From: an uncultured Verrucomicrobiae bacterium
GTDB lineage: Bacteria; Chlamydiota; Chlamydiia; Chlamydiales; Rhabdochlamydiaceae
Assembly (NCBI GenBank): GCA_963818965.1
Contig: CAWFUG010000009.1
Location: 192,001 to 256,000 of the forward strand
Length of the DNA: 64,000 nucleotides
Reading direction: 5' to 3'
Part shown: positions 1-64,000 of the stretch, in pieces
Layout of the letters: the number at the start of each line of letters is the position of its first letter
Position numbering within the stretch: position 1 is the stretch's first letter
Notes under the pieces: generated by a model
What the model was told of the DNA's origin: nothing
Seen by the model: the letters and a program-made list of their open reading frames with translations, nothing else
Database searches by the model: none
Made by a program: the position numbers and the translations under genes

Positions 1-325
1 CTTTCTCTTTTGCTCTTTGGGACTCGGGCTCATGATCTCGACTGTGACGAAGAATCAGATCTTCGCTTATCAGATCACGCTCATCGTCGGTTTTTTGCCC
101 GCTTATATCCTCTCTGGATTCCTCTTTGAAATCCATAGCATGCCTCAGTGGATTCAGATCCTCACTTACATCATCCCTGCGAAGTACTTCGTCCAAAGTT
201 TGCAGGCGCTCTTTCTGGTCGGGAATGTCTGGGAACTGATCCTCTTAAACATGATCCCGATCTTCGGCTTAGGCGTTCTCTTTTTTTGGATCACAGGCGT
301 AAAAACAGTGAAGAGGTTAGATTGA
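1..325 (+). CDS. ABC-2 type transporter permease, 3' part (runs off window)
   Basis: Hydrophobic ORF with LSGFLFEIHSMP..IPAKYF motif typical of YbhS-like ABC-2 permeases. Confidence 0.85.
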   Translation, partial: FLFCSLGLGLMISTVTKNQIFAYQITLIVGFLPAYILSGFLFEIHSMPQWIQILTYIIPAKYFVQSLQALFLVGNVWELILLNMIPIFGLGVLFFWITGVKTVKRLD

Positions 326-1476
326 GACAGGTTTTCATCCTCATTTGGAAAGAGCTTTTGACTGTGTTGCGCGACCAGAAAGTGCGCATTTCGATTTTAT
401 TGCCCCCGCTCATTCAGCTCTTCGTCTTCACATTTGCCGCAACGCTCGATGTCAAAGATGTCCCGATCGGCATTTTGAATCGGGACTCAGGAGAGAAGGC
501 CTTTGAGCTTGTCGAAAGATTTTACGGGACGAAGATCTTCAACAACAAGATCATCTTCCTCAAAGGGGTCGAACAGATCGCCCCTTTCATGGATACCCAG
601 AAAGGAGTGATGGTGGTCTCCATCGATGAGCAATTCTCCCGCAATCTCGACGCTGGAAAACCCGCAGATATTCAGCTCATCTTAGACGGAAGAAAGACGA
701 ACACCGCACAAATCGTCGCAGGTTATACACAGGAGATCATCAACCGCTTTAACAACGACTACACCGCACAGGCAGATTTATACCCTGCGCGCTCAAATGC
801 ACCATCCTCAAGCGCGCGGGGTATAAAAACACAAAACATAGAACTCGTTCCACGCACCTGGTTCAATCCGAATATCCTCTATTTTTGGTACAATATCCCC
901 TGTCTCGTCTGTGTCCTTTCGATGCTGATCTGTCTCGTCGTCACGACACAATCGGTAGCCAGAGAGCGGGAACTCGGCACCTTCGATCAGCTCCTCGTCT
1001 CGCCCCTGACTCCCCGAGTGATTTTGATCGGTAAAGTCGTCCCCGGCGTCATCGTCGGCTTTTGCGAAGGGCTCGTGATGCTCATCATCGGAACCTGCGT
1101 CTTCGGCGTGCCCTTTATGGGATCTTTGCCCCTGTTTTTATTTAGCCTCATCATCTTCGTCAGCTCGATCTGCGGCGTCGGCCTCTTTATCTCCTCCCTC
1201 TCTGCAACCCAGCAGCAGGCGATGCTCGGGACATTTGTCTTCATGCTCCCCTCCGTGCTCCTCTCAGGCTTTGCGACCCCGATCGAAAACATGCCCACCT
1301 GGCTCCAGCCCGTGACTTACCTTATCCCCCTTCGGTACATGCTCGTCATCTCGAAGGGGATTTTCCTCAAAGCGATGCCCGCTAGGATCGTCCTAGAAAA
1401 CCTCTGGCCCCTCTGCGTGATCGGCCTATGCAATGGCCTAGGGGCAGCTCTATTTTTCCGCAGGAGGCTCCCATGA
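322..1476 (+). CDS. ABC-2 type transporter permease (YbhR-like) carrying a 15-aa palindromic-element insert
   Basis: Probable TTG start overlapping upstream TGA, with GAGG RBS; motifs ARERELGTFDQLLVSP and LSGFATPIENMP. Confidence 0.88.
   Translation: MRQVFILIWKELLTVLRDQKVRISILLPPLIQLFVFTFAATLDVKDVPIGILNRDSGEKAFELVERFYGTKIFNNKIIFLKGVEQIAPFMDTQKGVMVVSIDEQFSRNLDAGKPADIQLILDGRKTNTAQIVAGYTQEIINRFNNDYTAQADLYPARSNAPSSSARGIKTQNIELVPRTWFNPNILYFWYNIPCLVCVLSMLICLVVTTQSVARERELGTFDQLLVSPLTPRVILIGKVVPGVIVGFCEGLVMLIIGTCVFGVPFMGSLPLFLFSLIIFVSSICGVGLFISSLSATQQQAMLGTFVFMLPSVLLSGFATPIENMPTWLQPVTYLIPLRYMLVISKGIFLKAMPARIVLENLWPLCVIGLCNGLGAALFFRRRLP
777..827. repeat. Short TA-flanked palindromic element, in frame in the permease
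   Basis: 17-bp inverted repeats (1 mismatch) TTTATACCCTGCGCGCT/AGCGCGCGGGGTATAAA; interior nearly identical to the right arm of the 47936-48030 element. Confidence 0.9.
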
Positions 1477-2948
1477 AAATTTGGAAATTCATCCCCCTTA
1501 TCTCTCTCGCAGGGTGCATGGTCGGCCCCAATTACAAAACCCCAAAAGATGACGTCGCAGACACTTGGGCCTCTCCTGAGTCTTCTGAAGTGGCAACGGA
1601 AGAGACGCCGCTGGTCGAGTGGTGGGAGATCTTCGACGACCCCCTTCTCTCCAAATACATCGCTATGGCAGCGGAATACAACAACGACGTTTTGACAGCG
1701 ACCGAGACGATCTTACAAGCGCGCGCCCTAAGACAAATCGCCGCCTCCTCATTTTTTCCCCAAATTGGCGCCGACGTAAATGCGACCCGCACCTACTTCA
1801 GTAAAAATGGCCCCCTCTTTGCCATCGGCCCCAGTACGGGCAGTGTCCCAGGGACTGTTTCAGGGACGACTGGACTCCCTTTTACGGTCCAAGTCCCTCA
1901 GACGCAAAATCTCTATAACGCTCTCTTTGATGCCTCTTGGGAGATCGATCTCTTCGGTAAGACCCGCAGATCTGTCGAAGCAGCAGACGCCGTGATCGGA
2001 CGGACGATCGAAGCGCGCAACGACACCCTCCTCTCCGTCATGGCAGAGATCGCACGCAATTATATCGAGCTGCGCGGTTTCCAAAAAAAGGGGGAGCTCA
2101 TCCGCGAAAATATCGCCCTTCTCGAGACTAAAGCGCTGCTCGTCGCAAGGCAATTGGCCGTCGGATATGTAAGCGATCTCAATGAAGAAGAGATCCAAGC
2201 GCAGCTCTCTACTGAACGCGCATTGCTCCCCGACATCGAAGCGCAGATCTACCGCAACATGTACACACTCTCTATCTTGACAGGAACTGTTCCTGAAACA
2301 CTCGTCTCTGAACTCTCCCCCGTGCAGCCCCTTCCCAAAACACCCCCACAAGTCGCCGTCGGTCTCCGCTCCGATCTGTTGCGCCGCAGACCAGACGTAC
2401 GTCGAGTCGAACGCGATCTCGCTGCCGCAACCGCCAATGTCGGCGTCGCTGTCGCCTCCTTCTTTCCCACCTTCACCCTGATCGGCGATGGGGGATTGCA
2501 GTCCCTTCTGCTCAGAAACCTCTTTTCTCTGCCCAGCAAGACCTGGGCGTTCGGAGGCGATTTCAATATCCCCATCTTCCAGGGGGGCAAGTTGACGGGT
2601 AATCTCAAACTGAGGCGCGCAGAAATGGCTGGCACAGCCTACACCTACCAACAAACCATCCTCAGTGCCCTCGAAGAGACAGAGAGCGCCATCGTCTCCT
2701 ACACACAAGACCTCTCCACCGCACGCGAGAGAAAACAAGCGACGCAACACTACGACGCCCTCGTTTTCTTAAGCCGCGAGCGTAAGGCACGCGGCCTCAC
2801 CAGCCTCCTCGACCTCATCGACACAGAGCGCACCCTCAACCAATCAGAGCAAGACCTCCTCCAAAGCGAAACGGCGGCCCTCCTCGACCTCATCAGCCTC
2901 TACAAAGCCCTCGGCGGCGGCTGGGAAAACATGCTAGATAACAATTAA
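1473..2948 (+). CDS. Efflux outer membrane factor lipoprotein (NodT/OprM/TolC family)
   Basis: Lipobox LAGC-MVGPNY; SWEIDLFG, RRRPDV and LYKALGGGW motifs; ATGA overlap with permease. Confidence 0.92.
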   Translation: MKIWKFIPLISLAGCMVGPNYKTPKDDVADTWASPESSEVATEETPLVEWWEIFDDPLLSKYIAMAAEYNNDVLTATETILQARALRQIAASSFFPQIGADVNATRTYFSKNGPLFAIGPSTGSVPGTVSGTTGLPFTVQVPQTQNLYNALFDASWEIDLFGKTRRSVEAADAVIGRTIEARNDTLLSVMAEIARNYIELRGFQKKGELIRENIALLETKALLVARQLAVGYVSDLNEEEIQAQLSTERALLPDIEAQIYRNMYTLSILTGTVPETLVSELSPVQPLPKTPPQVAVGLRSDLLRRRPDVRRVERDLAAATANVGVAVASFFPTFTLIGDGGLQSLLLRNLFSLPSKTWAFGGDFNIPIFQGGKLTGNLKLRRAEMAGTAYTYQQTILSALEETESAIVSYTQDLSTARERKQATQHYDALVFLSRERKARGLTSLLDLIDTERTLNQSEQDLLQSETAALLDLISLYKALGGGWENMLDNN

Positions 2949-3092
2949 ATAGGGTTCATCCGCTGAATACGTAAGCAAATACTATATTGTGAGCGGTAGG
3001 AAATGGTGGGAATGATATAATGATATGAATGATGAAGAGGAGAATGGTTTTATATGCAGAAGAACTTACAATCTGAATTAAGTTCGATAGAG

Positions 3093-3557
3093 TTAAGAGA
3101 GTGTATTTTGCTCAGTGTCTTCTAAAAGGAGTTTTAGAATTTTTTCGTATGCACTTTTAGCGCGTTTGATGAAAAAACGGCCCATAAGTGGAGCAAGTAG
3201 ACTCATGATAGATGTGTTTATAGTCAGGATCGTCTTTTCATAAGTGATTGCTCGAAAAACACAAGTAGAGATTTGAGTAAACAGAGGAACCTTCACTTGG
3301 TACGTATATTTCTTGATTGGATATATTTCTGTAATTAATATAGAAAAAGTCATGCTGCGGTTTTTGACTTTTGCTCTTATAACGGCACCCTCTCTGAGCT
3401 CTCCCTCTAGTTGACAAGACTCCAACCGATCATCCCATTTAGGGAAATTGTTTGGATTAGTCATAAAATCCCAAACTTTTTGAGAAGAGAGATTTATCTC
3501 CATGGAATATTCGTGAGAAAATTTGAACGCAAAGTGTTCAAAAGACCATTTCAACAT
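3093..3557 (-). CDS. SRPBCC (polyketide cyclase-like) family protein
   Basis: 154 aa with EIN..SQKVWDFMTNPNNFPKWD N-terminal motif. Confidence 0.65.
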   Translation of the reverse strand: MLKWSFEHFAFKFSHEYSMEINLSSQKVWDFMTNPNNFPKWDDRLESCQLEGELREGAVIRAKVKNRSMTFSILITEIYPIKKYTYQVKVPLFTQISTCVFRAITYEKTILTINTSIMSLLAPLMGRFFIKRAKSAYEKILKLLLEDTEQNTLS

Positions 3558-3667
3558 CAGTTTTATTTCCTATCTAAATTTGCCATTAAGATATCTAGAG
3601 CCACCATACAGTATGTTTTACAAGGAATCTTTCAAGTCTGGAATGTTTTCCCACCAAATTTTTTGTG

Positions 3668-3916
3668 TTATTTGATTTTTTCGTATTTATCTAAATAGCA
3701 CTCGGGAACTTCAATTGAGCTCCCATCACCGAATTCCACTGTGTAGAGCCAATTACCCATGTTAACATTAAACTTGTTAGACAGTCGTTCAGATTTCACT
3801 TGTTCCATTCCACATATGACTGCTATTTCTCCAGGGCAATAACATGAAGGCGCATTAGATTTAATGGTTATTAAATCATTCCACGTGAATAAGTTTGTTT
3901 TGTTTTCAAATTGCAT
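3668..3916 (-). CDS. Probable immunity protein of the RHS toxin
   Basis: Small AT-rich ORF 12 bp downstream of the RHS stop, same strand. Confidence 0.6.
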   Translation of the reverse strand: MQFENKTNLFTWNDLITIKSNAPSCYCPGEIAVICGMEQVKSERLSNKFNVNMGNWLYTVEFGDGSSIEVPECYLDKYEKIK

Positions 3917-3928
3917 AAAGTTTCACAT

Positions 3929-6900
3929 CTAGTAAATTGGCAGCCAAGGTGTTCCATCTGGATTTGTAATCCCTGGGACATGGGCATGAGGATTTTGTGA
4001 GCGAGGGTCTTGATGGACTGGACTAGGCGGATGACCTTTACCGTCTTTTCTCAGACCTGTAGCTTCCCCATCTTTATCTTTTTCTTGAATACATTTACCA
4101 TCCTTGGAACCTCCAAGCTGATGTCCTTCAGGGACAGGAATAATATTTCCTTTTGCATCTCCGATAAACACTTGATCATCTACAGGTCCATCAAAAGGAT
4201 TGGTATTCTGCTCTTTCTTTTTCTTTGCATCAAGCGCCTTGTTCAGCCCATACTGAGAAACACCACCGATATTTTGCACGATTTGGTGCGCAACTGCATT
4301 AAAATTTCTAGCAAACGAGCTGTGAGAATGCCGGTCCTGTTTCTCAAGCTCATGGGCAAGATACGCAGCCGCTAAAGCTACTACCAACGTCTTCACGGTC
4401 AGTGCCACTAAAGGAATCGCGATTACGAATTGTCCATCAGGATCTGTATACCGGAAGGGATTATTAAAGACATATTGGTAAAGATTCGTGCTGTCGACAA
4501 AGCCTGCGGGGTCTGTCGTGAGCCACCTTCCCAAACGGGGGTCGTAATAGCGCCTGCCAAAGTAGATGAGACCGAGCTCTGGATCGAATCGCTTTGAGGC
4601 AAACTGCCAGGGGTTAAAGAAGTCAGCCAGGACGGCTGACTGCAATGGCTCCCCAAAGGCTGTAAAATCGTAACTGTGTGTTGTTTTTCCATCCTTAATC
4701 TCGACAAGGCGTCGCACATTACCTTGCACGTCTAAGAGTGGTGCGAAGACTTTGGATCCTAACTCGATGCCCACTGTGGCTGGGCAGCCTTTTTGCTTGC
4801 CTAGACCCAATACTCTTAAGTTGTTGAGCTTCCCGCGGGGACTCAATGCGCCGATTTCATGTTGGCCGTGGTAGAGGTAGTGCTCTTGGGTCGTCTCTTG
4901 CCAGCCGTGATTTGTTTTGGCATAGAGGGTCTTGCTGAGGCGTCTTCCGAGGGGGTCGTAGAGGTAGGCGATTTTCTGATCGATAGAGGTCGCTGCGATG
5001 AGTCGATTGAGCGGATCATAAGTCAGCTGGAATGAGGTGGAAGGGGTGTCGAGAAGGAGTTGATTCCCATTGCGGTCGTAGGGAGTATTTATGCGCTCAT
5101 TGAGATCGTTTGTGGCGTAATGGGTGTCGTCTTTTTGGGTGCGATTGTGGAGGGAATTGTGTGCATAGGTGAGGTTATTTTCAGAAGAGAGTTGGGAGAG
5201 GGGGTCGTAGGTATAGTGGTGGTTTATACCGTCGTCAGTACGATCCGTTAGATTGCCGACGGGATCGTATTGGCACTCTTCAGTGAAATAGGGACTGGAA
5301 AGGGAGATTTTTTGCTCTTTGAGATTGATCCTATGAATGACGGGACCCAAGTCGCCGATTAACGCTTCTGAGACGAGATTGCCTCCTTTATCGTATTCTT
5401 CGTAGGTGTGTTGATAGAGGAACTCTCCATTGGAAGAGAGTCGCGTGACGTGGCGCAAGAAGAGAGGGTCGTAGCTGTAATGGACCTCTCCTAGGGATCC
5501 CATCTTTAAAGTGATGAGGCGATTAAAGGGGTCATATGTCTTTGTGACTTCGATCCCATTGGAGAAGCTCTCTTGGAGGACATTCCCAGAAGGATCGACC
5601 TGACGCTCTATGGCGCTGTTTTGGTTCTCATCGACCGCTTCGAGTAGATGACCCAAGCGATCGTGGGTAAATGCGTGGTGGATGCTGCCATCAGAGGAAT
5701 CGAGGCGGCTTAGGGAGCCTAAAGGGTCATAGCTGTAGGAGAGGGTTGCTCCGCCGGGGGGTGTCTTCGTTGCCATTTTCCCTGAAGGGAAATAAGTATA
5801 CGCTGTCGTTCTCGCCTCTTGCGTACCAAAGGCTCTCGTGCAGCTTTCGATCTGATGGCACGGAGTATAGGTATACTGGGTAATCTGGGTCCCTTGAAGC
5901 TGTTTATTTTCAAAGACGAGGTCTTTTCTGAATGAGAGGTTGCCGTGAGGGTCGTAGCTCATTTCTTGGCGAGCGATGAGCCCATCTTTTATGGTCTCTT
6001 TTTTTACGGGTTTAGCAAAGGCGTCGTGGGTCTCGCGGGTCAGGAGGAGAGGGTCTATCGTGGTGGTTTGCAAGACTCTTTGACCCAGGGTGTTTTTGCA
6101 ATTTTCATCGTAGAATGTCTTCGTGGAATGCCCTTCAGGATCCTCTTTTTTTGTGTGTCTGCCGAAGGAATCATATGAGAAAATCTCTTTCGCTTCTTTC
6201 CCATTGCGGTAGTGTGTGATACTCGTTTGGTTCCCATCTGCATCGTAGGTATAGCTGACTTTAAAGAGGGTTTGCTCAGATGAGTCTGCATGCCGCTCTT
6301 CGAGGAGCTGTCCCTCGAGATCTCTTGTGTAGTGGATAAAAAGGGTGTTATTTTTACAAACTGTGGCGACTCGTCCTAGGGAGTCGTAGATCACTTCTGA
6401 ACTCTTGCCACAGAACTCTTCTCTGATCTTTCTTCCGGCACCATCGTAAAAGTGCTGTCTGAGGTTTCCCTCTTTGTCGGTCTCTTGCAGGAGATGAAAT
6501 CCGTTGTAGGCAAATGTCTCCTCTGCAAGGGCTTTTCCCTCTGGAGAGGTGTAAGTTTTAGAGAGAGTCCGCCCTAAGACATCGTATGTGTAGTGGATCG
6601 CCAGACCATCGAGCTGGGTATGTGTGTGTAATTTTCCATTTTTTGTGTACCTGAAGAGTTCTTTGCCGCCATCGGGGTAAAGAATTTCAGTGGGGGAGCC
6701 GTAGATATTGTACTGGTAGGTCGTGACGTTGCCAGTGGCGTCTGTTTGGGTCAGGGCCCGGCCCAGGGTGTCATAAGTACAGTAGGTGGTGACGGGAATG
6801 GGTTGTCCCTCATCTGAAGCGAGGGGAGGAAAATCGGTCTTTATGACTGTATTGACGAGCGGGTTATAGACATAGTGCGTGACATTGTCGAAGGGGTCTT

Positions 6901-9001
6901 GTTTTTGGATCTTGCGATTGTAGAAATCGTAGTCCCAAGAAGTGGTATGCTGAACCCCTTCTACTGCTTGTTCTATTTTTTGTTTGAGCCTAGCGTTGGC
7001 GTCGTAGTGGTAAGTGGTCGAGAGACGCTCAGAAAAGTTGCGAGAGGTCTCGAGGTGGCCACGTGCGTTATAGCTATGGGTTGCCGTTTGTCCCAAGCTG
7101 TTGGTCTCTGCGAGGAGATTTCCCGCTTCATTGTAGATTTTGTAGAGGTTGTAGGCATAGTTCCCTTCTGCATCGTACACTTCTTCTTCGGAGATGTTAC
7201 CGTGTGCGTCGTAAGAGAGATGTGTTTTTTTTAGGAGCTTTTCTCCACCTGATTTTAGGGAAGTCTCTTCGATCCATTCGGGCATATGGAGAAAAGGGGA
7301 AGACTGGCGCAGGGTGTATCTTTTCTGCGTTCTTTGTGTCATGCTGCTTAAATCGTCTAGGGACTCTCCGGAGCCATCGTCAGAGATTTCCCGAATGAGT
7401 TGGTGACAATCATCGTAGACGAAAAATTCTCTCAAGAGAATTTCATCTCCTTTTTTTGTCAGTTTGGAAGTGATGAGGTTGGTGTTCGGGAGATACGACC
7501 AGCAGACGACTTTCCCCTCTTCCATTTCTTCTCTTAAAAGAAGGTGTCTTCCCTCGTTTGAAAAAACTCTTCTAATCGTTACAGTCTCTGGATATCCCTC
7601 TCCTGATAAATCTCCGGTAAATGTCTCGACGATGGGGTTGCCAAAGCTATCGTATTCATACGATTTTTTAAACAGCGTGTGTCCGTACTCATCTTTTACC
7701 TCTAGAGAAGCCAACCAATTTCTCTCGTTCCAGAAGAACAATTTTTCCTTTTTGATACTGCCGTCTTGCCCAAAATAGTGGATCGAAGTGGTGAGCAGGT
7801 CCTGAGAGAAATGATAGAGGGTCGATGTCCCATCGCTATTTTTAACGGTGGTCGAGCCTCCTCGGTGCCCTGCTACAGGCGGCACATAGCTGATGTCACA
7901 AATAGGCGCAAAAACATCTTCGAGTCCCACCGGCATCTGAACTTTGCCCACTTTGTAGTGGGGAATCCCCTCACCAAACCCAAAGTTGCCGACATTGAAA
8001 ATTTGATCCTTGCCGTAGCGGTTACATAGAAGAAGGTTCGAACAATACTCTAAACATTCATGGCGGTAGAAGGGGCTACCGACGAAAGTTAAAAGGGGTG
8101 GAGAAAGGGGATGAACCCCTCGCTTCTTGCCATCCTCTTTCCATTTCCAAGAGAACGGGATTTTTTGATAACCATAATCCACTGTTACTCCTGAAGAGGA
8201 GATAAAATGGACGTGTTTTTCTTGGGGAGATCCTGTGACATGAAGAGTCGCGTAGACATAGCGCTCTTGGGGGTCGAGGCTCTCTACACGTTCGAGACAA
8301 CCGCGCGCTGTGTAATGGTATTTGAGGATTTTTCCATTGGGGAGGATTTCTTTTTCGAGCAGGAACATCGCGCCCACCTTGCTTCTAAAGTAGCTCCGCG
8401 TCGTGCCCTCTGGAGAAAAAACTCTGACTTTGTTTCCTTCGATCCATAGGCGCGTGTTTCGAGGATCGTACTTTCCACTCGGTACGTCTCCCACTACGTT
8501 GCTGATCGCGTAAGGGGGATCTACTAGAGAGGTCGTCCCATCAGGAGACCCTGACAAGAGAAAATCGAGCGTCATTCCATTGGAGTCTGAAAGGCGTAAG
8601 CTATATCTACTGGGGTGAGATTGAATGGAGAGCCCTAAGTGGGGAAAAAACTGCCATCCTTTGTAGTTCTTGTGGGCATAGTTGTACAACGCCTGTTTTT
8701 CATATTCTTTTGGATCGATCTTAATCTTTTTATCGTGCTGACGGTGTGGAAAATGACAAGGGATATAAGGAGGAATGTACACGCGGCTTAAAACGATCTC
8801 TTGTGCACCCTTGATGATGAGATCGGTTTCTCTTAAGGCGATTTGTCCTCCTAGGGGACTAACCACTCCTCCGATGAGGTAGGTGGATTCGCTTCTCAGC
8901 GCTGCGATTTGCTCAGGAGTCGAGAGGATGAGATCATCCTCTTCATCGGCAGACGCGATGAGAGTGGCCAAGAGAAAACAGAGCAGACTGATCGTGCGCA
9001 T
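3929..9001 (-). CDS. RHS/YD-repeat polymorphic toxin with N-terminal signal peptide
   Basis: Many YD repeats; core end RYYDPRLGRWLTTDP...NLYQYVFNNPFRYTDPDG followed by a distinct C-terminal domain. Confidence 0.92.
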   Translation of the reverse strand: MRTISLLCFLLATLIASADEEDDLILSTPEQIAALRSESTYLIGGVVSPLGGQIALRETDLIIKGAQEIVLSRVYIPPYIPCHFPHRQHDKKIKIDPKEYEKQALYNYAHKNYKGWQFFPHLGLSIQSHPSRYSLRLSDSNGMTLDFLLSGSPDGTTSLVDPPYAISNVVGDVPSGKYDPRNTRLWIEGNKVRVFSPEGTTRSYFRSKVGAMFLLEKEILPNGKILKYHYTARGCLERVESLDPQERYVYATLHVTGSPQEKHVHFISSSGVTVDYGYQKIPFSWKWKEDGKKRGVHPLSPPLLTFVGSPFYRHECLEYCSNLLLCNRYGKDQIFNVGNFGFGEGIPHYKVGKVQMPVGLEDVFAPICDISYVPPVAGHRGGSTTVKNSDGTSTLYHFSQDLLTTSIHYFGQDGSIKKEKLFFWNERNWLASLEVKDEYGHTLFKKSYEYDSFGNPIVETFTGDLSGEGYPETVTIRRVFSNEGRHLLLREEMEEGKVVCWSYLPNTNLITSKLTKKGDEILLREFFVYDDCHQLIREISDDGSGESLDDLSSMTQRTQKRYTLRQSSPFLHMPEWIEETSLKSGGEKLLKKTHLSYDAHGNISEEEVYDAEGNYAYNLYKIYNEAGNLLAETNSLGQTATHSYNARGHLETSRNFSERLSTTYHYDANARLKQKIEQAVEGVQHTTSWDYDFYNRKIQKQDPFDNVTHYVYNPLVNTVIKTDFPPLASDEGQPIPVTTYCTYDTLGRALTQTDATGNVTTYQYNIYGSPTEILYPDGGKELFRYTKNGKLHTHTQLDGLAIHYTYDVLGRTLSKTYTSPEGKALAEETFAYNGFHLLQETDKEGNLRQHFYDGAGRKIREEFCGKSSEVIYDSLGRVATVCKNNTLFIHYTRDLEGQLLEERHADSSEQTLFKVSYTYDADGNQTSITHYRNGKEAKEIFSYDSFGRHTKKEDPEGHSTKTFYDENCKNTLGQRVLQTTTIDPLLLTRETHDAFAKPVKKETIKDGLIARQEMSYDPHGNLSFRKDLVFENKQLQGTQITQYTYTPCHQIESCTRAFGTQEARTTAYTYFPSGKMATKTPPGGATLSYSYDPLGSLSRLDSSDGSIHHAFTHDRLGHLLEAVDENQNSAIERQVDPSGNVLQESFSNGIEVTKTYDPFNRLITLKMGSLGEVHYSYDPLFLRHVTRLSSNGEFLYQHTYEEYDKGGNLVSEALIGDLGPVIHRINLKEQKISLSSPYFTEECQYDPVGNLTDRTDDGINHHYTYDPLSQLSSENNLTYAHNSLHNRTQKDDTHYATNDLNERINTPYDRNGNQLLLDTPSTSFQLTYDPLNRLIAATSIDQKIAYLYDPLGRRLSKTLYAKTNHGWQETTQEHYLYHGQHEIGALSPRGKLNNLRVLGLGKQKGCPATVGIELGSKVFAPLLDVQGNVRRLVEIKDGKTTHSYDFTAFGEPLQSAVLADFFNPWQFASKRFDPELGLIYFGRRYYDPRLGRWLTTDPAGFVDSTNLYQYVFNNPFRYTDPDGQFVIAIPLVALTVKTLVVALAAAYLAHELEKQDRHSHSSFARNFNAVAHQIVQNIGGVSQYGLNKALDAKKKKEQNTNPFDGPVDDQVFIGDAKGNIIPVPEGHQLGGSKDGKCIQEKDKDGEATGLRKDGKGHPPSPVHQDPRSQNPHAHVPGITNPDGTPWLPIY

Positions 9002-9123
9002 GATACCACTTCCTTACAATTTTTTTGCAGGATGACGTGTCAAGTGTATCTATGCGCGCTCAATTTTTTCCAGATATTTTTGAAATTTTCAGTAGCGCCT
9101 CGCTTCTTTCGTAGGCAAGATCT

Positions 9124-9206
9124 AATACCAATCCTCGAATTTGGCCGATTCATAAGCTCCTGCGATCGTCAAACCGTGGGAGCTTATGAAGCCCTCAAAT
9201 GCATCA
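9124..9206. repeat. Degenerate, chimeric copy of the palindromic element family
   Basis: 12-bp IR TTCATAAGCTCC/GGAGCTTATGAA; shares CGAATTTGGCCG, ATAAGCTCC.GCGAT and CTCAAATGCA.CAT with other copies. Confidence 0.65.
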
Positions 9207-9225
9207 TTTTCCTTTTTGCAGAGAC

Positions 9226-10101
9226 CTATTTTTTGTTGAATAGGGGAGTGACGGCTCCCACTCCTGTCAGAATAAACAATGCGCCTAGATAAAAAGTCCA
9301 AGTGAACTGTTCTTCTAGGAAAATTGCTCCAAATACCATCGCAAAGATAGGGATGAGAATGAGAGCTAAGGACGCATACGTGGCCCCGCTCAATTGGATG
9401 CTCTTGTAATAAAAGTAATAGGCGAGAACTGTAGAGATTACGGTAAGGGCGAGTATTGACAAAATAGAGGTCATTGAAGGCAGCAATAGACCACCAGGAA
9501 AGTCGATGAAAAGAGCAATAGGAAGCAAAATAAGCGTGGATATGATGAGCTGAAACGTAAGGGCGACGATTGCTGGAACATTTCGAAGATGTATTCTCGC
9601 ATACACAGTCCCGGCCCCTATGCTACAACTCGCAAGAACGACCAGCAACAGCCCCCATTGACTCTCCGTCGTTTCTTGTGAAATAGTCGGCAGATAGATG
9701 AAGCAAAGGCCGATGATTCCAGCGCACAGTCCCATGATCTTCTTTCGCGTCAGCCGTTCATGCTGCCCGAAAAAATGAGCGAGGACCACCGTAACGATAA
9801 GGGCCAAACTGACGAGAAGCCCAGCGAGAGAGCTCGAAATATAGCGCTCTCCCCAGCTAATCAGCGAAAAGGGAATCGCATTTAATGTGAGTCCCATAAC
9901 AGCAAATTGGGGAAGCAGCTTTTTCCACTGCCATAGCTTTTGCTTCTGTATGAGACACAAAAAATAAACGATCACAGACGCAATGCCGACGCGGAGCAGA
10001 GCTATATTAATAGGGGAAACGTCTATAACAGCCAGCTTAATAAAAAGGTAGGCAGGCCCCCAACAGAGCGCACTCAATAATAATAAAATCAACCCTGTCA
10101 T
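9226..10101 (-). CDS. EamA/DMT family transporter
   Basis: 291 aa, about 10 TM segments, LCWG..and IFLEEQFT motifs. Confidence 0.88.
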   Translation of the reverse strand: MTGLILLLLSALCWGPAYLFIKLAVIDVSPINIALLRVGIASVIVYFLCLIQKQKLWQWKKLLPQFAVMGLTLNAIPFSLISWGERYISSSLAGLLVSLALIVTVVLAHFFGQHERLTRKKIMGLCAGIIGLCFIYLPTISQETTESQWGLLLVVLASCSIGAGTVYARIHLRNVPAIVALTFQLIISTLILLPIALFIDFPGGLLLPSMTSILSILALTVISTVLAYYFYYKSIQLSGATYASLALILIPIFAMVFGAIFLEEQFTWTFYLGALFILTGVGAVTPLFNKK

Positions 10102-10396
10102 GAATATCTCCCATTAAGAGCCTGTCTATAATTTCAGCCGTTTTGCTTTTCGCGTCTTTTTGTTTTGATTCGATTCCTCGGTCTAGTTAATTTAACTATT
10201 TCCTGCGGGATCGATTTAATGGCAAAAAATACATCGAAAATGGTTACTATATCTCAATTAGTTTTCAAAAAACCTACAGTTTCTTCAAGTTTTGATTTTT
10301 TCTTCATGGTACAAAACAGCGGATTTATTCGTGTATATCCGTAATATTATACCAAAATATAGGGAATGTCGATAAAAAATCGATTCAAAGCCAAAT

Positions 10397-11113
10397 CTAA
10401 CGCAGTACATAACCACCATCCACACAGAGCGTCGTCCCTGTTACATATCCATTCGAAATGAGATACAACACACCCTGAGCGACCTCATCTGGTACCCCTA
10501 AGCGCTTCAAGGGCAGTTGCTGTGTCAATCGAGTGACGAGCGCCTCTTTTTCCCTTTCCGGCATGCTCGAGAGGCGAGGGGAGTCGATAGACCCGGGAGC
10601 GATCACATTGACTCTCAAGGGAGCCAAGTCCACAGCCAAAGCCCGCGCTAACCCTTCTACTGCGCTGTTGATCGATGCCATGATGGCCATGTGGGGAAGC
10701 GGTCTCTGTCCCAGGACTCCTGAAAAAAAGACGATCGATCCCCCTTGTCGCATATGCGGCACTCCGTGCTTTGCAGCGTAGTATTGCCCCCAGAACTTGC
10801 TATCGAAGCTCTTGCGCGCAATCGTTGCATCCTGGAATGTACCCGGGGAGCTTTCAGCGCCTGGTGTGACCAAATGGTCAAAAGAGCCGACTTTAGAGAA
10901 AAATGCCTCCACGCTCTTTTCATCGTGCGTATCCACGCCAAACTCCTCAGCACCTCCTGGAATCTGCCCCTTAGCCGCTAGCAATCGCTCTGAAGATCTA
11001 CCGCCGATGACGACACGCGCTCCTAAAGAGCCCGCCCGGATCGCCGTCGCGAGCCCTAGCCCTGAACTCCCGCCGATGATGACGATTCTTTGGTTCTCAA
11101 TGATTTCTCGCAT
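10397..11113 (-). CDS. Short-chain dehydrogenase/reductase
   Basis: GGSSGLG Rossmann motif; RVNVIAPG; VTGTTLCVDGG. Confidence 0.9.
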   Translation of the reverse strand: MREIIENQRIVIIGGSSGLGLATAIRAGSLGARVVIGGRSSERLLAAKGQIPGGAEEFGVDTHDEKSVEAFFSKVGSFDHLVTPGAESSPGTFQDATIARKSFDSKFWGQYYAAKHGVPHMRQGGSIVFFSGVLGQRPLPHMAIMASINSAVEGLARALAVDLAPLRVNVIAPGSIDSPRLSSMPEREKEALVTRLTQQLPLKRLGVPDEVAQGVLYLISNGYVTGTTLCVDGGYVLR

Positions 11114-11474
11114 CGATATACTCCTGTTGAAACTGAATGGATGCCTCCATAATTGCCCGAAATGCAGGAAGGCTGATCTCTATAGGAACCCCTAATTCGA
11201 GAGATTGTTCCACGAGGATTTTTTCCTGATCAGCGACTCTTTTCCGATCATCTGCAATACCAGTCGTCTGAGACTTAATATCTCCCGCGCGTTTGACATA
11301 AGCCGTCCGTTCCGCCAGCAGTTTTAAGATCTCATGGTTGATCCGGTTGATCTCCGTGCGAATACAACCGATATCGTGACAATTTTCCCTTGCCTCCTCA
11401 TAACAAGAACGCATCCGATCTGCATTTAAACCACTGCAGACTACGAGCAAGAATAAGATAGCTTTTGTCATCAC
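11097..11474 (-). CDS. Chorismate mutase type II (AroQ-like) with putative signal peptide
   Basis: IRTEINRINHEILKLLAERTAYVKRAGDIK AroQ helix motif; hydrophobic N-terminus. Confidence 0.75.
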   Translation of the reverse strand: MMTKAILFLLVVCSGLNADRMRSCYEEARENCHDIGCIRTEINRINHEILKLLAERTAYVKRAGDIKSQTTGIADDRKRVADQEKILVEQSLELGVPIEISLPAFRAIMEASIQFQQEYIDARNH

Positions 11475-11563
11475 ACACCCTCATTTTGAAATTACTGAAG
11501 CAGAGGGTAGCATGACAATCTTTTTTTACAGAAACTTGAACTTAGAACAGAGTGTAAAGAGGA

Positions 11564-12439
11564 CTAACGTCCCATTACAAGAGTGGCCACATCGTCTGCT
11601 ACAGCATTGACGATGCTATTATGACCGTGATTGGGAACGAGGGCATATTTTACTTTGGCGCCAGAGACCCTCATTAAAGAAGAGCTATAGTTCGGTACGT
11701 GCCAATCGTGTGGAGAAGCGATGAAGGTGTAATCCCTTTTTAGGTTCGTGGTTCTTCTTGCGCGTTTGCAAGCCGTCTCTAATCGCTTCACTCGCTTAGA
11801 ATCTGTAGGCATCTCTTCAGCGATATTCTTGGACAAGAGCCAAGAGGCGTGCAGTTTTTTGGCCCATGTCACCAATGAGGAGCCTTTACAAGCCCCGACA
11901 ATCGACACAAAGCGCAACCGCTTTATCCTTCCCACTCGCCCAGAATTGATGAGTTTGGCTTCAATCGCTCTTGCAATCCTTCCTCCATTAGAAATACCTA
12001 CCAACACGAGTTCTTTTGCCTTTTTTGTTTTCGCCCATTTGACGATGTTTTTAAGAATCGGCGCTACCATTTTATCCAGTTTTGCATTTCCCTTGTCGCG
12101 GATTTTTGGGACATAAATAGCGGATTTTGAATCGTCCTTTTCGACCATCTCGTCGACAATTTTTTTAAATTGTGTAGGATTGTTGTTTAATCCATGCAAG
12201 CAGACGACCAATTTTTTACTCGACGGATGGGTCACAGGGGCTTTTGTATAGCGGGCCATTTGTTTCTCAGCGCCATTAATCGCCAGGAGCGCTTTGTTCA
12301 TATAATATGTAAATATATTTCCAAAACTAGAGAGCGCGCTGATCGCTTTCTCAATCCAAGGCTTCCTCTCAAAACGAGAAATACACGATGAGGGTGTTGA
12401 ATAGTATTTAACTGAACTGTCAGATGGTTTAATTTTCAT
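11564..12439 (-). CDS. Lys-rich alpha/beta hydrolase (lipase-like), possible effector
   Basis: CLHGLNN and GISNGG nucleophile elbow, C-terminal HGH; Ser-rich N-terminus. Confidence 0.7.
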   Translation of the reverse strand: MKIKPSDSSVKYYSTPSSCISRFERKPWIEKAISALSSFGNIFTYYMNKALLAINGAEKQMARYTKAPVTHPSSKKLVVCLHGLNNNPTQFKKIVDEMVEKDDSKSAIYVPKIRDKGNAKLDKMVAPILKNIVKWAKTKKAKELVLVGISNGGRIARAIEAKLINSGRVGRIKRLRFVSIVGACKGSSLVTWAKKLHASWLLSKNIAEEMPTDSKRVKRLETACKRARRTTNLKRDYTFIASPHDWHVPNYSSSLMRVSGAKVKYALVPNHGHNSIVNAVADDVATLVMGR

Positions 12440-12618
12440 TTTTTTGCGTAGTTGTTACTGTGTGACTAAATTATGCAACAACTATTAATTAAGATCGATA
12501 TTAAACGAATCGGCATAAGCAGTTTTTAGAAATATTCCGTTGGGGTAGTAAGAAATTAAAAATTTGATTTTGGGGAAGAGCCCTTAGAGCTCTTCCGGTG
12601 GAAGGAGTGACCCGTGAC

Positions 12619-14691
12619 TTAAGAATTTGTTGAGTCGTCCATCTGCTTCGACGAATAGGGGTATCCAGGCATAGAAGAAATTCGGTTGAGAACAATTCTT
12701 CGGAGATCATCGTCGAGCCTTAATGCCAAAGTCATAGCCTCTTCCCATTGTCCTTTTTTAGCTACGGTCTCTATAATATATCTTTGTATAGAATAGCTCA
12801 TTGGGAGTAACTCGATTTTCTTGGCAAGAAAAAGGAGCATTTCAAATTGCTCATATTCCAGATTATACTTTGCCAATATTTGCTGTATTAGCTCGATGAT
12901 GTCGCCATCTCCTCTTTGAATCTGGAACAGCTGCAATACCACATCCTCAACCTCTTTCCATTTTCCTTTTTCAGCTAGGATTTTTGCGAGGACTTTTAAG
13001 TGCCTTCGTGAAAAGGCCTGATCGCTACATTCGATGATTTTCGTTGTGAGAACGGATGCTTTTTCATATTCATCGCATTCTATCAACATCAGTGCCAGCT
13101 TAGAGGCGAGGGTTTGGTGTTTGTAAATGGTCAGGTCAAGCTGACAGGCTACGGCGAAAGCTTGGTTTGGATCATTTGCTTTCATGAAAAACTCGATTAG
13201 CTCACACCACGTGCTAGACCATTGCTCTACGCTATACGCACTACTACCGCGTAGTATGCGTGGTGCGATTAGCAGCGCTTCCTTGCTTTTTTCCTTCTCT
13301 AACAGTTCCTGGAAGATGTTATAAAGCTTATCTTGCTGCAAGGCTGCATCCGTTATTTTTTCCACACTCTTCATGGCGAAATCATTGAGATCAATATCCC
13401 AATTCTCATGTTCTAAAACAAATAAGACAATATACCCAAAGAAGGGATTTGCTTCTGATGGCGGCAGTTTGCATGCAAGACCAAAAATGAAGTCGAAATG
13501 GCCACGAACAAGCAATGGCAAACTGCTGTCTAATAACATTTTTACCCTTAGAGTTTCACTCCGCTCTTGATTAACAAATTGGAGGGCTAACTCTAAATTT
13601 AAAGGACTGTTCGTGGTCGGTATCTCGTGCATAAGCAGCCCACGTACTATCCAACCCATTCCTTTAAACACATCCTCCCCTCCATTGTTTGGCCCCAGAG
13701 TCTTTACGCTTGGGCTTTTATAACAGATTTTGTAGGCGCACTCGCCTACTCCTGCCTGGAAAAATGGCAGGATTTTTTTAATTATTTTCTGCGCAGATAG
13801 ATCAGTAGAACACAATAGGTCGCAGGAACGGACTACGAGCCAGTGCAATGGAGATGCGATAGAACACGTGAGAGAAGGGGCAGAGAACCGTTTGCGCAGC
13901 TGTTCTAGAGCATCGACGTCACTCTGAAGTAAAAAGTCCGCTAGTTTAACCAAGGTATTGTGTGTGACGCTTCTCAGTTTCTCTTCACTTTCGATGTGAG
14001 GGCTTTCAGGCAACTCGGCAATGGTCATACCCCAGAACTTGTTTAATTGATTTAACTCGCTCTCTATGCGCCGGAATCGCGTTCCCAATAGACAATCTCT
14101 GAAAAAAGAAGAGGTGCACGCTAGAGCTCTTGCATCTTTCTCTTGGGCACAATCTAAGATAATAACATCCCTCATTTCAAAAGGGAGGGTGTCAAAGAGA
14201 TCTTCTCCTCTGTATTGGGCATCCTCCTCTATGCGCTCGACAACGTTATTTTGGAAAATCTGTTTTAGAGCACCATCAGATGTTGGGCTTTTACTCTCTA
14301 TCTCAGAGCTTTCCATTGCAACACCACTGCAAGATTGAGCGGCTGCAATCACTTGTTGCAGAATAGAGATCTGCGCTAGCTTTTGGGGGCGAAATGAGCA
14401 CCGTGAGGTATCGGAGAGCAACTCGATAAAGGTTGCGCTTGAAAGGTCACCGACAGAAAGACCGCGTTTACTTAACTGTGACGGTCCACCGACAGAAGGT
14501 GTCTCCTTATTCAGTTTCTGACACAGAATATTGAGTTTGTTTTGTGTTTCAGCATCGAGAACGTTGTACTGCTCGATCGCAGCCTGAACGTCGCCCCATG
14601 ACAAATCGAAAGCCATCTGGTTCAGTGGGAGTAGTGTTAGGGTAACAGTGGGCTCGATGATATTAAATTGTGTATTTTGAACTAGACTCAT
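12619..14691 (-). CDS. F-box-like protein with C-terminal helical repeats, candidate secreted effector
   Basis: LFDTLPFEMRDVIILD...ALACTSSFFRD resembles an F-box; helical C-terminal half. Confidence 0.6.
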   Translation of the reverse strand: MSLVQNTQFNIIEPTVTLTLLPLNQMAFDLSWGDVQAAIEQYNVLDAETQNKLNILCQKLNKETPSVGGPSQLSKRGLSVGDLSSATFIELLSDTSRCSFRPQKLAQISILQQVIAAAQSCSGVAMESSEIESKSPTSDGALKQIFQNNVVERIEEDAQYRGEDLFDTLPFEMRDVIILDCAQEKDARALACTSSFFRDCLLGTRFRRIESELNQLNKFWGMTIAELPESPHIESEEKLRSVTHNTLVKLADFLLQSDVDALEQLRKRFSAPSLTCSIASPLHWLVVRSCDLLCSTDLSAQKIIKKILPFFQAGVGECAYKICYKSPSVKTLGPNNGGEDVFKGMGWIVRGLLMHEIPTTNSPLNLELALQFVNQERSETLRVKMLLDSSLPLLVRGHFDFIFGLACKLPPSEANPFFGYIVLFVLEHENWDIDLNDFAMKSVEKITDAALQQDKLYNIFQELLEKEKSKEALLIAPRILRGSSAYSVEQWSSTWCELIEFFMKANDPNQAFAVACQLDLTIYKHQTLASKLALMLIECDEYEKASVLTTKIIECSDQAFSRRHLKVLAKILAEKGKWKEVEDVVLQLFQIQRGDGDIIELIQQILAKYNLEYEQFEMLLFLAKKIELLPMSYSIQRYIIETVAKKGQWEEAMTLALRLDDDLRRIVLNRISSMPGYPYSSKQMDDSTNS

Positions 14692-14725
14692 TTAACGACC
14701 TGTATTTATTTAAGTTATTCTTCAA

Positions 14726-14754
14726 ATTATACATAAAATAAAACAAATTATCAA
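14726..14754 (-). promoter_or_regulatory. Sigma70/66-type promoter of the F-box gene
   Basis: TTGATA-N17-TATAAT on the minus strand, preceded by an AT-rich tract. Confidence 0.7.
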
Positions 14755-14842
14755 TTTTAAAAATTTATATAAATAATTAAATTTTTTTTATACAGTATCG
14801 TGTTTTGTTTATGAGTAAGGAAGAAGTTCGATTTCTAAAAGC

Positions 14843-15304
14843 TTAGACGATTTCCTCTACGCGCAGTAGCTCATTAGGTCTTTGCAAGACAGAGGTTTCA
14901 TGGATCTGAGCAATGATTCTCCGCTGTTCAGACCAAGCGAGTCGCCCACGTGCTTCTTCAAATGACAACCACTCGTAAGCGTCGTGTTCTTTGGGAGAAA
15001 GGATAACGTCCATCGTATCGACAAACGCCACAAAAACGGGCACAAAAGTGATCTTGTCACAGCTCTTCATATAGAAAGTCTCAACCGCGTCCGCAGAATA
15101 GAGCTCCCTTGGAACCAGACTCGTCTCTTCCTGAATCTCCCGCAGCGCAGCTTGGGGCGCCGTTTCTCCCTTTAAAACTCCTCCCGAAACCATCTGCCAC
15201 GTTCCTGGCAAGTATTTTCCGCACCGTCGCAACAGCAAATACCGCGCTTGACAGACGATGAAAACAGAAACGCAATGAGGCGCAACAAAAGAAATCATTT
15301 CCAC
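14843..15304 (-). CDS. NUDIX hydrolase (NudB-like)
   Basis: Nudix box GGVLKGETAPQAALREIQEETSL. Confidence 0.9.
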   Translation of the reverse strand: MEMISFVAPHCVSVFIVCQARYLLLRRCGKYLPGTWQMVSGGVLKGETAPQAALREIQEETSLVPRELYSADAVETFYMKSCDKITFVPVFVAFVDTMDVILSPKEHDAYEWLSFEEARGRLAWSEQRRIIAQIHETSVLQRPNELLRVEEIV

Positions 15305-15840
15305 TCCGCACGTTTTAGGCGGTACAGCACTTGCCGTCTCAACGGATGATCCTCCGCGACTCTAGGATGGTCGAAATCGTCTTGGGGATCGCGGTGCATG
15401 CCGAGTTTCTCCATGACCCTTCTCGAACGCCTATTCTCCACGGCGGTAAAGGAGACGATCTCATCAAGCTCAAGCGTCTCAAAAGCATATTTCAAAGCAG
15501 CCTTCGCCCCTTCCACGGCATAGCCCTGGCCCCAATGCTCAAAAGCCAAGCGCCACCCTATTTCGACCGCAGGTACAAAAGGAGCCTTAAAGTCGACCTC
15601 TTCCAATCCAATCATCCCGATAAAGACATCAGTTTCTGCCAGTGTTACCGCCCAGAATCCCCATCCGCGCCGCGCGATATTTTTCTGACAGCGCTCAACC
15701 ATCCGATCAGATTCCTCGCGACTCATTAGACCCGTATAAAATTCCCTGACCCTAGGATCGGCATTGAGTGCAGCAAAAGGCTCCAAATCTGATTCTCGCC
15801 ATTGGCGCAGGATGAGTCGTTCTGTCTTGATTGCGGACAT
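15295..15840 (-). CDS. GNAT N-acetyltransferase (RimJ/RimL family)
   Basis: TERLILR, EIGWRL..WGQGYA and NRRSRRVMEKLG motifs. Confidence 0.92.
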   Translation of the reverse strand: MSAIKTERLILRQWRESDLEPFAALNADPRVREFYTGLMSREESDRMVERCQKNIARRGWGFWAVTLAETDVFIGMIGLEEVDFKAPFVPAVEIGWRLAFEHWGQGYAVEGAKAALKYAFETLELDEIVSFTAVENRRSRRVMEKLGMHRDPQDDFDHPRVAEDHPLRRQVLYRLKRAEWK

Positions 15841-15903
15841 AATCTACCTAAATTTGAGGGGAGGCTTTAAAAAAACCTGCATTCCTGGATAAAAAAATTT
15901 AAA

Positions 15904-17157
15904 TCACTGCCGGTTTAGGGCTGCCATTTTCCTGCTATTCCAAAACCCCAGACTCGCCAGTAGAAAACACAAGGCCCCACCCCATGCGATCAGACTCGGA
16001 TAAGCACCCACAGCAGGGCCAACAAATAAGGGACTCAACCCCATTGCAGCAGCGCATACCGACTGATAGACACCTAATACTTCCCCTTGAGATTCGTTGG
16101 AGGTGTGGTTGGATATAACCGTAGTGGCCGTAGGGTAGGCAAAGGCCAGAGAACACAGCATCAATGGGGTAATCCACCAAATATATACGGATTCAGAGGG
16201 GATCAGAAAATTCAACATGCAAACTGCCACTAAAAAAGTCGAGGCAACTGCGATTTTTTCGGGCGAGAAGCGATGCGCGAACTGGGTGGCTATCAAGGCT
16301 CCAATAGCAAACCAAGCCCCGGTATACGCATAGAACTCACCAATATGACTTAAAGAAAAATCAAACCGTTCTCGCAGCAATAAAGGAACGAACTCATTGA
16401 AAAACGACCAGCCAAAATAAAGTGCAAAACCCGCAAAAAACAGCCACCTTAAATTTTTGATTAAGAATACTTTGCGAATGTTGTATAAACCTTCTACGAA
16501 ATTGAAAGTTTTTTTCTCTAAAATTTGTCGGGTCTCTGGGAACTTCCAAACAACTAAAATTAAATTTATTAAAGACATCAATCCTGCAGCAACCAGCGGG
16601 GTAGAATAATTAAACCAACTGACGACAGTAGGGTCAGCAATGATTCCGCCTATAAAAGGCCCAACAGTGAAGCCTAAGCCAAGACAGGAGCTTAAATAAG
16701 CAAATCTTTTCGCTTTGTTTTGCTCTGTACTGATATCTGCAAGTGCTGCCTGAGCCACCGCTGCGGTTGCATCTGAGGCGCCGATAAGTATGCGATACAA
16801 AAAGAGCAGCCATAACGAACTCATATAGATCCCTAGGACAGCAATCATATAGCCGAAACAGCCTAAACTGATTCCTCCTAAAAGAGCCGGTCTTCGTCCC
16901 TTAATATCAGAAAATGTTCCCAAAACAGGCGAAAAGAAAAACTGGGAAATAGGCGTGAGTGCAATGAGAATGCCGAGCATGGCCCCTCGATATTCGGGTG
17001 AGGAGTTTGCTGGGACAATCGAATTGCTCGGGTCGAATAACAGAACTGCAAATATCGGGTAAACCAGTCCGATACCGACATAATCCACAAAAGCAACCAG
17101 AAGGATGATGCTTAAACTCAATTTGGAATTGAGTTTTAAACCACTAGGACCGTCCAT
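15904..17157 (-). CDS. MFS transporter (TetA/DHA1-like)
   Basis: GTFSDIKGRRP motif A; about 12 TM segments. Confidence 0.9.
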   Translation of the reverse strand: MDGPSGLKLNSKLSLSIILLVAFVDYVGIGLVYPIFAVLLFDPSNSIVPANSSPEYRGAMLGILIALTPISQFFFSPVLGTFSDIKGRRPALLGGISLGCFGYMIAVLGIYMSSLWLLFLYRILIGASDATAAVAQAALADISTEQNKAKRFAYLSSCLGLGFTVGPFIGGIIADPTVVSWFNYSTPLVAAGLMSLINLILVVWKFPETRQILEKKTFNFVEGLYNIRKVFLIKNLRWLFFAGFALYFGWSFFNEFVPLLLRERFDFSLSHIGEFYAYTGAWFAIGALIATQFAHRFSPEKIAVASTFLVAVCMLNFLIPSESVYIWWITPLMLCSLAFAYPTATTVISNHTSNESQGEVLGVYQSVCAAAMGLSPLFVGPAVGAYPSLIAWGGALCFLLASLGFWNSRKMAALNRQ

Positions 17158-17321
17158 GACTAAACCTCGCCTATTGGGATTTTTTGAAAAAAAGGGCCCC
17201 GTTTATAAGCTAGTCGGCTTCAATTGTCAACAGGGAAATTATTGGAGATGAAAATGAGGTGCAAGTTATCCCGAGAACAACAGAAACCTTACTTGTAGAA
17301 AAAACAACTGTTTACGCTCCG

Positions 17322-19385
17322 TTATAGGGAGTCTGTCAAGGTCAGCAGCTGTTGCAGATTGAAATAGAGATCTTCTCTTGGGCCAGGCGGTAGGGGGGTA
17401 TATTGCCAGCTCAGATCGATTTGGGGAGTATTTTGAGCAGAGAGTTTGACGAGCCCAAAGCCGAGATCGATAATGGAAGGGGATTTGTGCAGTTGAGCGA
17501 GGATTTCCTGCGCACGGCCATGTTTTTCAAAATAAGCGGCTCCTATGAAAGCGAGAAGATGCGTCTTGTCCGCCTCTTCAGAGGAAAGCCGTTCATAATA
17601 TTGAGAAGTGATTGGGGAGCTGCTTTCGCCTGTGTAGAAGCAGAGAGCAGCTTCAGTACCTTTCGATAGGAAAAAAGTCTTATTGCCCGTGACAGGATTG
17701 GGGCCGACATGATACTCATGCGAAACGCGTACATCGATCATTCGGTCGGACTCATCTAAATCGAGCATGAGATTTTCGCCGAGGAGAAGCTTCTGATCAG
17801 GTGTAAAGTGGAGTGCAAGCGCTTGGTTGTTGAGATCGGCAATAGGGAAGGCAATGGAGGTCTTTTTCTCCGGATTATCATGTGAAGCAATGTCCACTTG
17901 GACCTTGGAAAAAAGGAGAGAATCTTTATTCAAAGACTCGAAGACTTCGAGGAATCCCGTCGTCGCAGGCCGAGGAAAGTCGACCCACGAAGTGAATTGC
18001 CTCTTGATCTGTACCGGATGAATGCCGACATCTGAGAGGGAGAGTCCTTGTTTTCCCAACTCTTCTTCGACAAAACGGAGGAACAGGATTCCGAGGGTGT
18101 CATCTCCTCCCGCATCGCTATGTTTTGAAATTCTCTGATCTCCTTTTGTGTAGCGCAATAGCCAACGATCCGCACTCGCATACTCTTTTGGCATCAGGCT
18201 GTAGAGATCAAAGCCCTCATTAACTTCCATCTCTTTCATCCAGGGGAAGAGGGGAATCCACTCCTTTCCATCGAAAAAGAGGACCCAAGGATAGGCTACG
18301 AGCGCTTCAGATTCTAGGGGTGTGCAGAGCAAATTTTCTAAAAAATGCTGCGGCAAAACATAGGGGTCTCCTATTGCATATAAAGCGGTGTAACCAGCTT
18401 TGCGCAATAGGTAGACGAGGAGCTGGCATTGCTCCCAAGGGGACCCACACTTTTCTAAAAAAGTCATGCAGGCATTGCGCTGAATGCTCCGCGCGTAAAA
18501 GATCCTGCCTGCCTGGCGAGACATTCGGTTATCGAAAGCGATTTCATTCTGGACATATCTCGCAAGAGTTAACGGATCGCCCTTTAACTGGTCCACAAAG
18601 GTATCGAGAACAGGAAAGCTCTTAGCGTGTCCCTCTTCTAATTGAACCGTAGGAGCATTTCGCTTGGATTTTTTATTTTTTGGAAGCGGTTCTTTTTCCT
18701 CCAAGCGCGTAAACTTCTCTTTTAAAGCAGCGCGTTGTGTGTGCCAAGTCTCAGCTTCTGTCGCGTACTGCATCGCACCCATCTGGTGTATTTCGATGAC
18801 TTGTCGTACAGTGTTCTTGCTTTCCTCATCGGGACACCAGTCCAATGCCTCGGTTGCAAGCCCCCTAGCCTCTTCGAAACGCAAGCTCACCTCATTGAGA
18901 GTCGAGATCACTTCATCGGCGCGGTTCCAGTCGCGCTGGCAATTTTGTCCCATCTCCTGAGCGCGCTCAGCTCTCCTGATACTCTCTTCATAAAGAGGAA
19001 CCGCCTTTGCGAGATGAATCGTACGGTGGACCGCGCCTTCTAGACTGTTGATCTCAGCGCGCAGCAGCATCTGATTCTGTTTACACTGCTGCTTGATCTG
19101 TGACCACTTCTTGCGTCTGCGCTTAGGCTTGCCTGAGATCTTCTTCAATACATGATTGTAGCGATCGATCGCCTTTTGACAAGAGTGGATGGACTTATGC
19201 AAAAGTCCGATCTGCTGCTCCTGTTCCGGAAGTCCCATCCCATTGAACTGTGTGATGAGCTCATCATGCTGCTTCCAATCTGCCATAGTTTTTTCCTCTA
19301 TTTTCGCATAATCCTGCTTCCAAAACCGCGCGTAAACCAGGTTCGGCACCACAATCAACAACATCCAGATGCGCATCCATTTCAT
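17322..19385 (-). CDS. Secreted protein with transglutaminase-like domain, possibly truncated
   Basis: Signal peptide, coiled-coil N-terminal half, GSPWEQCQLLVYLLRKAGY transglutaminase-like motif. Confidence 0.55.
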   Translation of the reverse strand: MKWMRIWMLLIVVPNLVYARFWKQDYAKIEEKTMADWKQHDELITQFNGMGLPEQEQQIGLLHKSIHSCQKAIDRYNHVLKKISGKPKRRRKKWSQIKQQCKQNQMLLRAEINSLEGAVHRTIHLAKAVPLYEESIRRAERAQEMGQNCQRDWNRADEVISTLNEVSLRFEEARGLATEALDWCPDEESKNTVRQVIEIHQMGAMQYATEAETWHTQRAALKEKFTRLEEKEPLPKNKKSKRNAPTVQLEEGHAKSFPVLDTFVDQLKGDPLTLARYVQNEIAFDNRMSRQAGRIFYARSIQRNACMTFLEKCGSPWEQCQLLVYLLRKAGYTALYAIGDPYVLPQHFLENLLCTPLESEALVAYPWVLFFDGKEWIPLFPWMKEMEVNEGFDLYSLMPKEYASADRWLLRYTKGDQRISKHSDAGGDDTLGILFLRFVEEELGKQGLSLSDVGIHPVQIKRQFTSWVDFPRPATTGFLEVFESLNKDSLLFSKVQVDIASHDNPEKKTSIAFPIADLNNQALALHFTPDQKLLLGENLMLDLDESDRMIDVRVSHEYHVGPNPVTGNKTFFLSKGTEAALCFYTGESSSPITSQYYERLSSEEADKTHLLAFIGAAYFEKHGRAQEILAQLHKSPSIIDLGFGLVKLSAQNTPQIDLSWQYTPLPPGPREDLYFNLQQLLTLTDSL

Positions 19386-19737
19386 AGAGATTCCTCGTTT
19401 GAGCAAACAAAATTATTAACCAAATTCGCAGTTAAACACCAGTGACAAATCAAGCTCCTTGAAAAAAAATTTAAGAAACTTCGATCAGCGAGCTCTGAAG
19501 TTATTAAAGGAAGATAAATAATAAAAAAGTTGCGCTCATGGAGAGCTAAGGTTGTACTGGACCTTAAAAACTGTCGAACGAATCTGGATCACTTCACCTG
19601 AAATTACATCAGTACTTCTCGTCAAAATAATTCAATTGACCGACCAGTAATGATCGTGCAATATCAAATTAATGTGAGTTGGGTTTAGAACGGAGGGACG
19701 TGTTATTAAATTTCCAACAGCCGAGAGCTTCTTCTAA

Positions 19738-20856
19738 ATGTTAAAAACATTAGGGAAATATAAAGATGTAGCACGGGTAGCGATACCAGCTTTGCTAGCT
19801 ATTAGCATAGTTGAGGTTGTGAATATCCAAATGTACCTTTCTGCTCCTTTAGCTCAAGGGGGAGCTCTTGTGCTTTTTCTGTGGGTAACATTACAGATGA
19901 TCCCAGGTTTTTTGTTTGGCTACATATCGGACAAACATTTTAGAAAGGCCACACTTATTATATGTCAAATCTTGGGATTAGTGGGTGGGCTAATTCTATG
20001 GGTTTTTGGATTCGAGACGTGGGTTTTTATATTAATTGCATTGACTTTCAACCCTATTCCAGTCGCTCGAGCTGCTCTTCTCGATCATTTTCCTAAACAT
20101 TCCACAGTGAAACTCGTTTCGATTACATTTTTTGCGCAATATTTTCCCTGGGTTATGTATTCCTATATTGCTGGAATTGAATTTTCTTCTGTTTTGAAAT
20201 TTGTTCTTTTTGTTTTGGCGTTAAATACCCTATTGACGATTTTTTTATTTAAAGGTGACGTGGCCAAGCCAGAGGAAGCTCAGCCAAAAAGCGAGGGAAA
20301 AATTCAATTATTCAGGAAAAATCTTCCTCTAACCTTTACTTTGGTGGCATTTATCTTTGCAGAAGCCGCTTTTTATTTACTCTGGGCCTTCCTTGAAAAT
20401 GATCCAAATGGGCATAAGATACTTTCTGTTACAAATATGGGAACCATCCTTGGTATAGGCATCGCAATGTTGTATACCAAAGTACACCATATGTCTATCA
20501 TTACCCTTTTCTATAGTGTGGGTGCTGCAGCTACTTTTATTGCATTCACTCATTGCTTTTCGTCTTCCATAGCATGCTTTGACAACCTAACCAGCTCTAT
20601 GAGCTTTTATTGCATTATCGGTGGGATGTATTTACCTTTTGTGACTGATGGGGTAATCAAAATGTTAGGCGCGAAACATAGAGCCTTGGGGTCCGCCTTT
20701 ATTGAATTGGGAAGTACTGTTGCTGTGTTTTTTGCGCCGGTCTTGAATATTCTATACCAGCAGAATTCTTACAACATACTATTGACTATAGTGATCTTCT
20801 TGTTTTTGGCTGCTTTTTTCCAAAAAGTAGTAGAAAAGAGAATTGTTTTTCGTTGA
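19738..20856 (+). CDS. Divergent MFS-type membrane transporter
   Basis: GYISDKHFRK (motif A-like); highly hydrophobic 372 aa. Confidence 0.7.
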   Translation: MLKTLGKYKDVARVAIPALLAISIVEVVNIQMYLSAPLAQGGALVLFLWVTLQMIPGFLFGYISDKHFRKATLIICQILGLVGGLILWVFGFETWVFILIALTFNPIPVARAALLDHFPKHSTVKLVSITFFAQYFPWVMYSYIAGIEFSSVLKFVLFVLALNTLLTIFLFKGDVAKPEEAQPKSEGKIQLFRKNLPLTFTLVAFIFAEAAFYLLWAFLENDPNGHKILSVTNMGTILGIGIAMLYTKVHHMSIITLFYSVGAAATFIAFTHCFSSSIACFDNLTSSMSFYCIIGGMYLPFVTDGVIKMLGAKHRALGSAFIELGSTVAVFFAPVLNILYQQNSYNILLTIVIFLFLAAFFQKVVEKRIVFR

Positions 20857-20882
20857 TGCTTTGGATAGCTATTTTCTCAAGC

Positions 20883-21647
20883 TCATATCAACAGGCCATG
20901 TCCGCCATCCACCGTGATATTTTGACCATTAATGTGGTTGGCCATAGGAGAAAATAGCCACAGGGCTGCCTCTGCAATATCTTTTGGGGTTGCATTTTTT
21001 TTTAGGGGATTTTCGTCTTTTAATTGTTGCTTCGCTTCTTTTGAAGCAATTCTTTCAAGCATGGGCGTTTCAACGGCACCAGGACTAATTGCGTTGATTC
21101 GGATGTTTGCTTTCCCGTACTCAACAGCTGCAACTCTTGTAAGAGCGTTCACTCCAGACTTACTTGCAGTATAGATAGAAGTATTTGGTAGGGCTCGATC
21201 TGCTATTACAGAGGAAATATTGACAATGCCCCCAAATCCATGCTTTAGCATGGCTTGAATTTGGTACTTCATTGAAGTCCAAACTCCTTTCAAATTCACT
21301 CCGATTACATAATCCCAATCGGTTTCATCTTGATCTGTGAATGGAACGAATTTACCTTCAGTGCCGGCGCAATTTAAGGCAAAATCAATTCGGCCGAAGT
21401 GGCTACATGCCTCTTCCACAAACTTTCTAACAGATTCATCTTTGTCGATTTCTGTGGGAATGAACAAGATTTCTCCAGAGAAATTGGCAGTTTCTTGAAT
21501 TAGAGATTGACCAGCAATTAGATCTCTACCGCCCGCTGCCACATTCATTCCCAACTGGGAAAATAAAACAGCAGCTTCTCTTCCTATGCCAGAAGTAGCT
21601 CCAGTTACAATAACGACTTTGCCCTTGAAGAAATCGGAAGGAATCAT
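20883..21647 (-). CDS. Short-chain dehydrogenase/reductase (classical)
   Basis: TGATSGIG, NCAG and YTASK motifs. Confidence 0.92.
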   Translation of the reverse strand: MIPSDFFKGKVVIVTGATSGIGREAAVLFSQLGMNVAAGGRDLIAGQSLIQETANFSGEILFIPTEIDKDESVRKFVEEACSHFGRIDFALNCAGTEGKFVPFTDQDETDWDYVIGVNLKGVWTSMKYQIQAMLKHGFGGIVNISSVIADRALPNTSIYTASKSGVNALTRVAAVEYGKANIRINAISPGAVETPMLERIASKEAKQQLKDENPLKKNATPKDIAEAALWLFSPMANHINGQNITVDGGHGLLI

Positions 21648-21675
21648 CTTAAGTCTCCTTATTGGAATCGGTGTT

Positions 21676-22818
21676 TTAAAGGCCTTGCAACTCCAGGTGT
21701 TCTCTTTTCACCTTAGCCTCGAGCTGGTGGTCCAATGCGATGATCCCTTGGATGGAACCTTGTAGGTTGCGCGCTTGAAGGATTCCAGCTGTTATGAGGG
21801 CGATTGTCAATTGGATCAGCTCGGGGGCAATATTTTCCCTGTCTCCATCGAAATTTACAGGAAAGCCGCTATTGATCAAGAGTAAATTCTCTACGGATAA
21901 GTCTTGATGGCAGATTTCTGTCTTAGAGATGCGTTTTCTCAAATGATGGGAGTCGAATTCTCTGTCAGAGGATGAAACGCTAACTAGTGCTGTGCCAGCC
22001 GATAATGAGGAGTGTAGGTGTTGTGGAATACTAGTTGTACCCGTACATCCGATAATCAAGCGGAAATCTTGCAGAATATTAGGTAGCTCGCCTGCGCAGT
22101 CGCTGATCGATTCGTCTTTGTCATAAATAAAGACACTCATATCAGGGGATAGTTTTTCTTTGATCGCTTGCCCGATGGCGCCGCCACCGATGATGAGGGC
22201 TTGTTCAAAAGCCAAATCCCTTTCTTTCAAGCTCTTGTATAGGCGTTCTGCTGCGGCTTGAGCGATCATGGGCGATTCTAACGAGAGTTTTACGGGGGAA
22301 CGCGCGACGTTAATGACGGGAAAGGTTAAGTGGCAAGAGCGAATGGCCTCATATCCTGATGAGGTCTGCTCTATGGCGACAATGGAGACGTTATTTGGCA
22401 AATTTTCGCTGAGGTATTTGATGCATTTACCCCCATCGTCCAGGACAATAATGTGATCGTAAGAGTCGCTGGATAAATCGGAGAGTCTTTCTGAAAGGAA
22501 GCTTTGTATTTTTTGATCAAAAAAGTCATCGAAAGGATGATGCGAGGAATAGAATAGACTTCCTGCGCATACATCAATGCCATCCTTTAACATCTCTTCA
22601 TAGACCTCTTTACAGGAAGAATAGCATTTGCCTATGAGAGAGATGTTTTCTGGTTTCACGCCCAATCGATAAAGGGATTGAAACATCGAATGTGTGGTCT
22701 CGAGAATGTGTTGGACTCCGATGATTTTCACATTCGATAGGGATAGACCTTGATAGGAGTCAATCAGAGATTCTACCAGAGGAAGAATGAGGTTGGGGGA
22801 TTGGCTGGTCGATGTCAT
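21676..22818 (-). CDS. Divergent S-adenosylhomocysteine hydrolase-like NAD-binding protein
   Basis: VQHILETT, LDDGG, IEQTSSG, PVINVARSPVK, GGGAIG and GFPVNF follow the order of the AdoHcyase motifs. Confidence 0.75.
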   Translation of the reverse strand: MTSTSQSPNLILPLVESLIDSYQGLSLSNVKIIGVQHILETTHSMFQSLYRLGVKPENISLIGKCYSSCKEVYEEMLKDGIDVCAGSLFYSSHHPFDDFFDQKIQSFLSERLSDLSSDSYDHIIVLDDGGKCIKYLSENLPNNVSIVAIEQTSSGYEAIRSCHLTFPVINVARSPVKLSLESPMIAQAAAERLYKSLKERDLAFEQALIIGGGAIGQAIKEKLSPDMSVFIYDKDESISDCAGELPNILQDFRLIIGCTGTTSIPQHLHSSLSAGTALVSVSSSDREFDSHHLRKRISKTEICHQDLSVENLLLINSGFPVNFDGDRENIAPELIQLTIALITAGILQARNLQGSIQGIIALDHQLEAKVKREHLELQGL

Positions 22819-22830
22819 ATTCTCTTTTCC

Positions 22831-23277
22831 TTAGCGTCCAGCCAAAAGTTCCTCTGGAGCGTGTAGATCCAGATTGGGGAACACTTCGCTGAGCAGCTGG
22901 CAGTAGGGGCTTAAGTTTGGATCTTCGACAGGGGCGACTGTATAAATGGAGATTCCCGTTGCTACGGCATACCCAATTTCAAGAATGGCGGCTTTTCCCA
23001 AATACCCATTGAAATTTGCGACAACCAAAAAGGTCGATCGTCTAATTTTAGCAAAGACAGAATCTTGTAGTAGTTTAGGGTGCGTTATGGGATCTGAATC
23101 GAGGATGATGAATTCTTCATCTGGATTAACGGCACACTCTCCTGTAGGTGAGAGTACTGTGACGTAGGCGTTTTCCAGCTCTTTCTTTAAGAGCATGATC
23201 TCTTTGAGGTGTTTCCTGAAAGATCCGCTGATTACTGTGCAGATGGTTTCTTTGTGTATTTTATTTTTATTATTCAT
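22831..23277 (-). CDS. Nucleoside 2-deoxyribosyltransferase-like (N-glycosidase fold) protein
   Basis: ISGSFRK ... KIRRSTFLVVAN..GYLG...ILEIGYA (catalytic Glu in EIG). Confidence 0.7.
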   Translation of the reverse strand: MNNKNKIHKETICTVISGSFRKHLKEIMLLKKELENAYVTVLSPTGECAVNPDEEFIILDSDPITHPKLLQDSVFAKIRRSTFLVVANFNGYLGKAAILEIGYAVATGISIYTVAPVEDPNLSPYCQLLSEVFPNLDLHAPEELLAGR

Positions 23278-23290
23278 GGTTTTATTTATG

Positions 23291-23791
23291 TTATTTGCTT
23301 AGGCTCGACTGTAGTTTTTCTTTCACCCAAAGGTAAGCTTCCCTCTGAGCTGTTAAAAGGTCCATGGATTCGAATTCTTCCATACTGACCCAACGGTATC
23401 CGCAGTGTTCCTCATAATTAATGAAGACCGGCGTATCGCTGGTTATTTTCGCGTAGTAAAGATATAGACCATACTGTCCATCGCAAGGGGTCTCACTCAT
23501 TGCCGTATCTAGAAGCTCTATTGAACCAGGATTAATTTGTATCTTAGTCTCTTCATGAAGCTCTCTAAGAAGACCAGTAATAGGGTGTTCTCCCTGATCG
23601 AGTTTTCCTCCTGGGATACCCCACAACTTGTGCTGAGCATCCTTCCGAGCTCTCTGGAGCACTAAAATCTTGTCACCCTTGGCTAAAAAAATGGTGACGA
23701 CTCGTTTTGATGGATGTGTACAAGAGGCATCCAATGGATTCCAATCGGACACATATTCAAAACTTCCGACATTCGGTAAAACACTAATCAT
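23291..23791 (-). CDS. NUDIX hydrolase (MutT-like)
   Basis: PGGKLDQGEHPITGLLRELHEETKI Nudix box. Confidence 0.88.
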   Translation of the reverse strand: MISVLPNVGSFEYVSDWNPLDASCTHPSKRVVTIFLAKGDKILVLQRARKDAQHKLWGIPGGKLDQGEHPITGLLRELHEETKIQINPGSIELLDTAMSETPCDGQYGLYLYYAKITSDTPVFINYEEHCGYRWVSMEEFESMDLLTAQREAYLWVKEKLQSSLSK

Positions 23792-23993
23792 TCACGCTCT
23801 CCTTATCGACAAAAACCCTCTTATTCAGAGATTTAGAAAGAAGAAGTCCTATGAGTCCACCCACTAGAACAGCTCCCATCGCTACAACTCCTCCCGGAGG
23901 CGTTGAGACAATAAATCCCATTAATCCGCCGATTAATATACAGCTAATACTGCTTATATACCTATACAATTTCATTATTTTATCTTTTTCCAC
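23784..23993 (-). CDS. Small two-TM Gly-rich membrane protein
   Basis: GTG start with GGAG RBS; overlaps the NUDIX start; two hydrophobic segments. Confidence 0.6.
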   Translation of the reverse strand: MEKDKIMKLYRYISSISCILIGGLMGFIVSTPPGGVVAMGAVLVGGLIGLLLSKSLNKRVFVDKESVND

Positions 23994-24150
23994 AGAAACT
24001 CCAATTGTTTGTTTCTTGTTCTAAAATATACACCAATGGCAGATTATAGTCAATTTTTTAATACTTTTTTGCATTAACTGTTCAAGATTCTAATTTTTCG
24101 TAATTTAAATTCAATGAATGCGTTGTTGCGCGGGGTTTTTAAAAAAATAT

Positions 24151-24684
24151 TTAATCCCATTCTTCATAGGAGGGGTGATTTTCATAAATCTTTCTGTTTT
24201 TGGGCCAGCTGTATTTTGTAATAAAATCATTGTGTTTGGGAGCCAATTGGATCATTTCTTCATAAAAACCCGCTATATCATCTTCAGGATCCCATCCTGG
24301 GGCTACACAATGAGTGACAAGAGAAAATTTAGCTCCAGTGACGGGTTGAGCAGCAAACCACGTATTTTTTTCCACAATATAGAGTAATTGTTCCCCTTTG
24401 GAGATGTTAGGACCGACCCGCACTGTTTCAATTTCCCCATTTTTTATCAGAAATAAGTCAATGGCTCCTCCCAAGCAATACTGCCAACTCTCGTCTGACA
24501 AGAGTTTATGCAATGGGAAAATTCCACCGCTTAAAACCATGTAATATGCCCAATTAAATAAGGGTCTTCTTTTTTTACCTTCGCCTATAAAGATGTCGGA
24601 GCTATAACCTTCCTTAATAAAATCATCGTCCCATAGTTTCTGGAGACCTAACGTCTTGATAATTTCTTTAATTTCTGTGTCCAT
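24151..24684 (-). CDS. Cupin_5 (DUF985)-like protein
   Basis: LGLQ, YYM..LHKL.SDESWQY.LG, NTWFAA and FSLV..CVAPGW.PED pattern. Confidence 0.75.
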   Translation of the reverse strand: MDTEIKEIIKTLGLQKLWDDDFIKEGYSSDIFIGEGKKRRPLFNWAYYMVLSGGIFPLHKLLSDESWQYCLGGAIDLFLIKNGEIETVRVGPNISKGEQLLYIVEKNTWFAAQPVTGAKFSLVTHCVAPGWDPEDDIAGFYEEMIQLAPKHNDFITKYSWPKNRKIYENHPSYEEWD

Positions 24685-24898
24685 AAAAAAATCTCGAGCT
24701 GCTTTTTTTGTCTTGTAGTGGATTGTAACACAGCACTTGTATTGTCAGGTGTATCAATTTGGGGGAAATCTCCAGGGGTGTCCTCTAAGGTTACAGAAGG
24801 CATAGGAGGTGTTAAATATTTTCCATTGCATTTTTGGGAGTCAGTATTTTAATGTTGACTTGCTTTTCCTGTTTTATTAATATTACATTATCAAATTT

Positions 24899-25954
24899 GT
24901 GATTAGGATGTTAGTTGTGACAAAAATAAAATCAGTTTGTTTTAGTGCTAATTGGAATCACAATTTAAAAAGCCAAGAGTCTGTAAAAAGACCCGTATGG
25001 GATGCATTCAGTACCCCCTTAAGAGCTCTTTGTGCAAGAAATGTATTGCCTGCTGCCTATCATTCAAGCGAGACCAAAGATTCGGTAGAAAAAAATTGGA
25101 AAAAGATCTGGGTCGGAAAAGGATCAAAGGGCAAGAAACTGCGTAAAGGGTTCCAGCCCATTGCGCTAAATATCAAAACACCAGATGGAGCACGTATCAA
25201 AGGAGTCTTTTATAAAAGCCAAAAGACAACAAGCACTGATATCCCCACAATTCTTTATTGCCAACCTAATTTAGGCTTGTCTAAAGCGAAATGCCACCAA
25301 TGGATGCTCAAAAAAGCTGCAAAAACGGATGTTCCTTACAATGTCGTTCTGTTCGACTATAGAGGCTGTGGAAAGAGCAAACTCAGCTCTAAATCGTCTC
25401 ATCTCAATGCCAAAAAACTCGTTATCGATGCAGATTCTGTTTACCAATGTGTTCGAAAAAAGCTGGGAATTGCGGCCAAAAATGTCCGCTTCTACGGATG
25501 GTCCTTAGGGGGAGCGGTAAGTGCCCAAGTGGCAGCTTTGCACCCACGCTCTGGTGCCCATGTCCATTCCCGCTCGTTTTCTTCCCTTAAGGGTGTTGTG
25601 CAAGCGTATTTTCCTCGCGTCCTTGCCAGAGTCGTGAATAAGATCTTTCAGGCTTTTCATTGGGTATTCGACACTTTTAAAGTATGGAAGAAAATCAAAG
25701 ACCGCTCGCTTGTTGTTTATCACCCTAAAGATCGAGTCATTCCTCAGTCTGCAAGTCTAGCTTCCAAGGTCGGTCGTAAGCATAAGTTGCAATTGCGATT
25801 GAAAAAGAAGTCTAAAAATAACTCAGGCCGTATTAATCACCATGGCATGCCTTATCGAGCCTACACTAGCAAGAAAGGAATGGGCGCAAGAAAACAGATC
25901 TTGAACTTTCTCCTCGAGCAACCGGCATTTTCTTCCGCAAAAACCAAAAAGTGA
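24899..25954 (+). CDS. Lys-rich alpha/beta hydrolase (chlamydial CPn0927-like / ABHD17-like)
   Basis: FDYRGCGKS, YGWSLGG, RSFSSL, D.VIP and C-terminal HH. Confidence 0.8.
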   Translation: MIRMLVVTKIKSVCFSANWNHNLKSQESVKRPVWDAFSTPLRALCARNVLPAAYHSSETKDSVEKNWKKIWVGKGSKGKKLRKGFQPIALNIKTPDGARIKGVFYKSQKTTSTDIPTILYCQPNLGLSKAKCHQWMLKKAAKTDVPYNVVLFDYRGCGKSKLSSKSSHLNAKKLVIDADSVYQCVRKKLGIAAKNVRFYGWSLGGAVSAQVAALHPRSGAHVHSRSFSSLKGVVQAYFPRVLARVVNKIFQAFHWVFDTFKVWKKIKDRSLVVYHPKDRVIPQSASLASKVGRKHKLQLRLKKKSKNNSGRINHHGMPYRAYTSKKGMGARKQILNFLLEQPAFSSAKTKK

Positions 25955-25960
25955 GTGGCC

Positions 25961-26329
25961 TCAGTGAGAAGCGACTTCTGTGTCGGTGGCGAGGATGTTT
26001 TCATGCTGCTCTGGATACCAGGCGGGTGTTGCCGGAAGGAGGAGAGTCAGCGTTCCTTCCCAATAGAATTTTTCTCCGCGGGGGATATAGACGGCATCGC
26101 CGATCGCGAGCTCGACTGTTGTGGTCTCTGTGACGAGTTTGCCAGAGCCTTTTAAGACGTAGCCCATCTCGCTGCAGTGGTGATTGAGCGCGTAGCCTTG
26201 TTCGGGATAGCGGTGGGTGATTTCAGCGACGCCGATGTTGAGCTCTGAGTTTTGCATCGGGTATTCGTAGACGGTGCAATTGGGGGAGTTTTCATGCTTT
26301 AGGGCAGCTTCGTATTTGACATATTCCAT
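25961..26329 (-). CDS. Small cupin-domain protein
   Basis: EMGYVLKGSGKL...GDAVYIPRGEK cupin motifs. Confidence 0.75.
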   Translation of the reverse strand: MEYVKYEAALKHENSPNCTVYEYPMQNSELNIGVAEITHRYPEQGYALNHHCSEMGYVLKGSGKLVTETTTVELAIGDAVYIPRGEKFYWEGTLTLLLPATPAWYPEQHENILATDTEVASH

Positions 26330-26480
26330 GGTAGGACTCCTGGTGGTTTAATGAGAACGTTCTAGCGCTGTGGCGCGAAAAAGTCTAGTTAAAATTATTT
26401 CAAGCTGCTGCAAGGCATTGATTTAAAAACGAGCTTTTTGTGACAATCTAAAGGATTGTCAAAAACCGATTAAAAATATT

Positions 26481-27896
26481 ATGTCTGTTAAGTTCTTCTC
26501 TGGCGAACAGTTTGCTGATTCGTTTTTTTCTGCATTGCGTTCCGATTTTCTGAACATGTCTGGGGCGGATGATTCTGGACTTATCGCAATCGAGCAGCTT
26601 AAAAACTGTTCTGCGGTTTCTAAGTTGTGGCGTGATCGTGCCATGCAGATCTCTTTGAATGTAAGAGTGCAGGGGAGTCGAAGGATCCCAACGAGTGAAT
26701 ATACGCCTTATCTCTATGCATTGGAATATGAGAGAGATGACTTGACTGCTTTCATTTTAAAATGGGAGGCGGGGTTTACCAAAAGATTTCTCAGCATGAA
26801 GTGTGATGTTTTGCACCGTTATGAGATCACGGGGAAGTATCAGGTTGATCAGGTGTTGTTTGGTCCATCGGTCGATCATGCGACACATCATAGCTATTTG
26901 ATCCCGAGTCTCTGTGATTCTTTGGAGCGGTTTTTTCAAGAGTTTAAAGGGGAGAGGTATTGGGATGATGCTTGTACACAAGAGCTCTTAGAGACTGTTC
27001 GAGGGGCTCTTTGCACTTCTTGTTCTACAGATTTTGAGAAGTTGACGCTCCGAGAATTGAGAGAGCAGTATAAGGGAAAACTATTTTTTATTTCTGATAG
27101 TGAAAGCAAAGTGTGTGATAGAAGACACTGGATCAGTTTTGTCTTCTCTGACGAGTTGATTGCCATTGGAAATCGAGGCTTAGGCTCTGGAATTTGGTCA
27201 GGAGTGTGCGTTTATCGTTTTTCTGAAGAGATGGAGTCGTGCTCTGTGAGTCAGTTCATCGATCGATTTCAAAGGGTGCGTCCAGAAGAGCATCTACCGA
27301 TGTCCAAGCAGTGGAGCGGTTCTTGTTCTAGAAGCAGTTTTGAAGCAACCACTCTCGGTGCTGCTTTTTTGATTTTCAAGAAAAAATGCTCTTTTTTATG
27401 TTCTTCTGAAGTTATAGCCAGGGCTAGAGCGATGGTAAATGAATGGATTAAGGATGATCGGATAGAGGGTATTACAGAGATTATAAAAACAGACCAAGAG
27501 ATGCAGTATGATCCAAAGCTTCTCATTCGCGTTCTCGCTGTATTCCAAGACTGTCCAAAAGCTGCCGAGAGGTTTCATCATTTTTTAAGGAATGAAAAAC
27601 AAGTCGACTGGACCTCATTAAATGAGACTATGGATACGGAGAATCGACTTCCCGGCGAATACGTCGTTAACAGGGACAATGCGCTAGGCTGCCGATGGTT
27701 TCGCCACGAGGTCGAAGTGATCAAAAGGGGATCTGTTACCAGAGTAGGCCCCCAACCCCGTGGGTTCATCGTCTGGCACAATGAAACGAGACCCTTGCGT
27801 GAACCCAATCAGAGACCCAGAGGCAATCCTGCGCCTAGGGGAAATCCGACAGGGAGAGGATATAAGTATACGATTATAAGAAAGCGATGGCCTTAG
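26481..27896 (+). CDS. Candidate effector: degenerate F-box plus AnkH-like cysteine-protease-type domain
   Basis: LKNCSAVSKLWR; HWISF...IGNRG...QWSGSCS motif order. Confidence 0.5.
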   Translation: MSVKFFSGEQFADSFFSALRSDFLNMSGADDSGLIAIEQLKNCSAVSKLWRDRAMQISLNVRVQGSRRIPTSEYTPYLYALEYERDDLTAFILKWEAGFTKRFLSMKCDVLHRYEITGKYQVDQVLFGPSVDHATHHSYLIPSLCDSLERFFQEFKGERYWDDACTQELLETVRGALCTSCSTDFEKLTLRELREQYKGKLFFISDSESKVCDRRHWISFVFSDELIAIGNRGLGSGIWSGVCVYRFSEEMESCSVSQFIDRFQRVRPEEHLPMSKQWSGSCSRSSFEATTLGAAFLIFKKKCSFLCSSEVIARARAMVNEWIKDDRIEGITEIIKTDQEMQYDPKLLIRVLAVFQDCPKAAERFHHFLRNEKQVDWTSLNETMDTENRLPGEYVVNRDNALGCRWFRHEVEVIKRGSVTRVGPQPRGFIVWHNETRPLREPNQRPRGNPAPRGNPTGRGYKYTIIRKRWP

Positions 27897-27985
27897 AATC
27901 TGTCTACAATCTCGGTCGTTTTGAACTGGCACTAAAAATTAGAAGCGGATAATTTTGTCCATTTGAACGTCAACCGCGGTCTGCT

Positions 27986-29000
27986 ATGCTCTTATTCTTC
28001 CTTCGACTGTTCCTATTGTTGCTCACTCCTTCTTTTTTTCTCTATTCGCTCGATGTTCTTAATTATGACTTGCATGTTTTTTCTGTGCCGGGAAAGAGCG
28101 AACGGGTGATGCTCTGTTTCCATGGCTATGGAGGTAATTACGAGATTGCCTTGTCGCTTAAAAATCTAAAAACCATAGACGCTACTCTTGTGAGCTTCAA
28201 CTTTCCTGATTATGACATTGAGCAAAGAGGTGAGTACGATTATCGCAAGATGACATTTGGCACGATCGATGAGCTTTTGCCAGCTCTGCACGTCATGAAG
28301 CAGATCGTGCTGGATGGGGGAAGAAAAAGAGATCGATCTGTATGGATTTTCTGCAGGGGGCGGCGTTTTGATCAACGTACTTGGAGTGCTCAATACTTCC
28401 ACTTATGATGCTAGGCTTGAGGCAATGGGGATTGGAGCGGTGGAAAAAGAGAAGCTTCTCGCTGCAATTCAGAGGGGAATGGTGATTTTGGATACGCCTC
28501 TTATACTGCGCCCGGTCAGGAATTGCGAATTTGAGCCTTTGATCAGCTCCCGCGATTCCACGATCGAAAAGGGGGCCAGTATTGAGGAAATACAGGCCCC
28601 CTTTTCGATCGTGGAATCCCGGGGCTTTGACGCGCTCAAATTCACAATTCCTGACCGGGCGCAGTATAAATCGATCGAAGAGATCATTGCCTGTAGAAGC
28701 TCGACGGGTGAATTGGAGTGGTTGGCGAAAAATTATCGGGACAATCACTTCAGACCGATTGACTCGCTTAGATTGCTCCAGGGATTGTCTTTGGATGTTT
28801 TGTTGTATTTTCAGGAGGGAGATGAAATTCTCTCGAATCGAGATGATGACCTGTATATAGAGAGGTTGCGAGAGACTCAGCAAAAAATCGCAGTGATCAG
28901 GGGCAGTGAAGGGGGACATCAGTCTGCTCACCTGCCACTTTGGCAATTTTATGCGCAAAAAATGGAGGGAGAAGATGTTGGCACAACAGTATTGGAATGA
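27986..29000 (+). pseudogene. Secreted alpha/beta hydrolase split by a +1 frameshift at G5 (28316-28320), with a 55-aa in-frame element insert
   Basis: CFHGYGG in one frame, YGFSAGG elbow and GGH in the next frame; may be a sequencing indel. Confidence 0.7.
28501..28669. repeat. Full-length nested palindromic element (MITE-like), TA-flanked
   Basis: 36-bp terminal IR (1 mismatch) enclosing a perfect 24-bp inner IR (28554-28577/28595-28618). Confidence 0.95.
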
Positions 29001-29622
29001 CGTGGGATCGAAGAAAGTGTTTGAGGATCCGCTTTATTTGGACAAACTCGCGCCTTTCTTAGAGCCGACGGATCAGATCGTCGAATATGGGTGTGGCTAC
29101 GGCCGCATGATGCGCCTGTTAAAAGCTGCAGGGTATGAGAATTTAGTGGGTTTTGATTTTGCGCCGAATATGATTGCGCGGGGGCTGAGCGAAAATCCCG
29201 ATCTCGATTTGAAGGTATTGGACGAGGTGGGGGTGATTCCTTGTGAGGAAGCGTCTGTCGATGCAGTGGTCATGTCGACAGTTCTCTGTTGTATGACGGA
29301 AGACCGGGAGCTGGTGGCGTTAATGGGAGAGATCGAGCGGGTGTTGAAGAGCGGTGGTGTGCTGTATCTGACTGATTTTCTCATCTGCGAGCATCCCCGG
29401 TATCGGGAGCGGTATGCGGTGGGGTTGGAGCGATTTGGAATGCAGGGGATCTATACGACGAATGAGGATCTGACGGTGCGGCATTTTACGGCGAAGGCGA
29501 TTATCGATTTGTTGGACTCTTTTGATATCCAATGGTTTGAGCAGTTCGATTTTAAGACGATGAACCAAAACCCAGCGCGGACGTTTCATTGCATCGCTAG
29601 AAAAGGGAGTGGACTTAATTAG
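28975..29622 (+). CDS. Class I SAM-dependent methyltransferase
   Basis: VEYGCGYGR motif I; GFDFAPNM; RVLKSGGVLY; GGAGGG RBS. Confidence 0.9.
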   Translation: MLAQQYWNDVGSKKVFEDPLYLDKLAPFLEPTDQIVEYGCGYGRMMRLLKAAGYENLVGFDFAPNMIARGLSENPDLDLKVLDEVGVIPCEEASVDAVVMSTVLCCMTEDRELVALMGEIERVLKSGGVLYLTDFLICEHPRYRERYAVGLERFGMQGIYTTNEDLTVRHFTAKAIIDLLDSFDIQWFEQFDFKTMNQNPARTFHCIARKGSGLN

Positions 29623-29675
29623 TACGTATACGTATGATCTGGTCTGAAAAACTACCCTTATATAGGAGAAATGGT

Positions 29676-30047
29676 ATGTTTGCAGCCAGTCTAGGTTTTG
29701 TTTTGCTCTTCGTTTCAAACCCACAGGAGAGCGCTCTTTTTTATCGAGAAATTTTTGGAATTAAGCCTATAGAAGAGTCGCCGACATTTGTCATGTTCGC
29801 TCTTAAAAATGGCGTGATGCTCGGTCTTTGGTCTAAGCACACGGCTGAGCCGCGTGTGGAAGCGCCCCCTGGTGCGTTGGAGATCTGTTTTCCCACAGAA
29901 GATGTCGATGCTCTCTATGAAGAATGGGGGAAAAAGCGGGTGTGTGTCGCTCAAAAACCGACAGATATGGATTTTGGCCGCACGTTCGTGATTCTCGATC
30001 CAGACGGGCACAGGATTAGGGTTTATAAATTGTCTGAGGGAGAATGA
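29676..30047 (+). CDS. VOC / glyoxalase-bleomycin resistance family protein
   Basis: LFVSNPQESALFY...MDFGRTFVILDPDGHRIRV. Confidence 0.88.
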   Translation: MFAASLGFVLLFVSNPQESALFYREIFGIKPIEESPTFVMFALKNGVMLGLWSKHTAEPRVEAPPGALEICFPTEDVDALYEEWGKKRVCVAQKPTDMDFGRTFVILDPDGHRIRVYKLSEGE

Positions 30048-30496
30048 AGCTCGATTTTGAAAAAATCAGCGTCCATGATGTGCCAGAGCGGAGCCCGGGG
30101 TTTCTTCTCTGGCATATTAGTACTGCGTGGCGTGGCTCGATTGAGGCGGTTCTGAAGGATTTGGGATTGACGCATCCTCAATTTGTCGTGCTGGCGACTC
30201 TGGGGTGGCTCACCCGGAACGGGGACCTCGTGACCCAGCGAGATGTCGGCGCGTTGGCAGGTCTTGATCCCAATACGGTCTCCCAAATCATCGGCGGTCT
30301 TGAGAAAAAGGAGTGGATCAAAAGAGCGGCATCGTCAGATGCGCGCGCCAAAAATCCCCAGTTGACCCCTCGAGGGCGGGAGCTGCTCGCTTCAGCGTTG
30401 CCCGCTGTAGAGCGAGCCGATCACCGATTTTTTGAGATCCTATCTGCCCAGGAGCTAAAAAATTTGGTTGCTCTCTTCCAGAAAATAACAAATTGA
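30044..30496 (+). CDS. MarR family transcriptional regulator
   Basis: SPGFLLW, LGLTHPQFVVL and DARAK..LT..G motifs. Confidence 0.9.
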   Translation: MKLDFEKISVHDVPERSPGFLLWHISTAWRGSIEAVLKDLGLTHPQFVVLATLGWLTRNGDLVTQRDVGALAGLDPNTVSQIIGGLEKKEWIKRAASSDARAKNPQLTPRGRELLASALPAVERADHRFFEILSAQELKNLVALFQKITN

Positions 30497-30521
30497 CCGA
30501 TCGGTCAGTCTCTGGTATCCT
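30493..30521 (+). promoter_or_regulatory. Promoter with overlapping palindromic TetR-type operator
   Basis: TTGACC-N17-TATCCT; perfect palindrome TGACCGATCGGTCA at 30494-30507; ATG 7 nt after the -10 box. Confidence 0.75.
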
Positions 30522-30528
30522 GTCTTCC

Positions 30529-31078
30529 ATGGATACGAGAGAACTTCTTTTACAAGCAGCTTTAAGAGTGTTTTGCAATGAATGGCTACCACGGTAGTAG
30601 TGTTGCAGAGATTGCTAAAGAAGCGCAGGTTTCTAAGGCTCTTTTTTACCATTATTTTGCAAGTAAGAAGGATTTGCTCGTTCTCTTTGCCCAGCGGAGG
30701 TTGGAGGAGTGGGCGCCGCTTGTCGAAAAGCTGGAAGCGATTGAAGAGCCGAGAGAACGGATCGTTTTTTTGATCGATTTTGTCTTAGGGGAACTGGAGA
30801 TGCGGGGAGAGTGGTTGCGGTTTCTCTATATGCTCTATCTTTCGACAGAGGGGATCGCTGCGATCGCAGAGGCGATGGAAAAGTTCAAGGGGTCATTCGA
30901 TCGCTTGTTTCAAGCAGAACGGCGGCTCTACAAGGACCTCGGCTACGCCGATCCCGACGACGAGGCGACTTATCTCCGCTCTGTCCTTCAGGGAATTAGC
31001 CTAGAGTATTTGCTAAGCGGAAAGAATTATCCCCTGAAAATTATGAAGGAAAAAATCATCAAGAGGTATGTGCCATGA
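30529..31078 (+). CDS. TetR/AcrR regulator with an apparent +1 frameshift at T4 (30571-30574)
   Basis: Removing one T gives MDTRELLLQAALRVFAMNGYHGSSVAEIAKEAQVSKALFYHYF, a complete TetR HTH. Confidence 0.8.
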
Positions 31079-31728
31079 GAGTAAAATTGTATCGAGAACA
31101 CAAGTATGTGAGTTTTGCTCTGAATGCATTAGAGCGGCTCATCGCTAAAACAGACTTTACGAGCGATGCTGCAACCCAGCGAGTTCAAGAGGAGTGGCAG
31201 AGTGTGAAAGAAATGCTGCAGGGGCACGCCCATCATGAGGAACACAATTTCCATGCGCTTTTGGAGAGGAAGGGATCGACTGTGCACGTAGAAGCGCACG
31301 ACGACCATGCACATCAAGAGGTGGCATTGGAACATCTCCAAAATCTTCTCGATGGGATTAAGATGGATTCTGATCGGGTCGAAGCGGGCTATCAGTTCTA
31401 CCTCGCTTACCGCAAATTTGTCGGAGACAATTTGCTGCATTTGCATGAGGAAGAAACCAAAATTCTGCCGGAACTCCAAAGGCTATGCACCGATGAAGAG
31501 TTGAGAGCTCTTGAGCATGCAAGTTATGAGCTGATGACAGCGAAGGACCTGATCGAGATGGTGCAGGTCCTGTTTCCCCACATGAACTTTTCTGACAAGT
31601 GCGCTTTTCTTACAGATATCAAGCTAGCACAGCCTAAAAAATTTTTAAAACTTTGGGAAGAAGCGGGTGCTTTTCTGAGCGCTGAGGAAAGGGAGAAGTT
31701 TCGAGATTTAGAAGGTGCTCTCTTGTGA
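31075..31728 (+). CDS. Hemerythrin-domain protein
   Basis: HxxxE-type motifs (EHK, HAHHEE, DDH, HLHEEE). Confidence 0.75.
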   Translation: MRVKLYREHKYVSFALNALERLIAKTDFTSDAATQRVQEEWQSVKEMLQGHAHHEEHNFHALLERKGSTVHVEAHDDHAHQEVALEHLQNLLDGIKMDSDRVEAGYQFYLAYRKFVGDNLLHLHEEETKILPELQRLCTDEELRALEHASYELMTAKDLIEMVQVLFPHMNFSDKCAFLTDIKLAQPKKFLKLWEEAGAFLSAEEREKFRDLEGALL

Positions 31729-31750
31729 TTAATTTGGGTTTTTTAATAAA

Positions 31751-32827
31751 ATGAGCAGCATGAATAACATGTTAATTATTTTTTGTGCCCTTTTATTTTT
31801 TTGCGATGGGCCGCTTTTCGGTGAGGATCGATCTTGGATCATCAAGGAAGAATTTCTTTCGCCAGATGTCGCCTCTTTCGATTGTCACAGCTCGAGCCTC
31901 GTTGAGACAGGGGAAGGAACCCTCTATGCGGTATGGAAAGGGGGAGCCGGAGAGGGCAAGAGCAATATCGATATGAAAGAGAGTGTGGGGATTTGGGCTG
32001 CGCGATTTGATGGATCGGTTTGGTCAGAGCCTAAAGAGATCGTAAGCGCAGTGCACTCCGTATGTTGGAATCCCGTCCTCTGCAGACACCCTTCGGGAGA
32101 GTTATTTTTGTTTTACCACGTGGGCCCTAATCCTCGCCAAGCGGTCCATTTTCTAAAAAAGTCACGCGATGGGGGTGTTTCTTGGTCGGAGCCAGAAATG
32201 CTACCTGCCGGAATTACTGGCCCCACAAAAAATAAGCCGCTCGTAACGGGAGAGGGTACTCTCATTTGCCCTGCTTCTGTTTGTGTCGGCGAGCCGACAG
32301 ATCTTTTTAAAGCGACGGCGTGCTGGATCGAAATTTCTGAGGATGGAGGCGCGCACTGGAAAAAAGTGGGGCCCCTCGAGGTCCCCGATCGAAAATTCGG
32401 CGCCATTGAGCCTGCTCTTTTTCAGGATGGAGCAGGGCACCTGAGAATGCTCTGTAGGGACCGAGCGCACAAGGTCGGTGGGGTGGGTTTTATCTGGGAA
32501 TCGATCTCTGAAGATGGCGGGCTCCATTGGTCAGAGTTGAGGCAGACAGAGCTACCGAATCCCGATTCTGGACTCGATGTCGCCGATTTGGGCGGCGGTA
32601 AAGTCATCCTCTTCTACAACCACTCGCACACAGACCGGTTCCCGCTCCACATGGCGCTTTCTGTCGATGGTGGAAACCATTGGTTAGCACCTCTCGTATT
32701 GGCTGAAGTCGGGGAGTTTCCGGCTGCGATCGCGACAGCGGATGGGTTGGTGCATGTCACGTATGCTACTCCCTGTGCAGAGTCGGAACAACGCCGCATT
32801 AAGCACGTCATTATCGATCCGAGGTAA
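31751..32827 (+). CDS. Secreted BNR/Asp-box sialidase-like protein
   Basis: Four Asp-boxes S.DGG..W; CWNPVL; LPNPDSG. Confidence 0.85.
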   Translation: MSSMNNMLIIFCALLFFCDGPLFGEDRSWIIKEEFLSPDVASFDCHSSSLVETGEGTLYAVWKGGAGEGKSNIDMKESVGIWAARFDGSVWSEPKEIVSAVHSVCWNPVLCRHPSGELFLFYHVGPNPRQAVHFLKKSRDGGVSWSEPEMLPAGITGPTKNKPLVTGEGTLICPASVCVGEPTDLFKATACWIEISEDGGAHWKKVGPLEVPDRKFGAIEPALFQDGAGHLRMLCRDRAHKVGGVGFIWESISEDGGLHWSELRQTELPNPDSGLDVADLGGGKVILFYNHSHTDRFPLHMALSVDGGNHWLAPLVLAEVGEFPAAIATADGLVHVTYATPCAESEQRRIKHVIIDPR

Positions 32828-32837
32828 TTTTATACTT

Positions 32838-33890
32838 TCATTGCTTTAGTCTTTCTTCGATCCAATCATAGGCCCTTATGAGTGGAGCGCGATCTTCGGG
32901 GAGCTTGGAGAAATAGATCTTCTCATTTTGGAAATCGATGAAAATGAGGTTCTCGTCGATGAATTCCATGCCGATTACTGCATCGAGACCTATAGGGGAT
33001 TGCATTTTTACGAAATTGACAGGCCCGAATTCTTCGCCTCCTATCTGAAATGTTTTGGTGTCCCAATGATCTTTTTCATTAAAGATGAGATGATTTTCGT
33101 TATTGAAATTCCATTCTTGGGGATGTTCTAGATCAATAGTTGTGTGGTTTTGGTTGTGGTTCTCGGAACCCCTATTTAAAAGATTCCAGGTTGCTCCTGT
33201 ATCTAATGTGCAGCGCAAGGGTCCTGCTTCAGAGATAGCTTCGAAATCGATGAGATGTCGATCTAACAAAAGGGGGGTTTCCACGAATGCATCCACTGGG
33301 TAGCCCTGTTGTTTTAGGGTATCCAAACTATCGCATACGATGATGGCAGAATGTTCGCAATCAAGCAGTATGTTAAAGGATCTAAAAACATACCAACCCA
33401 TTCTTCCTAAATGGTCTTCAGAGATTTCTTTTTCTCCTTTCTTAAGGACACTATCTTCTATGAATTCCAAGTTTTCTGCAGCTATCGTCATAGGAAAAAT
33501 CTTCAATTTTCCTATATGTATTTCTGGCACTTCATAGATATCATATTCATAAGATTTACCCCTAAGGCCACAAAAAGTTTCCTTTCCTAAGAATGATTTT
33601 TTTTCAAGGTTTTGGATAAAGTCCTTAGGCAGACGAATTCCTCCTGAAAAACCTAGATCGACTTTTGTCAATACCGTTTCATTTTCAATTTTTACTTCTA
33701 GTTGGGGATCATTTGCGCGAGAAAATGAATTGATCTTTAAAGGAACAAAATATTTTTCCTCAGTAAAGAAACCCGATGTTTCCATCGGGTCTTGAAAAGA
33801 AGGCTTTTTCAAAAGAAAATAGCTCGCCAATGCACAAATAAGGGAGATCGCTAGAAGAAGCTGTCGTTTCTGCGTGCTAGTTTTGTTCAT
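32838..33890 (-). CDS. Membrane-anchored retropepsin-like aspartic protease (two lobes)
   Basis: N-terminal TM; VDLG and LDTGA motifs; GRMG and VIGMEFI closing motifs. Confidence 0.65.
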   Translation of the reverse strand: MNKTSTQKRQLLLAISLICALASYFLLKKPSFQDPMETSGFFTEEKYFVPLKINSFSRANDPQLEVKIENETVLTKVDLGFSGGIRLPKDFIQNLEKKSFLGKETFCGLRGKSYEYDIYEVPEIHIGKLKIFPMTIAAENLEFIEDSVLKKGEKEISEDHLGRMGWYVFRSFNILLDCEHSAIIVCDSLDTLKQQGYPVDAFVETPLLLDRHLIDFEAISEAGPLRCTLDTGATWNLLNRGSENHNQNHTTIDLEHPQEWNFNNENHLIFNEKDHWDTKTFQIGGEEFGPVNFVKMQSPIGLDAVIGMEFIDENLIFIDFQNEKIYFSKLPEDRAPLIRAYDWIEERLKQ

Positions 33891-34770
33891 ATCCCCCTCG
33901 GGCGCTTACACCCGTTTCGCCTTTATCATTTTGTCTAACCTCTGCCTCGACACGCCCATGGCCATCCTCATACCCACCTTTAGCAGAAGCACCCCATTCT
34001 GTCCCGTTTGGCCCTGTTTTAAAATCGATCGAGCCCTCGGCATATACGCCTCTTCCCCCATTATCGTTATCTCTTCCTCCGCCTCCTCCCCCCCGTCTAA
34101 TGGGCAGGATTTCAACGCCTTCTGTGCTAGACAGGTCTTTTTCCGGTGCTGATTGAAACAGAGAAAATCGTTGTTTCACCACTGTTAGGGTTCCAGGCAA
34201 ATCAACTAGCAGGATGGAGGTTGTCGCATCGTCATCCGTATTAGTTAAATTGATGGTCTGGCGTGATACGTCATTTGAGCGAACATAGGCCTTGTATCGA
34301 TTAGCTCCATGAATGACAAATTCCAATACTTCTTCATTGGGTATATTTTCTTCCTCAGAGAGGATGACGGTTGCTTGTGAAAGAGGATATTTACTTGCGA
34401 TAAATGATCCCCGTTTCTGCTTAGGAATGTGGATGAAATGTGCATAAGTTTTCTGTAGCATTTCGTATAAATGAGAAGCCCGTTGGGTAGAAGTATTGGT
34501 CATATGCACGACATCAGCATCGCCGTATAAAATGCGTTCTGCTATGTCGTCGACTTGCATCGCCGATGGAAGATCTAGATTGAGAATGGTCATATCGGTA
34601 AAAGAAGGTTCTTTTTCCGGAAGAGCATTTCGCAGGTGGAAGGGCTGGTTGTTTGTATTGTAAGCTGTAAGATCGTACTGAAAAAGAGGGTTGGTTTCTT
34701 CTGGTTCTGGGGAGGTAGCAAAGATTGTATTTACTATCACTAAACAGGGAAAAACGAGGTGCATTTTCAT
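33877..34770 (-). CDS. Secreted hypothetical protein with Gly-rich C-terminal domain
   Basis: Signal peptide; ADVV...FIASKYPL weakly resembles an EEP fold; GGGGG linker. Confidence 0.55.
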   Translation of the reverse strand: MKMHLVFPCLVIVNTIFATSPEPEETNPLFQYDLTAYNTNNQPFHLRNALPEKEPSFTDMTILNLDLPSAMQVDDIAERILYGDADVVHMTNTSTQRASHLYEMLQKTYAHFIHIPKQKRGSFIASKYPLSQATVILSEEENIPNEEVLEFVIHGANRYKAYVRSNDVSRQTINLTNTDDDATTSILLVDLPGTLTVVKQRFSLFQSAPEKDLSSTEGVEILPIRRGGGGGGRDNDNGGRGVYAEGSIDFKTGPNGTEWGASAKGGYEDGHGRVEAEVRQNDKGETGVSARGGYEQN

Positions 34771-34840
34771 AGAACTCTCCTAAAGAAAAAGTTTCTGCGA
34801 TAAGCTAGCAAATTTTAAAAATTTCGCAAAGCGAAATTTA

Positions 34841-35158
34841 TTAATCTTTAGCGGGCCACTTGAAGGTAAAGGAGACACTCGTCGAATCATCGTCTTTGTC
34901 TTCTTCTTTTTCTTCTCTATCTCTAAAACGCGTGCTCTTTTTTTTCTCTGAGGTATGTTGTTTCTGCCATTTTTTGAATTCTATTCGGTGTTGCGAAGCA
35001 GGATCCAGGTTTTTGCCTTTTGCGATGACCTTGACGTTGCCGATGGTCTCTTCTCGGATGACGACAGAGGGGTCTTCTTTTTTTGTGTTCTTGGAGTCTT
35101 CGGCACATAGGTAAGTCGCAAGGGAGAGGGATAAGATAGTAAGAAATTTCTTTTTCAT
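34841..35158 (-). CDS. Small secreted charged hypothetical protein
   Basis: MKKKFLTILSLSLATYLCA signal peptide. Confidence 0.6.
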   Translation of the reverse strand: MKKKFLTILSLSLATYLCAEDSKNTKKEDPSVVIREETIGNVKVIAKGKNLDPASQHRIEFKKWQKQHTSEKKKSTRFRDREEKEEDKDDDSTSVSFTFKWPAKD

Positions 35159-35283
35159 AGTTGGCCTTTTTTGGTTTCTGAAACGATAACATAAGAGTTG
35201 GGGGTGGATGCAAGAGGAATTTTCCTATTTTTAAGCGCTGTGTTATTATGCGCGTCACGAATCCTTCTAAGGGAGAGTAAGTC

Positions 35284-37053
35284 ATGGTGTCCTATAGGGA
35301 GTTGGTCGGTTTTTTGTGGCGTTTTGTGCGGCGGCAGAGGGGGAAGTTTTTTTCAATTATGCTCCTGGATGCGTGCGCGTGGCCGCTCGATGCTCTGGTG
35401 TGGCCTTATATCTTGCATCTCGTCGTGGATATTTTTACGCGGTTCGATGCGAACCGGGGGGCGGCATGGCAGGAATTGCGAGGGCCGGCTCTATTGGGTG
35501 TGAGCTTAGTCGTCTTTGTCGAGGTGACCTCGCGGACGATGGGATTTTTGTGGGCCAAGGCAATGCCGAAGCTGCAGGCGGATATCCGGATGGAGATGTT
35601 CGATCACGTTCAGCACCATTCTCCTCGCTATTTCAATGAGCGATTTGCGGGGAGTCTTGCGAACAAGATGACCGATATGACGACGCAGGCGGACGCGATT
35701 CTCCAGCAATTATTCTGGCCGATCGTCCCGGCGATTGTCACTTGTGCCGCGGCTGTGGTGATTTTATGGTTTACAAGTCCCATTTTTGCGGGGATCTTGC
35801 TCGCTTGGATTGCGATTCATCTCGGGATCACTTTTAAATTCATCCGCCCGGTCGATGCTTATGAGCACCGGCATGGAGAAGCGCGGAGTACTCTTTTGGG
35901 AAGGATCGTCGACAGTTTTACCAATAATTTTGCCGTCAATCTGTTTTACCGATTTCGACAGGAGAAGAGCACTCTCATGCCGTTTCAAAATGCAGAGGAA
36001 ACGACGAATGTGCAAGCGAAATGGTATGTCGAAAAGATGTTCTGTTTGACCTCTTTTTTCTTTCTCATCACGCTCTTCCTCGGGATGAATGGTTTTTTGA
36101 TCTATCTGTGGCTCGACAATCGGATCAGCGCGGGTCAGGTCATTCAGGTGTTTAGCATCGTGTGGAATGTGGCGAGCATCATGTGGGTAGTGGGTCGCTC
36201 TTTGCCGGTCTTCTTTCAGGCTTTCGGCATTGCAAAACAAGCCTATTCTGTCATGCACGATCCGCAAGATATCGGAGACACATCGGGTGCGAAAAAACTC
36301 TCGATTTCTTCGGGGGGTATTGCTTTCGAAGAGGTTTCTTTTCGCTACGGAGAAAAGGCGCTTTTTGAGAATAAGAATGTCCAGATTCGGGGTGGGGAAA
36401 AGGTCGGTCTCGTCGGTTTTACGGGGGCTGGCAAATCTACTTTTATCAATTTGATCCTCCGCTTTTTCCCGCTTTCTGGAGGCAAAATTTGCATCGATGG
36501 GCAGGACATCGCGCATGTCACTTTAGAGTCGCTCCGCGGCCAAATCGCTCTGATTCCTCAGGATCCTCTTCTCTTTCACCGGACGTTGCGCGAGAACATC
36601 GCTTTCGGAAAATCAGATGCTACAGAAGAGGAAATCTTCAACGCTGCGCTTCTGGCGCACTGCGATGAGTTCATCCGACAAATCCCCGGCGGTTACGAGG
36701 CGAAAGTGGGGGAAAGAGGCACCAAGCTCTCTGGAGGGGAGAAGCAGCGGATCGCAATCGCCCGGGCGATTTTAGCTGACGCGCCCATTCTTATCTTGGA
36801 TGAGGCGACATCCTCTCTAGATTCTGTGACGGAGAGGTATATCCAAGACAGCCTGGACAAACTCATGCAGAATCGCACGACGATCGTAATCGCGCACCGC
36901 CTCTCCACCCTCTCTCGCATGGACCGCATCCTGGTGCTGGACAAGGGCAAGATCGTGGAAGAAGGGACCCACGCCGATCTATTGGGTAAGGGCGGTCTCT
37001 ATGCGCACATGTGGAAGATGCAGGTCGGTGGGTTTTTACCTGAGGCGCCTTAA
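35284..37053 (+). CDS. ABC transporter fused permease/ATPase
   Basis: GFTGAGKST, LSGGEKQR, ILDEATSSLD and IAHRLST. Confidence 0.93.
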   Translation: MVSYRELVGFLWRFVRRQRGKFFSIMLLDACAWPLDALVWPYILHLVVDIFTRFDANRGAAWQELRGPALLGVSLVVFVEVTSRTMGFLWAKAMPKLQADIRMEMFDHVQHHSPRYFNERFAGSLANKMTDMTTQADAILQQLFWPIVPAIVTCAAAVVILWFTSPIFAGILLAWIAIHLGITFKFIRPVDAYEHRHGEARSTLLGRIVDSFTNNFAVNLFYRFRQEKSTLMPFQNAEETTNVQAKWYVEKMFCLTSFFFLITLFLGMNGFLIYLWLDNRISAGQVIQVFSIVWNVASIMWVVGRSLPVFFQAFGIAKQAYSVMHDPQDIGDTSGAKKLSISSGGIAFEEVSFRYGEKALFENKNVQIRGGEKVGLVGFTGAGKSTFINLILRFFPLSGGKICIDGQDIAHVTLESLRGQIALIPQDPLLFHRTLRENIAFGKSDATEEEIFNAALLAHCDEFIRQIPGGYEAKVGERGTKLSGGEKQRIAIARAILADAPILILDEATSSLDSVTERYIQDSLDKLMQNRTTIVIAHRLSTLSRMDRILVLDKGKIVEEGTHADLLGKGGLYAHMWKMQVGGFLPEAP

Positions 37054-37144
37054 GATTTGGCCGTGGAGGCTCTTGCGGCAATACAGCGGTGGTAAGATAT
37101 TTTCTGAAGGTGCTATAACTGCTCATCTCAAAGGGGAGGAGTGC

Positions 37145-37786
37145 ATGCTCAAGGCGCTGTCGTTTTTTACAATCATCTCAAGTACTTTATTTTCAGGAGA
37201 AGACATGACGCAAATTCAGGTTTTAAAGGGGAAGGAAGTTGCTCGGTATATCGATGCTCTCGTCGATTTAAGGAGTTCCTATTTTCGGGAATATCCCTAT
37301 TTTTATCAGGTAAATCTATCTGCAGAAAAAGAATATTTGGCGATGTATTCCAGTAGTCCCCATACAGTTTTTATCGTGGCAGGAGAGGAGCCAGTGGGAG
37401 TATTGACTGGATGTCCTTTAACAGAGTCTGCTGAGTTCTATCAGCGGCCGTTCGTAAATAAGAAAATGGATCTCAATAAGGTGTTTTGTCTGGGAGAATT
37501 CGTTTTTCAAAACGGATATGAAAACGAAGTGATACAAAAAAAAATGTACGAAAAACTGGAAGAACAGATTCAAAAAGAGCAAAAATACAATCAAATGCTC
37601 GTTTATGAAGTAGTGTGTCCCGAAAATGACTCTGAGCCTTCTGACTATGTTTCAATGGAAGAATTCTGGGAAAAGATGGGATTTGTCAAACAGGATGATT
37701 TTTCCTATTCTATGCCTTGGGAAGATAGTCGTACAAACCAACAGGTTGACCATACCCTCGTTGCCTGGCTTAAAAACATTGAATAG
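37145..37786 (+). CDS. GNAT-like protein with signal peptide
   Basis: LR..YFREYPY.Y, VGVLTGCPL, FWEKMGF; GGGGAGG RBS. Confidence 0.65.
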   Translation: MLKALSFFTIISSTLFSGEDMTQIQVLKGKEVARYIDALVDLRSSYFREYPYFYQVNLSAEKEYLAMYSSSPHTVFIVAGEEPVGVLTGCPLTESAEFYQRPFVNKKMDLNKVFCLGEFVFQNGYENEVIQKKMYEKLEEQIQKEQKYNQMLVYEVVCPENDSEPSDYVSMEEFWEKMGFVKQDDFSYSMPWEDSRTNQQVDHTLVAWLKNIE

Positions 37787-37820
37787 AAAGAATTCCAAAC
37801 AGATTGCGGGAGATCGTTAT

Positions 37821-38216
37821 ATGAAAAGAATTTTATGTTTATTGCTAACAGCATTCATCTTTCTCAGTTCAATCGATTCTCATGCACATGGGGTTGAGAA
37901 TTTTAAAAACTACGTCTACAATGACGAAGGAGATCCCGTCTTCATTAAGATTTATATCCAAGCTTCGAAAACAGAACGTCAACACACAAATAGCGGGTCC
38001 TTTCAACAAGATTGTTTGCACCAACTTTTAGTTCGAATATCTCAGGAAGATCAGAAAGGAAGTTATGTAGTGATCCCAATTAAGAAGAAAAAAGACAAAG
38101 ATGATAATGATGATGAAAGCACTTGGGAGTGTCCCTATTGTGGAAGAATTAACAAAGCTTCACAAAATCGATGTGGTACGAAAGGATGCGTTCTTAATGG
38201 CTACAACGGATCTTAG
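37821..38216 (+). CDS. Secreted protein with C-terminal RanBP2-like zinc finger
   Basis: Signal peptide; WECPYCGRIN......C....C. Confidence 0.6.
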   Translation: MKRILCLLLTAFIFLSSIDSHAHGVENFKNYVYNDEGDPVFIKIYIQASKTERQHTNSGSFQQDCLHQLLVRISQEDQKGSYVVIPIKKKKDKDDNDDESTWECPYCGRINKASQNRCGTKGCVLNGYNGS

Positions 38217-38224
38217 GAAAAGCG

Positions 38225-39187
38225 TTAATACTCTGCGTTGTCTGCTGCGCGGATGAGTTCCAAGGTTTTCTCCAAAAAAGAAATGCCTTGGTAGGTTCGC
38301 GTCAGTTTTTTATGAAGCTTGGTGTATTGTTTTTGCAGGAGCCAAGTTTCTGGATTTGAGACGTCCACACGGAACCCTAACCCAGTATTGAATAAAAATC
38401 TTCGAGATACGTGGTCCCTTATCCCTATTTTAAAAAATGCTTCCAATGCAGCCAATTCATGTTCCAGCTTTTTCAAATGCGCAGCGGATGGTTTTTTTAA
38501 TGTAAATCCGAGCCGTCCCATAGAAGTGAGAAGGGTTGTCATTTTGTGGAATAGTGCTGCATTTCTTTCGCCGTACCCTAAGCAAATTCCCAGAAGATCC
38601 TCTCTTGAATAGAACTTTTCCTTGAATTTTTGATCGTGCAAAAGAAGGCTGAATAACGATTCTTTGTCCAGAATTAAGGGGTTAAGATCTGTGAATTTGT
38701 GAAAGTGTCGATCTAAAAGAGAAAGCATCAGATGTTTGTTGAGTACAGTCACTTGCATAAAATGAAGCTCTTCATCATTTTCAAATACATCGAAAAAGAT
38801 ATTTTTCCCGCAAAAAAGGTGCTCATATTTTTTCCAAATTTCTAATCCTTTATGAAAAAGGGCGTTCTCATTATCGAATCCCTCAAAAAAAAGATCCAAT
38901 CGATCCAAACTGTCCAAACGGTAGGAATTTACAATCAGTTTGGGTTTTAAATAGGAATAAAAACTCATCGGTTTTCCACCTAACAGGGTATAACCTATGG
39001 CATCTTCCTGAATTAAACATCTAAAGAAGAATTCTAAAAAAAAGCGCTCCTTTGAGGGTAGAGAAGAGAGGAATTTTTTTATGTCCATTTGCTTTGTGGA
39101 TATTTTCCCATGTCCGGAGATGCATCCAAAAATAAGGAGCAAAAAGAGAAGAAAGGGAACGATTTTTTGGATGGGAGAGTGGCGCAT
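38225..39187 (-). CDS. Hypothetical (lipo)protein
   Basis: 320-aa ORF with IFGC lipobox-like N-terminus. Confidence 0.6.
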   Translation of the reverse strand: MRHSPIQKIVPFLLFLLLIFGCISGHGKISTKQMDIKKFLSSLPSKERFFLEFFFRCLIQEDAIGYTLLGGKPMSFYSYLKPKLIVNSYRLDSLDRLDLFFEGFDNENALFHKGLEIWKKYEHLFCGKNIFFDVFENDEELHFMQVTVLNKHLMLSLLDRHFHKFTDLNPLILDKESLFSLLLHDQKFKEKFYSREDLLGICLGYGERNAALFHKMTTLLTSMGRLGFTLKKPSAAHLKKLEHELAALEAFFKIGIRDHVSRRFLFNTGLGFRVDVSNPETWLLQKQYTKLHKKLTRTYQGISFLEKTLELIRAADNAEY

Positions 39188-39231
39188 GAGATAATTCTAC
39201 ACAAAGCTGAGGTTAAAACCAATTTCTTGGT

Positions 39232-41190
39232 CTACTCGGAGACCTGGGCGCTGGAGCTGGTTATACTATTGGGATCGACTGGTTGGTAGCGGCCCCTTAG
39301 GTGCTCGAATAAAAAGCGCTCTGCGTGATCGAGATAGAGCATTTTATTCGAGAAGTTGGCGAAGCGATGTCCTTCATCGGGGAATAAGATGTAAGTCACT
39401 TGCTTGTGGTTTGCTTTCATGCTGTCGTAGATTTGTTGAGAGGCTTTTTCTGTGACGATGTGGTCATTTTTGCCGTGGACTAGGAGGAGGGGAGCTTTGA
39501 TGGCCTCTAAGTAGTTGAGGGGGGAGCATTTTTCTAAGTAGTCGATTCCCTCGGGTGTATCGGGATTGCCGCCCATGCTGATGATAAATGCTTGTTTGGT
39601 GAAGAACATGAGCTTGTCGGAAAGGGGGCTCGAAGTGAATTCCCAAAATTTAGGCACGTTGTCGAGGATGGTTTTAAGATGGGAAGGGGCGCAAAGGGCT
39701 ATGCAGCAGGTGAAATAGTCTGGGGAAAAGGTGAGACCGGCGAGGGCTTCATAGCCGCCGTAACTCCCTCCAAAGATAGCTAGCTTGTCTCTTTGTGTAA
39801 TCCCTTTTTCGATGCAGGCTTCTACGGCATCGATGACATCGAGGTGCGCTTTTCCGCCCCATTCGCCATTACCTGCATTGACAAACGCTTTTCCAAAGCC
39901 AGAGGAGAGGCGGAAATTCACGCTGAGGACTGCATAACCGCAACTGGCGAGCCATTGGTGATACGGGTTGAATTGAAATTTGTCTCTGACTTTGAAAGGC
40001 CCTCCATGAGGTACGACGACGAGAGGGATTGGTTTCTCGACGTAGCCGCCTTTATCGCATTCTCGCGGGAGAGTGTAGTAACAGGTGAGCTTCTGTCCAT
40101 CTCTTGCGTCGATGACTATCGAGTACATCTGCGCAAAGCTGTCATTTTCAGATGGGGAAGAGAGAAGGGAAGAGAGGGTTTGTTTGTTTCTATCATAGAG
40201 CCAGAATTGTCCGCCTCTATCGGGAATGCTGTTTGAGACGATCCACCTCTTTCCAGATCTGCTGCTATTGATGACTTCAAAATTAGGACCGGCGTGTTTT
40301 TCGAGGAAGGCGAGGTCGCTTTCGATTGCGGTATCGATAGCGTGCCATTTTTTCTGCTCGTAGTAGGAGGCGTAGGCCTTGGCTTCTCCTGCGATGAAGA
40401 GGACTTCGTCGATGTCGCTTTCAAGGGATGCTCCTAGGATCTTTTCATCGCTGGAGAGGGATAGAGATTTGAGGATGAGCTGGTTGGTGTCGGAGAAGCG
40501 GTTATCCAAGAGGTAGACTGCGTGGTTTTTTTCGTCATAAGAGAGGAATTCTGTGTGGAAGGCATCAGCAGAGGAGAGTTGCATGAAAATAGCGTCATCA
40601 GCAGTGAGTACTGTCCACGAACCGTCTGTATCATCGATCCGTATTTTCAGGATGAGCTCTAGATTGTCGCTGACGAGGAATTTTGCATAAGCGTCATTTT
40701 GAAAAAGAAGCTCGCATTGGCCAGAGTCTAAATTTAAGCGGTAGAGATCGTGAAAATGGGGGGTTCTGTGATTGAGGCCGATGACAGCGCTGTTGTTTTG
40801 AGAGCTGATTTGAATGACTTTGGCATTGACGGGAGAAAATTTCTCTGTATAGACGACGTGTTCTTTGGAGAGGATGTCGATGCCGTGCAAGTGGAGTTGC
40901 CCTGTCCCGTTTTCATCCTTGAGAAGCAAGATTTTTTTGCCATCGCCGGACCAAAAAAATTGGATGATTTCTTGGGTATCGAAGGAGGTGATCTGTTCTT
41001 TTACATTTAGAAATACATTGGAAATGCCGTTGGCATCGGCGCCGACGGAAGCGATCGACTTTCCATCAGGACTGATTTTTGCTGAAATGAGAGAGGGCTT
41101 TGCGAAGAGTTCCTCTTTTAAAACAGAAGCGCTTTGTGCTGTGATAAAGGACATGAGTATACCTAAACAAATGAAAAATAGACGAGCCAT
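39232..41190 (-). CDS. S9 family (prolyl oligo/dipeptidyl) peptidase, secreted
   Basis: HGGP, GGSYGG, HGKND and PDEGH. Confidence 0.92.
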   Translation of the reverse strand: MARLFFICLGILMSFITAQSASVLKEELFAKPSLISAKISPDGKSIASVGADANGISNVFLNVKEQITSFDTQEIIQFFWSGDGKKILLLKDENGTGQLHLHGIDILSKEHVVYTEKFSPVNAKVIQISSQNNSAVIGLNHRTPHFHDLYRLNLDSGQCELLFQNDAYAKFLVSDNLELILKIRIDDTDGSWTVLTADDAIFMQLSSADAFHTEFLSYDEKNHAVYLLDNRFSDTNQLILKSLSLSSDEKILGASLESDIDEVLFIAGEAKAYASYYEQKKWHAIDTAIESDLAFLEKHAGPNFEVINSSRSGKRWIVSNSIPDRGGQFWLYDRNKQTLSSLLSSPSENDSFAQMYSIVIDARDGQKLTCYYTLPRECDKGGYVEKPIPLVVVPHGGPFKVRDKFQFNPYHQWLASCGYAVLSVNFRLSSGFGKAFVNAGNGEWGGKAHLDVIDAVEACIEKGITQRDKLAIFGGSYGGYEALAGLTFSPDYFTCCIALCAPSHLKTILDNVPKFWEFTSSPLSDKLMFFTKQAFIISMGGNPDTPEGIDYLEKCSPLNYLEAIKAPLLLVHGKNDHIVTEKASQQIYDSMKANHKQVTYILFPDEGHRFANFSNKMLYLDHAERFLFEHLRGRYQPVDPNSITSSSAQVSE

Positions 41191-41230
41191 GAGGAAGAAT
41201 TTTAGCAGGGGGGGGTGTTTTCCGTCTATT

Positions 41231-41263
41231 ATTCAGAAGTTATCCGTAGGACAACTTCTGAAT
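41231..41263. repeat. Short hairpin with CCGTAGG core
   Basis: 11-bp IR ATTCAGAAGTT/AACTTCTGAAT next to the following element. Confidence 0.5.
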
Positions 41264-41274
41264 TCATTGAGATG

Positions 41275-41343
41275 TACCACAGTCGGCTTGAAACTTCGAA
41301 TTTGGCGCGGCCAAATTCGAAGTTTCAAGCCGACTGTGGTATA
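41275..41343. repeat. Palindromic element (perfect 31-bp IR, CGCGG loop)
   Basis: TACCACAGTCGGCTTGAAACTTCGAATTTGG and its exact reverse complement, ending TATA. Confidence 0.92.
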
Positions 41344-41346
41344 GCG

Positions 41347-42525
41347 TTAGAAATCGAGCTGAGCGGATAGGCTGATTCCTTGGTAGCCCAAATCTCCTGG
41401 CGTTGCAGAGAGTGTGTTAAAATTGGGATTGCCTGTAGGTTGCTGCCATTGGTTCTGGTTCATATACAGATGGTACTCGTAGGCCGCCTTTAGCGTGAGT
41501 CTAGCTCTACTCTCACAGGATCCAGAGCACCATTTGAGTCCCAAATCGAGATCGAAGACGGGTTTTTCTGTGCGGAAGCTATTTGCCAACAACCAGTCGC
41601 GTCCTGCGTTGGCTTCGCCTCCATTATTGAGCAATCCTTTTTCATGGACTTTGAAAAAGCCGAATAGAAGGGAAAAATCGACATCTCCGAAAATACTAAA
41701 TCCCCATTTGAGTTTCCAATCAGTACCTAATCCTGCGAGAAAACCGAATCCCCAAAATTGATTTTTGAGCATTGTGTCATTTGTCAATTCCACTCCTACT
41801 CCAGGGTCGAATCCGAAGACGATAGAACGGAATCTTTGAAAAATAAAGGTGGAGCGGGCGCCGACATGGGGTCTTAGGGTCAAGTGTTCCCCGACGAAAA
41901 ATTCCCGGCCTAACTCCAGATCGACCTGATCCAAATAGACTTTCCAAGAACCCTTTGCAGAGGTCGTAGCGACTCCCAAGAGCCCGCCTCCCGTTGCAGT
42001 GCCCCAGATTTGACTCACATTCGTGGTACCGTGGTCTTTTGCATGGCCTCGAGAGACATTTTTCATGTGTGTGTATTTAAGGCCAATATCCCATCGATCG
42101 TAGGGAATGTTATAACCCGCGCCTATTCTAAAGCCCCAATCCCATCCAAAATCGACATCGAGAATTTTATAGGAAATGGGCGCACGTCCGTTGGCAGGTA
42201 TTGCTCCGAGTGTAGTTTCTTGGGCGTAGTAGAGGTTATCTTCTACAGCTTGCCAAGCAAGCGCTTCTCCCATGACCCAAAGGTTCGTTCCCTCTTTTAC
42301 CATCGGCCTTACAGGAGTATTGATTCCTTCTGAGAACTTTTTTTTAGGATTTGTTTGCGTGGAAGGAGTCGAAGAGGGTGTGTTTTCCTGTTGATAGGCT
42401 AAGTGGTCATCCATCAGGTTTTCGATTTCAAAGGCTTCTTCTAGCTCTTGGTAGTAAGGTGATTCTGTCGCGAAACTGTACATACAGAGTGTTAAAAAAG
42501 CTGATGTTAAATAGGTCTTTTTCAT
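41347..42525 (-). CDS. MOMP/Lpg1974-family pore-forming outer membrane protein
   Basis: Signal peptide; WDWGFRIGAGY, DLELGREF, LRPHVG; terminal GDL..QG...LDF. Confidence 0.85.
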   Translation of the reverse strand: MKKTYLTSAFLTLCMYSFATESPYYQELEEAFEIENLMDDHLAYQQENTPSSTPSTQTNPKKKFSEGINTPVRPMVKEGTNLWVMGEALAWQAVEDNLYYAQETTLGAIPANGRAPISYKILDVDFGWDWGFRIGAGYNIPYDRWDIGLKYTHMKNVSRGHAKDHGTTNVSQIWGTATGGGLLGVATTSAKGSWKVYLDQVDLELGREFFVGEHLTLRPHVGARSTFIFQRFRSIVFGFDPGVGVELTNDTMLKNQFWGFGFLAGLGTDWKLKWGFSIFGDVDFSLLFGFFKVHEKGLLNNGGEANAGRDWLLANSFRTEKPVFDLDLGLKWCSGSCESRARLTLKAAYEYHLYMNQNQWQQPTGNPNFNTLSATPGDLGYQGISLSAQLDF

Positions 42526-42564
42526 GCAATCCTCAAAAAGGGAAACTTTTTTTTCTTTTCCTTG

Positions 42565-42629
42565 TATACCCAAGTGGACTCAAAAGTTGGCGCGGCCCTA
42601 CGGCCAACTTTTGAGTCCACTTGGGTATA
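42565..42629. repeat. Palindromic element (perfect 27-bp IR, TATACCC...GGGTATA ends)
   Basis: TATACCCAAGTGGACTCAAAAGTTGGC and its reverse complement; 11-nt loop containing CCCTACG. Confidence 0.92.
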
Positions 42630-42757
42630 ACTGGTACCCTGAAAAACTGCAAACTGAATTTTTCAATCAAAAGTCACATCTTGGGTATTAATGGGATTAT
42701 TGGTAAGAAGAGAAATAGAACCTATGAAACCTTTTACTTGGGTATAAAGGGGACACG

Positions 42758-45383
42758 ATGCAGACAAAGGAACAGTTGCGGCTTACTGAGAATAAGGGAA
42801 ACGTACCTCCTTGGTACAAGTGGGGACCTTATGTCTCGGAGAGGGCTTGGGGAACCGTGCGGGAGGATTATAGTCCGAATGGAGACGCGTGGGCGTATTT
42901 TCCGTTTGATCGCGCTGCATCTAAGGTCTACCGATGGGGAGAGGATGGGATTGCGGGATGGTGTGATCGGTATCAGGTCCTCGTATTTGCCCCCGCTTTT
43001 TGGAACGGGGAGGATCCGATTTTAAAAGAGCGCCTGTTCGGGTTGGCGTCGACGGAGGGCAATCACGGAGAGGATGTGAAGGAGTATTATTACTACCTCG
43101 ATGGGACACCGACCCATTCTTACATGAAGTATTTGTATAAGTATCCTCAATCGAAATTTCCTTACGAAGAGCTGAAGGTGAAAAATAGTCAACGGGGGAC
43201 TTTTGATTCTGAGTTTGAATTAATCGATACGGGGATTTTTTCTGAGAATCGCTACTTTGATATTTTCATCGAATACGCGAAAGCCTCTGCAGAGGATATC
43301 TGCATCCGGATCGAAGTGTTCAATCGAGGAGATCGAGAATCTAGTTTGCACTTGTTACCGCAACTTTGGTTTCGCAACCAGTGGGCTTGGGGAGATGAGC
43401 GTCAGAAAGAGCCGAAAATCACCCACGTGAAGGGAAGCGGGGTTTGTCTTGTGGCAGATGATGAAGCGATGCCCTCGATGAGTAATCTGCAATTCGATTA
43501 CCACTTGGGAAAGCGGTATCTGTACGGCCCTGCAGAGGGAAAAGCTCTCTTTACGAATAATGAGGATGCTGCTGGTCAGCCGTATTTAAAAGATGCGTTT
43601 CATCGCGCTGTAGTGGGAAAAGAGAAGACTACAAACCCACAAGAGATAGGAACGAAAGCGTGTTTGCACTACACTTTGAATGTCCCGGCAAAGGGCTCTG
43701 TCGTCTTGGAGTTGCGGTTGACGGATCAAGAGATGAAACATCCCTTAGAGGATGTCGCGAAGATCGTGGCGCTACGCAAGCAGGAAGCAGATGAATTTTA
43801 TGCGACGGTGCAGCCTCACAAAGCGACGGAAGAAGAGCGCTCGATTCAACGGATGGCATTTGCGGGGATGCTCTGGAACAAGCAGATCTACCTCTACGAT
43901 GTCAATCAGTGGCTAGAGGGGGATAATACGCGGGCAAAGCCGCCTGCTTCCCGTTTGGGCATCCGGAATGTCCACTGGCGTCACTTGAATTCGATGCGGA
44001 TTTTGTCGATGCCCGATAAGTGGGAATATCCTTGGTTTGCCGCATGGGATCTCGCCTTTCATTGTATTACCATTGGCTTGATCGATATCGAGTTTGCAAA
44101 AGACCAGCTTTGGTTTTTGCTCTTCGATCAATTCCAGCACCCTAATGGGGCGATTCCCGCTTATGAATGGGAGTTCTCCGATCTCAATCCTCCCGTTTTT
44201 GCGTGGGCTGTGTTGCGCCTGTATCAGATGCAGCTGCAGCAGACGGGAAGTGGCGATACGCTCTTTTTGAATAAGTGCTTTTCCAAGCTGCTCATGAACT
44301 TCGCCTGGTGGGTGAATAAAGTGGATAGCTCGGGGAACAACGTGTTCGAAGGGGGATTTTTGGGGCTCGATAACATCACGATCCTCGACCGTTCTAAGCC
44401 CTTTACCGATGGGACTATCCTCAAGCAATCGGATGGAACGGGGTGGATGGCGAAATTTTGTTTGGATCTGATGCGCATGGCGCTCGAGCTGGCTAAGACA
44501 TCGCCAAGCTATGAAGTGATGGCGACTAAATTCTTCCAACACTTCATCTATATCGCCGATGCGATGAAGCGGATGGGGGATAAAAACTACGGCCTATGGA
44601 ACGAAGAAGATCACTTTTTCTACGACGTTCTCGCTTATCCCGATGGAAAAGTCTCTGAATTCCGCGTGCGCTCACTCGTCGGACTCATTCCCCTTTTCGC
44701 TGTCGAAGTTTTGCATGAGGAGGAATTTGCCCGCTTTCCTGAATTTAAAAAGACGTTCGATTGGTTTTTAGAGAACAGACAGGAATTGACGAAGGATGTC
44801 GTCCTCCCCATCGAAAAACACAAGCAAAAGGGTTATATTCTGACACTCGTCGATGAGTCCCACTTGAGAAAGATTTTAAAATACGTGTGGGATCCCGAAG
44901 AATTTCGCTCTCCCTACGGATTGAGGAGTCTCTCGAAATACCATGAGAAGAATCCTTTCCATTACCGCGATCGGAGCGTGCAATATGAACCCGCAGAATC
45001 TTTGGACCGACTCAAAGGGGGCAACTCCAACTGGCGCGGACCCATTTGGACTGTTCCGACCTATCTGCTCACGATTTCATTGAAGAAATTCGGTGAGGCG
45101 TTTGATGGGGATTTTGGGCATCGCAGTGGATAAACAGCATCCGATTGGACTCAATGCCATGGCACAATCGTTTGCAGAGAGCATCATCGCCATTTTCAAG
45201 CGCGATAAAAGGGGGATTCGCCCCGTCTTTGGAGAGAACTTCCCCTTTACCAACGATCCTAACTGGGATGATTACTTTCTCTTCTACGAGTATTTCCACG
45301 GGGACACAGGCAAGGGCCTCGGCGCTTCCCATCAAACAGGCTGGACCGGCCTCGTTGCCAATTTCATCCAGGAGTATCGGTAG
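42758..45383 (+). CDS. GH63/MGH1-like glucosidase with an apparent +1 frameshift near 45107-45115
   Basis: WGPYVSERAWGTVREDYS and MPDKWEYPWFAAWDLAFH; C-terminal FYEYFHGDTGKGLGASHQTGWT lies in the next frame (45093-45383). Confidence 0.85.
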
Positions 45384-45463
45384 AGTGGGAGCTATTGCAA
45401 TATAAGCAAAAATCGCTTATACCCGAACGCCTTCGTGCGGCGTTGTTGCATAAAGGGAAGATA

Positions 45464-45539
45464 ATAACCACAGAGAGCACAGAGGACACAGAGAGAAAAA
45501 CAAAAAAAATGCCCCTCTCTGTGGTCTCTGTGGTATATA
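45464..45539. repeat. CACAGAG-periodic inverted repeat hairpin
   Basis: ACCACAGAGAGCACAGAGGACACAGAG ... CTCTGTGGTCTCTGTGGT. Confidence 0.7.
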
Positions 45540-45948
45540 GTGCTTCCAGTTCCAAAGGCACCCAACCTCATTTGAATCAAGGGTTAATATTAATTCAATA
45601 TTAATCTTTATTCGAATTTAGACTTTCATTTTGTACGATTATGGAAGGTATATAATCCCAACCTGGTCAAGTTAATCTACAGGTGTCTATAACAGTCATC
45701 AATTGTATGTAACCTTATATGCAGATAGAACCGTCCAGGACTACCTCGAAAAAATCTCCAACATGTATCGAAATACTGATTGTATAGCGTCATGTCTCTA
45801 CAAACCTTCCACAAGCGCTCTATTGGGTATTAAATTCGGGGAGTAAGGCGGTAGGTAATGCAATCTCGATTCGAGACCCCTTCAAACAATCGTGAAGTAA
45901 GGAGATGTTCTCGCTGAGGCTTGTTGAAGATTTTCTACGAGTTTTTAT

Positions 45949-46878
45949 TTGGAACTATTCCAACGTGCAGAGAACGAGTACTCTGAAACGAAAATGAATG
46001 CATTGGACTATGCCATTTATCATATGAGAGATTTTGAAGAGCTCCACATAGACGTGATCGAGGAATTATTCAGAAAAGGCATCCAAGTTACGGATATGAG
46101 TGGATCCACGCCATTCGAGCATTTAAAAAAATGGAAAAGTTTATGTCCGGACCCTTTGTTAACACTATTCACAGGCAATATTAACTCATGTGGACAGGAG
46201 GTAGAATTAAGTGAAAACGAAGAAGGGGAAGTGAGCTTAGGAATTGATGTATGGATGAACGTAAAAAAAGGCATAAAACTGTACGACGGTCCTAATTTCA
46301 AACTGCAGCGTCTCTCTGAATATGCTCAAGTGGAAAGAAAATATGTACCTGATTCTTCTTCTTTTTTGACGTTCAAAGAATTTAAAAAAGAGCTTTACAT
46401 GCTTGAAAGTCTATTTAAGTGCGTTAAGTTCACCGCCCTGAAAGATACAATCTGTATCTTTGGAATGAAGTCTTATAAAACAGAAGACCCCAAAGGTAAT
46501 GAACTTTCTTCTGAGAGTGAGGATGCCAGCGCATCTTCTGAAATAGAAGACCCCAAAGGTAATGAACCCTCTTCTGAGAGTGAGGATATCAGCGCATCTT
46601 CTGATGAGAAAGAATCGTATGATATAGCAGCGGATTCTCAGGGAAGATCGATCATTTTAGGTCTTTTCCACGATACAATTTCCCTCTACAATGAAGCATT
46701 TACTGTTTTAGTCAGAGAAGGAACATTTGACGCCTGTTTTACCCAAAAGAAAATTAAGAAGTACACGGCTCTGTTAGATCAGATCACAAAAATATTTCCG
46801 ATCGATTCTGCCCAACTCGATGCCGCTTTTCAAGATGAAATCCGCGCAGGGGTCGATGCTGCTTTCGGAAAAGTTTAA
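45949..46878 (+). CDS. Acidic hypothetical protein with internal 21-aa duplication (start uncertain)
   Basis: 309-aa ORF; weak ankyrin-like N-terminus. Confidence 0.55.
   Translation: MELFQRAENEYSETKMNALDYAIYHMRDFEELHIDVIEELFRKGIQVTDMSGSTPFEHLKKWKSLCPDPLLTLFTGNINSCGQEVELSENEEGEVSLGIDVWMNVKKGIKLYDGPNFKLQRLSEYAQVERKYVPDSSSFLTFKEFKKELYMLESLFKCVKFTALKDTICIFGMKSYKTEDPKGNELSSESEDASASSEIEDPKGNEPSSESEDISASSDEKESYDIAADSQGRSIILGLFHDTISLYNEAFTVLVREGTFDACFTQKKIKKYTALLDQITKIFPIDSAQLDAAFQDEIRAGVDAAFGKV
46482..46604 (+). repeat. 63-bp tandem duplication in CDS
   Basis: EDPKGNE.SSESED.SASS encoded twice, starting at 46482 and 46545. Confidence 0.9.
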
Positions 46879-46903
46879 AAAGCACACCCAAATTCACTTC
46901 AAC

Positions 46904-47776
46904 TCACTTGGGCTCACTCGGCTTCTGCTGCACCACGGTCAAGATGCCGCCGAGGGTCACTAGGGCGATTCCAATCCAGCCCCAACTATCGGGGACGACA
47001 CCCCAGAATTGCCACTGGATGAGCCCCGAAAAGACGATCACGGAATAATTGAACGGTCCTAAGAGAGTGGGGCTTGCGTACTGATAAGCCTGTGCGATGG
47101 CGAGCTGAATCCATCCCAGCAGAAATCCCATGGCGATTAGGAGCAGCCATTGCGTCTGATTGAGTGGGATCCATTGAATGATCATCAGAGGAAGCGTGAA
47201 GAGCGATGCGATGAAAAAGTAATAGAAGAGGATGCTCAGCACTGGCTCTGTTTGTTTCAAATTTCTGACGGCCTGAAGGGCGATGGCGGAGAATAGGCTC
47301 GCTAGCAATGCAATAAAGTCCATTGAATTTTTCAGTAAACCCTCTGAAGGGTTGAGGATAAAAAAGACCCCGATAAACCCCAAGATGAGACTTGCCCAAA
47401 CCGTGAGCGAGACCTTTTCTTTTACCCAAAAGATGGCCACAAGGGGAAGGAAGAGGGGGGCTGAGTTACCGAGTAAGTTTGCATTGATGAGTGAGATGTA
47501 TTTGATCGCGATAAAAAAGCAAGCGTAAGAGAGAAGGCCTGTAATCGCTCGAAACAGATGAAGGGGCAAGCGGTTTGTGCGCAATGTTGTGATTTGCCGC
47601 ATCAAAATAAAAGGGACTAAAAGCAACAGTGCGACCAAATTTTGCGAAAAGAGAACGATGCCGATCGGCACTGTTTGCATGACGACTTTACCGATCGCAC
47701 TCAGGATCGATGAAAAGAAAAATGCCAGGAGGATGAGAGAGATCCCGAGGAGATGTCTTCGCGATATCATGAGCAT
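46904..47776 (-). CDS. EamA/DMT family transporter
   Basis: About 10 TM segments; AYQYASPTLLGPFNY; AGGGAGG RBS. Confidence 0.88.
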   Translation of the reverse strand: MLMISRRHLLGISLILLAFFFSSILSAIGKVVMQTVPIGIVLFSQNLVALLLLVPFILMRQITTLRTNRLPLHLFRAITGLLSYACFFIAIKYISLINANLLGNSAPLFLPLVAIFWVKEKVSLTVWASLILGFIGVFFILNPSEGLLKNSMDFIALLASLFSAIALQAVRNLKQTEPVLSILFYYFFIASLFTLPLMIIQWIPLNQTQWLLLIAMGFLLGWIQLAIAQAYQYASPTLLGPFNYSVIVFSGLIQWQFWGVVPDSWGWIGIALVTLGGILTVVQQKPSEPK

Positions 47777-47855
47777 GGGAGCCTCCCTTTTTTGATCATA
47801 AGGATGCATACTCATTTTTGCAAGATTGGACCCAGTGCCCACAACCCGCAACGTT

Positions 47856-48031
47856 TATAGTGAACTCAAAAATTGGCCGTAGGGCCGCTTGATAAGCTCC
47901 CGCGATTGAGTTGCCAAAGAGGCGTGTTGTCTTATTACCCCGCGCGCTTGAGGATGGTGCATTCGAGCCTTTGATCAGCCCCCGCAGTTCGACGCGCTCA
48001 AATGCACCATCCTCAAGCACGTGGGGTATAA
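47856..48031. repeat. Composite palindromic element: left-arm fragment plus complete 33-bp-IR element
   Basis: 47856-47907 matches the 42565 arm and the 28501 core; IR at 47936-47968/47996-48028 ending GGGGTATAA. Confidence 0.88.
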
Positions 48032-48037
48032 ATGCCC

Positions 48038-48066
48038 TTGACGATTAGTCGTTTACGCGATAGGAT
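48038..48066 (+). promoter_or_regulatory. Putative sigma70/66 promoter
   Basis: TTGACG-N17-TAGGAT ahead of the methyltransferase gene. Confidence 0.55.
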
Positions 48067-48093
48067 TCGCCAAACGAACCTTAAGGAAATCTT

Positions 48094-48807
48094 ATGAAAA
48101 GACTCGCGCACATCTCCCTTTTGCTGACACTGTTTTGTTCTCTGCATGCCAACTACAACGAGAAAGAGTACCATCATCTCAATGAAATAGCCTTAAAGGC
48201 GGGAGCGGACAAAGGATCGAGCTTCCACAATTACACAGAATGTTACTCACAGTACTTCGCTCCTCTTAGGGACAAGCCGATTAAATTTCTAGAAATCGGC
48301 ATCTATCAAGGCTCTAGTGTAAAAATGTGGGAAGAGTATTTTCCCACCGCAGACCTGCATTTTATCGACATTACCTTTGACAATGTGCAGTATCGTTCCG
48401 ATAGATCTCGGTATTACCTATGCGATCAGAACAACTCTGCACAGCTCCTCGATTTCATTCAGTCTAGCGGAGGCAATTTCGATGTCATCTTGGACGATGG
48501 GGGGCATACGATGAGCCAGCAAATTACGAGCTTTTGCACCCTGTTTCCGCATGTAAAGAGCGGCGGGATGTATATCATCGAAGATTTGCACACTTCTTAC
48601 TGGAGCTTATTTGGAGGAGGGGGAACCGATTCTACGATTCATTTCCTGAAATCTCTGATTGACGAGGTGAACTATGTCGGAGCTAAGACATCTCGAGCAA
48701 GCCACCGCGACCTTCCCTCTTCTCTTTTGGATGAATTGAACCTCTATCAAAAGCAGATCTATTCGATCCACTTCTACGACAGCGTAGCAATAATCATTAA
48801 AAGGTAA
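48094..48807 (+). CDS. Class I SAM-dependent (sugar O-)methyltransferase with signal peptide
   Basis: LEIGI..G.S.KMWEEYFP, FDVILDDGGH, GGMYIIEDLHTSYW. Confidence 0.85.
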   Translation: MKRLAHISLLLTLFCSLHANYNEKEYHHLNEIALKAGADKGSSFHNYTECYSQYFAPLRDKPIKFLEIGIYQGSSVKMWEEYFPTADLHFIDITFDNVQYRSDRSRYYLCDQNNSAQLLDFIQSSGGNFDVILDDGGHTMSQQITSFCTLFPHVKSGGMYIIEDLHTSYWSLFGGGGTDSTIHFLKSLIDEVNYVGAKTSRASHRDLPSSLLDELNLYQKQIYSIHFYDSVAIIIKR

Positions 48808-48823
48808 CGCATACCCGTAGCGC

Positions 48824-48951
48824 GCCCGAGTGCATATACCGCTTCCACCTTAATCGTACCCAAGAAAACCGAATGAAAAGTTCTCAATTTGAGGCTTTTA
48901 ATCGGTTTGCTTGTGGTTACGATTGAGGTGGAAGGGGATATATACTCGGGC
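48824..48951. repeat. Long imperfect hairpin between convergent genes
   Basis: About 60-bp arms GCCCGAGT..CTTCCACC..AATCGTA..AAACCGA paired with the distal arm. Confidence 0.75.
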
Positions 48952-50685
48952 TTATTTCTTGAGGAATGCGCGGACTTTGGCGAGAGGGAGTGTATTGAAG
49001 ACATTTTCCTTTTGGAGCCAGCCTTTGCGGGCGCTATTGATTCCTGCGGCGCAGTAGCGTAGATCTGTGGTGGAGTGTGCATCGGGATTGATGCAGCACT
49101 TGAGCCCTTTTTCTGCGGCGCGGATCCACAGGCGCCAATCCATATCAAGGCGCATGGGGTGGGCGTTGAGTTCCATGATTTTTCCGTTGGCGATACAGGC
49201 ATCGATCACTTTCGCGGCATTGAGAGCATAAGGCTCTCGCTTGAGGAGCAGTCTTCCTGTCAGGTGCCCTAGCATCGTCGCATAGGGGTTTTCGATCGCT
49301 TTGATGAGGCGTTTGGTCATCGCCTTTTCTTCCATGCGAAAGGAGCGATGCACGGAGACGATCGCAAAATCGAGTTGCTTTAAGAGAGAATCGGGAAAGT
49401 CGAGTTTTCCATCCGTCAAAATATCGCACTCCAGTCCTGAAAAGATATAAGGGGAGAACTTTTTCGATCGGTTGAGTTGTTGGATCTGGTGGATCTGTTT
49501 GAGGAGCTGCTCCTCATTCATGCCATTGGCTTGGAAACTACTCTGGGAATGGTCGGAGATGCCGATGTACTTCCAATGTAACTTTTCTGCAGCCGCCACC
49601 ATTTCTTCAAGGGTATTGTGGCCATCAGAGGCAGTCGTGTGGCAATGAAAGGCTCCCGTGAGATCCTTTTCTTCAATGAGATGGGGGAGCTTTCCCTTGC
49701 GAGCTGCTTCAATCTCCCCGCGGTCTTCTCGCAATTCAGGAGGGATGAACTCTAGGCCTAGGAAATGGTAGATATCTTCCTCTGTGGGGTTCTTTTTCTT
49801 TAAAGGTGTCTTTTTATGAGCCTTGTCTAGAGGCTCGAGACCATATTCACTCAGGCTCCATCCCTTTGCATTGGCCAATTGCCGAACGCGGATGTTGTGT
49901 TCTTTAGAACCTGTGAAATACAGGAACGCGTAGCCAAATTCTGCTTCAGAGATGACGCGAAGATCAGCTTGTAGCCCTTGCTTGAGACGTACCGTCGCTT
50001 TTGTCGGACCCTTGGCGGTAACTTTTGACACCCAAGGCTGTTGAGTGAACCAATCGATCACTTCGCGCGCTTTAGAAGAAGCCACGAGGATATCCAGATC
50101 TCCGATCGTTTCCAATCTGCGCCGAAAGCTACCGGCGATTTCCACTTTCTTCACGGCTTTGAGGGAAGAAAAAGCTTTGAGGAGGGTGTCGACTAAAGGG
50201 ACGGCATCCCACCAGAGCATTCTCTTGGCGTAGGTTTTGATCTTTGCGAGGTTGTCCAAGATGCTCTTTTGCGTCTTTGCCCCAAAGCCGGAAAGTGTTG
50301 CGATTTTTCCTCTAACGGCCGCTTTTTTTAAATCTTGGACCGTCTTGATTTTTAATTTTTCGCGCAGGAGTTTGACTTTTTTCGCCCCCAGTCCCGGAAC
50401 TTCGAGAAGCTTGAGCACTCCTGCGGGGATTGTCTTTTTTAATTTTGTATAGGCGGGGAGTTTGCCTGTACGGAACAGCGTTTCGATCTTTTCTGCCATA
50501 TGAGATCCGATCCCAGGGATTTCTTCGAGCCGTTCCTCTGCGACGAGGCGTTCGAGATTTTCTTCCAGGTTTTCAAGGGCGCGCGCGGCGTTATGGTAGG
50601 CGCGCACTTTGAAGGGGTTCTCTCCTTCCAAATTTAGCAGAGTCCCCATCTCGTCTAGAATATGTGCAATTGTATGTTTATCCAT
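48952..50685 (-). CDS. polX: DNA polymerase X / PHP phosphoesterase
   Basis: GENPFKVRAY, AGSFRR..ETIGDLD, YFTGSKEHN; PHP motifs HCHT, DHS and DAH. Confidence 0.93.
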   Translation of the reverse strand: MDKHTIAHILDEMGTLLNLEGENPFKVRAYHNAARALENLEENLERLVAEERLEEIPGIGSHMAEKIETLFRTGKLPAYTKLKKTIPAGVLKLLEVPGLGAKKVKLLREKLKIKTVQDLKKAAVRGKIATLSGFGAKTQKSILDNLAKIKTYAKRMLWWDAVPLVDTLLKAFSSLKAVKKVEIAGSFRRRLETIGDLDILVASSKAREVIDWFTQQPWVSKVTAKGPTKATVRLKQGLQADLRVISEAEFGYAFLYFTGSKEHNIRVRQLANAKGWSLSEYGLEPLDKAHKKTPLKKKNPTEEDIYHFLGLEFIPPELREDRGEIEAARKGKLPHLIEEKDLTGAFHCHTTASDGHNTLEEMVAAAEKLHWKYIGISDHSQSSFQANGMNEEQLLKQIHQIQQLNRSKKFSPYIFSGLECDILTDGKLDFPDSLLKQLDFAIVSVHRSFRMEEKAMTKRLIKAIENPYATMLGHLTGRLLLKREPYALNAAKVIDACIANGKIMELNAHPMRLDMDWRLWIRAAEKGLKCCINPDAHSTTDLRYCAAGINSARKGWLQKENVFNTLPLAKVRAFLKK

Positions 50686-50697
50686 AAATAGGGTTGA

Positions 50698-50741
50698 TAC
50701 CACATTCGGCTATACCTAAGTGAGCTCAAAAGTTGGGTATA
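50698..50741. repeat. Nested remnants of two element subtypes
   Basis: TACCACATTCGGCT (41275-type end) abutting TATACCTAAGTGAGCTCAAAAGTTGGGTATA (internally deleted 42565-type). Confidence 0.7.
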
Positions 50742-50804
50742 TAATCATCGGTTGAAAAAAAAGATCTGGAGGAATAGATTTTCTTGAATAAAGGAGAAAT
50801 GGGA

Positions 50805-51719
50805 ATGAGTTTATCCACGCCGAAACTGAGAGGGTACCTGATGGTCCTGGCATCTGCCCTCTGTTTTGGTACCTATGGGGTATGGTCGCGTTTTCTCGGA
50901 CCTGAATTTGGCATCTTTTATCAGGGGTGGGTGCGCAGCATCATCATTCTCATCCTATTAGTGCCCATTGCGATCTTCGGTAAGCACCTAAAACCGATTA
51001 AGAAGGGGGATCGGAAGTGGTTTGCAACCACGATGATTTTTACCGTTTTTACCCAGGTGCCACTCTATTATGCATTCAACCATCTTCCATTGGGAACGGC
51101 TACACTGATTTTTTATGGGTTATTCCTGATTTCCTCTTATGTGATTGGCTGGATTTTCCTCGGTGAAAAAATGACAGTGGTTAAGATTGTCTCCCTCGTA
51201 ACAGCTCTTGTTGGACTCTTTATCACGTTTGGCCTGTCATTGGCTGTTTTTTCTATCGGAGCTATGCTTCTCGCTGCTTTAAATGGGATTGCAAGTGGGG
51301 GAGAAGCGGCCACGAGTAAAAAATCGACGGAACGCTACTCTTCCCTTCAAATCACTGCCTATTCATGGATACTGATCCTCATCACACATCTTCCGCTGTC
51401 ATTGATGATGCAGGAGCATCAGCTGATGCCCGCTTTGAGTTGGGAGTGGCTAGCTATGTTAGCTTACGCCGCTTCGGGGCTGGCTGGATTTTGGCTCGTG
51501 ATTGAGGGCTTTAGATTTATCGAAGCGAGCATCGGCAGCTTAATCGGATTGCTCGAGATTATTTTCAGCGTTTTATTTGGCGTCTGGATTTTTAATGATC
51601 AGTTAAGCACTCCTATTGTTTTGGGTGGTCTGATCATTCTCGCTTCAGCGATCTTGCCCGATGTTTATTCTCTGCTGCATCCGAAGTCAAAACCCATTCC
51701 ACCTCCACCGCCTCTATGA
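50805..51719 (+). CDS. EamA/DMT family transporter
   Basis: About 10 TM segments; FLGEKMT; AAGGAG RBS. Confidence 0.85.
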   Translation: MSLSTPKLRGYLMVLASALCFGTYGVWSRFLGPEFGIFYQGWVRSIIILILLVPIAIFGKHLKPIKKGDRKWFATTMIFTVFTQVPLYYAFNHLPLGTATLIFYGLFLISSYVIGWIFLGEKMTVVKIVSLVTALVGLFITFGLSLAVFSIGAMLLAALNGIASGGEAATSKKSTERYSSLQITAYSWILILITHLPLSLMMQEHQLMPALSWEWLAMLAYAASGLAGFWLVIEGFRFIEASIGSLIGLLEIIFSVLFGVWIFNDQLSTPIVLGGLIILASAILPDVYSLLHPKSKPIPPPPPL

Positions 51720-51780
51720 GTTTAATAATACCAATGTACCCCAAAAACTGGACAATTTTTGGGGCTTGCTACAGGGCGGG

Positions 51781-52284
51781 TTAACCATACGTAAAGCCGG
51801 GCCAAGATCCTCCAGACTCTCGAGAACTGCTGTCAGCGGGAACCCGTTTTTGTACAGCTCCGAGGTAGACATTGATTGCTTCTTCTGAGACCTGCATCCA
51901 ATGAGGCCTAGGATCATAGATAACATGAGAAGCCTGTGTGGCATGACGGGTGAGGGCTTTTTGCAGTTTACGATCCAATGAATTGCCTACATCGGTAACC
52001 ACAACGGAAGCAGTAGCGCAAGCTTTTGCGATTTGTTCTGCTAATGCGTCTTCTTGTTCTGATGAAATGCCAGCGATGTCTTCCTCAGGTAACTGTGCAT
52101 CGAAGGAAGAGAAAGTTTTCACCTTAATTTCACGCTCTTGAAATGTCTTTAAGGCGGGTCCTGTCGCATAAATTTCGATAGTTTCACTTCTGGGGCATTG
52201 TCTTATATAGGTGGCAAAATGATCTGCAGAGGACTCGTGGCAGGTGATCAGACGTACTGCAGTAGCTGAGATTGACGATGACAT
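51781..52284 (-). CDS. Hypothetical protein, possibly a truncated remnant
   Basis: AAGGAG RBS plus ATG; ordered N-terminal 130 aa, then an atypical tail. Confidence 0.45.
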   Translation of the reverse strand: MSSSISATAVRLITCHESSADHFATYIRQCPRSETIEIYATGPALKTFQEREIKVKTFSSFDAQLPEEDIAGISSEQEDALAEQIAKACATASVVVTDVGNSLDRKLQKALTRHATQASHVIYDPRPHWMQVSEEAINVYLGAVQKRVPADSSSRESGGSWPGFTYG

Positions 52285-52424
52285 AAGGATCTCCTTATTT
52301 TACCAGGGTTTAGGTATGAGCCTATCCTGAACTCTATAGGCTCCTAGCGGAAATATTTTACTAGAAAGGGTTGAAATAGAGCGAGTTAAAAATGGAGGAT
52401 GAGAATTTTCAGAGTTGTGCCAGT

Positions 52425-54107
52425 CTAATCCATGGTTTGTAAAATGGCCGATGCCGCATTGTATCCAGATGTATAAGCTGCATCTGCAGTGCCGCTTCTA
52501 ATTTGATTCACAGCCTCTCCAGCGAAAAACAGTTTATTTTGTACTGGCAATGTTAAATTCACAATATCCAAATAAGAGGTGTTAGTCGAAGGGTACATAT
52601 AGGCTCCTAAAGAAAATGGGTCTTGCCCCCATCTTGTGATCTGGTATTGTACAGGTTGCGAAGGAGCTGATGGGTAAATTGTTTGTATTTGAGCCATTAC
52701 ATTATTCACAATTTGAGCGTCTGATAGGGGTTCTGACGTTCTTGCCCAATCACCAAGGAGAAAAGCGAGTAAAATTGGCGGATTACTTCCCGGAGTATTC
52801 GGATCTGGCACAAAGTTGGAATAAGTCAATATCATATCATAGTTTATTGATGAATCTGGCGTGTAAGGAAGTACAAGTGTGAAATTGGGATTCCAAAAAA
52901 CGCTATCGAACTGCAGGAATACTTTGTCCATTAGGGAAAAACCCATATTTTGTATTGCAAGCTGATGAGATGCTGGTAAACTTGGAATGAATTGGATTGA
53001 ATTCGTTTTTAAAACTCCAAGGGGTACAGTAATCACCACATAATTTGCGCTGTATGCCATACCACTACTTGTGTTAATCACTACTTGGTCGTTTGTGTAG
53101 TTGATTGTGGAAACAATGGAATTTAACTCAATGTTTAGTGAGTTTATATTGAAAATTGTATTAATAAAGTTTGTGTATCCACCTGAAGGAAATGCATCGT
53201 GTCCTAGGTTAAGATAACTAGGCCCAACGGTTGAAGATATGTATTTTGTGTTATCTCCAAACCAACTGGAATATATTAAATTATAGACGAATGGTGTGTA
53301 TATCGAAGTTGGGGGCGTAATAGTCGCCGTATAACAATTAACCGCATCTTCGAATGTTCCGCAACTCGCGAATGTTCGAGTCAATATAGAGAGAAATTGG
53401 TTCGAATAGTATGTGTTAATGTCAGGGTCTGTGATTTGAGTGCTGCCGTTAAATAAACCGATGTCCCCTGCAGTAAAAGGTGTGTTTATTAACGGAATGC
53501 CATATTCTCTTGCTAGGTCAGCTAATACATTATTGTCTATGTCATGGAGCCAAGAAGCGCCTAAGTCAGTCCATGCGCCGTCCATAGTTGTAGTTTGAAG
53601 TCTTCCGCCAATTCTATCTCTGGCCTCTAATATCAATACATTCATATTATTTTCTTGCAAAACTGACGCGGCCTCCAAGCCAGAAATTCCAGCTCCAATT
53701 ACGATTGCATCATAGGTGGGCACAGGCGTGACGGTGACATTAATCGGAACCTGCACAGCGTCTAGCGTTGGCTTAGCCCACACCTTGAGTACCGTTGAAA
53801 TGCTCTGCGCAGAAGTCGGTTGCAATTGCAGTGTAATGGTACTGGACTCTCCTGGAGCTAGTGGAGTGCCGAGGGTGCTCGATACGACGGATAAGCCGCT
53901 GGTGGTTGAAAATTGACTTTGGTTCGTGGGAATGACAACAGCTCCCGATGAGATATTCGTCACGGTAAAGGTGGCTGTGTTAATGGAATATTCTGAAACC
54001 GTTGTTGGAAATGGCGTTGTCGTATTAATAGAAATGAGGTGTGCGAACACTTTAAGTGGGAAAAATAAGAAAAGGATCCCTGAGAACTTTCTGCTCAGAA
54101 GTTTCAC
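52425..54107 (-). CDS. Exported flavin amine oxidase with N-terminal Ig-like, Thr/Ser-rich domain
   Basis: GTG start plus signal peptide; GAGISGL..EARDRIGGR, GASWLH, TRWGQDPFSLGAY, FFAGEA. Confidence 0.88.
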   Translation of the reverse strand: MKLLSRKFSGILFLFFPLKVFAHLISINTTTPFPTTVSEYSINTATFTVTNISSGAVVIPTNQSQFSTTSGLSVVSSTLGTPLAPGESSTITLQLQPTSAQSISTVLKVWAKPTLDAVQVPINVTVTPVPTYDAIVIGAGISGLEAASVLQENNMNVLILEARDRIGGRLQTTTMDGAWTDLGASWLHDIDNNVLADLAREYGIPLINTPFTAGDIGLFNGSTQITDPDINTYYSNQFLSILTRTFASCGTFEDAVNCYTATITPPTSIYTPFVYNLIYSSWFGDNTKYISSTVGPSYLNLGHDAFPSGGYTNFINTIFNINSLNIELNSIVSTINYTNDQVVINTSSGMAYSANYVVITVPLGVLKTNSIQFIPSLPASHQLAIQNMGFSLMDKVFLQFDSVFWNPNFTLVLPYTPDSSINYDMILTYSNFVPDPNTPGSNPPILLAFLLGDWARTSEPLSDAQIVNNVMAQIQTIYPSAPSQPVQYQITRWGQDPFSLGAYMYPSTNTSYLDIVNLTLPVQNKLFFAGEAVNQIRSGTADAAYTSGYNAASAILQTMD

Positions 54108-54117
54108 ACGATTCTCC

Positions 54118-54948
54118 TTAAAATAAATGAGTGTAACTAAAATAGACATCATTTGAACTCAATGTGCCGGTATGGAGCCGATAGGGATATGCTGAACCTC
54201 GCGTGCCGAATGATGTCTTGCCAGAATGCACATAATGGTACCCCACAGAAATCCGTTCATGCAGAAAACCCGACAGATGGCACCAATTGAAAGCGAAGCT
54301 TATGCCCCCACCTGCTTGGTAAGCGAAATTGAGATTCGTATGAGAGTAAAAGGGATGCAGAGGGGTATAACCGGAACCGCTGACGGCCTTTTCTTTATAA
54401 TTTTTTGCTCTGTTCCAGACAGGGCCTATGCCAAAGTCGATAAAAGGGGAAATATAATTCAGCATCCAAGTGAGTTGCATTTCAGCCATCACGCGTGTGC
54501 TCTGGATTTTATACTTATAGTGATAAAGCGTGCTGCTAGCATTACCCGCAGCAGTCTCGATCACCCGACCCTTAAAATGATAGTCTTGCGGACTGAAATA
54601 AGCGCCAACGCCTAGCGCAATAGCGGGTTTCCACCGTGCGCCGGTAAACTCATAACCCCCATGCACGTTCAGCGTCACAGCGAGCGAGCGTTGGCTTTTA
54701 AGAGGGTATGCATCGGTGATTAAAACGCCGCTGTCATAGGAAATTTTTGGTCTGCTCTTCCCTAATTTTGCAAAGCTAGCTCCCACTTCTGCCCCTAAAT
54801 AACCGTGGCCAAGAGGTAAAGAATTGGGAGAGTTGCTTGAACATGAGGCGGGTGTAGGCGTGGAAAAAATGGGCATCGCAGACCAAGCATGGGTTAGGGA
54901 GGATGAGAACAGTGTGAAAACCCCGATGGCTCGTAGGATTGCTGACAT
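54118..54948 (-). CDS. Outer membrane beta-barrel protein (OmpA/opacity-like)
   Basis: Signal peptide; SPFIDFGIG, NFAYQAGGG; C-terminal Phe. Confidence 0.7.
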   Translation of the reverse strand: MSAILRAIGVFTLFSSSLTHAWSAMPIFSTPTPASCSSNSPNSLPLGHGYLGAEVGASFAKLGKSRPKISYDSGVLITDAYPLKSQRSLAVTLNVHGGYEFTGARWKPAIALGVGAYFSPQDYHFKGRVIETAAGNASSTLYHYKYKIQSTRVMAEMQLTWMLNYISPFIDFGIGPVWNRAKNYKEKAVSGSGYTPLHPFYSHTNLNFAYQAGGGISFAFNWCHLSGFLHERISVGYHYVHSGKTSFGTRGSAYPYRLHTGTLSSNDVYFSYTHLF

Positions 54949-55230
54949 GGCAAAGATTCCTTGGAATGAAAGGGTGAATTTGAACAGCAACCCAATTCCA
55001 AGTCAAGTTGTTTCAAAATTTTGTTGTGGGGTATAGCAAAGGGGGCTGTTTTATAGATCAGAGTGGCGTTGTTGCATAAATAACTGAATTTCAGCACAGA
55101 GATGGAAAACCACAGGTAGGAACTTTTTTCATATGAATTTCCTCTCTGTAGTGAAGTTGCATATATTCAGAATGGAATGATGGGGAGCTAGATTAGGTCC
55201 TGATGAATTACGCAACAACGCCGATCAGAG

Positions 55231-56253
55231 TTAAAAATCGAAACGCAAATCGGCCGTGAGTCCCTGTAAGATCAGGTCGATGTTATCGGTGCCTGAATCG
55301 TTGGTAAATACCTGAAACTGACTGAACCAGTCTTGGATCTCATAACTTATTTTCAGAGCAAAGTGGGAGCGGTTTTTATCGAAGTTGAAATCCCATCCGA
55401 GTCCCATGGAGGTTTGAAGCAGGAGAGCTCCAAAGTTTCGATTTTTCATCGGTATAGAGGTTTGGGTGTGAAATACATCGGTGAATTCATCTCGAAGTGT
55501 CCAATGACCCCACATAAAGGCACTTGTGAAATTGCCGATCAGACTGAAAACATGTCGGTTGACGTTTCCGAGAATCCATTGCGCATCGATCCCTCCCTTA
55601 GGGCCCCCTCCTCGGAAATTGTTTTTTACAGACTCAGAGCCTGAATATAAGAAGCCGGGAATGCCAAAATTCGGGGTCGACCATTTACCGTGGATCGCTT
55701 GATTGATCCATCCCGCTTTTGCACCAATTATTGGGCGCAAGGATAAGGATTTACTGACCAAGAAGCTCCTGCCTAAATCCCAATCGAACATGTTGTAATG
55801 GATGTTGAAGCTGATTTTCCCCTTTCCAAATGGTTCTAGTAGAGAAAGTCTCGCAGCTAAAAATCCCGACGTGATCGGTCCATTGGCATGAGCTGTGGTC
55901 CGCGTTTGAAACCAGGTATAGGTGATTTGTGTATCCCACTGATCATGGTGCATATTGTAACCGAGACCGACCCTAAAACCTGGGTCCCAACCGAAGGAGA
56001 TGGTTTTAAAAGTGTCCGTTACGAGATTCCCTTTCGCAGTGACTACATCCGCCCAGTCCACTGTTTCGCTGGTGTGCCAATACAGGGCGTTTGCGGAGAT
56101 GACGATACTTTTATCTTGGGTCTGGGGTCGATCGGAGAGGTTCGGTAATCCGCAATCCTTTCTCTTTGTCTGTTCACCCGTAGAACCGGCATAGAGCTTT
56201 ACGCCAACTGACAGGAGAAGAACAACCACTACTTGTATTAAAACATTTGCCAT
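55231..56253 (-). CDS. MOMP/Lpg1974-family porin
   Basis: WDPGFRVGLGY..HDQWDTQ, FDWDLGR, terminal LRFDF. Confidence 0.85.
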   Translation of the reverse strand: MANVLIQVVVVLLLSVGVKLYAGSTGEQTKRKDCGLPNLSDRPQTQDKSIVISANALYWHTSETVDWADVVTAKGNLVTDTFKTISFGWDPGFRVGLGYNMHHDQWDTQITYTWFQTRTTAHANGPITSGFLAARLSLLEPFGKGKISFNIHYNMFDWDLGRSFLVSKSLSLRPIIGAKAGWINQAIHGKWSTPNFGIPGFLYSGSESVKNNFRGGGPKGGIDAQWILGNVNRHVFSLIGNFTSAFMWGHWTLRDEFTDVFHTQTSIPMKNRNFGALLLQTSMGLGWDFNFDKNRSHFALKISYEIQDWFSQFQVFTNDSGTDNIDLILQGLTADLRFDF

Positions 56254-56278
56254 TTTGTTTTCTCTTATCTAGATCACG

Positions 56279-57295
56279 TTAAAAATCGAACCGGCAGTTG
56301 AAAGTCAAACCTTGGAGCGTTAAATCGCCATGTAAAGGTACGAGTTGCGAGGTAGGCACTCTGAGTTGATTGAGCCAAAGTTGCATTTCATAACCCAACT
56401 GCGTGGCAAAGTGGGACCTTCCCTTATTAAAATCGACATCCCATCCAATCCCTAAAAATCCTCTGAACATCAGGGCACCTAGCGTCAATCTCTTCATATT
56501 GACTACGACATCTGCTCCGGTGGAGTTCTTATACACGTTAGCGCAGTTCCAAGTGCCCCAGAGCGTCGCAGCGGAAAAATCCCCAAAAAGACTGGGATAG
56601 TGCGTGCCAAAATCGCGCAATTTCCATTTTGTATTCAAACCGCCGAGTGGGCCTACACCCCAAAAGTTATTTTTCGCATACTCTTTGCCTGAATCTGTCG
56701 TGAGGACCTTTGCAATAATCAGATCTTCGTAATGCACATGAATCGGTTGATGGATCCAACCTCCTTTTAGACCGATAAAGGGGCGTAGGGAGAGGCCTTT
56801 GCTCACCCAGTAACTGCGGCCTAATTCCCAGTCGAACATATTGAAAAGAAGGGCCCAACGGATCTTTGCGCGTTGTGCTAAATTGTCGCTTAGGTCTGCT
56901 GCAAAGAACTCAGGATGGATGGTCCCGTTCGTAATAGATATTTGCTTGGTTTGATGAGCCTCTGTTCGAAACCAGGTCCAATAGAGTTGTGTATCCCATT
57001 GATCGTATCGGAAATTGTATCCTGCCCCAACTCGAAAACCAAAATCCCAATCAAAATGGAAATCGGGTGCACCAAAAGAACTGGTGTTATCGCCTACTTT
57101 GAGCAGGTCTGCCCATACCGCTGAAGCTTCCTCTGAAACGAACCAGGCGAGGAAATCAGCAGAGAGATCCCATTTTCCTAAGACGCGTTGTGAAACGTTC
57201 GGTAGGCCGCGGGTTTCTAAAGGAGTCGGTTCTGCTGCATCCACTTGGACCAGTAGCATCAGCACGGCTAGAATGCAGATAATGCGCTTTTTCAT
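56279..57295 (-). CDS. MOMP/Lpg1974-family porin
   Basis: WDFGFRVGAGY..DQWDTQ, FDWELGR, terminal CRFDF. Confidence 0.85.
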   Translation of the reverse strand: MKKRIICILAVLMLLVQVDAAEPTPLETRGLPNVSQRVLGKWDLSADFLAWFVSEEASAVWADLLKVGDNTSSFGAPDFHFDWDFGFRVGAGYNFRYDQWDTQLYWTWFRTEAHQTKQISITNGTIHPEFFAADLSDNLAQRAKIRWALLFNMFDWELGRSYWVSKGLSLRPFIGLKGGWIHQPIHVHYEDLIIAKVLTTDSGKEYAKNNFWGVGPLGGLNTKWKLRDFGTHYPSLFGDFSAATLWGTWNCANVYKNSTGADVVVNMKRLTLGALMFRGFLGIGWDVDFNKGRSHFATQLGYEMQLWLNQLRVPTSQLVPLHGDLTLQGLTFNCRFDF

Positions 57296-57311
57296 GTTGG
57301 TTTATATAAAG

Positions 57312-58445
57312 TTAAAAATCAAAGCGAAGCTCAAGGGTCCCTCCTTGCAAGGTCAATTCATTGTCAAATCTTCCAGTGTCAAATGAGTAAAACTGGAGTT
57401 GATCTAACCAAAATTGCATTTCATATCCCAATTGCGTCAAAAAGTGATATTCACCCCTGCAAAAAGTGAGGTCCCAGCCGAATCCCAAGAAGGTCCTCAA
57501 CATAGAGGCTCCGCTGTTGTTGTGGGGAAGTTTCACAGAGACTTCTTGTCCGATGTCGTTTTTATACACATCCTTAAATGTCCAATGTCCATACAGGATT
57601 GCCGCAGAAAGATCTCCCAAAAGGCTTAAAGAATGATTGCCGAGGGCAAGTAAGTTCCACTTCGTGTTAATACCGATGCTGGGTCCCACGCCCCAAAAAT
57701 TATTTTTGATGTTTTCTCTTCCCATCTCAAAGGGTTGATAGACGGGGGGAGCGGGTGGAAGCGTCGGATCGTGCCATTGGGTGTGAATCGATTGGTAGAT
57801 CCAGCCTCCCTTTAGACCTACAAATGGTCGAAGCGATAGCGCCTTGCTAATCCAAAAAGCCCTACCTAATTCCCAGTCGAATATATTGAAATGGATCGTC
57901 CAATCGATGCTCGCCTTTTGATAGGTTAAACCTTTGACTCCAGCACCACTTGCATTATCGACATAGAAATTACCCACAAAGGCAGAATAGACTGAGTTGG
58001 GGACACTGGAGACGTGATCATTCCCTCTCGCATGAAACCGGGTATAATAAAATTGAGTATCCCACTGATCATGCTTCATCCCATAACTGAGACCGACTCG
58101 AAGACCGGCATTCCAATCGAACTTAATGTCCCGTATATCGCAAATTTCGGGGGAGCCGTCACCGCCTGTGATCACTTCCGCCCAGTTTTCAGTCCCGCTT
58201 TCCTGTGCACGCCAAACGAGAAGATCGGCGAAAATGGCAACACTTCTGGAGCTTGGTTTGAATCGAGAGGAGATGTTCGGCAGCCCGTTGCTAGTGTCTT
58301 CTGCTTGCTGAGTGGTTTGCTGTTTTTTCCCTGCAACAAGCCCATAGGAGTGGGCGGTGTTTGCATAGACGACGTTGGCCAGAAGTGCCACCAGTCCGAA
58401 AAAAAAATTCGCTCTCAAAGGCAGGCTCCGTTTGTGCTGAGTCAA
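57312..58445 (-). CDS. MOMP/Lpg1974-family porin
   Basis: WNAGLRVGLSY..HDQWDTQ, FDWELGR, terminal LRFDF. Confidence 0.85.
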   Translation of the reverse strand: MTQHKRSLPLRANFFFGLVALLANVVYANTAHSYGLVAGKKQQTTQQAEDTSNGLPNISSRFKPSSRSVAIFADLLVWRAQESGTENWAEVITGGDGSPEICDIRDIKFDWNAGLRVGLSYGMKHDQWDTQFYYTRFHARGNDHVSSVPNSVYSAFVGNFYVDNASGAGVKGLTYQKASIDWTIHFNIFDWELGRAFWISKALSLRPFVGLKGGWIYQSIHTQWHDPTLPPAPPVYQPFEMGRENIKNNFWGVGPSIGINTKWNLLALGNHSLSLLGDLSAAILYGHWTFKDVYKNDIGQEVSVKLPHNNSGASMLRTFLGFGWDLTFCRGEYHFLTQLGYEMQFWLDQLQFYSFDTGRFDNELTLQGGTLELRFDF

Positions 58446-58558
58446 TAGCGTATGAAAAATTTATATTTAACGTCAAGCGGGTTGTGTTGCTTTAAATCCC
58501 CCCTTCTTGGTAAAAATAGCTCTGCTATGAGAAGTCTGTTATAAAACAAGGGTTTACA

Positions 58559-58714
58559 ATGAACAAAATGAGAAAAATTCGACTAGTGCTATTGCTCAGC
58601 GGTGCTTTTTTTACATCTATCGGTTTATACGCCTGTGGAAAATGCTCAGTGCAGCCAGATGGAAAACCGTCTTTACCGGCCTTTTTCGCTTGCTCGGGAT
58701 GCCAGGGAAAGTAG
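58559..58714 (+). CDS. Unannotated 51-aa lipopeptide with two CxxC motifs
   Basis: MNKMRKIRLVLLLSGAFFTSIGLYACGKCSVQPDGKPSLPAFFACSGCQGK; signal region homologous to the next gene. Confidence 0.65.
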   Translation: MNKMRKIRLVLLLSGAFFTSIGLYACGKCSVQPDGKPSLPAFFACSGCQGK

Positions 58715-58834
58715 AACAGTCTATCGACTTAAGAATCGGGTAGGGCCTTATCAAAGCCCTGGGATTCGACATATATCCCTCCCGATTTTTGGGTCGTATT
58801 CGGTATAACAGAATCATACAACTGAGGATTGACG

Positions 58835-59713
58835 ATGAGCAAAACAGGAAAGATTCGATCAGTATTATTGCTAAGTGGAATTTTTTTACTATCTACCAGT
58901 TTATGCCCCTGTAGCAGACAAAATACAGCACAGCGAGCAGAGGTCGCAAAACCGCAGCTTACTCAAGAGATCCGCTCTAAAGTCTTGGAAATCATAAAAT
59001 ACGCGCAGGATATTCCCGGATTAAAAGCGGAAGAATCTTCCTCTTTAAGAGAGAAAACCGCCGACATTTGGAATGCCCTCGTGGACAATTGTATCCTAGA
59101 GATAAGTGGTACAGACAAAGACGTACGCCCTCATTTCGTCGCGATTCAAGGGATGGTCGAACAGGTGCTCGCCTCTGAATTGCAAAAAGAAGTGAAGGTG
59201 CTCAAATGCATCATTCATACGCCCATGCCCGCAACACCTCTTTGCACGACAGGGGAAATTTCCAGAGAATTGGTCGATCCTTCTATTGAAGTCGATCCAG
59301 CCCGTCTGTTTACTGTAAAAGCGAGAACGACGATTCTCAGAGACTATCTTTTTAAGGGTGGGGACCTCTACAGCATTTATCCTAAAGAGGGACTAAAAAA
59401 ACGTACAGAGGAACAGCTGGAAATTTACCAGCAGGAATTAATGAATTACCCGACCCATCTTTTCGATCTCCCCTTGGAGTGTGAAACGATTCCCACGGAT
59501 CTGATTGGAGCGACTTATTTTTTCAAAGATCAGTCGGGTCACACGTTTGTCTTTGCCATTAAAATCGCACAAGCGAATGATCCAAAAGAAGTGGCTGATT
59601 TTGGACTGTGGTTCGGCCCTGTCGACCATCCCGCTGTTAAGCAGCGGATTCAGTCTGTCTCCCACTACTTGGAACAACAGCACTCAACTATTCTAAAAAC
59701 AGCGCAAGAATAG
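58835..59713 (+). CDS. Hypothetical exported or lipoprotein
   Basis: GAGG RBS; signal peptide ending LCPC. Confidence 0.7.
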   Translation: MSKTGKIRSVLLLSGIFLLSTSLCPCSRQNTAQRAEVAKPQLTQEIRSKVLEIIKYAQDIPGLKAEESSSLREKTADIWNALVDNCILEISGTDKDVRPHFVAIQGMVEQVLASELQKEVKVLKCIIHTPMPATPLCTTGEISRELVDPSIEVDPARLFTVKARTTILRDYLFKGGDLYSIYPKEGLKKRTEEQLEIYQQELMNYPTHLFDLPLECETIPTDLIGATYFFKDQSGHTFVFAIKIAQANDPKEVADFGLWFGPVDHPAVKQRIQSVSHYLEQQHSTILKTAQE

Positions 59714-59722
59714 TCCTTTTTA

Positions 59723-59860
59723 GAGGATTGCGAATTTGAGCGGTACATAAAAGCCCCGGGGTTTCACGATCGGAGAGGGAACCTGTATTTCTTCAATACT
59801 GGCCCCCTTTCCGATCGTGAAATCGCGGGAGCTTTCACGCGGCTTAAATTCGCAATCCTC
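59723..59860. repeat. Nested palindromic element, inverted relative to the 28501 copy
   Basis: 19-bp outer IR (1 mismatch); 59750-59833 matches the reverse complement of 28545-28628 at 75/84 nt by manual alignment. Confidence 0.92.
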
Positions 59861-59875
59861 AAACGGGTGGGATAT

Positions 59876-60100
59876 ATGAAAAACATGAATATTTTGCTAA
59901 GCATTTTTTGTTTGTCTCTTGTGTCAAATGCACAGTGTGAAGAGAAAAAACATCCCCAACATCTTGCAGATGACCATGGCGAGCATCATGATCACGGCGA
60001 TGGAGATCATGACGGCCATCACGATGGGGATGAGCATCATGATGGCGATAGGCATCATGACGACGAACATCGTGATGATGATAAACATTGGTATGACTAG
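59876..60100 (+). CDS. Small secreted His/Asp-rich protein (putative metal binder)
   Basis: Signal peptide followed by HHD/GD repeats. Confidence 0.7.
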   Translation: MKNMNILLSIFCLSLVSNAQCEEKKHPQHLADDHGEHHDHGDGDHDGHHDGDEHHDGDRHHDDEHRDDDKHWYD

Positions 60101-60186
60101 TTTTGTAAAGCGCTCTTGGTCTGGAGCTGCGATGACGCATAGATCGATGGGGAACCTGGCAGACCTGTGCTGCCAGGTGGTAATAC

Positions 60187-61896
60187 CTACATCTTTGGCG
60201 GATGACGCCTAGAATCTGCATACTGAAGAATCTTTTCGGCGAATGCATCTTCGAGATTTTCAAAGCTACGGCTCATTTTGACAGCTGCTGGAGCAAAAGA
60301 GACTCCACCCGAGCCCATATGGGTTGTGCAGCGGGCATTCCCCACCTTGCAACCATTTCGATAGAGGGCACCGAGGGTCGGGAAACCATCGTAAGCGACG
60401 GAGCGTCTGCCGACCCAGCGATTCAAAATGCCCTGACTTTCCAATGCATGAATGTCATCAAAAGATAGTTGAATCGCCTTGGTGTCGTAGCCGCAAGCGA
60501 TGGAAACCATTTCGGGCAGCACATCATTGACCATATTGAGCTGTACGAGGTGTCGATTCCGCGCAAAATCTTGATCGATCTTTGGCAGTTGATCCCCATA
60601 AAATGCTTTTGTTCCTGCAACCCCGATAATGAGTCTGTTCTCTTTATATCTCGCTTGCCAGGCCAGAACAATGCCCACCTTATGAACCTCCATGCAATGA
60701 CTGAAATTTTTATATAGCTCTGCTTGCTCGGAAGAGAGGGGGATGTTCAGTGCAAGGGATGGGCCAGCAAATGCTGAATAAGCGGGTTCATCAAAGCCTA
60801 ATTTATTTAGCGTTCCAACGGCCTCTCCAGGGCAGAACACGTAATAAGCGTTATCCTTTACGGAAGAGCCATCGGCAAATTTCAGACCGATGACATTGAG
60901 GTTGGAATCATTATCGAACTCTACAGCTGTAACTTCCCTTTCAAATTCCAATCGAAAACAGTCTTGGATCTCTCCAGAGGCATCCGTATAAGTTCCCATC
61001 TTTTTCTTGAGGTAATCATAAAATTTGGGCAGGAAAACAGGTGTGCTAATACATCCTCCCGGTCGCCATAAGGCGGAACAATCATTCTTCCAATTTAAAC
61101 CTAATGTATCGTCTAATTCAGAGTGGTCTTTGCAAAAATCAGCAAGAGAGGGGTCGATCGCCATGACTTCATCTGGGGTCAAGATCCTGCAGTGATTATA
61201 GCCCAATTCTGTATAAGTCGCCTGCATCCCCAGCGCACGGATCCTGGCATCAGGGACGTCGTAGATAAGATCGATGCGATAGCCATCATGTAACACTATT
61301 TTATCTCTATGGTTGGGTTCGTAGCAGGGATTGTAATTGGAATCTTCCAAGATCCCTTTCAATTCATCATCTCCCTCTTCATAGAGATCTTTCCATAAAT
61401 CCATGCTCATTTTACCGAGCAGCAACAGATTTTTTGTCCGATCTTCATGATTTTCATCATGGGCGTAGAGTTCTACTGCTTCTTTAAATCGAACAGCCGC
61501 TGTTGAGTCATTGACCCCGGGAGCATCATCCACGCGAATTCCACCTGGCTCACTGAATAAAATCCCTAATTTTTCCGTTAATTCTGGGCCACGTGGCACG
61601 ACGGAGAGAATTTCATCAGGCGTCAAGCTGGGGAAAATGTTGAACGCAGTATTTGTTAAGGCATTTCCACTCCCTGAACGGCCATGACCTACGAAGGGAG
61701 AGCTTTTTTCATAAATGACAATCTGAAGTGGGGTACCCTTTTTTACCGCGTCCCTATGCGCGTAATAAGACTCTAACACTCCAGTGATCCCCGCTCCCAC
61801 GATCACAACCTTGTGCTCGGTTACGGGCACTTCACTAGAGAAGAGCAAACTCAGGAAACAGGAAATTATCAATGCAGCAACACTTTTCATTCGCAT
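60187..61896 (-). CDS. FAD-dependent oxidoreductase (DadA/DAO-like) with signal peptide
   Basis: VVIVGAGITG; WVGRRSVAYDGFP; HMGSGG. Confidence 0.8.
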   Translation of the reverse strand: MRMKSVAALIISCFLSLLFSSEVPVTEHKVVIVGAGITGVLESYYAHRDAVKKGTPLQIVIYEKSSPFVGHGRSGSGNALTNTAFNIFPSLTPDEILSVVPRGPELTEKLGILFSEPGGIRVDDAPGVNDSTAAVRFKEAVELYAHDENHEDRTKNLLLLGKMSMDLWKDLYEEGDDELKGILEDSNYNPCYEPNHRDKIVLHDGYRIDLIYDVPDARIRALGMQATYTELGYNHCRILTPDEVMAIDPSLADFCKDHSELDDTLGLNWKNDCSALWRPGGCISTPVFLPKFYDYLKKKMGTYTDASGEIQDCFRLEFEREVTAVEFDNDSNLNVIGLKFADGSSVKDNAYYVFCPGEAVGTLNKLGFDEPAYSAFAGPSLALNIPLSSEQAELYKNFSHCMEVHKVGIVLAWQARYKENRLIIGVAGTKAFYGDQLPKIDQDFARNRHLVQLNMVNDVLPEMVSIACGYDTKAIQLSFDDIHALESQGILNRWVGRRSVAYDGFPTLGALYRNGCKVGNARCTTHMGSGGVSFAPAAVKMSRSFENLEDAFAEKILQYADSRRHPPKM

Positions 61897-62055
61897 ACCT
61901 CGTTATAAATCAGCGCGTTGAGAAATCTTTAGTCGGTTCATTCGACCCTGTAGACTTTAAGAATTATGTAAATTTTGCTTCAACTCATTTTCCAAATGAG
62001 CGTAAAAATTTTCTGCGGGGATGGGTGCGTTGTTTCGGTGTAAAAAATTTTAAAA

Positions 62056-62084
62056 TTGCCGGAAAGAAGAAAGCTGTGTATAAT
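62056..62084 (+). promoter_or_regulatory. Sigma70/66 promoter of the ABC transporter leader
   Basis: TTGCCG-N17-TATAAT, with TGTG just upstream of the -10 box. Confidence 0.8.
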
Positions 62085-62126
62085 CACGTTTAGTTACAGG
62101 GCAGTCTTTGCCCTAAGAGAGATAAT

Positions 62127-62255
62127 ATGAAACAAGAGCTTAATTCTATTTTTTGCCCCCGTCGAGAACAACTCTCGCGAGCGCAAGCATCAGCTGTTCT
62201 TTCTTCATTCATTCTTTTCGTCTCTCATTCTCATCATCGTCATCATCATTCCTAA
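62127..62255 (+). CDS. Putative His-rich leader peptide (42 aa)
   Basis: MKQELNSIFCPRREQLSRAQASAVLSSFILFVSHSHHRHHHS*, lying between the promoter and the ABC operon. Confidence 0.65.
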   Translation: MKQELNSIFCPRREQLSRAQASAVLSSFILFVSHSHHRHHHS

Positions 62256-62395
62256 TATTTTTTTGTTCGTTGCTCTTTAGCGACGGATGGATTTTCAAAT
62301 TTTTTGTTAGTTAATTGCGTTTTTTGTTGATTTTCTGTTTTTTACATTACTGTAAAAAACGGGCTTAAACGATTTTAAAAAAAAGGATGTACATT

Positions 62396-63163
62396 ATGAA
62401 GGTATTGAATAAATTTTCGAAGATTTTAGGGAGTTGTTTTCTTTTTTTTGGAAGCCTTGCAGCTGAGGAAACATTCACCGTGGGCACCACTTCTGGATAT
62501 GCCCCCTATGTAAGTCTAGATAGTAAAGGAGAGTATGAGGGCTTTGACATCGATTTAGCAAAATTGGTGGCAGAGAAACTGAATAAAAAACTCGTAATCA
62601 AAGATATGGGAAGCATGCCTAGTCTGATGATCGGACTCAAGCAGAAAAAGGTCGATGCCGTCATCTGGGCTGTCTCGATTACGGAAGAGAGGCAAAAGCA
62701 GATGGAAATGATCTATTACCAGGGGGAAAAGATCACGACCATGCCTCTACTCTTCTGGGGCAAGATCCCTGAAAATATCAAAGGTCCAGAAGATTTAAAA
62801 AATGATCCTAAAAAGATCGTCTGTGTAGAGGCGGGCACCTATCAAGAACAGGTCATGAACACCTATCCCGGTTTAACCCTTAAAAATGTCGACAAAATCA
62901 CCGACGCCCTCATCGAAATCAAATTCGGAAAATCCCTTGCTGTCGCGATCGATAATTCGTTGGTTTCTTTCGTAAAACAGCAAAATCCAGAGGCAAAGGT
63001 TCTCTATTTTCCATTACCGTCTAGCCAGCAGTCTTTAGGGAACGGAATCTGCATCTCTAAGGATAACCAGGTGCTCATAGCTGAGGTTAAAAAGGCCGTA
63101 GAAGAGCTTACCAAAGAAGGGAAAGTTCAAGATTTAGAGAAAAAATGGAACATGGGCGCGTAG
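62396..63163 (+). CDS. Polar amino-acid ABC transporter substrate-binding protein
   Basis: Signal peptide; VGT..GYAPY, GFDIDLA, SITEERQK. Confidence 0.9.
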   Translation: MKVLNKFSKILGSCFLFFGSLAAEETFTVGTTSGYAPYVSLDSKGEYEGFDIDLAKLVAEKLNKKLVIKDMGSMPSLMIGLKQKKVDAVIWAVSITEERQKQMEMIYYQGEKITTMPLLFWGKIPENIKGPEDLKNDPKKIVCVEAGTYQEQVMNTYPGLTLKNVDKITDALIEIKFGKSLAVAIDNSLVSFVKQQNPEAKVLYFPLPSSQQSLGNGICISKDNQVLIAEVKKAVEELTKEGKVQDLEKKWNMGA

Positions 63164-63167
63164 ATTT

Positions 63168-63842
63168 ATGGATACCACTAACTATATTTCGCTTTTAGAG
63201 CGCTCGCTTCCTCTTCTCTTGAAAGGGGTGGTAATGACCGTGCAAATTTTAATCTCCTCAGCCTCTCTCAGCTTGCTATTGGGATTACTATTCGGGATTG
63301 CCTCTTGCAATCGGTTGCGGATTCCGTTGCTCTCCCAGGCAATAGAGTTTTTGACTTTTGTGCTACGAGCCATTCCCTTTTTTGTGCAGCTCCTGCTCGT
63401 CTATTTTGTTTTGCCAGATCTCTTAGGGTTCAATCTCGAACCCTTTCCAGCATCTGTCATCGCATTAGGACTCTGCTCTTCAGGCTATGTGGCTCAAATG
63501 GTGCGTGGCGGACTCAATGGGATTCCCCCAGCCCAGTGGGAGAGCGCCTTTGCTCTGGGGTTAAATATTCCCCAGAGCCTTCAGCACATCATCCTGCCGC
63601 AGATGGGGCGTACTATTCTTCCTCTATTGAACAATGAGCTGGATTCGCTCTTAAAAAGCACGTCGATCGTATCCTCGATCGGAATGTTAGAACTGACTCG
63701 AATGGGAATGAATATCGTTTCCAGAGAGATGCAGCCGGTCGCGATCTATTTGACAGTGGCTTTTTTCTATATCTGCATGTCTGCCTTATTAAACCTAGTC
63801 GCACGAATGCTTGAAAGGAGGCTCACCTATGTTAAAAATTAA
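63168..63842 (+). CDS. Polar amino-acid ABC transporter permease
   Basis: RAIPFFVQL, QWESAFALGL (EAA loop), LLKSTSIVS. Confidence 0.9.
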   Translation: MDTTNYISLLERSLPLLLKGVVMTVQILISSASLSLLLGLLFGIASCNRLRIPLLSQAIEFLTFVLRAIPFFVQLLLVYFVLPDLLGFNLEPFPASVIALGLCSSGYVAQMVRGGLNGIPPAQWESAFALGLNIPQSLQHIILPQMGRTILPLLNNELDSLLKSTSIVSSIGMLELTRMGMNIVSREMQPVAIYLTVAFFYICMSALLNLVARMLERRLTYVKN

Positions 63843-64000
63843 AAACCTATCCTGCACAAAAACGGAAAAGGAAATTCTCAAAAACCTATCTCTAAACATC
63901 CCTAAAAACAGAACAACGCTACTGCTCGGCAAAAGCGGTTCTGGAAAAACGACATTATTGCGGTGCATTGCGCAGTTGGAGACTCACTATCAGGGGGAAA
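63829..64000 (+). CDS. ABC transporter ATP-binding protein, 5' part
   Basis: MLKIKNL...LLGKSGSGKTTLLRCI Walker A; AGGAGG RBS. Confidence 0.88.
   Translation, partial: MLKIKNLSCTKTEKEILKNLSLNIPKNRTTLLLGKSGSGKTTLLRCIAQLETHYQGE

Follow-up and report, generated by a model that had tools for sequence, protein, structure and literature searches.

The closest described systems to the elements analysed here are the RPE of Rickettsia, reportedly described by Ogata et al. in 2000 and 2002, and several MITEs. IS630-family MITEs include RUP of Streptococcus pneumoniae and MITEEc1/ERIC of enterobacteria, and the Correia elements (CREE/NEMIS) of Neisseria are an abundant TA-flanked MITE of ~100-160 bp that occurs in full and internally deleted forms, often beside genes. 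Like RPE, the elements of this study are palindromic repeats scattered through the genome of an obligate intracellular bacterium, and some copies are inserted in conserved protein genes, where they keep the reading frame intact and open and lengthen the product by tens of residues. They differ from RPE in phylum, in their clear TA duplication, TAC...GTA ends and link to IS630-type ends, and in that most copies are intergenic, 80 of 96 complete elements lying outside long ORFs. The relation to RPE would be a likeness of behaviour only, and we claim no membership. The abundance, TA flanks, full and internally deleted forms and frequent position beside genes are shared with Correia elements, which, unlike the chlamydial elements, have ~26-bp terminal repeats and are not palindromic over their whole length; Correia elements are not known for in-frame insertion in housekeeping genes. 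Like RUP and MITEEc1/ERIC, the elements are small and gene-less, with terminal inverted repeats, TA duplication and a presumed IS630-type mobilisation in trans. In contrast to those MITEs, a single long hairpin takes up all 163-166 nt, its asymmetric core is invariant across the order with arms that covary from one subfamily to another, and a partner is missing from this genome as well as from several others rich in copies. The name MITEEc1_IS630 is used in a preprint (10.1101/2024.01.18.576219).

The window, the whole 64-kb stretch of DNA that was analysed, had been annotated initially with eight copies of one family. All eight coordinates hold palindromic sequence and are members or remnants of one family, five of them well formed (777, 28501, 41275, 42565 and the right part of 47856-48031) and three decayed or partial (9124, 50698 and 59723). 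The estimate of at least eight copies is exceeded by three further ones, at 48835-48944, at 58726-58810 and, as an E-type-like hairpin, within 45536-45655 (Table 1). An inverted-repeat scan recovered arms of 36 nt at 97% (28501/28669), 32 nt at 100% (41275/41341), 27 nt at 100% (42565/42629), 33 nt at 91% (47936/48028), 22 nt at 91% (59720/59863) and 22 nt at 82% (9139/9200); the arms had been called perfect up to 31 bp, which is slightly too low. When the eight listed sites (e1 to e8) were compared with the genome by blastn-short, 490 matches were obtained in total (133 for e5, the 42565..42629 site, 106 for e3, 101 for e6, 58 for e1, 48 for e8, 29 for e4 and 14 for e7). Seven of the eight sites have further genomic copies, and the 9124-9206 site matched only itself; this copy is tied to the family by 10 blastn matches of 9160-9211 to genome-wide copies and by an nhmmer E of 5e-5. 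The copy at 779..825 has ~10 near-identical 50-nt copies elsewhere in the genome. The stop codon of a porin-like gene precedes the 41275..41343 copy by 3 nt; this copy has TG on its left flank and TA on its right, and the copy at 59720..59876 lies just past a stop codon, between two convergent genes.

Table 1 Palindromic elements and the insertion-sequence remnant in the 64-kb window
Feature	Position	Strand	Description
Short form, B-type arm with internal deletion	779..825	.	TA + 43-nt element (781-823) + TA
Decayed chimeric copy	9124..9211	.	F-type-like left arm, right end unclear, between two minus-strand genes
Full-length A-type	28502..28668	.	TA + 163 nt + TA, in frame (55 codons) in an alpha/beta-hydrolase-like gene
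Short H-type	41275..41343	.	67-nt perfect hairpin (32-nt arms, 3-nt loop), inner module missing
Short C-type	42565..42629	.	TA + 61 nt + TA (27-nt perfect arms, 11-nt loop), divergent intergenic region
IS630-type insertion sequence, 3' remnant	45536..45881	-	Two frameshifted transposase C-terminus pieces (LHYLPPYSPNLIPN and YPIERLWKV), right terminal repeat ...GGAAGCACTATA followed by TA
Left half of C-type element	47856..47935	.	Arm, GGCCGTAGGGCCGC, linker, inner-stem start; truncated where next element begins
B-type short form	47936..48030	.	93 nt, 33-nt arms 91%, inner hairpin missing, then TA
E-type without central hairpin	48835..48944	.	~105 nt, between two convergent genes; nhmmer E 6e-12, 2e-12
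Nested remnants	50697..50741	.	15-nt H-type arm start, then TA + 27-nt collapsed C-type remnant (50713-50739) + TA
Decayed G-type	58726..58810	.	Right end ...CGGTATA kept, left end lost; single weak blastn match, compared by eye with G-type copies
Decayed full-length A-type	59720..59876	.	Inner hairpin 83%, nhmmer E 6e-30

In our reading, these elements form a genome-wide family of gene-less palindromic MITEs that insert at and duplicate TA, and a DDE_3 transposase of the IS630 family, no longer intact in the assembly, likely mobilises them in trans. The copies are not confined to the window: nhmmer found 111 + 36 loci (~147), dispersed across the 12 contigs of the assembly, which is 87.85% complete. 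Genome-wide, 96 complete TAC...GTA palindromes were recovered, five of which belong to an unrelated CACAGAG family. The elements range from 38 to 167 nt, with one 252-nt composite, and no ORF of transposase size fits in them. Full-length forms of 163 or 166 nt begin 5'-TAC and end GTA-3' between two TAs, and consist of a variable 30-nt arm, a short asymmetric linker, a GC-rich inner hairpin bounded by CGATCG, and the mirror-image arm. In the element at 28502 this GC-rich hairpin is flanked by A and T runs. The terminal inverted repeats measure 18-36 nt or more, and the outer 33 nt of the two arms differ at no more than 3 positions in 38 of the 54 full-length elements. The interchangeable modules named in the initial annotation exist and recombine, and the routes of evolution it proposed are all represented: arm swapping by two arm types that each occur with either of two linker types (four pairings in all), internal deletion by short forms with breakpoints at short repeats (one deletion derivative recurs at ~10 genomic sites), and nesting by nested and tandem insertions, the tandem elements sharing a single TA. 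The placement in a chlamydial lineage also held. The family is present in 53 of 150 genomes of the order Chlamydiales. The initial annotation knew of no description of the family but did not exclude one, and neither the literature search nor Rfam returned any.

The TA duplication postulated for these MITEs is visible both in the flanks and at empty sites. TA stands on both sides of 73 of the 96 complete elements, and positions farther out are near random. In a host repeat with paralogous sites, 14 of 15 empty copies carry one TA, against TA-element-TA at the same spot in two filled copies, one with a 72-nt G-type and the other with a 166-nt E-type element. Removal of the element and one TA from the hydrolase gene restores DTPL/KSIEEI, and from the permease gene ADL/KTQN, in both cases as in homologues; at the orthologous empty site, the same-family hydrolase ortholog reads CCT CTT AAA with a single TA. 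TA is also the target of IS630/Tc1-mariner elements. The palindromic, abundant and mostly extragenic nature of the elements would fit REP/REPIN-type repeats spread by a RAYT (Y1) transposase, the second driver proposed initially. REPs make no target duplication and lack terminal inverted repeats, both of which the present elements have, and Y1_Tnp (PF01797) had no match in the genome while control genomes matched; we regard this origin as extremely improbable.

The link to IS630-type transposases comes from the element ends and from a remnant in the window. No transposase had been noted in the window. This is correct as regards intact genes, a Pfam transposase match being absent from all 54 ORFs scanned, but not as regards the frameshifted IS630 remnant at 45536-45881. 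The transposase C-terminal coding part of this remnant spans ~75 codons (45677-45881); the remnant matches residues 276-351 of the L135 transposase (tblastn E 1.4e-8), aligns at the nucleotide level to the last 275 nt of the L135 insertion sequence (IS), the end included, and carries an E-type-like central hairpin. Its DDE_3 match is weak and fails the cut-off (E 0.012). By manual count, the E-type arm matches the IS630-type terminal repeat of L135 at 19 of 26 positions. Furthermore, the initial annotation suggested looking for a transposase with matching termini; a candidate exists in the relative G095, where five aligned copies of a 1153-bp IS, 99.7-99.9% identical and bounded by TA/TACCG...CGGTA/TA, encode a 362-aa HTH_29/HTH_33/DDE_3 protein. 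Its boundary TA/TACC...GGTA/TA is identical to that of the elements, and by manual reading TCGAAAATAA occurs both in its right end and in the F-type arm; this IS differs in being autonomous, 7x longer, without the MITE core and from another family of the order. In the present genome no intact copy was found, PF13358 (DDE_3) having no match in the 87.85% complete assembly. The likeness to IS630 ends is confined to the terminal 5-25 nt with no inward extension, and arm pairs 200-5000 bp apart enclose no gene, except two chance neighbours.

End similarity and the window remnant support an IS630-type transposase as the putative driver. Several element-rich relatives are without any IS630 gene, so this driver is inferred. 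DDE_3 was found in 45 of 151 genomes of the order, and the element is present in 22 of the 45 DDE_3-positive and 31 of the ~105 DDE_3-negative genomes, a weak overlap that, the genomes being related, is no test. Four copy-rich relatives (G118, G158, G032 and G122), each with at least 19 model matches, have neither DDE_3, even at E <= 0.1, nor DDE_Tnp_4; the assemblies of G118 and G158 comprise 6 and 3 contigs. G118 nevertheless has identical element copies and 59 near-perfect arms, its solo arms being collapsed or truncated derivatives and not the ends of a longer element. These genomes favour movement of the TA-mobile elements by something other than a resident IS630 enzyme, namely an unrecognised recombinase or host protein reading the asymmetric core or the hairpin, or an extrachromosomal transposase. 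The searches gave no candidate enzyme, insertion sequences often drop out of MAGs during assembly, orphan MITEs outliving their partner are common, and the TA duplication and TAC...GTA ends agree exactly with those of a genuine IS630-type element in the same order. This possibility therefore appears unlikely, though it keeps some weight. A family fossil in this genome, with copies that have stopped transposing and change only by decay, recombination and segmental duplication, would agree with the lack of an intact transposase in the genome, with the decay of several window copies and with the one copy pair that lies within a larger duplication (C7:69329 and C8:17967). Against such a standstill, some within-subfamily pairs are 100% identical, E-type copies at unrelated sites have a median identity of 94.6%, and the assembly is incomplete; we consider it quite improbable. 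The elements would transpose by a cut-and-paste mechanism at TA and gain copies when the gap left by excision is repaired on a filled sister copy. Repair that aborts or switches template, together with deletion stimulated by the hairpin, may give rise to short forms and mosaics. The family is also a natural data set on how MITEs persist without a partner.

The core (AAAGCTCCCGCG ... CGATCG ... CGATCG ... CCCGGGGCTTTG), which has a 1-nt bulge and a C.C mismatch, hardly varies among 42 elements drawn from many genomes, in whose arms change is saturated; it is absent from all 32 IS630-bearing loci examined. Besides adding to the case for another enzyme, this contrast raises the unlikely idea of an ancient hairpin family that has persisted throughout the order by not depending on a resident transposase gene, in which the core (AAAGCTCCCGCG / CCCGGGGCTTTG) would be the recognition site for an enzyme or host factor on the extruded hairpin. 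If so, orphan copies would keep amplifying, the arms would stay matched, and segments of 15-56 residues would be seeded into housekeeping proteins.

The changes in the arms are compensated, occurring on both sides in 53 of 66 pairs. Paired cells amount to 95.7%, against 73.7% in shuffles and 30-48% when the arms are slid, and strict Watson-Crick pairs make up 94.0% of cells. Among 2767 cells, 49 G.T and 37 A.C were counted, with no strand bias. What keeps the two arms complementary may act on the DNA, as copying of one arm from the other or as correction of mismatches while the hairpin is extruded, rather than on an RNA through selection. Functional RNA or regulatory structures under selection, such as terminators or small RNAs, would account for the many copies just past stop codons or between convergent genes, and for a GC-rich inner hairpin with flanking A and T runs. 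They are very improbable given the lack of strand asymmetry, the near absence of wobble pairing, the copies within coding regions, and the TA-flanked identical copies and empty sites. Moreover, a terminator consensus scan of 27001-47000 reported 16 sites and picked none of the elements at 28502, 41275 and 42565, and Rfam gave 0 matches in the window at the gathering score, its sub-threshold matches being only miRNA-precursor-like and on the 28502 element. As a clean natural data set, the family lends itself to studying how the arms of long DNA palindromes stay matched.

RPE-like insertion into genes had been anticipated and was found in the ABC-2 permease and in housekeeping genes. Sixteen of the 96 complete elements are located in ORFs that extend for at least 40 codons to either side, and the length added is divisible by 3 in 14 of the 16. 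The copy at 779..825 lies in frame in the ABC-2 permease gene and adds 15 residues (YPARSNAPSSSARGI) that are missing from all 8 aligned homologues. In the hydrolase gene, the protein pieces flanking the 28502 copy abut directly in 10 relatives; the gene is frameshifted at a G5/A5 run near 28316-28330, upstream of the element, and this copy is therefore no example of a tolerated insertion. The repeats inflate the calls of 'hypothetical' ORFs and add spurious insertions to protein alignments; they likely break chlamydial MAG assemblies, and they could serve as strain markers. After Rickettsia, the family provides a second, independent case of selfish palindromes within protein-coding genes, in another obligate intracellular phylum, and its many comparable genomes and subfamilies make the tolerance of insertions and their possible contribution of new protein segments testable across lineages. 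The copies that survive in genes may be those with few stop codons and a length of a whole number of codons. Full-length non-E elements have a mean of 2.38 open frames of 6, compared with 0.76 in palindrome-preserving shuffles, and 54% of them have at least 3 open frames, compared with 4% in the shuffles. The in-frame elements in EPSP synthase, tRNA U5-methyltransferase and P-type ATPase are flanked by Pfam domains on both sides, and a single domain match in PlsX spans the element.

The palindromic elements of the window belong to a real, abundant, order-wide family of MITEs that behave like the Rickettsia palindromic elements (RPE). All eight sites that the initial annotation had described as palindromic proved to be so, both by reading and in an inverted-repeat scan of the window. 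The best arms measure 36 nt at 97% identity (28501/28669), 32 nt at 100% (41275/41341), and 27 nt at 100% (42565/42629). With the three further copies listed in the table, the window holds 11 copies in its 64 kb. The ~147 loci of the 2.24-Mb genome would give an average of about 4 for a stretch of this size. The window corresponds to C9:192001-256000 of an assembly that comprises 2,236,974 bp in 12 contigs, is rated 87.85% complete, and has a G+C content of ~47.5%.

Features of the window, and Pfam matches in genes that host an element
Feature	Window position	Strand	Description	Source
E-type element	48835-48944		without central hairpin	blastn with genome-wide copies as queries, and reading
G-type copy	58726-58810		decayed	blastn with genome-wide copies as queries, and reading
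E-type-like hairpin	inside 45536-45655			blastn with genome-wide copies as queries, and reading
IS630-type remnant	45677-45881	minus	two frameshifted C-terminus pieces	
EPSP synthase			domain split by element into two matched stretches	Pfam
TRAM/tRNA U5-methyltransferase			domains either side of element	Pfam
Heavy-metal P-type ATPase			domains either side of element	Pfam
PlsX			single domain match continues through element	Pfam

Scanned genome-wide for inverted repeats, the assembly yielded 291 palindromic loci with arms of at least 18 nt. Single-linkage clustering placed 244 of them in one component that merges at least two kinds, and it was rejected as a family definition: members of the element family frequently neighbour those of an unrelated CACAGAG family, which led to their being lumped, and the two families were separated afterwards by their ends. 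Selection for symmetric TAC/GTA ends gave 96 palindromes genome-wide, 5 of the CACAGAG kind. A TA flanks the left side in 79/96, the right side in 82/96 and both sides in 73/96, with positions further out being near random. Their length distribution has sharp maxima at 163 and 166 nt, and short forms span 38-97 nt. With nhmmer profiles, 111 core-bearing loci (45 of at least 150 nt) and 36 loci of the E-type subfamily (25 full-length) were found, together occupying ~17 kb. The median pairwise identity within subfamilies is 87-97%, identical pairs being among them. A plasmid collection searched with the full-length element gave no match.

A full-length element starts with TA and TAC, followed by a variable arm of ~30 nt, AATTTG(A/G)GC-like bases and a linker of one of two kinds, ending in TTTGATCAGCTCCCGCG or GCGTGAAAGCTCCCGCG. 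The interior consists of ATTCCACGATCG, a G-rich stem and an AT-rich loop, and the right side mirrors the left, with CCCGGGGCTTTG, ending in GTA and then TA. The two linker sides are inexact complements, leaving a one-base bulge and a C.C mismatch in the hairpin, and this asymmetry is present in 42/42 aligned elements. At least 10 arm types exist in the genome; the E-type (166 nt) has ends common with the other types and a different interior. The modules proposed to be interchangeable are indeed so, since both kinds of linker are found with arm type A as well as with arm type B, and different arm types have inner stems in common. The central loop is found in either orientation relative to the linker asymmetry. 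Short forms are of two kinds. In one (41275, 42565), symmetric loss of the entire interior has left a near-perfect hairpin; the other comprises asymmetric deletions between short repeats, such as GCGCT in the 781 copy. In another chlamydial genome (G118), a 43-nt derivative with a deletion at a CACTT repeat, its arm fused to the final 12 nt, lies at three unrelated sites (L214, L216, and L217), which reflects either transposition of the derivative itself or repeated occurrence of the deletion.

The arms covary. In an alignment of 42 full-length elements, half of them (21) from the window's genome and half from further chlamydial genomes and MAGs, 53 of 66 predicted pairs have changes on both sides. 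Paired cells make up 95.7% of 2767, compared with 73.7% in 500 shuffles, none of which reached the observed value, and shifting the partner by 1-3 columns lowers the proportion to 30-48%. Strict Watson-Crick pairs account for 94.0%, and in fixed orientation the mismatches G.T (49) and A.C (37) are about equally frequent. An RNA under selection would tolerate G.U on one strand. The symmetry of G.T and A.C, being contrary to this expectation, points to arm complementarity that is probably kept at the DNA level. Rfam returned no match at the gathering score and otherwise only chance-level hairpin matches. A reading of the elements as terminators was rejected, as a terminator scan of window 27001-47000 left the three elements there (28502, 41275, and 42565) unflagged. 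No public RNA run was listed as containing the sampled words.

Insertion duplicates TA. A 72-nt element of the G-type subfamily (C12:47357) and a 166-nt one of the E-type subfamily (C9:411824) are inserted at one and the same point of another multicopy repeat. Of 15 empty copies of this host repeat that were inspected, 14 read ...ccattctgaa TA tatgcaat... and one reads TG, and the two filled copies read TA-element-TA. At window 28504-28666, removal of the 163-nt element and one TA restores the join of DTPL to KSIEEI. The two flanking protein pieces are directly adjacent in DNA at this site in 10 relatives, residues 64-118 are exactly absent from four aligned orthologs, and the same-family ortholog reads CCT CTT AAA, with TA at the predicted spot. 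Tandem elements have one TA in common. These protein-level and paralogous empty sites were used because no orthologous intergenic empty site could be aligned in the same-genus genome G001, where genes share ~65-77% nucleotide identity and nothing is alignable between them. A peat metagenome DNA run sharing 7% of the sampled words gave short, diverged contigs with no interpretable joint across the element.

One caveat on insertion within genes concerns the host gene of this 28502 element, alpha/beta-hydrolase-like, which has a frame change at a G5/A5 homopolymer (window 28316-28330), with the relatives' residues 32-130 in one frame and 126-302 in another; the gene is either a pseudogene or affected by an error in the assembly. 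In an ABC-2 permease that is intact in other respects, the 781-823 element and one TA account for 15 extra residues, which are absent from 8/8 aligned homologues. The closest named homologues of this permease come from MAGs labelled Rhabdochlamydiaceae, Simkaniaceae, and Chlamydiae. In P0028 (425 aa), a homologue from a different organism, a separate insertion of 56 residues lies 8 residues further upstream, starting IPNGTQKLA, which we read as the probable product of a C/D-type arm and hence of an independent insertion in the same permease loop. Genome-wide, 16/96 elements are embedded in ORFs that extend for 40 or more codons to either side, and the added length is a multiple of three in 14/16. 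Hosts of 12 of these 16 elements were scanned with Pfam and 9 gave matches, four of which are described in the table. For two others, the copy in a glycosyltransferase and the 90-nt copy in the ATPase, the added length is no multiple of three, so the boundaries or the true start codon differ from the simple model used. Full-length non-E elements have on average 2.38 open frames of six, compared with 0.76 in palindrome-preserving shuffles, and 54% versus 4% have at least three; because the copies are related, this excess is descriptive only. Lengths of 163/166 nt (whole codons with 2 nt added) were set aside as evidence on frame selection, being inherited within a few subfamilies.

The window was said to hold no transposase. 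None of its 54 scanned ORFs is one, but tblastn with chlamydial IS630-type transposases detected a decayed IS630-type remnant there (see the table), the only one that it found in the genome. Downstream of its pieces, a terminal repeat aligns to the end of the L135 IS630-type element. Neither DDE_3, the IS630-type transposase domain, nor Y1_Tnp, that of RAYT, has a match in the genome. IS630-type genes are nevertheless common in the order, being present in 45/151 genomes. G095 has five copies of a 1153-bp element with unrelated flanks, bounded by TA-TACCGTTCATG and AAACGGTA-TA and encoding an HTH_29/HTH_33/DDE_3 protein. Other chlamydial IS630-type elements have TAG... ends next to TA, and some of them include CTTCCAC, a sequence also present in the E-type arm. 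Taken together, the TA target, the signature of the ends and the local remnant suggest that an IS630-type transposase drives the elements. Movement by some enzyme of another type is a live alternative, favored by four genomes (G118, G158, G032, and G122) with at least 19 element matches each and no DDE_3 at E <= 0.1, by the identical copies in G118, where no longer element has matching ends, and by the lack of the conserved core in 32 checked IS630 loci. Elements and DDE_3 occur together in 22 genomes, elements only in 31, and DDE_3 only in 23. An autonomous partner with matching arms was looked for and rejected: in the window's genome no arm pair lies 200-5000 bp apart except two (2616 and 4848 bp), taken as neighbours, and solo arms in G118 are 43-nt collapsed or truncated copies. 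The Harbinger-type domain PF13359 had no match in 5 genomes; the search for Mariner PF01359 gave none even in the control, so this blank is uninformative. In behaviour, the chlamydial elements unite features of IS630-type MITEs (RUP, MITEEc1/ERIC, and Correia-like TA flanks) with features of the RPE.

With the 28501 element as BLAST query, its inner part was detected in 12/40 relatives. A covariance model built on full-length elements matched 53/150 genomes of the order and 42/110 genera (E <= 1e-5), the per-genome copy numbers being lower bounds, as at most 19 candidates were scored in each. Elements of other genomes follow the same plan at 159-162 nt with TA flanks. Among the matches listed in a scan of named records, carriers of the core motif are mostly Chlamydiota MAGs (labelled Parachlamydiaceae, Waddliaceae, Waddlia chondrophila, Rhabdochlamydia, or Chlamydiae), together with chance matches in GC-rich phyla. 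Literature searches found no description of such elements in chlamydiae, and the family is apparently unpublished. In the parts consulted, the Waddlia genome paper treats only repeats >200 bp, plus transposases (PMC2878342), and the main text of a prokaryote-wide MITE census does not mention chlamydiae (bioRxiv 10.1101/2024.01.18.576219).

Hairpin repeats are unusually abundant in this genome. A second, unrelated palindromic family, built on CCACAGAG / ACCACAGAGAGGGGAAACCACAGAGAGG repeats, occurs at window 45467-45534 and at ~105 loci genome-wide. The CACAGAG kind often lies within a larger conserved unit (AATAGCTGAATTTC ... GAAATTGCATATAT), which is the host repeat of the paralogous empty sites. 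At least four further palindromic families have ends starting GAACCTATCCCAGTAAAATTTTTCGTCGATTTTCGG, AGAGTCTGTCTACAATCTCGG, GGAAATGGTAGGAATGATATAATGATA, and CTCGACTTTGTACATTTTTGCG (example loci C1:199802-199948, C11:351730-351876, C2:111295-111429, and C2:66785-66944). The Legionella_OMP porin family is represented by four paralogous genes, three of them in tandem, at window 41347-42573 and 55231-58445. A 30-nt inverted repeat outside the element family (55050-55079 / 55208-55237, 77%, 128 nt apart) separates beta-barrel and porin genes. A decayed element lies just upstream of the start of an RHS-repeat protein gene (1690 aa, 3929-9001, minus strand). A repeat of ~1.7 kb has two copies in the genome, at C9:448489-450216 and C2:48810-50536.

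Follow-up and report, generated by a model that had tools for sequence, protein, structure and literature searches.

Protein-coding palindromic repeats have so far been treated as a peculiarity of Rickettsia. In the summaries given by PMC10969869, PMC1166351 and PMC1779305, the elements RPE-1 to RPE-10 (Ogata et al. 2000, 2002) are palindromic dispersed repeats of the 100-150-bp class, abundant between and within the genes of obligate intracellular bacteria; read in frame, they add a conserved peptide to unrelated enzymes, and they have spread in lineage-specific bursts with no known transposase. Bacterial MITEs, as outlined in PMC10969869, are small, lack transposase coding, have terminal inverted repeats and a target-site duplication, are present in many copies and are occasionally fused in frame with ORFs. 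PARCELs, in the account of PMC2996958, are coding DNA with dyad symmetry that adds repeat peptides, in tandem arrays of a 25-residue motif within dedicated surface-protein ORFs. The REP/BIME repeats mobilised by RAYT (Y1/HUH) transposases, in the description of PMC3733652, are hairpin repeats whose structure is conserved more than a long terminal repeat, the REPs being 20-40 bp long and extragenic. Judged from titles and abstracts in the literature, we found no paper describing palindromic elements of such a kind in chlamydiae.

Here we report the same behaviour, base by base, in a chlamydia. The window, that is, the whole stretch of 64,000 nucleotides analysed, contains at 28502..28668 a near-perfectly palindromic element of 167 bp including a TA at each end, with a net insertion of 165 bp, which is the best full-length match to a family profile (E 1.3e-56). 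In our view it is very probably a palindromic mobile element, non-autonomous and directed to TA, of MITE type and with RPE-like behaviour, that was inserted recently. As in RPEs, we are dealing with a palindromic dispersed repeat of about the 100-150-bp class, in coding and non-coding DNA, in lineage-specific bursts and with no known transposase. Unlike in RPEs, the host is chlamydial by the names of its homologues (Chlamydiota) and not one of the Rickettsiales, and for this reason we would liken the element to RPEs by behaviour only, without filing it as one.

The preliminary description of this DNA had pointed to two TA dinucleotides 165 bp apart, a 36-bp outer inverted repeat, a perfect 24-bp inner repeat and at least three stop-free frames, and re-examination of the letters agrees with each of these. 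The TAs lie at 28502..28503 and 28667..28668, and are read as a target-site duplication from the orthologous and sister-copy empty sites described below. The outer arms (28501..28536 and 28634..28669) are 36 nt long and 97% complementary, and they carry the termini TATAC...GTATA common to the copies. The inner hairpin (28549..28623), with its CGATCG boxes, is formed by arms at 28549-28583 and 28589-28623 of 35 nt and 94% complementarity, inside which runs the perfect 24-nt stretch GATTCCACGATCGAAAAGGGGGCC, as read off the printed arms. The element folds at -132 kcal/mol as RNA, against a mean of -53.8 for 200 shuffles with none as good (z -20.9); the folding energy of the DNA is -80 kcal/mol (z -16.8). 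Stops through this copy number 4, 0, 1, 4, 0 and 0 in the six frames, leaving three frames stop-free, which match the ORFs 28314-29000(+), 28293-28958(-) and 28469-28687(-). In the host frame, according to the ORF list and the alignments, the element supplies 55 codons (28503..28667, forward strand) for the peptide ILRPVRNCEFEPLISSRDSTIEKGASIEEIQAPFSIVESRGFDALKFTIPDRAQY, which is hydrophilic and acidic (GRAVY -0.27, pI 4.9); the open frames encode this 55-residue peptide only, and no transposase ORF. When the element was queried against Rfam, the sole matches were miRNA hairpins below threshold, with intron families not among them, and a promoter and terminator scan of it gave no signal above shuffles.

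The comparison with related genomes shows what the locus looks like without the element. The hydrolase gene is present in 15 of 40 related genomes by six-frame search, and in those 15 the match splits into query residues ~5-63 and 117/119-215/223 at adjoining coordinates. The 55 residues between DTPL and KSIEEI are absent from 11/11 aligned orthologue ORFs and from 60/60 aligned homologues: the clean gap anticipated in the preliminary description is there, and the contrary case that it had named, orthologues free of the repeat but keeping the segment, does not occur among them. As it had also stated, excision of the 165 bp restores ILDTPL-KSIEEII, and the flanking residues P171, L172 | K173, S174 (orthologue numbering) are invariant in the 60 homologues. 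At the DNA level, 4 of the 11 orthologues have the empty site CCT CTT AAA TCT, the same as the window flanks CCT CT-TA...TA-AA TCG but for the last letter. A TA is found at the orthologous empty site in 7 of the 11, and the closest empty orthologue is 68% identical. The element went into the TA that straddles the Leu|Lys codons (CCT CT-TA-AA TCG) of the chlamydial hydrolase gene, and this TA was duplicated on insertion. With a net gain of 165 bp and a stop-free frame in use, the gene stays open with 55 extra residues. The claim of an in-frame repeat insertion adding 55 amino acids is thus supported by the orthologue gap, by a multi-copy family and by the empty site of a sister copy.

This family is seen all over the genome (assembly of 2.24 Mb, 87.85% complete), with 88 places by blastn and 119 by profile search. 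Full-length copies spanning the whole model make up 32 of the 119, and 22 of these 32 are exactly 167 bp long; the nearest sister of the window copy is 99% identical. The 35-nt terminus, allowing at most 2 mismatches, occurs 91 times in this genome and not at all in 128 other genomes of the same taxonomic family, while its reversed control pattern has 0 occurrences versus the 91. A filled and an empty site can be compared within the assembly, where contig C5 and its 94%-identical duplicate on C12 differ by the element copy C12:76253-76419. The empty C5 reads ...CCATT-TA-AGCTTC... and the filled C12 reads ...CAAGT-TA-[element]-TA-AACTTC..., with a net gain of 165 bp. This shows the TA target duplication at the DNA level for this sister copy, a filled site that is described equally well as a TA-ending element placed beside a TA without duplication. 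TA-duplicating MITEs include the Correia elements of Neisseria and those derived from IS630/Tc1-mariner. In addition, C5 and C12:70061-77669 are near-duplicates as a whole (94-96% identity), as are C4:1-8042 / 14818-22227 and C12:107355-115382 (99.5% identity), C4 itself being a large inverted duplication; these C4 and C5 duplicates of C12 may reflect variant strains or a redundancy of the assembly, and slightly raise the repeat counts.

Besides the full copy, the family profile finds in the window a copy of 153 bp truncated at one end (59724..59876), a partial copy with the left terminus and an internal deletion (47934..47994), and an internal fragment of 49 bp (9160..9208). There is also a 47-bp deletion derivative (14-nt stem, 19-nt loop, net 45 bp), of which 12 dispersed TA-flanked copies are present in the genome, 4 of them in long open frames. 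One lies in the window at 779..825, in the ABC-2 permease ORF 148-1476, where it adds in frame the 15 residues YPARSNAPSSSARGI; the permease orthologues of relatives are 13-16 codons shorter over the matched span around 779-825. Since 12 copies of this miniature have been mobile, very little sequence is needed in cis, and the derivative thereby narrows the cis-requirements for mobilisation. At C1:65973-66536, 564 bp with an unrelated interior are enclosed by family termini, and this may be a longer non-autonomous relative of the palindromic family.

Three other explanations of the extra segment were weighed against a recent insertion. The segment might be ancestral and lost from all other lineages, which we regard as next to impossible: nothing beyond its presence in the window gene speaks for it, whereas it is missing from every one of the 11 orthologues and 60 homologues, its DNA is a dispersed repeat with 119 places, and it is bounded by TA where the orthologous empty sites read CTT AAA. 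The repeat might instead have been mis-joined into the hydrolase gene during assembly, as no short-read contig of the runs X1-X4 bridges the element and small indel errors are apparent in the assembly. Yet the homologue P0138, from another assembly (18,074-bp contig), has the same insert at this very place, and the junctions are base-exact, flanked by TA left and right, and preserve the frame; a mis-join is therefore very improbable. A 36-nt piece in run X3, whose ends are loose on both sides, belongs to another copy elsewhere. Hardly more credible is a removal of the hairpin after transcription or translation, in the manner of an intron or intein, which would leave the mature protein without the insert. 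The very stable RNA hairpin is in keeping with such a removal, but the Rfam search matched no intron family, no intein features are visible in the peptide, and the rarity of G-U pairs in the covariation given below argues for a constraint on DNA and not on RNA.

Insertion of the family into genes is not confined to the hydrolase. With a strict proxy for open ORFs (no fewer than 40 open codons to either side and 180 overall), the genome-wide tally of in-frame coding insertions that had been proposed along with the first reading places 9 of the 32 full copies in long open ORFs, those of AroA, an RlmCD-type methyltransferase and SulP among them, all 9 with a length divisible by three (3n), as are 14 of the remaining 23. 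With a looser proxy (stop-to-stop, at least 200 codons), long ORFs hold 16 of the 32 full copies and 32 of the 119 places, compared with 75.6% of the TA sites. Measured against the TA sites, coding copies are thus depleted, yet common, and most coding insertions are probably selected against; intragenic copies would persist only where length and frame leave the ORF open. The host ORFs include EPSP synthase (AroA), an RlmCD-type methyltransferase, SulP, a MenC-like protein, an LRR protein and RecC. The two halves of AroA map to residues 15-216 and 221-421 of the E. coli EPSP synthase, and in the AroA of relatives they are 9-15 nt apart with a clean gap. Likewise, the halves of the RlmCD-type methyltransferase map to residues 7-221 and 220-449 of 5xj1, and in its orthologue in the relative genome G014 they stand 6 nt apart, again with a clean gap. 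Of the eight host ORFs aligned, seven share one reading phase of the element (xxT|ATA), and AroA uses another; by a second count, seven of the eight aligned are same-phase hosts other than the hydrolase. The same-phase hosts have in common the peptide I(L/P)RPVRNCEFE..SSRDSTIEKGASIEEIQAPFSIVESRGFDALKF.IPDRA.Y. Thus, as with RPEs, a conserved peptide is added in frame to unrelated proteins, in eight host ORFs, with gaps seen in the hydrolase, AroA and the RlmCD-type enzyme. For the MenC-like host ORF, the N-terminal part bearing the element is unmatched in relatives, and a host ORF of 343 aa has no homologue in the 5 genomes searched. One family copy lies upstream of a TylF-like methyltransferase, another where a PD40 propeller ORF ends (3'), and each may have disrupted a gene. 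A related element peptide also occurs in P0123 (279 aa) and P0132 (337 aa) of other public assemblies, in host proteins that this genome either lacks or matches at just 82% identity, so that close relatives possess coding insertions of the family that are their own.

By its modelled fold, the hydrolase host is an alpha/beta hydrolase. In the PDB, the model of the orthologue (pLDDT 92.1, pTM 0.89) has no fewer than 500 matches at E<=0.001, with monoacylglycerol lipases and esterases at the top (probability 1.00, TM ~0.5-0.56), and its structure-atlas neighbours are alpha/beta hydrolases as well. At the sequence level, no Pfam family is matched at E<=0.01 by the window ORFs of the gene, the 60 homologues give sub-threshold Pfam matches only (Palm_thioest in 17, Abhydrolase_1 in 8), and the PDB sequence matches of the hydrolase are marginal. 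The HG oxyanion motif (H46, G47), the G-x-S-x-G nucleophile elbow (G120, S122, G124), the acid (D224/D232) and the His (H258/H262) are invariant in the 60 homologues, and all are kept in the window copy. On the orthologue model the insertion point falls in the loop 170-174, between the strand 165-169 and the helix 175-182, and a three-helix segment begins there and precedes the strand 215-221; the site thus lies between the GFSAGG elbow (nucleophile Ser122) and the Asp/His, just where the preliminary description had put it. This position is the usual site of caps in alpha/beta hydrolases, and the lids of monoacylglycerol-lipase-like hydrolases sit there. The insert-bearing model (pLDDT 83.6) has the same core strands and helices as the one without the insert, and the inserted residues 173-227 are modelled as coil, with pLDDT <50 over 188-227; such low values are expected because alignment depth is lacking there, and are no proof of disorder. 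The core fold is predicted to be untouched, with the insert bulging from a short loop on the surface where the cap-position helices begin. The insert splits the strictly invariant PL|KS motif, so that, judged by this conservation, its tolerance is not assured. The 3' end of the hydrolase is overlapped by a class I SAM methyltransferase ORF (28906-29622; Methyltransf_11, E 1.6e-15), an arrangement which suggests that the two genes may be co-transcribed.

The gene is broken in this assembly by a frameshift upstream of the element. Its N-terminal reading frame (27986..28408, forward strand) is coding to ~28323, followed by a tail out of frame, and equals P0138 residues 1-113; its C-terminal reading frame (28314..29000, forward strand) is the ORF of 228 aa with GFSAGG, the insert, Asp and His, and 225 of 227 residues match P0138. 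The likely site of the 1-bp shift is an A5 homopolymer at 28324..28328 on the forward strand, as judged from an X3 contig and from P0138. That contig (depth 2) is identical over 28243-28394 except for being one base shorter at 28324 (in-frame A4), P0138 reads GGRKEIDLY at this position, and the orthologue spacing fits one extra base in this assembly. The frameshift noted in the preliminary description is accordingly real in this assembly, whereas its placement in the G5 run at 28316-28320 gives way to the A5 run, the X3 contig being the sole read evidence. The 90% cluster of the 228-aa ORF holds P0138, which comes from another assembly and is intact at 337 aa with the insert included, and also P0137, a frameshifted ORF of 140 aa from a further assembly; intact and frameshifted forms are therefore both on record. 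Of 33 invariant residues the window copy retains 32, and of 41 near-invariant ones 39, a conservation that would be weak evidence against decay, the insertion being young. Near-identical duplicates in the assembly differ by 14 indel events (12 of 1 bp) versus 27 substitutions in 8 kb, and this indel excess hints at uncorrected indel errors in the assembly, without deciding the frameshift.

What the insertion means for the enzyme can be read in more than one way. It may have inactivated the enzyme, leaving a young pseudogene in which the 1-bp frameshift is the first further lesion. For this possibility speak the splitting of the invariant P171-L172|K173-S174, the frameshifted form both in this assembly and as P0137, and the shortage of full copies in long ORFs (16/32) compared with their share of TA sites. 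Against it stand the intact 337-aa allele with the insert and the short contig with its in-frame A4, the core fold kept in the model, the 32 of 33 invariant residues retained (although the insertion is too young for visible decay) and the indels in the duplicates that suggest uncorrected errors; on balance we think an inactivated gene unlikely, though by no means far-fetched. The caution voiced from the outset that the gene may be decaying is thereby weakened, its frameshift being present here while an intact allele with the insert exists elsewhere. Conversely, the 55 residues might now serve as a co-opted extension of cap or lid, functional in altering substrate access. The site, where the three-helix segment between the strands 165-169 and 215-221 begins, would suit such a role, as would the hydrophilic and acidic nature of the peptide. 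However, the same peptide occurs in unrelated proteins, the 99% identity to the sister copy leaves no time for adaptation, and the segment is present in no orthologue and without a confident structure, which makes co-option improbable. We would rather see the insert as a tolerated passenger that brings no new functional domain.

Related elements were also found beyond this genome. The relatives match the inner part only, at positions 44-142 of the 167 with 71-78% identity, in 19 of 60 other genomes, so that the inner hairpin (28549-28623) is the part conserved across genera. The copies retrieved from relatives have the same architecture, TATACC...GGTATA, and are 164-167 bp long. The inner-box pattern occurs in at least 100 matching stretches in public MAGs, and among the matches listed are Waddliaceae, Simkaniaceae, Rhabdochlamydiaceae, Parachlamydiaceae and Chlamydiota MAGs, along with a few that bear other labels. 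In 19 copies from 10 genomes, both sides change in 43 of 62 pairs, and 97.1% of the cells are paired versus 78.2% in shuffles, none of 500 shuffles reaching 97.1%; a separate count over 41 copies has both sides changing in 50 of 60 pairs. G-U pairs are rare, and the constraint therefore looks to be at the DNA level. Public copies are 162-167 bp long, and the length is 3n in 18 of the 40 with clear termini, which rules out 3n length as a general adaptation of the superfamily. Stop-free frames, which the preliminary description took to favour tolerated coding insertions, and a 3n length are features of this subfamily and not of the wider superfamily. A profile of the peptide, run against 1.84 billion proteins, finds just 17 representatives at E<=0.001; as these are mostly ORFs of this very genome, they give little information on the spread.

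Set beside the systems described at the beginning, the element agrees with MITEs in its small size, its terminal inverted repeats of 36 nt, its target-site duplication and its multiple dispersed copies (119 places, 32 full length), and differs in that neither the assembly nor two metagenome scans yielded a cognate autonomous IS sharing its ends, and that the whole 167 bp, not the termini alone, are palindromic with arm-to-arm covariation. From RPEs it is set apart further by the TA target duplication shown here, by an inner hairpin, and not the ends only, conserved between genera, and by the mobile 47-bp mini-derivative. In contrast to the tandem arrays of PARCELs, we see single dispersed TA-flanked insertions into housekeeping enzymes. 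In contrast to REP/BIME, no Y1_Tnp gene was found in the assembly searched, and TA is duplicated. Taking these observations together, we put forward, as a tentative proposal that we would not yet call probable, an order-wide chlamydial superfamily of fully palindromic elements, in which the inner CGATCG hairpin and not the termini is conserved and co-varies, which would be mobilised by a hairpin-recognising enzyme, and which would form a second, independent origin of protein-coding palindromes, repeatedly seeding loops of 15 to 55 residues into essential enzymes of obligate intracellular bacteria. Documented here are a filled and an empty site, a TA target, an intact allele from another assembly, and insertions of sister copies into AroA, an rRNA methyltransferase and transporters; a second, phylogenetically independent system thereby becomes available for asking how gene-dense intracellular genomes tolerate selfish DNA in essential genes, and whether palindromic inserts are a source of new protein loops.

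As to the mobilising enzyme, the family would have spread by cut-or-copy transposition, with an enzyme acting in trans and absent from this assembly. A TA target points to IS630/Tc1-mariner-like or IS5-group chemistry, and an enzyme that recognises structure would be compatible with the conserved inner hairpin and whole-length covariation. No transposase with family termini was found in this assembly, which is 87.85% complete, nor were members of five transposase families, the searches covering IS630 (PF13358, NF033545), IS1380 (NF033539), the IS5/IS427 group (PF13586) and Y1/HUH (PF01797). Paired solo family ends enclose no transposase; one such pair, C4:10236-12633, considered as a 2.4-kb parent, turned out to be a large inverted duplication without a transposase, and the other pairs have ordinary ORFs inside. 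Family termini were also sought in metagenome contigs, with 0 stretches in two scans. Among the elements with a transposase of their own, a 1.2-kb IS is present in three 99.9%-identical copies (C1:260607-261808, C2:149485-150685 and C9:457884-459084); it encodes a 379-aa DDE_Tnp_1 transposase and has the ends CTTTGTACAGGACAAAATTT, unrelated to the palindromic family. Both this IS and a single DDE_Tnp_1 element were rejected as parents, their ends differing from those of the family. Finally, an IS110-family element of 1.73 kb is present in 2 copies (C2:48810-50536 and C9:448489-450216), with ~100-bp derivatives of both its ends next to C9:475497, C2:40424 and C7:27711. At four places, the element or its derivatives abut TATAC ends belonging to the palindromes, which suggests that the IS110-type element targets the ends of the palindromic family.
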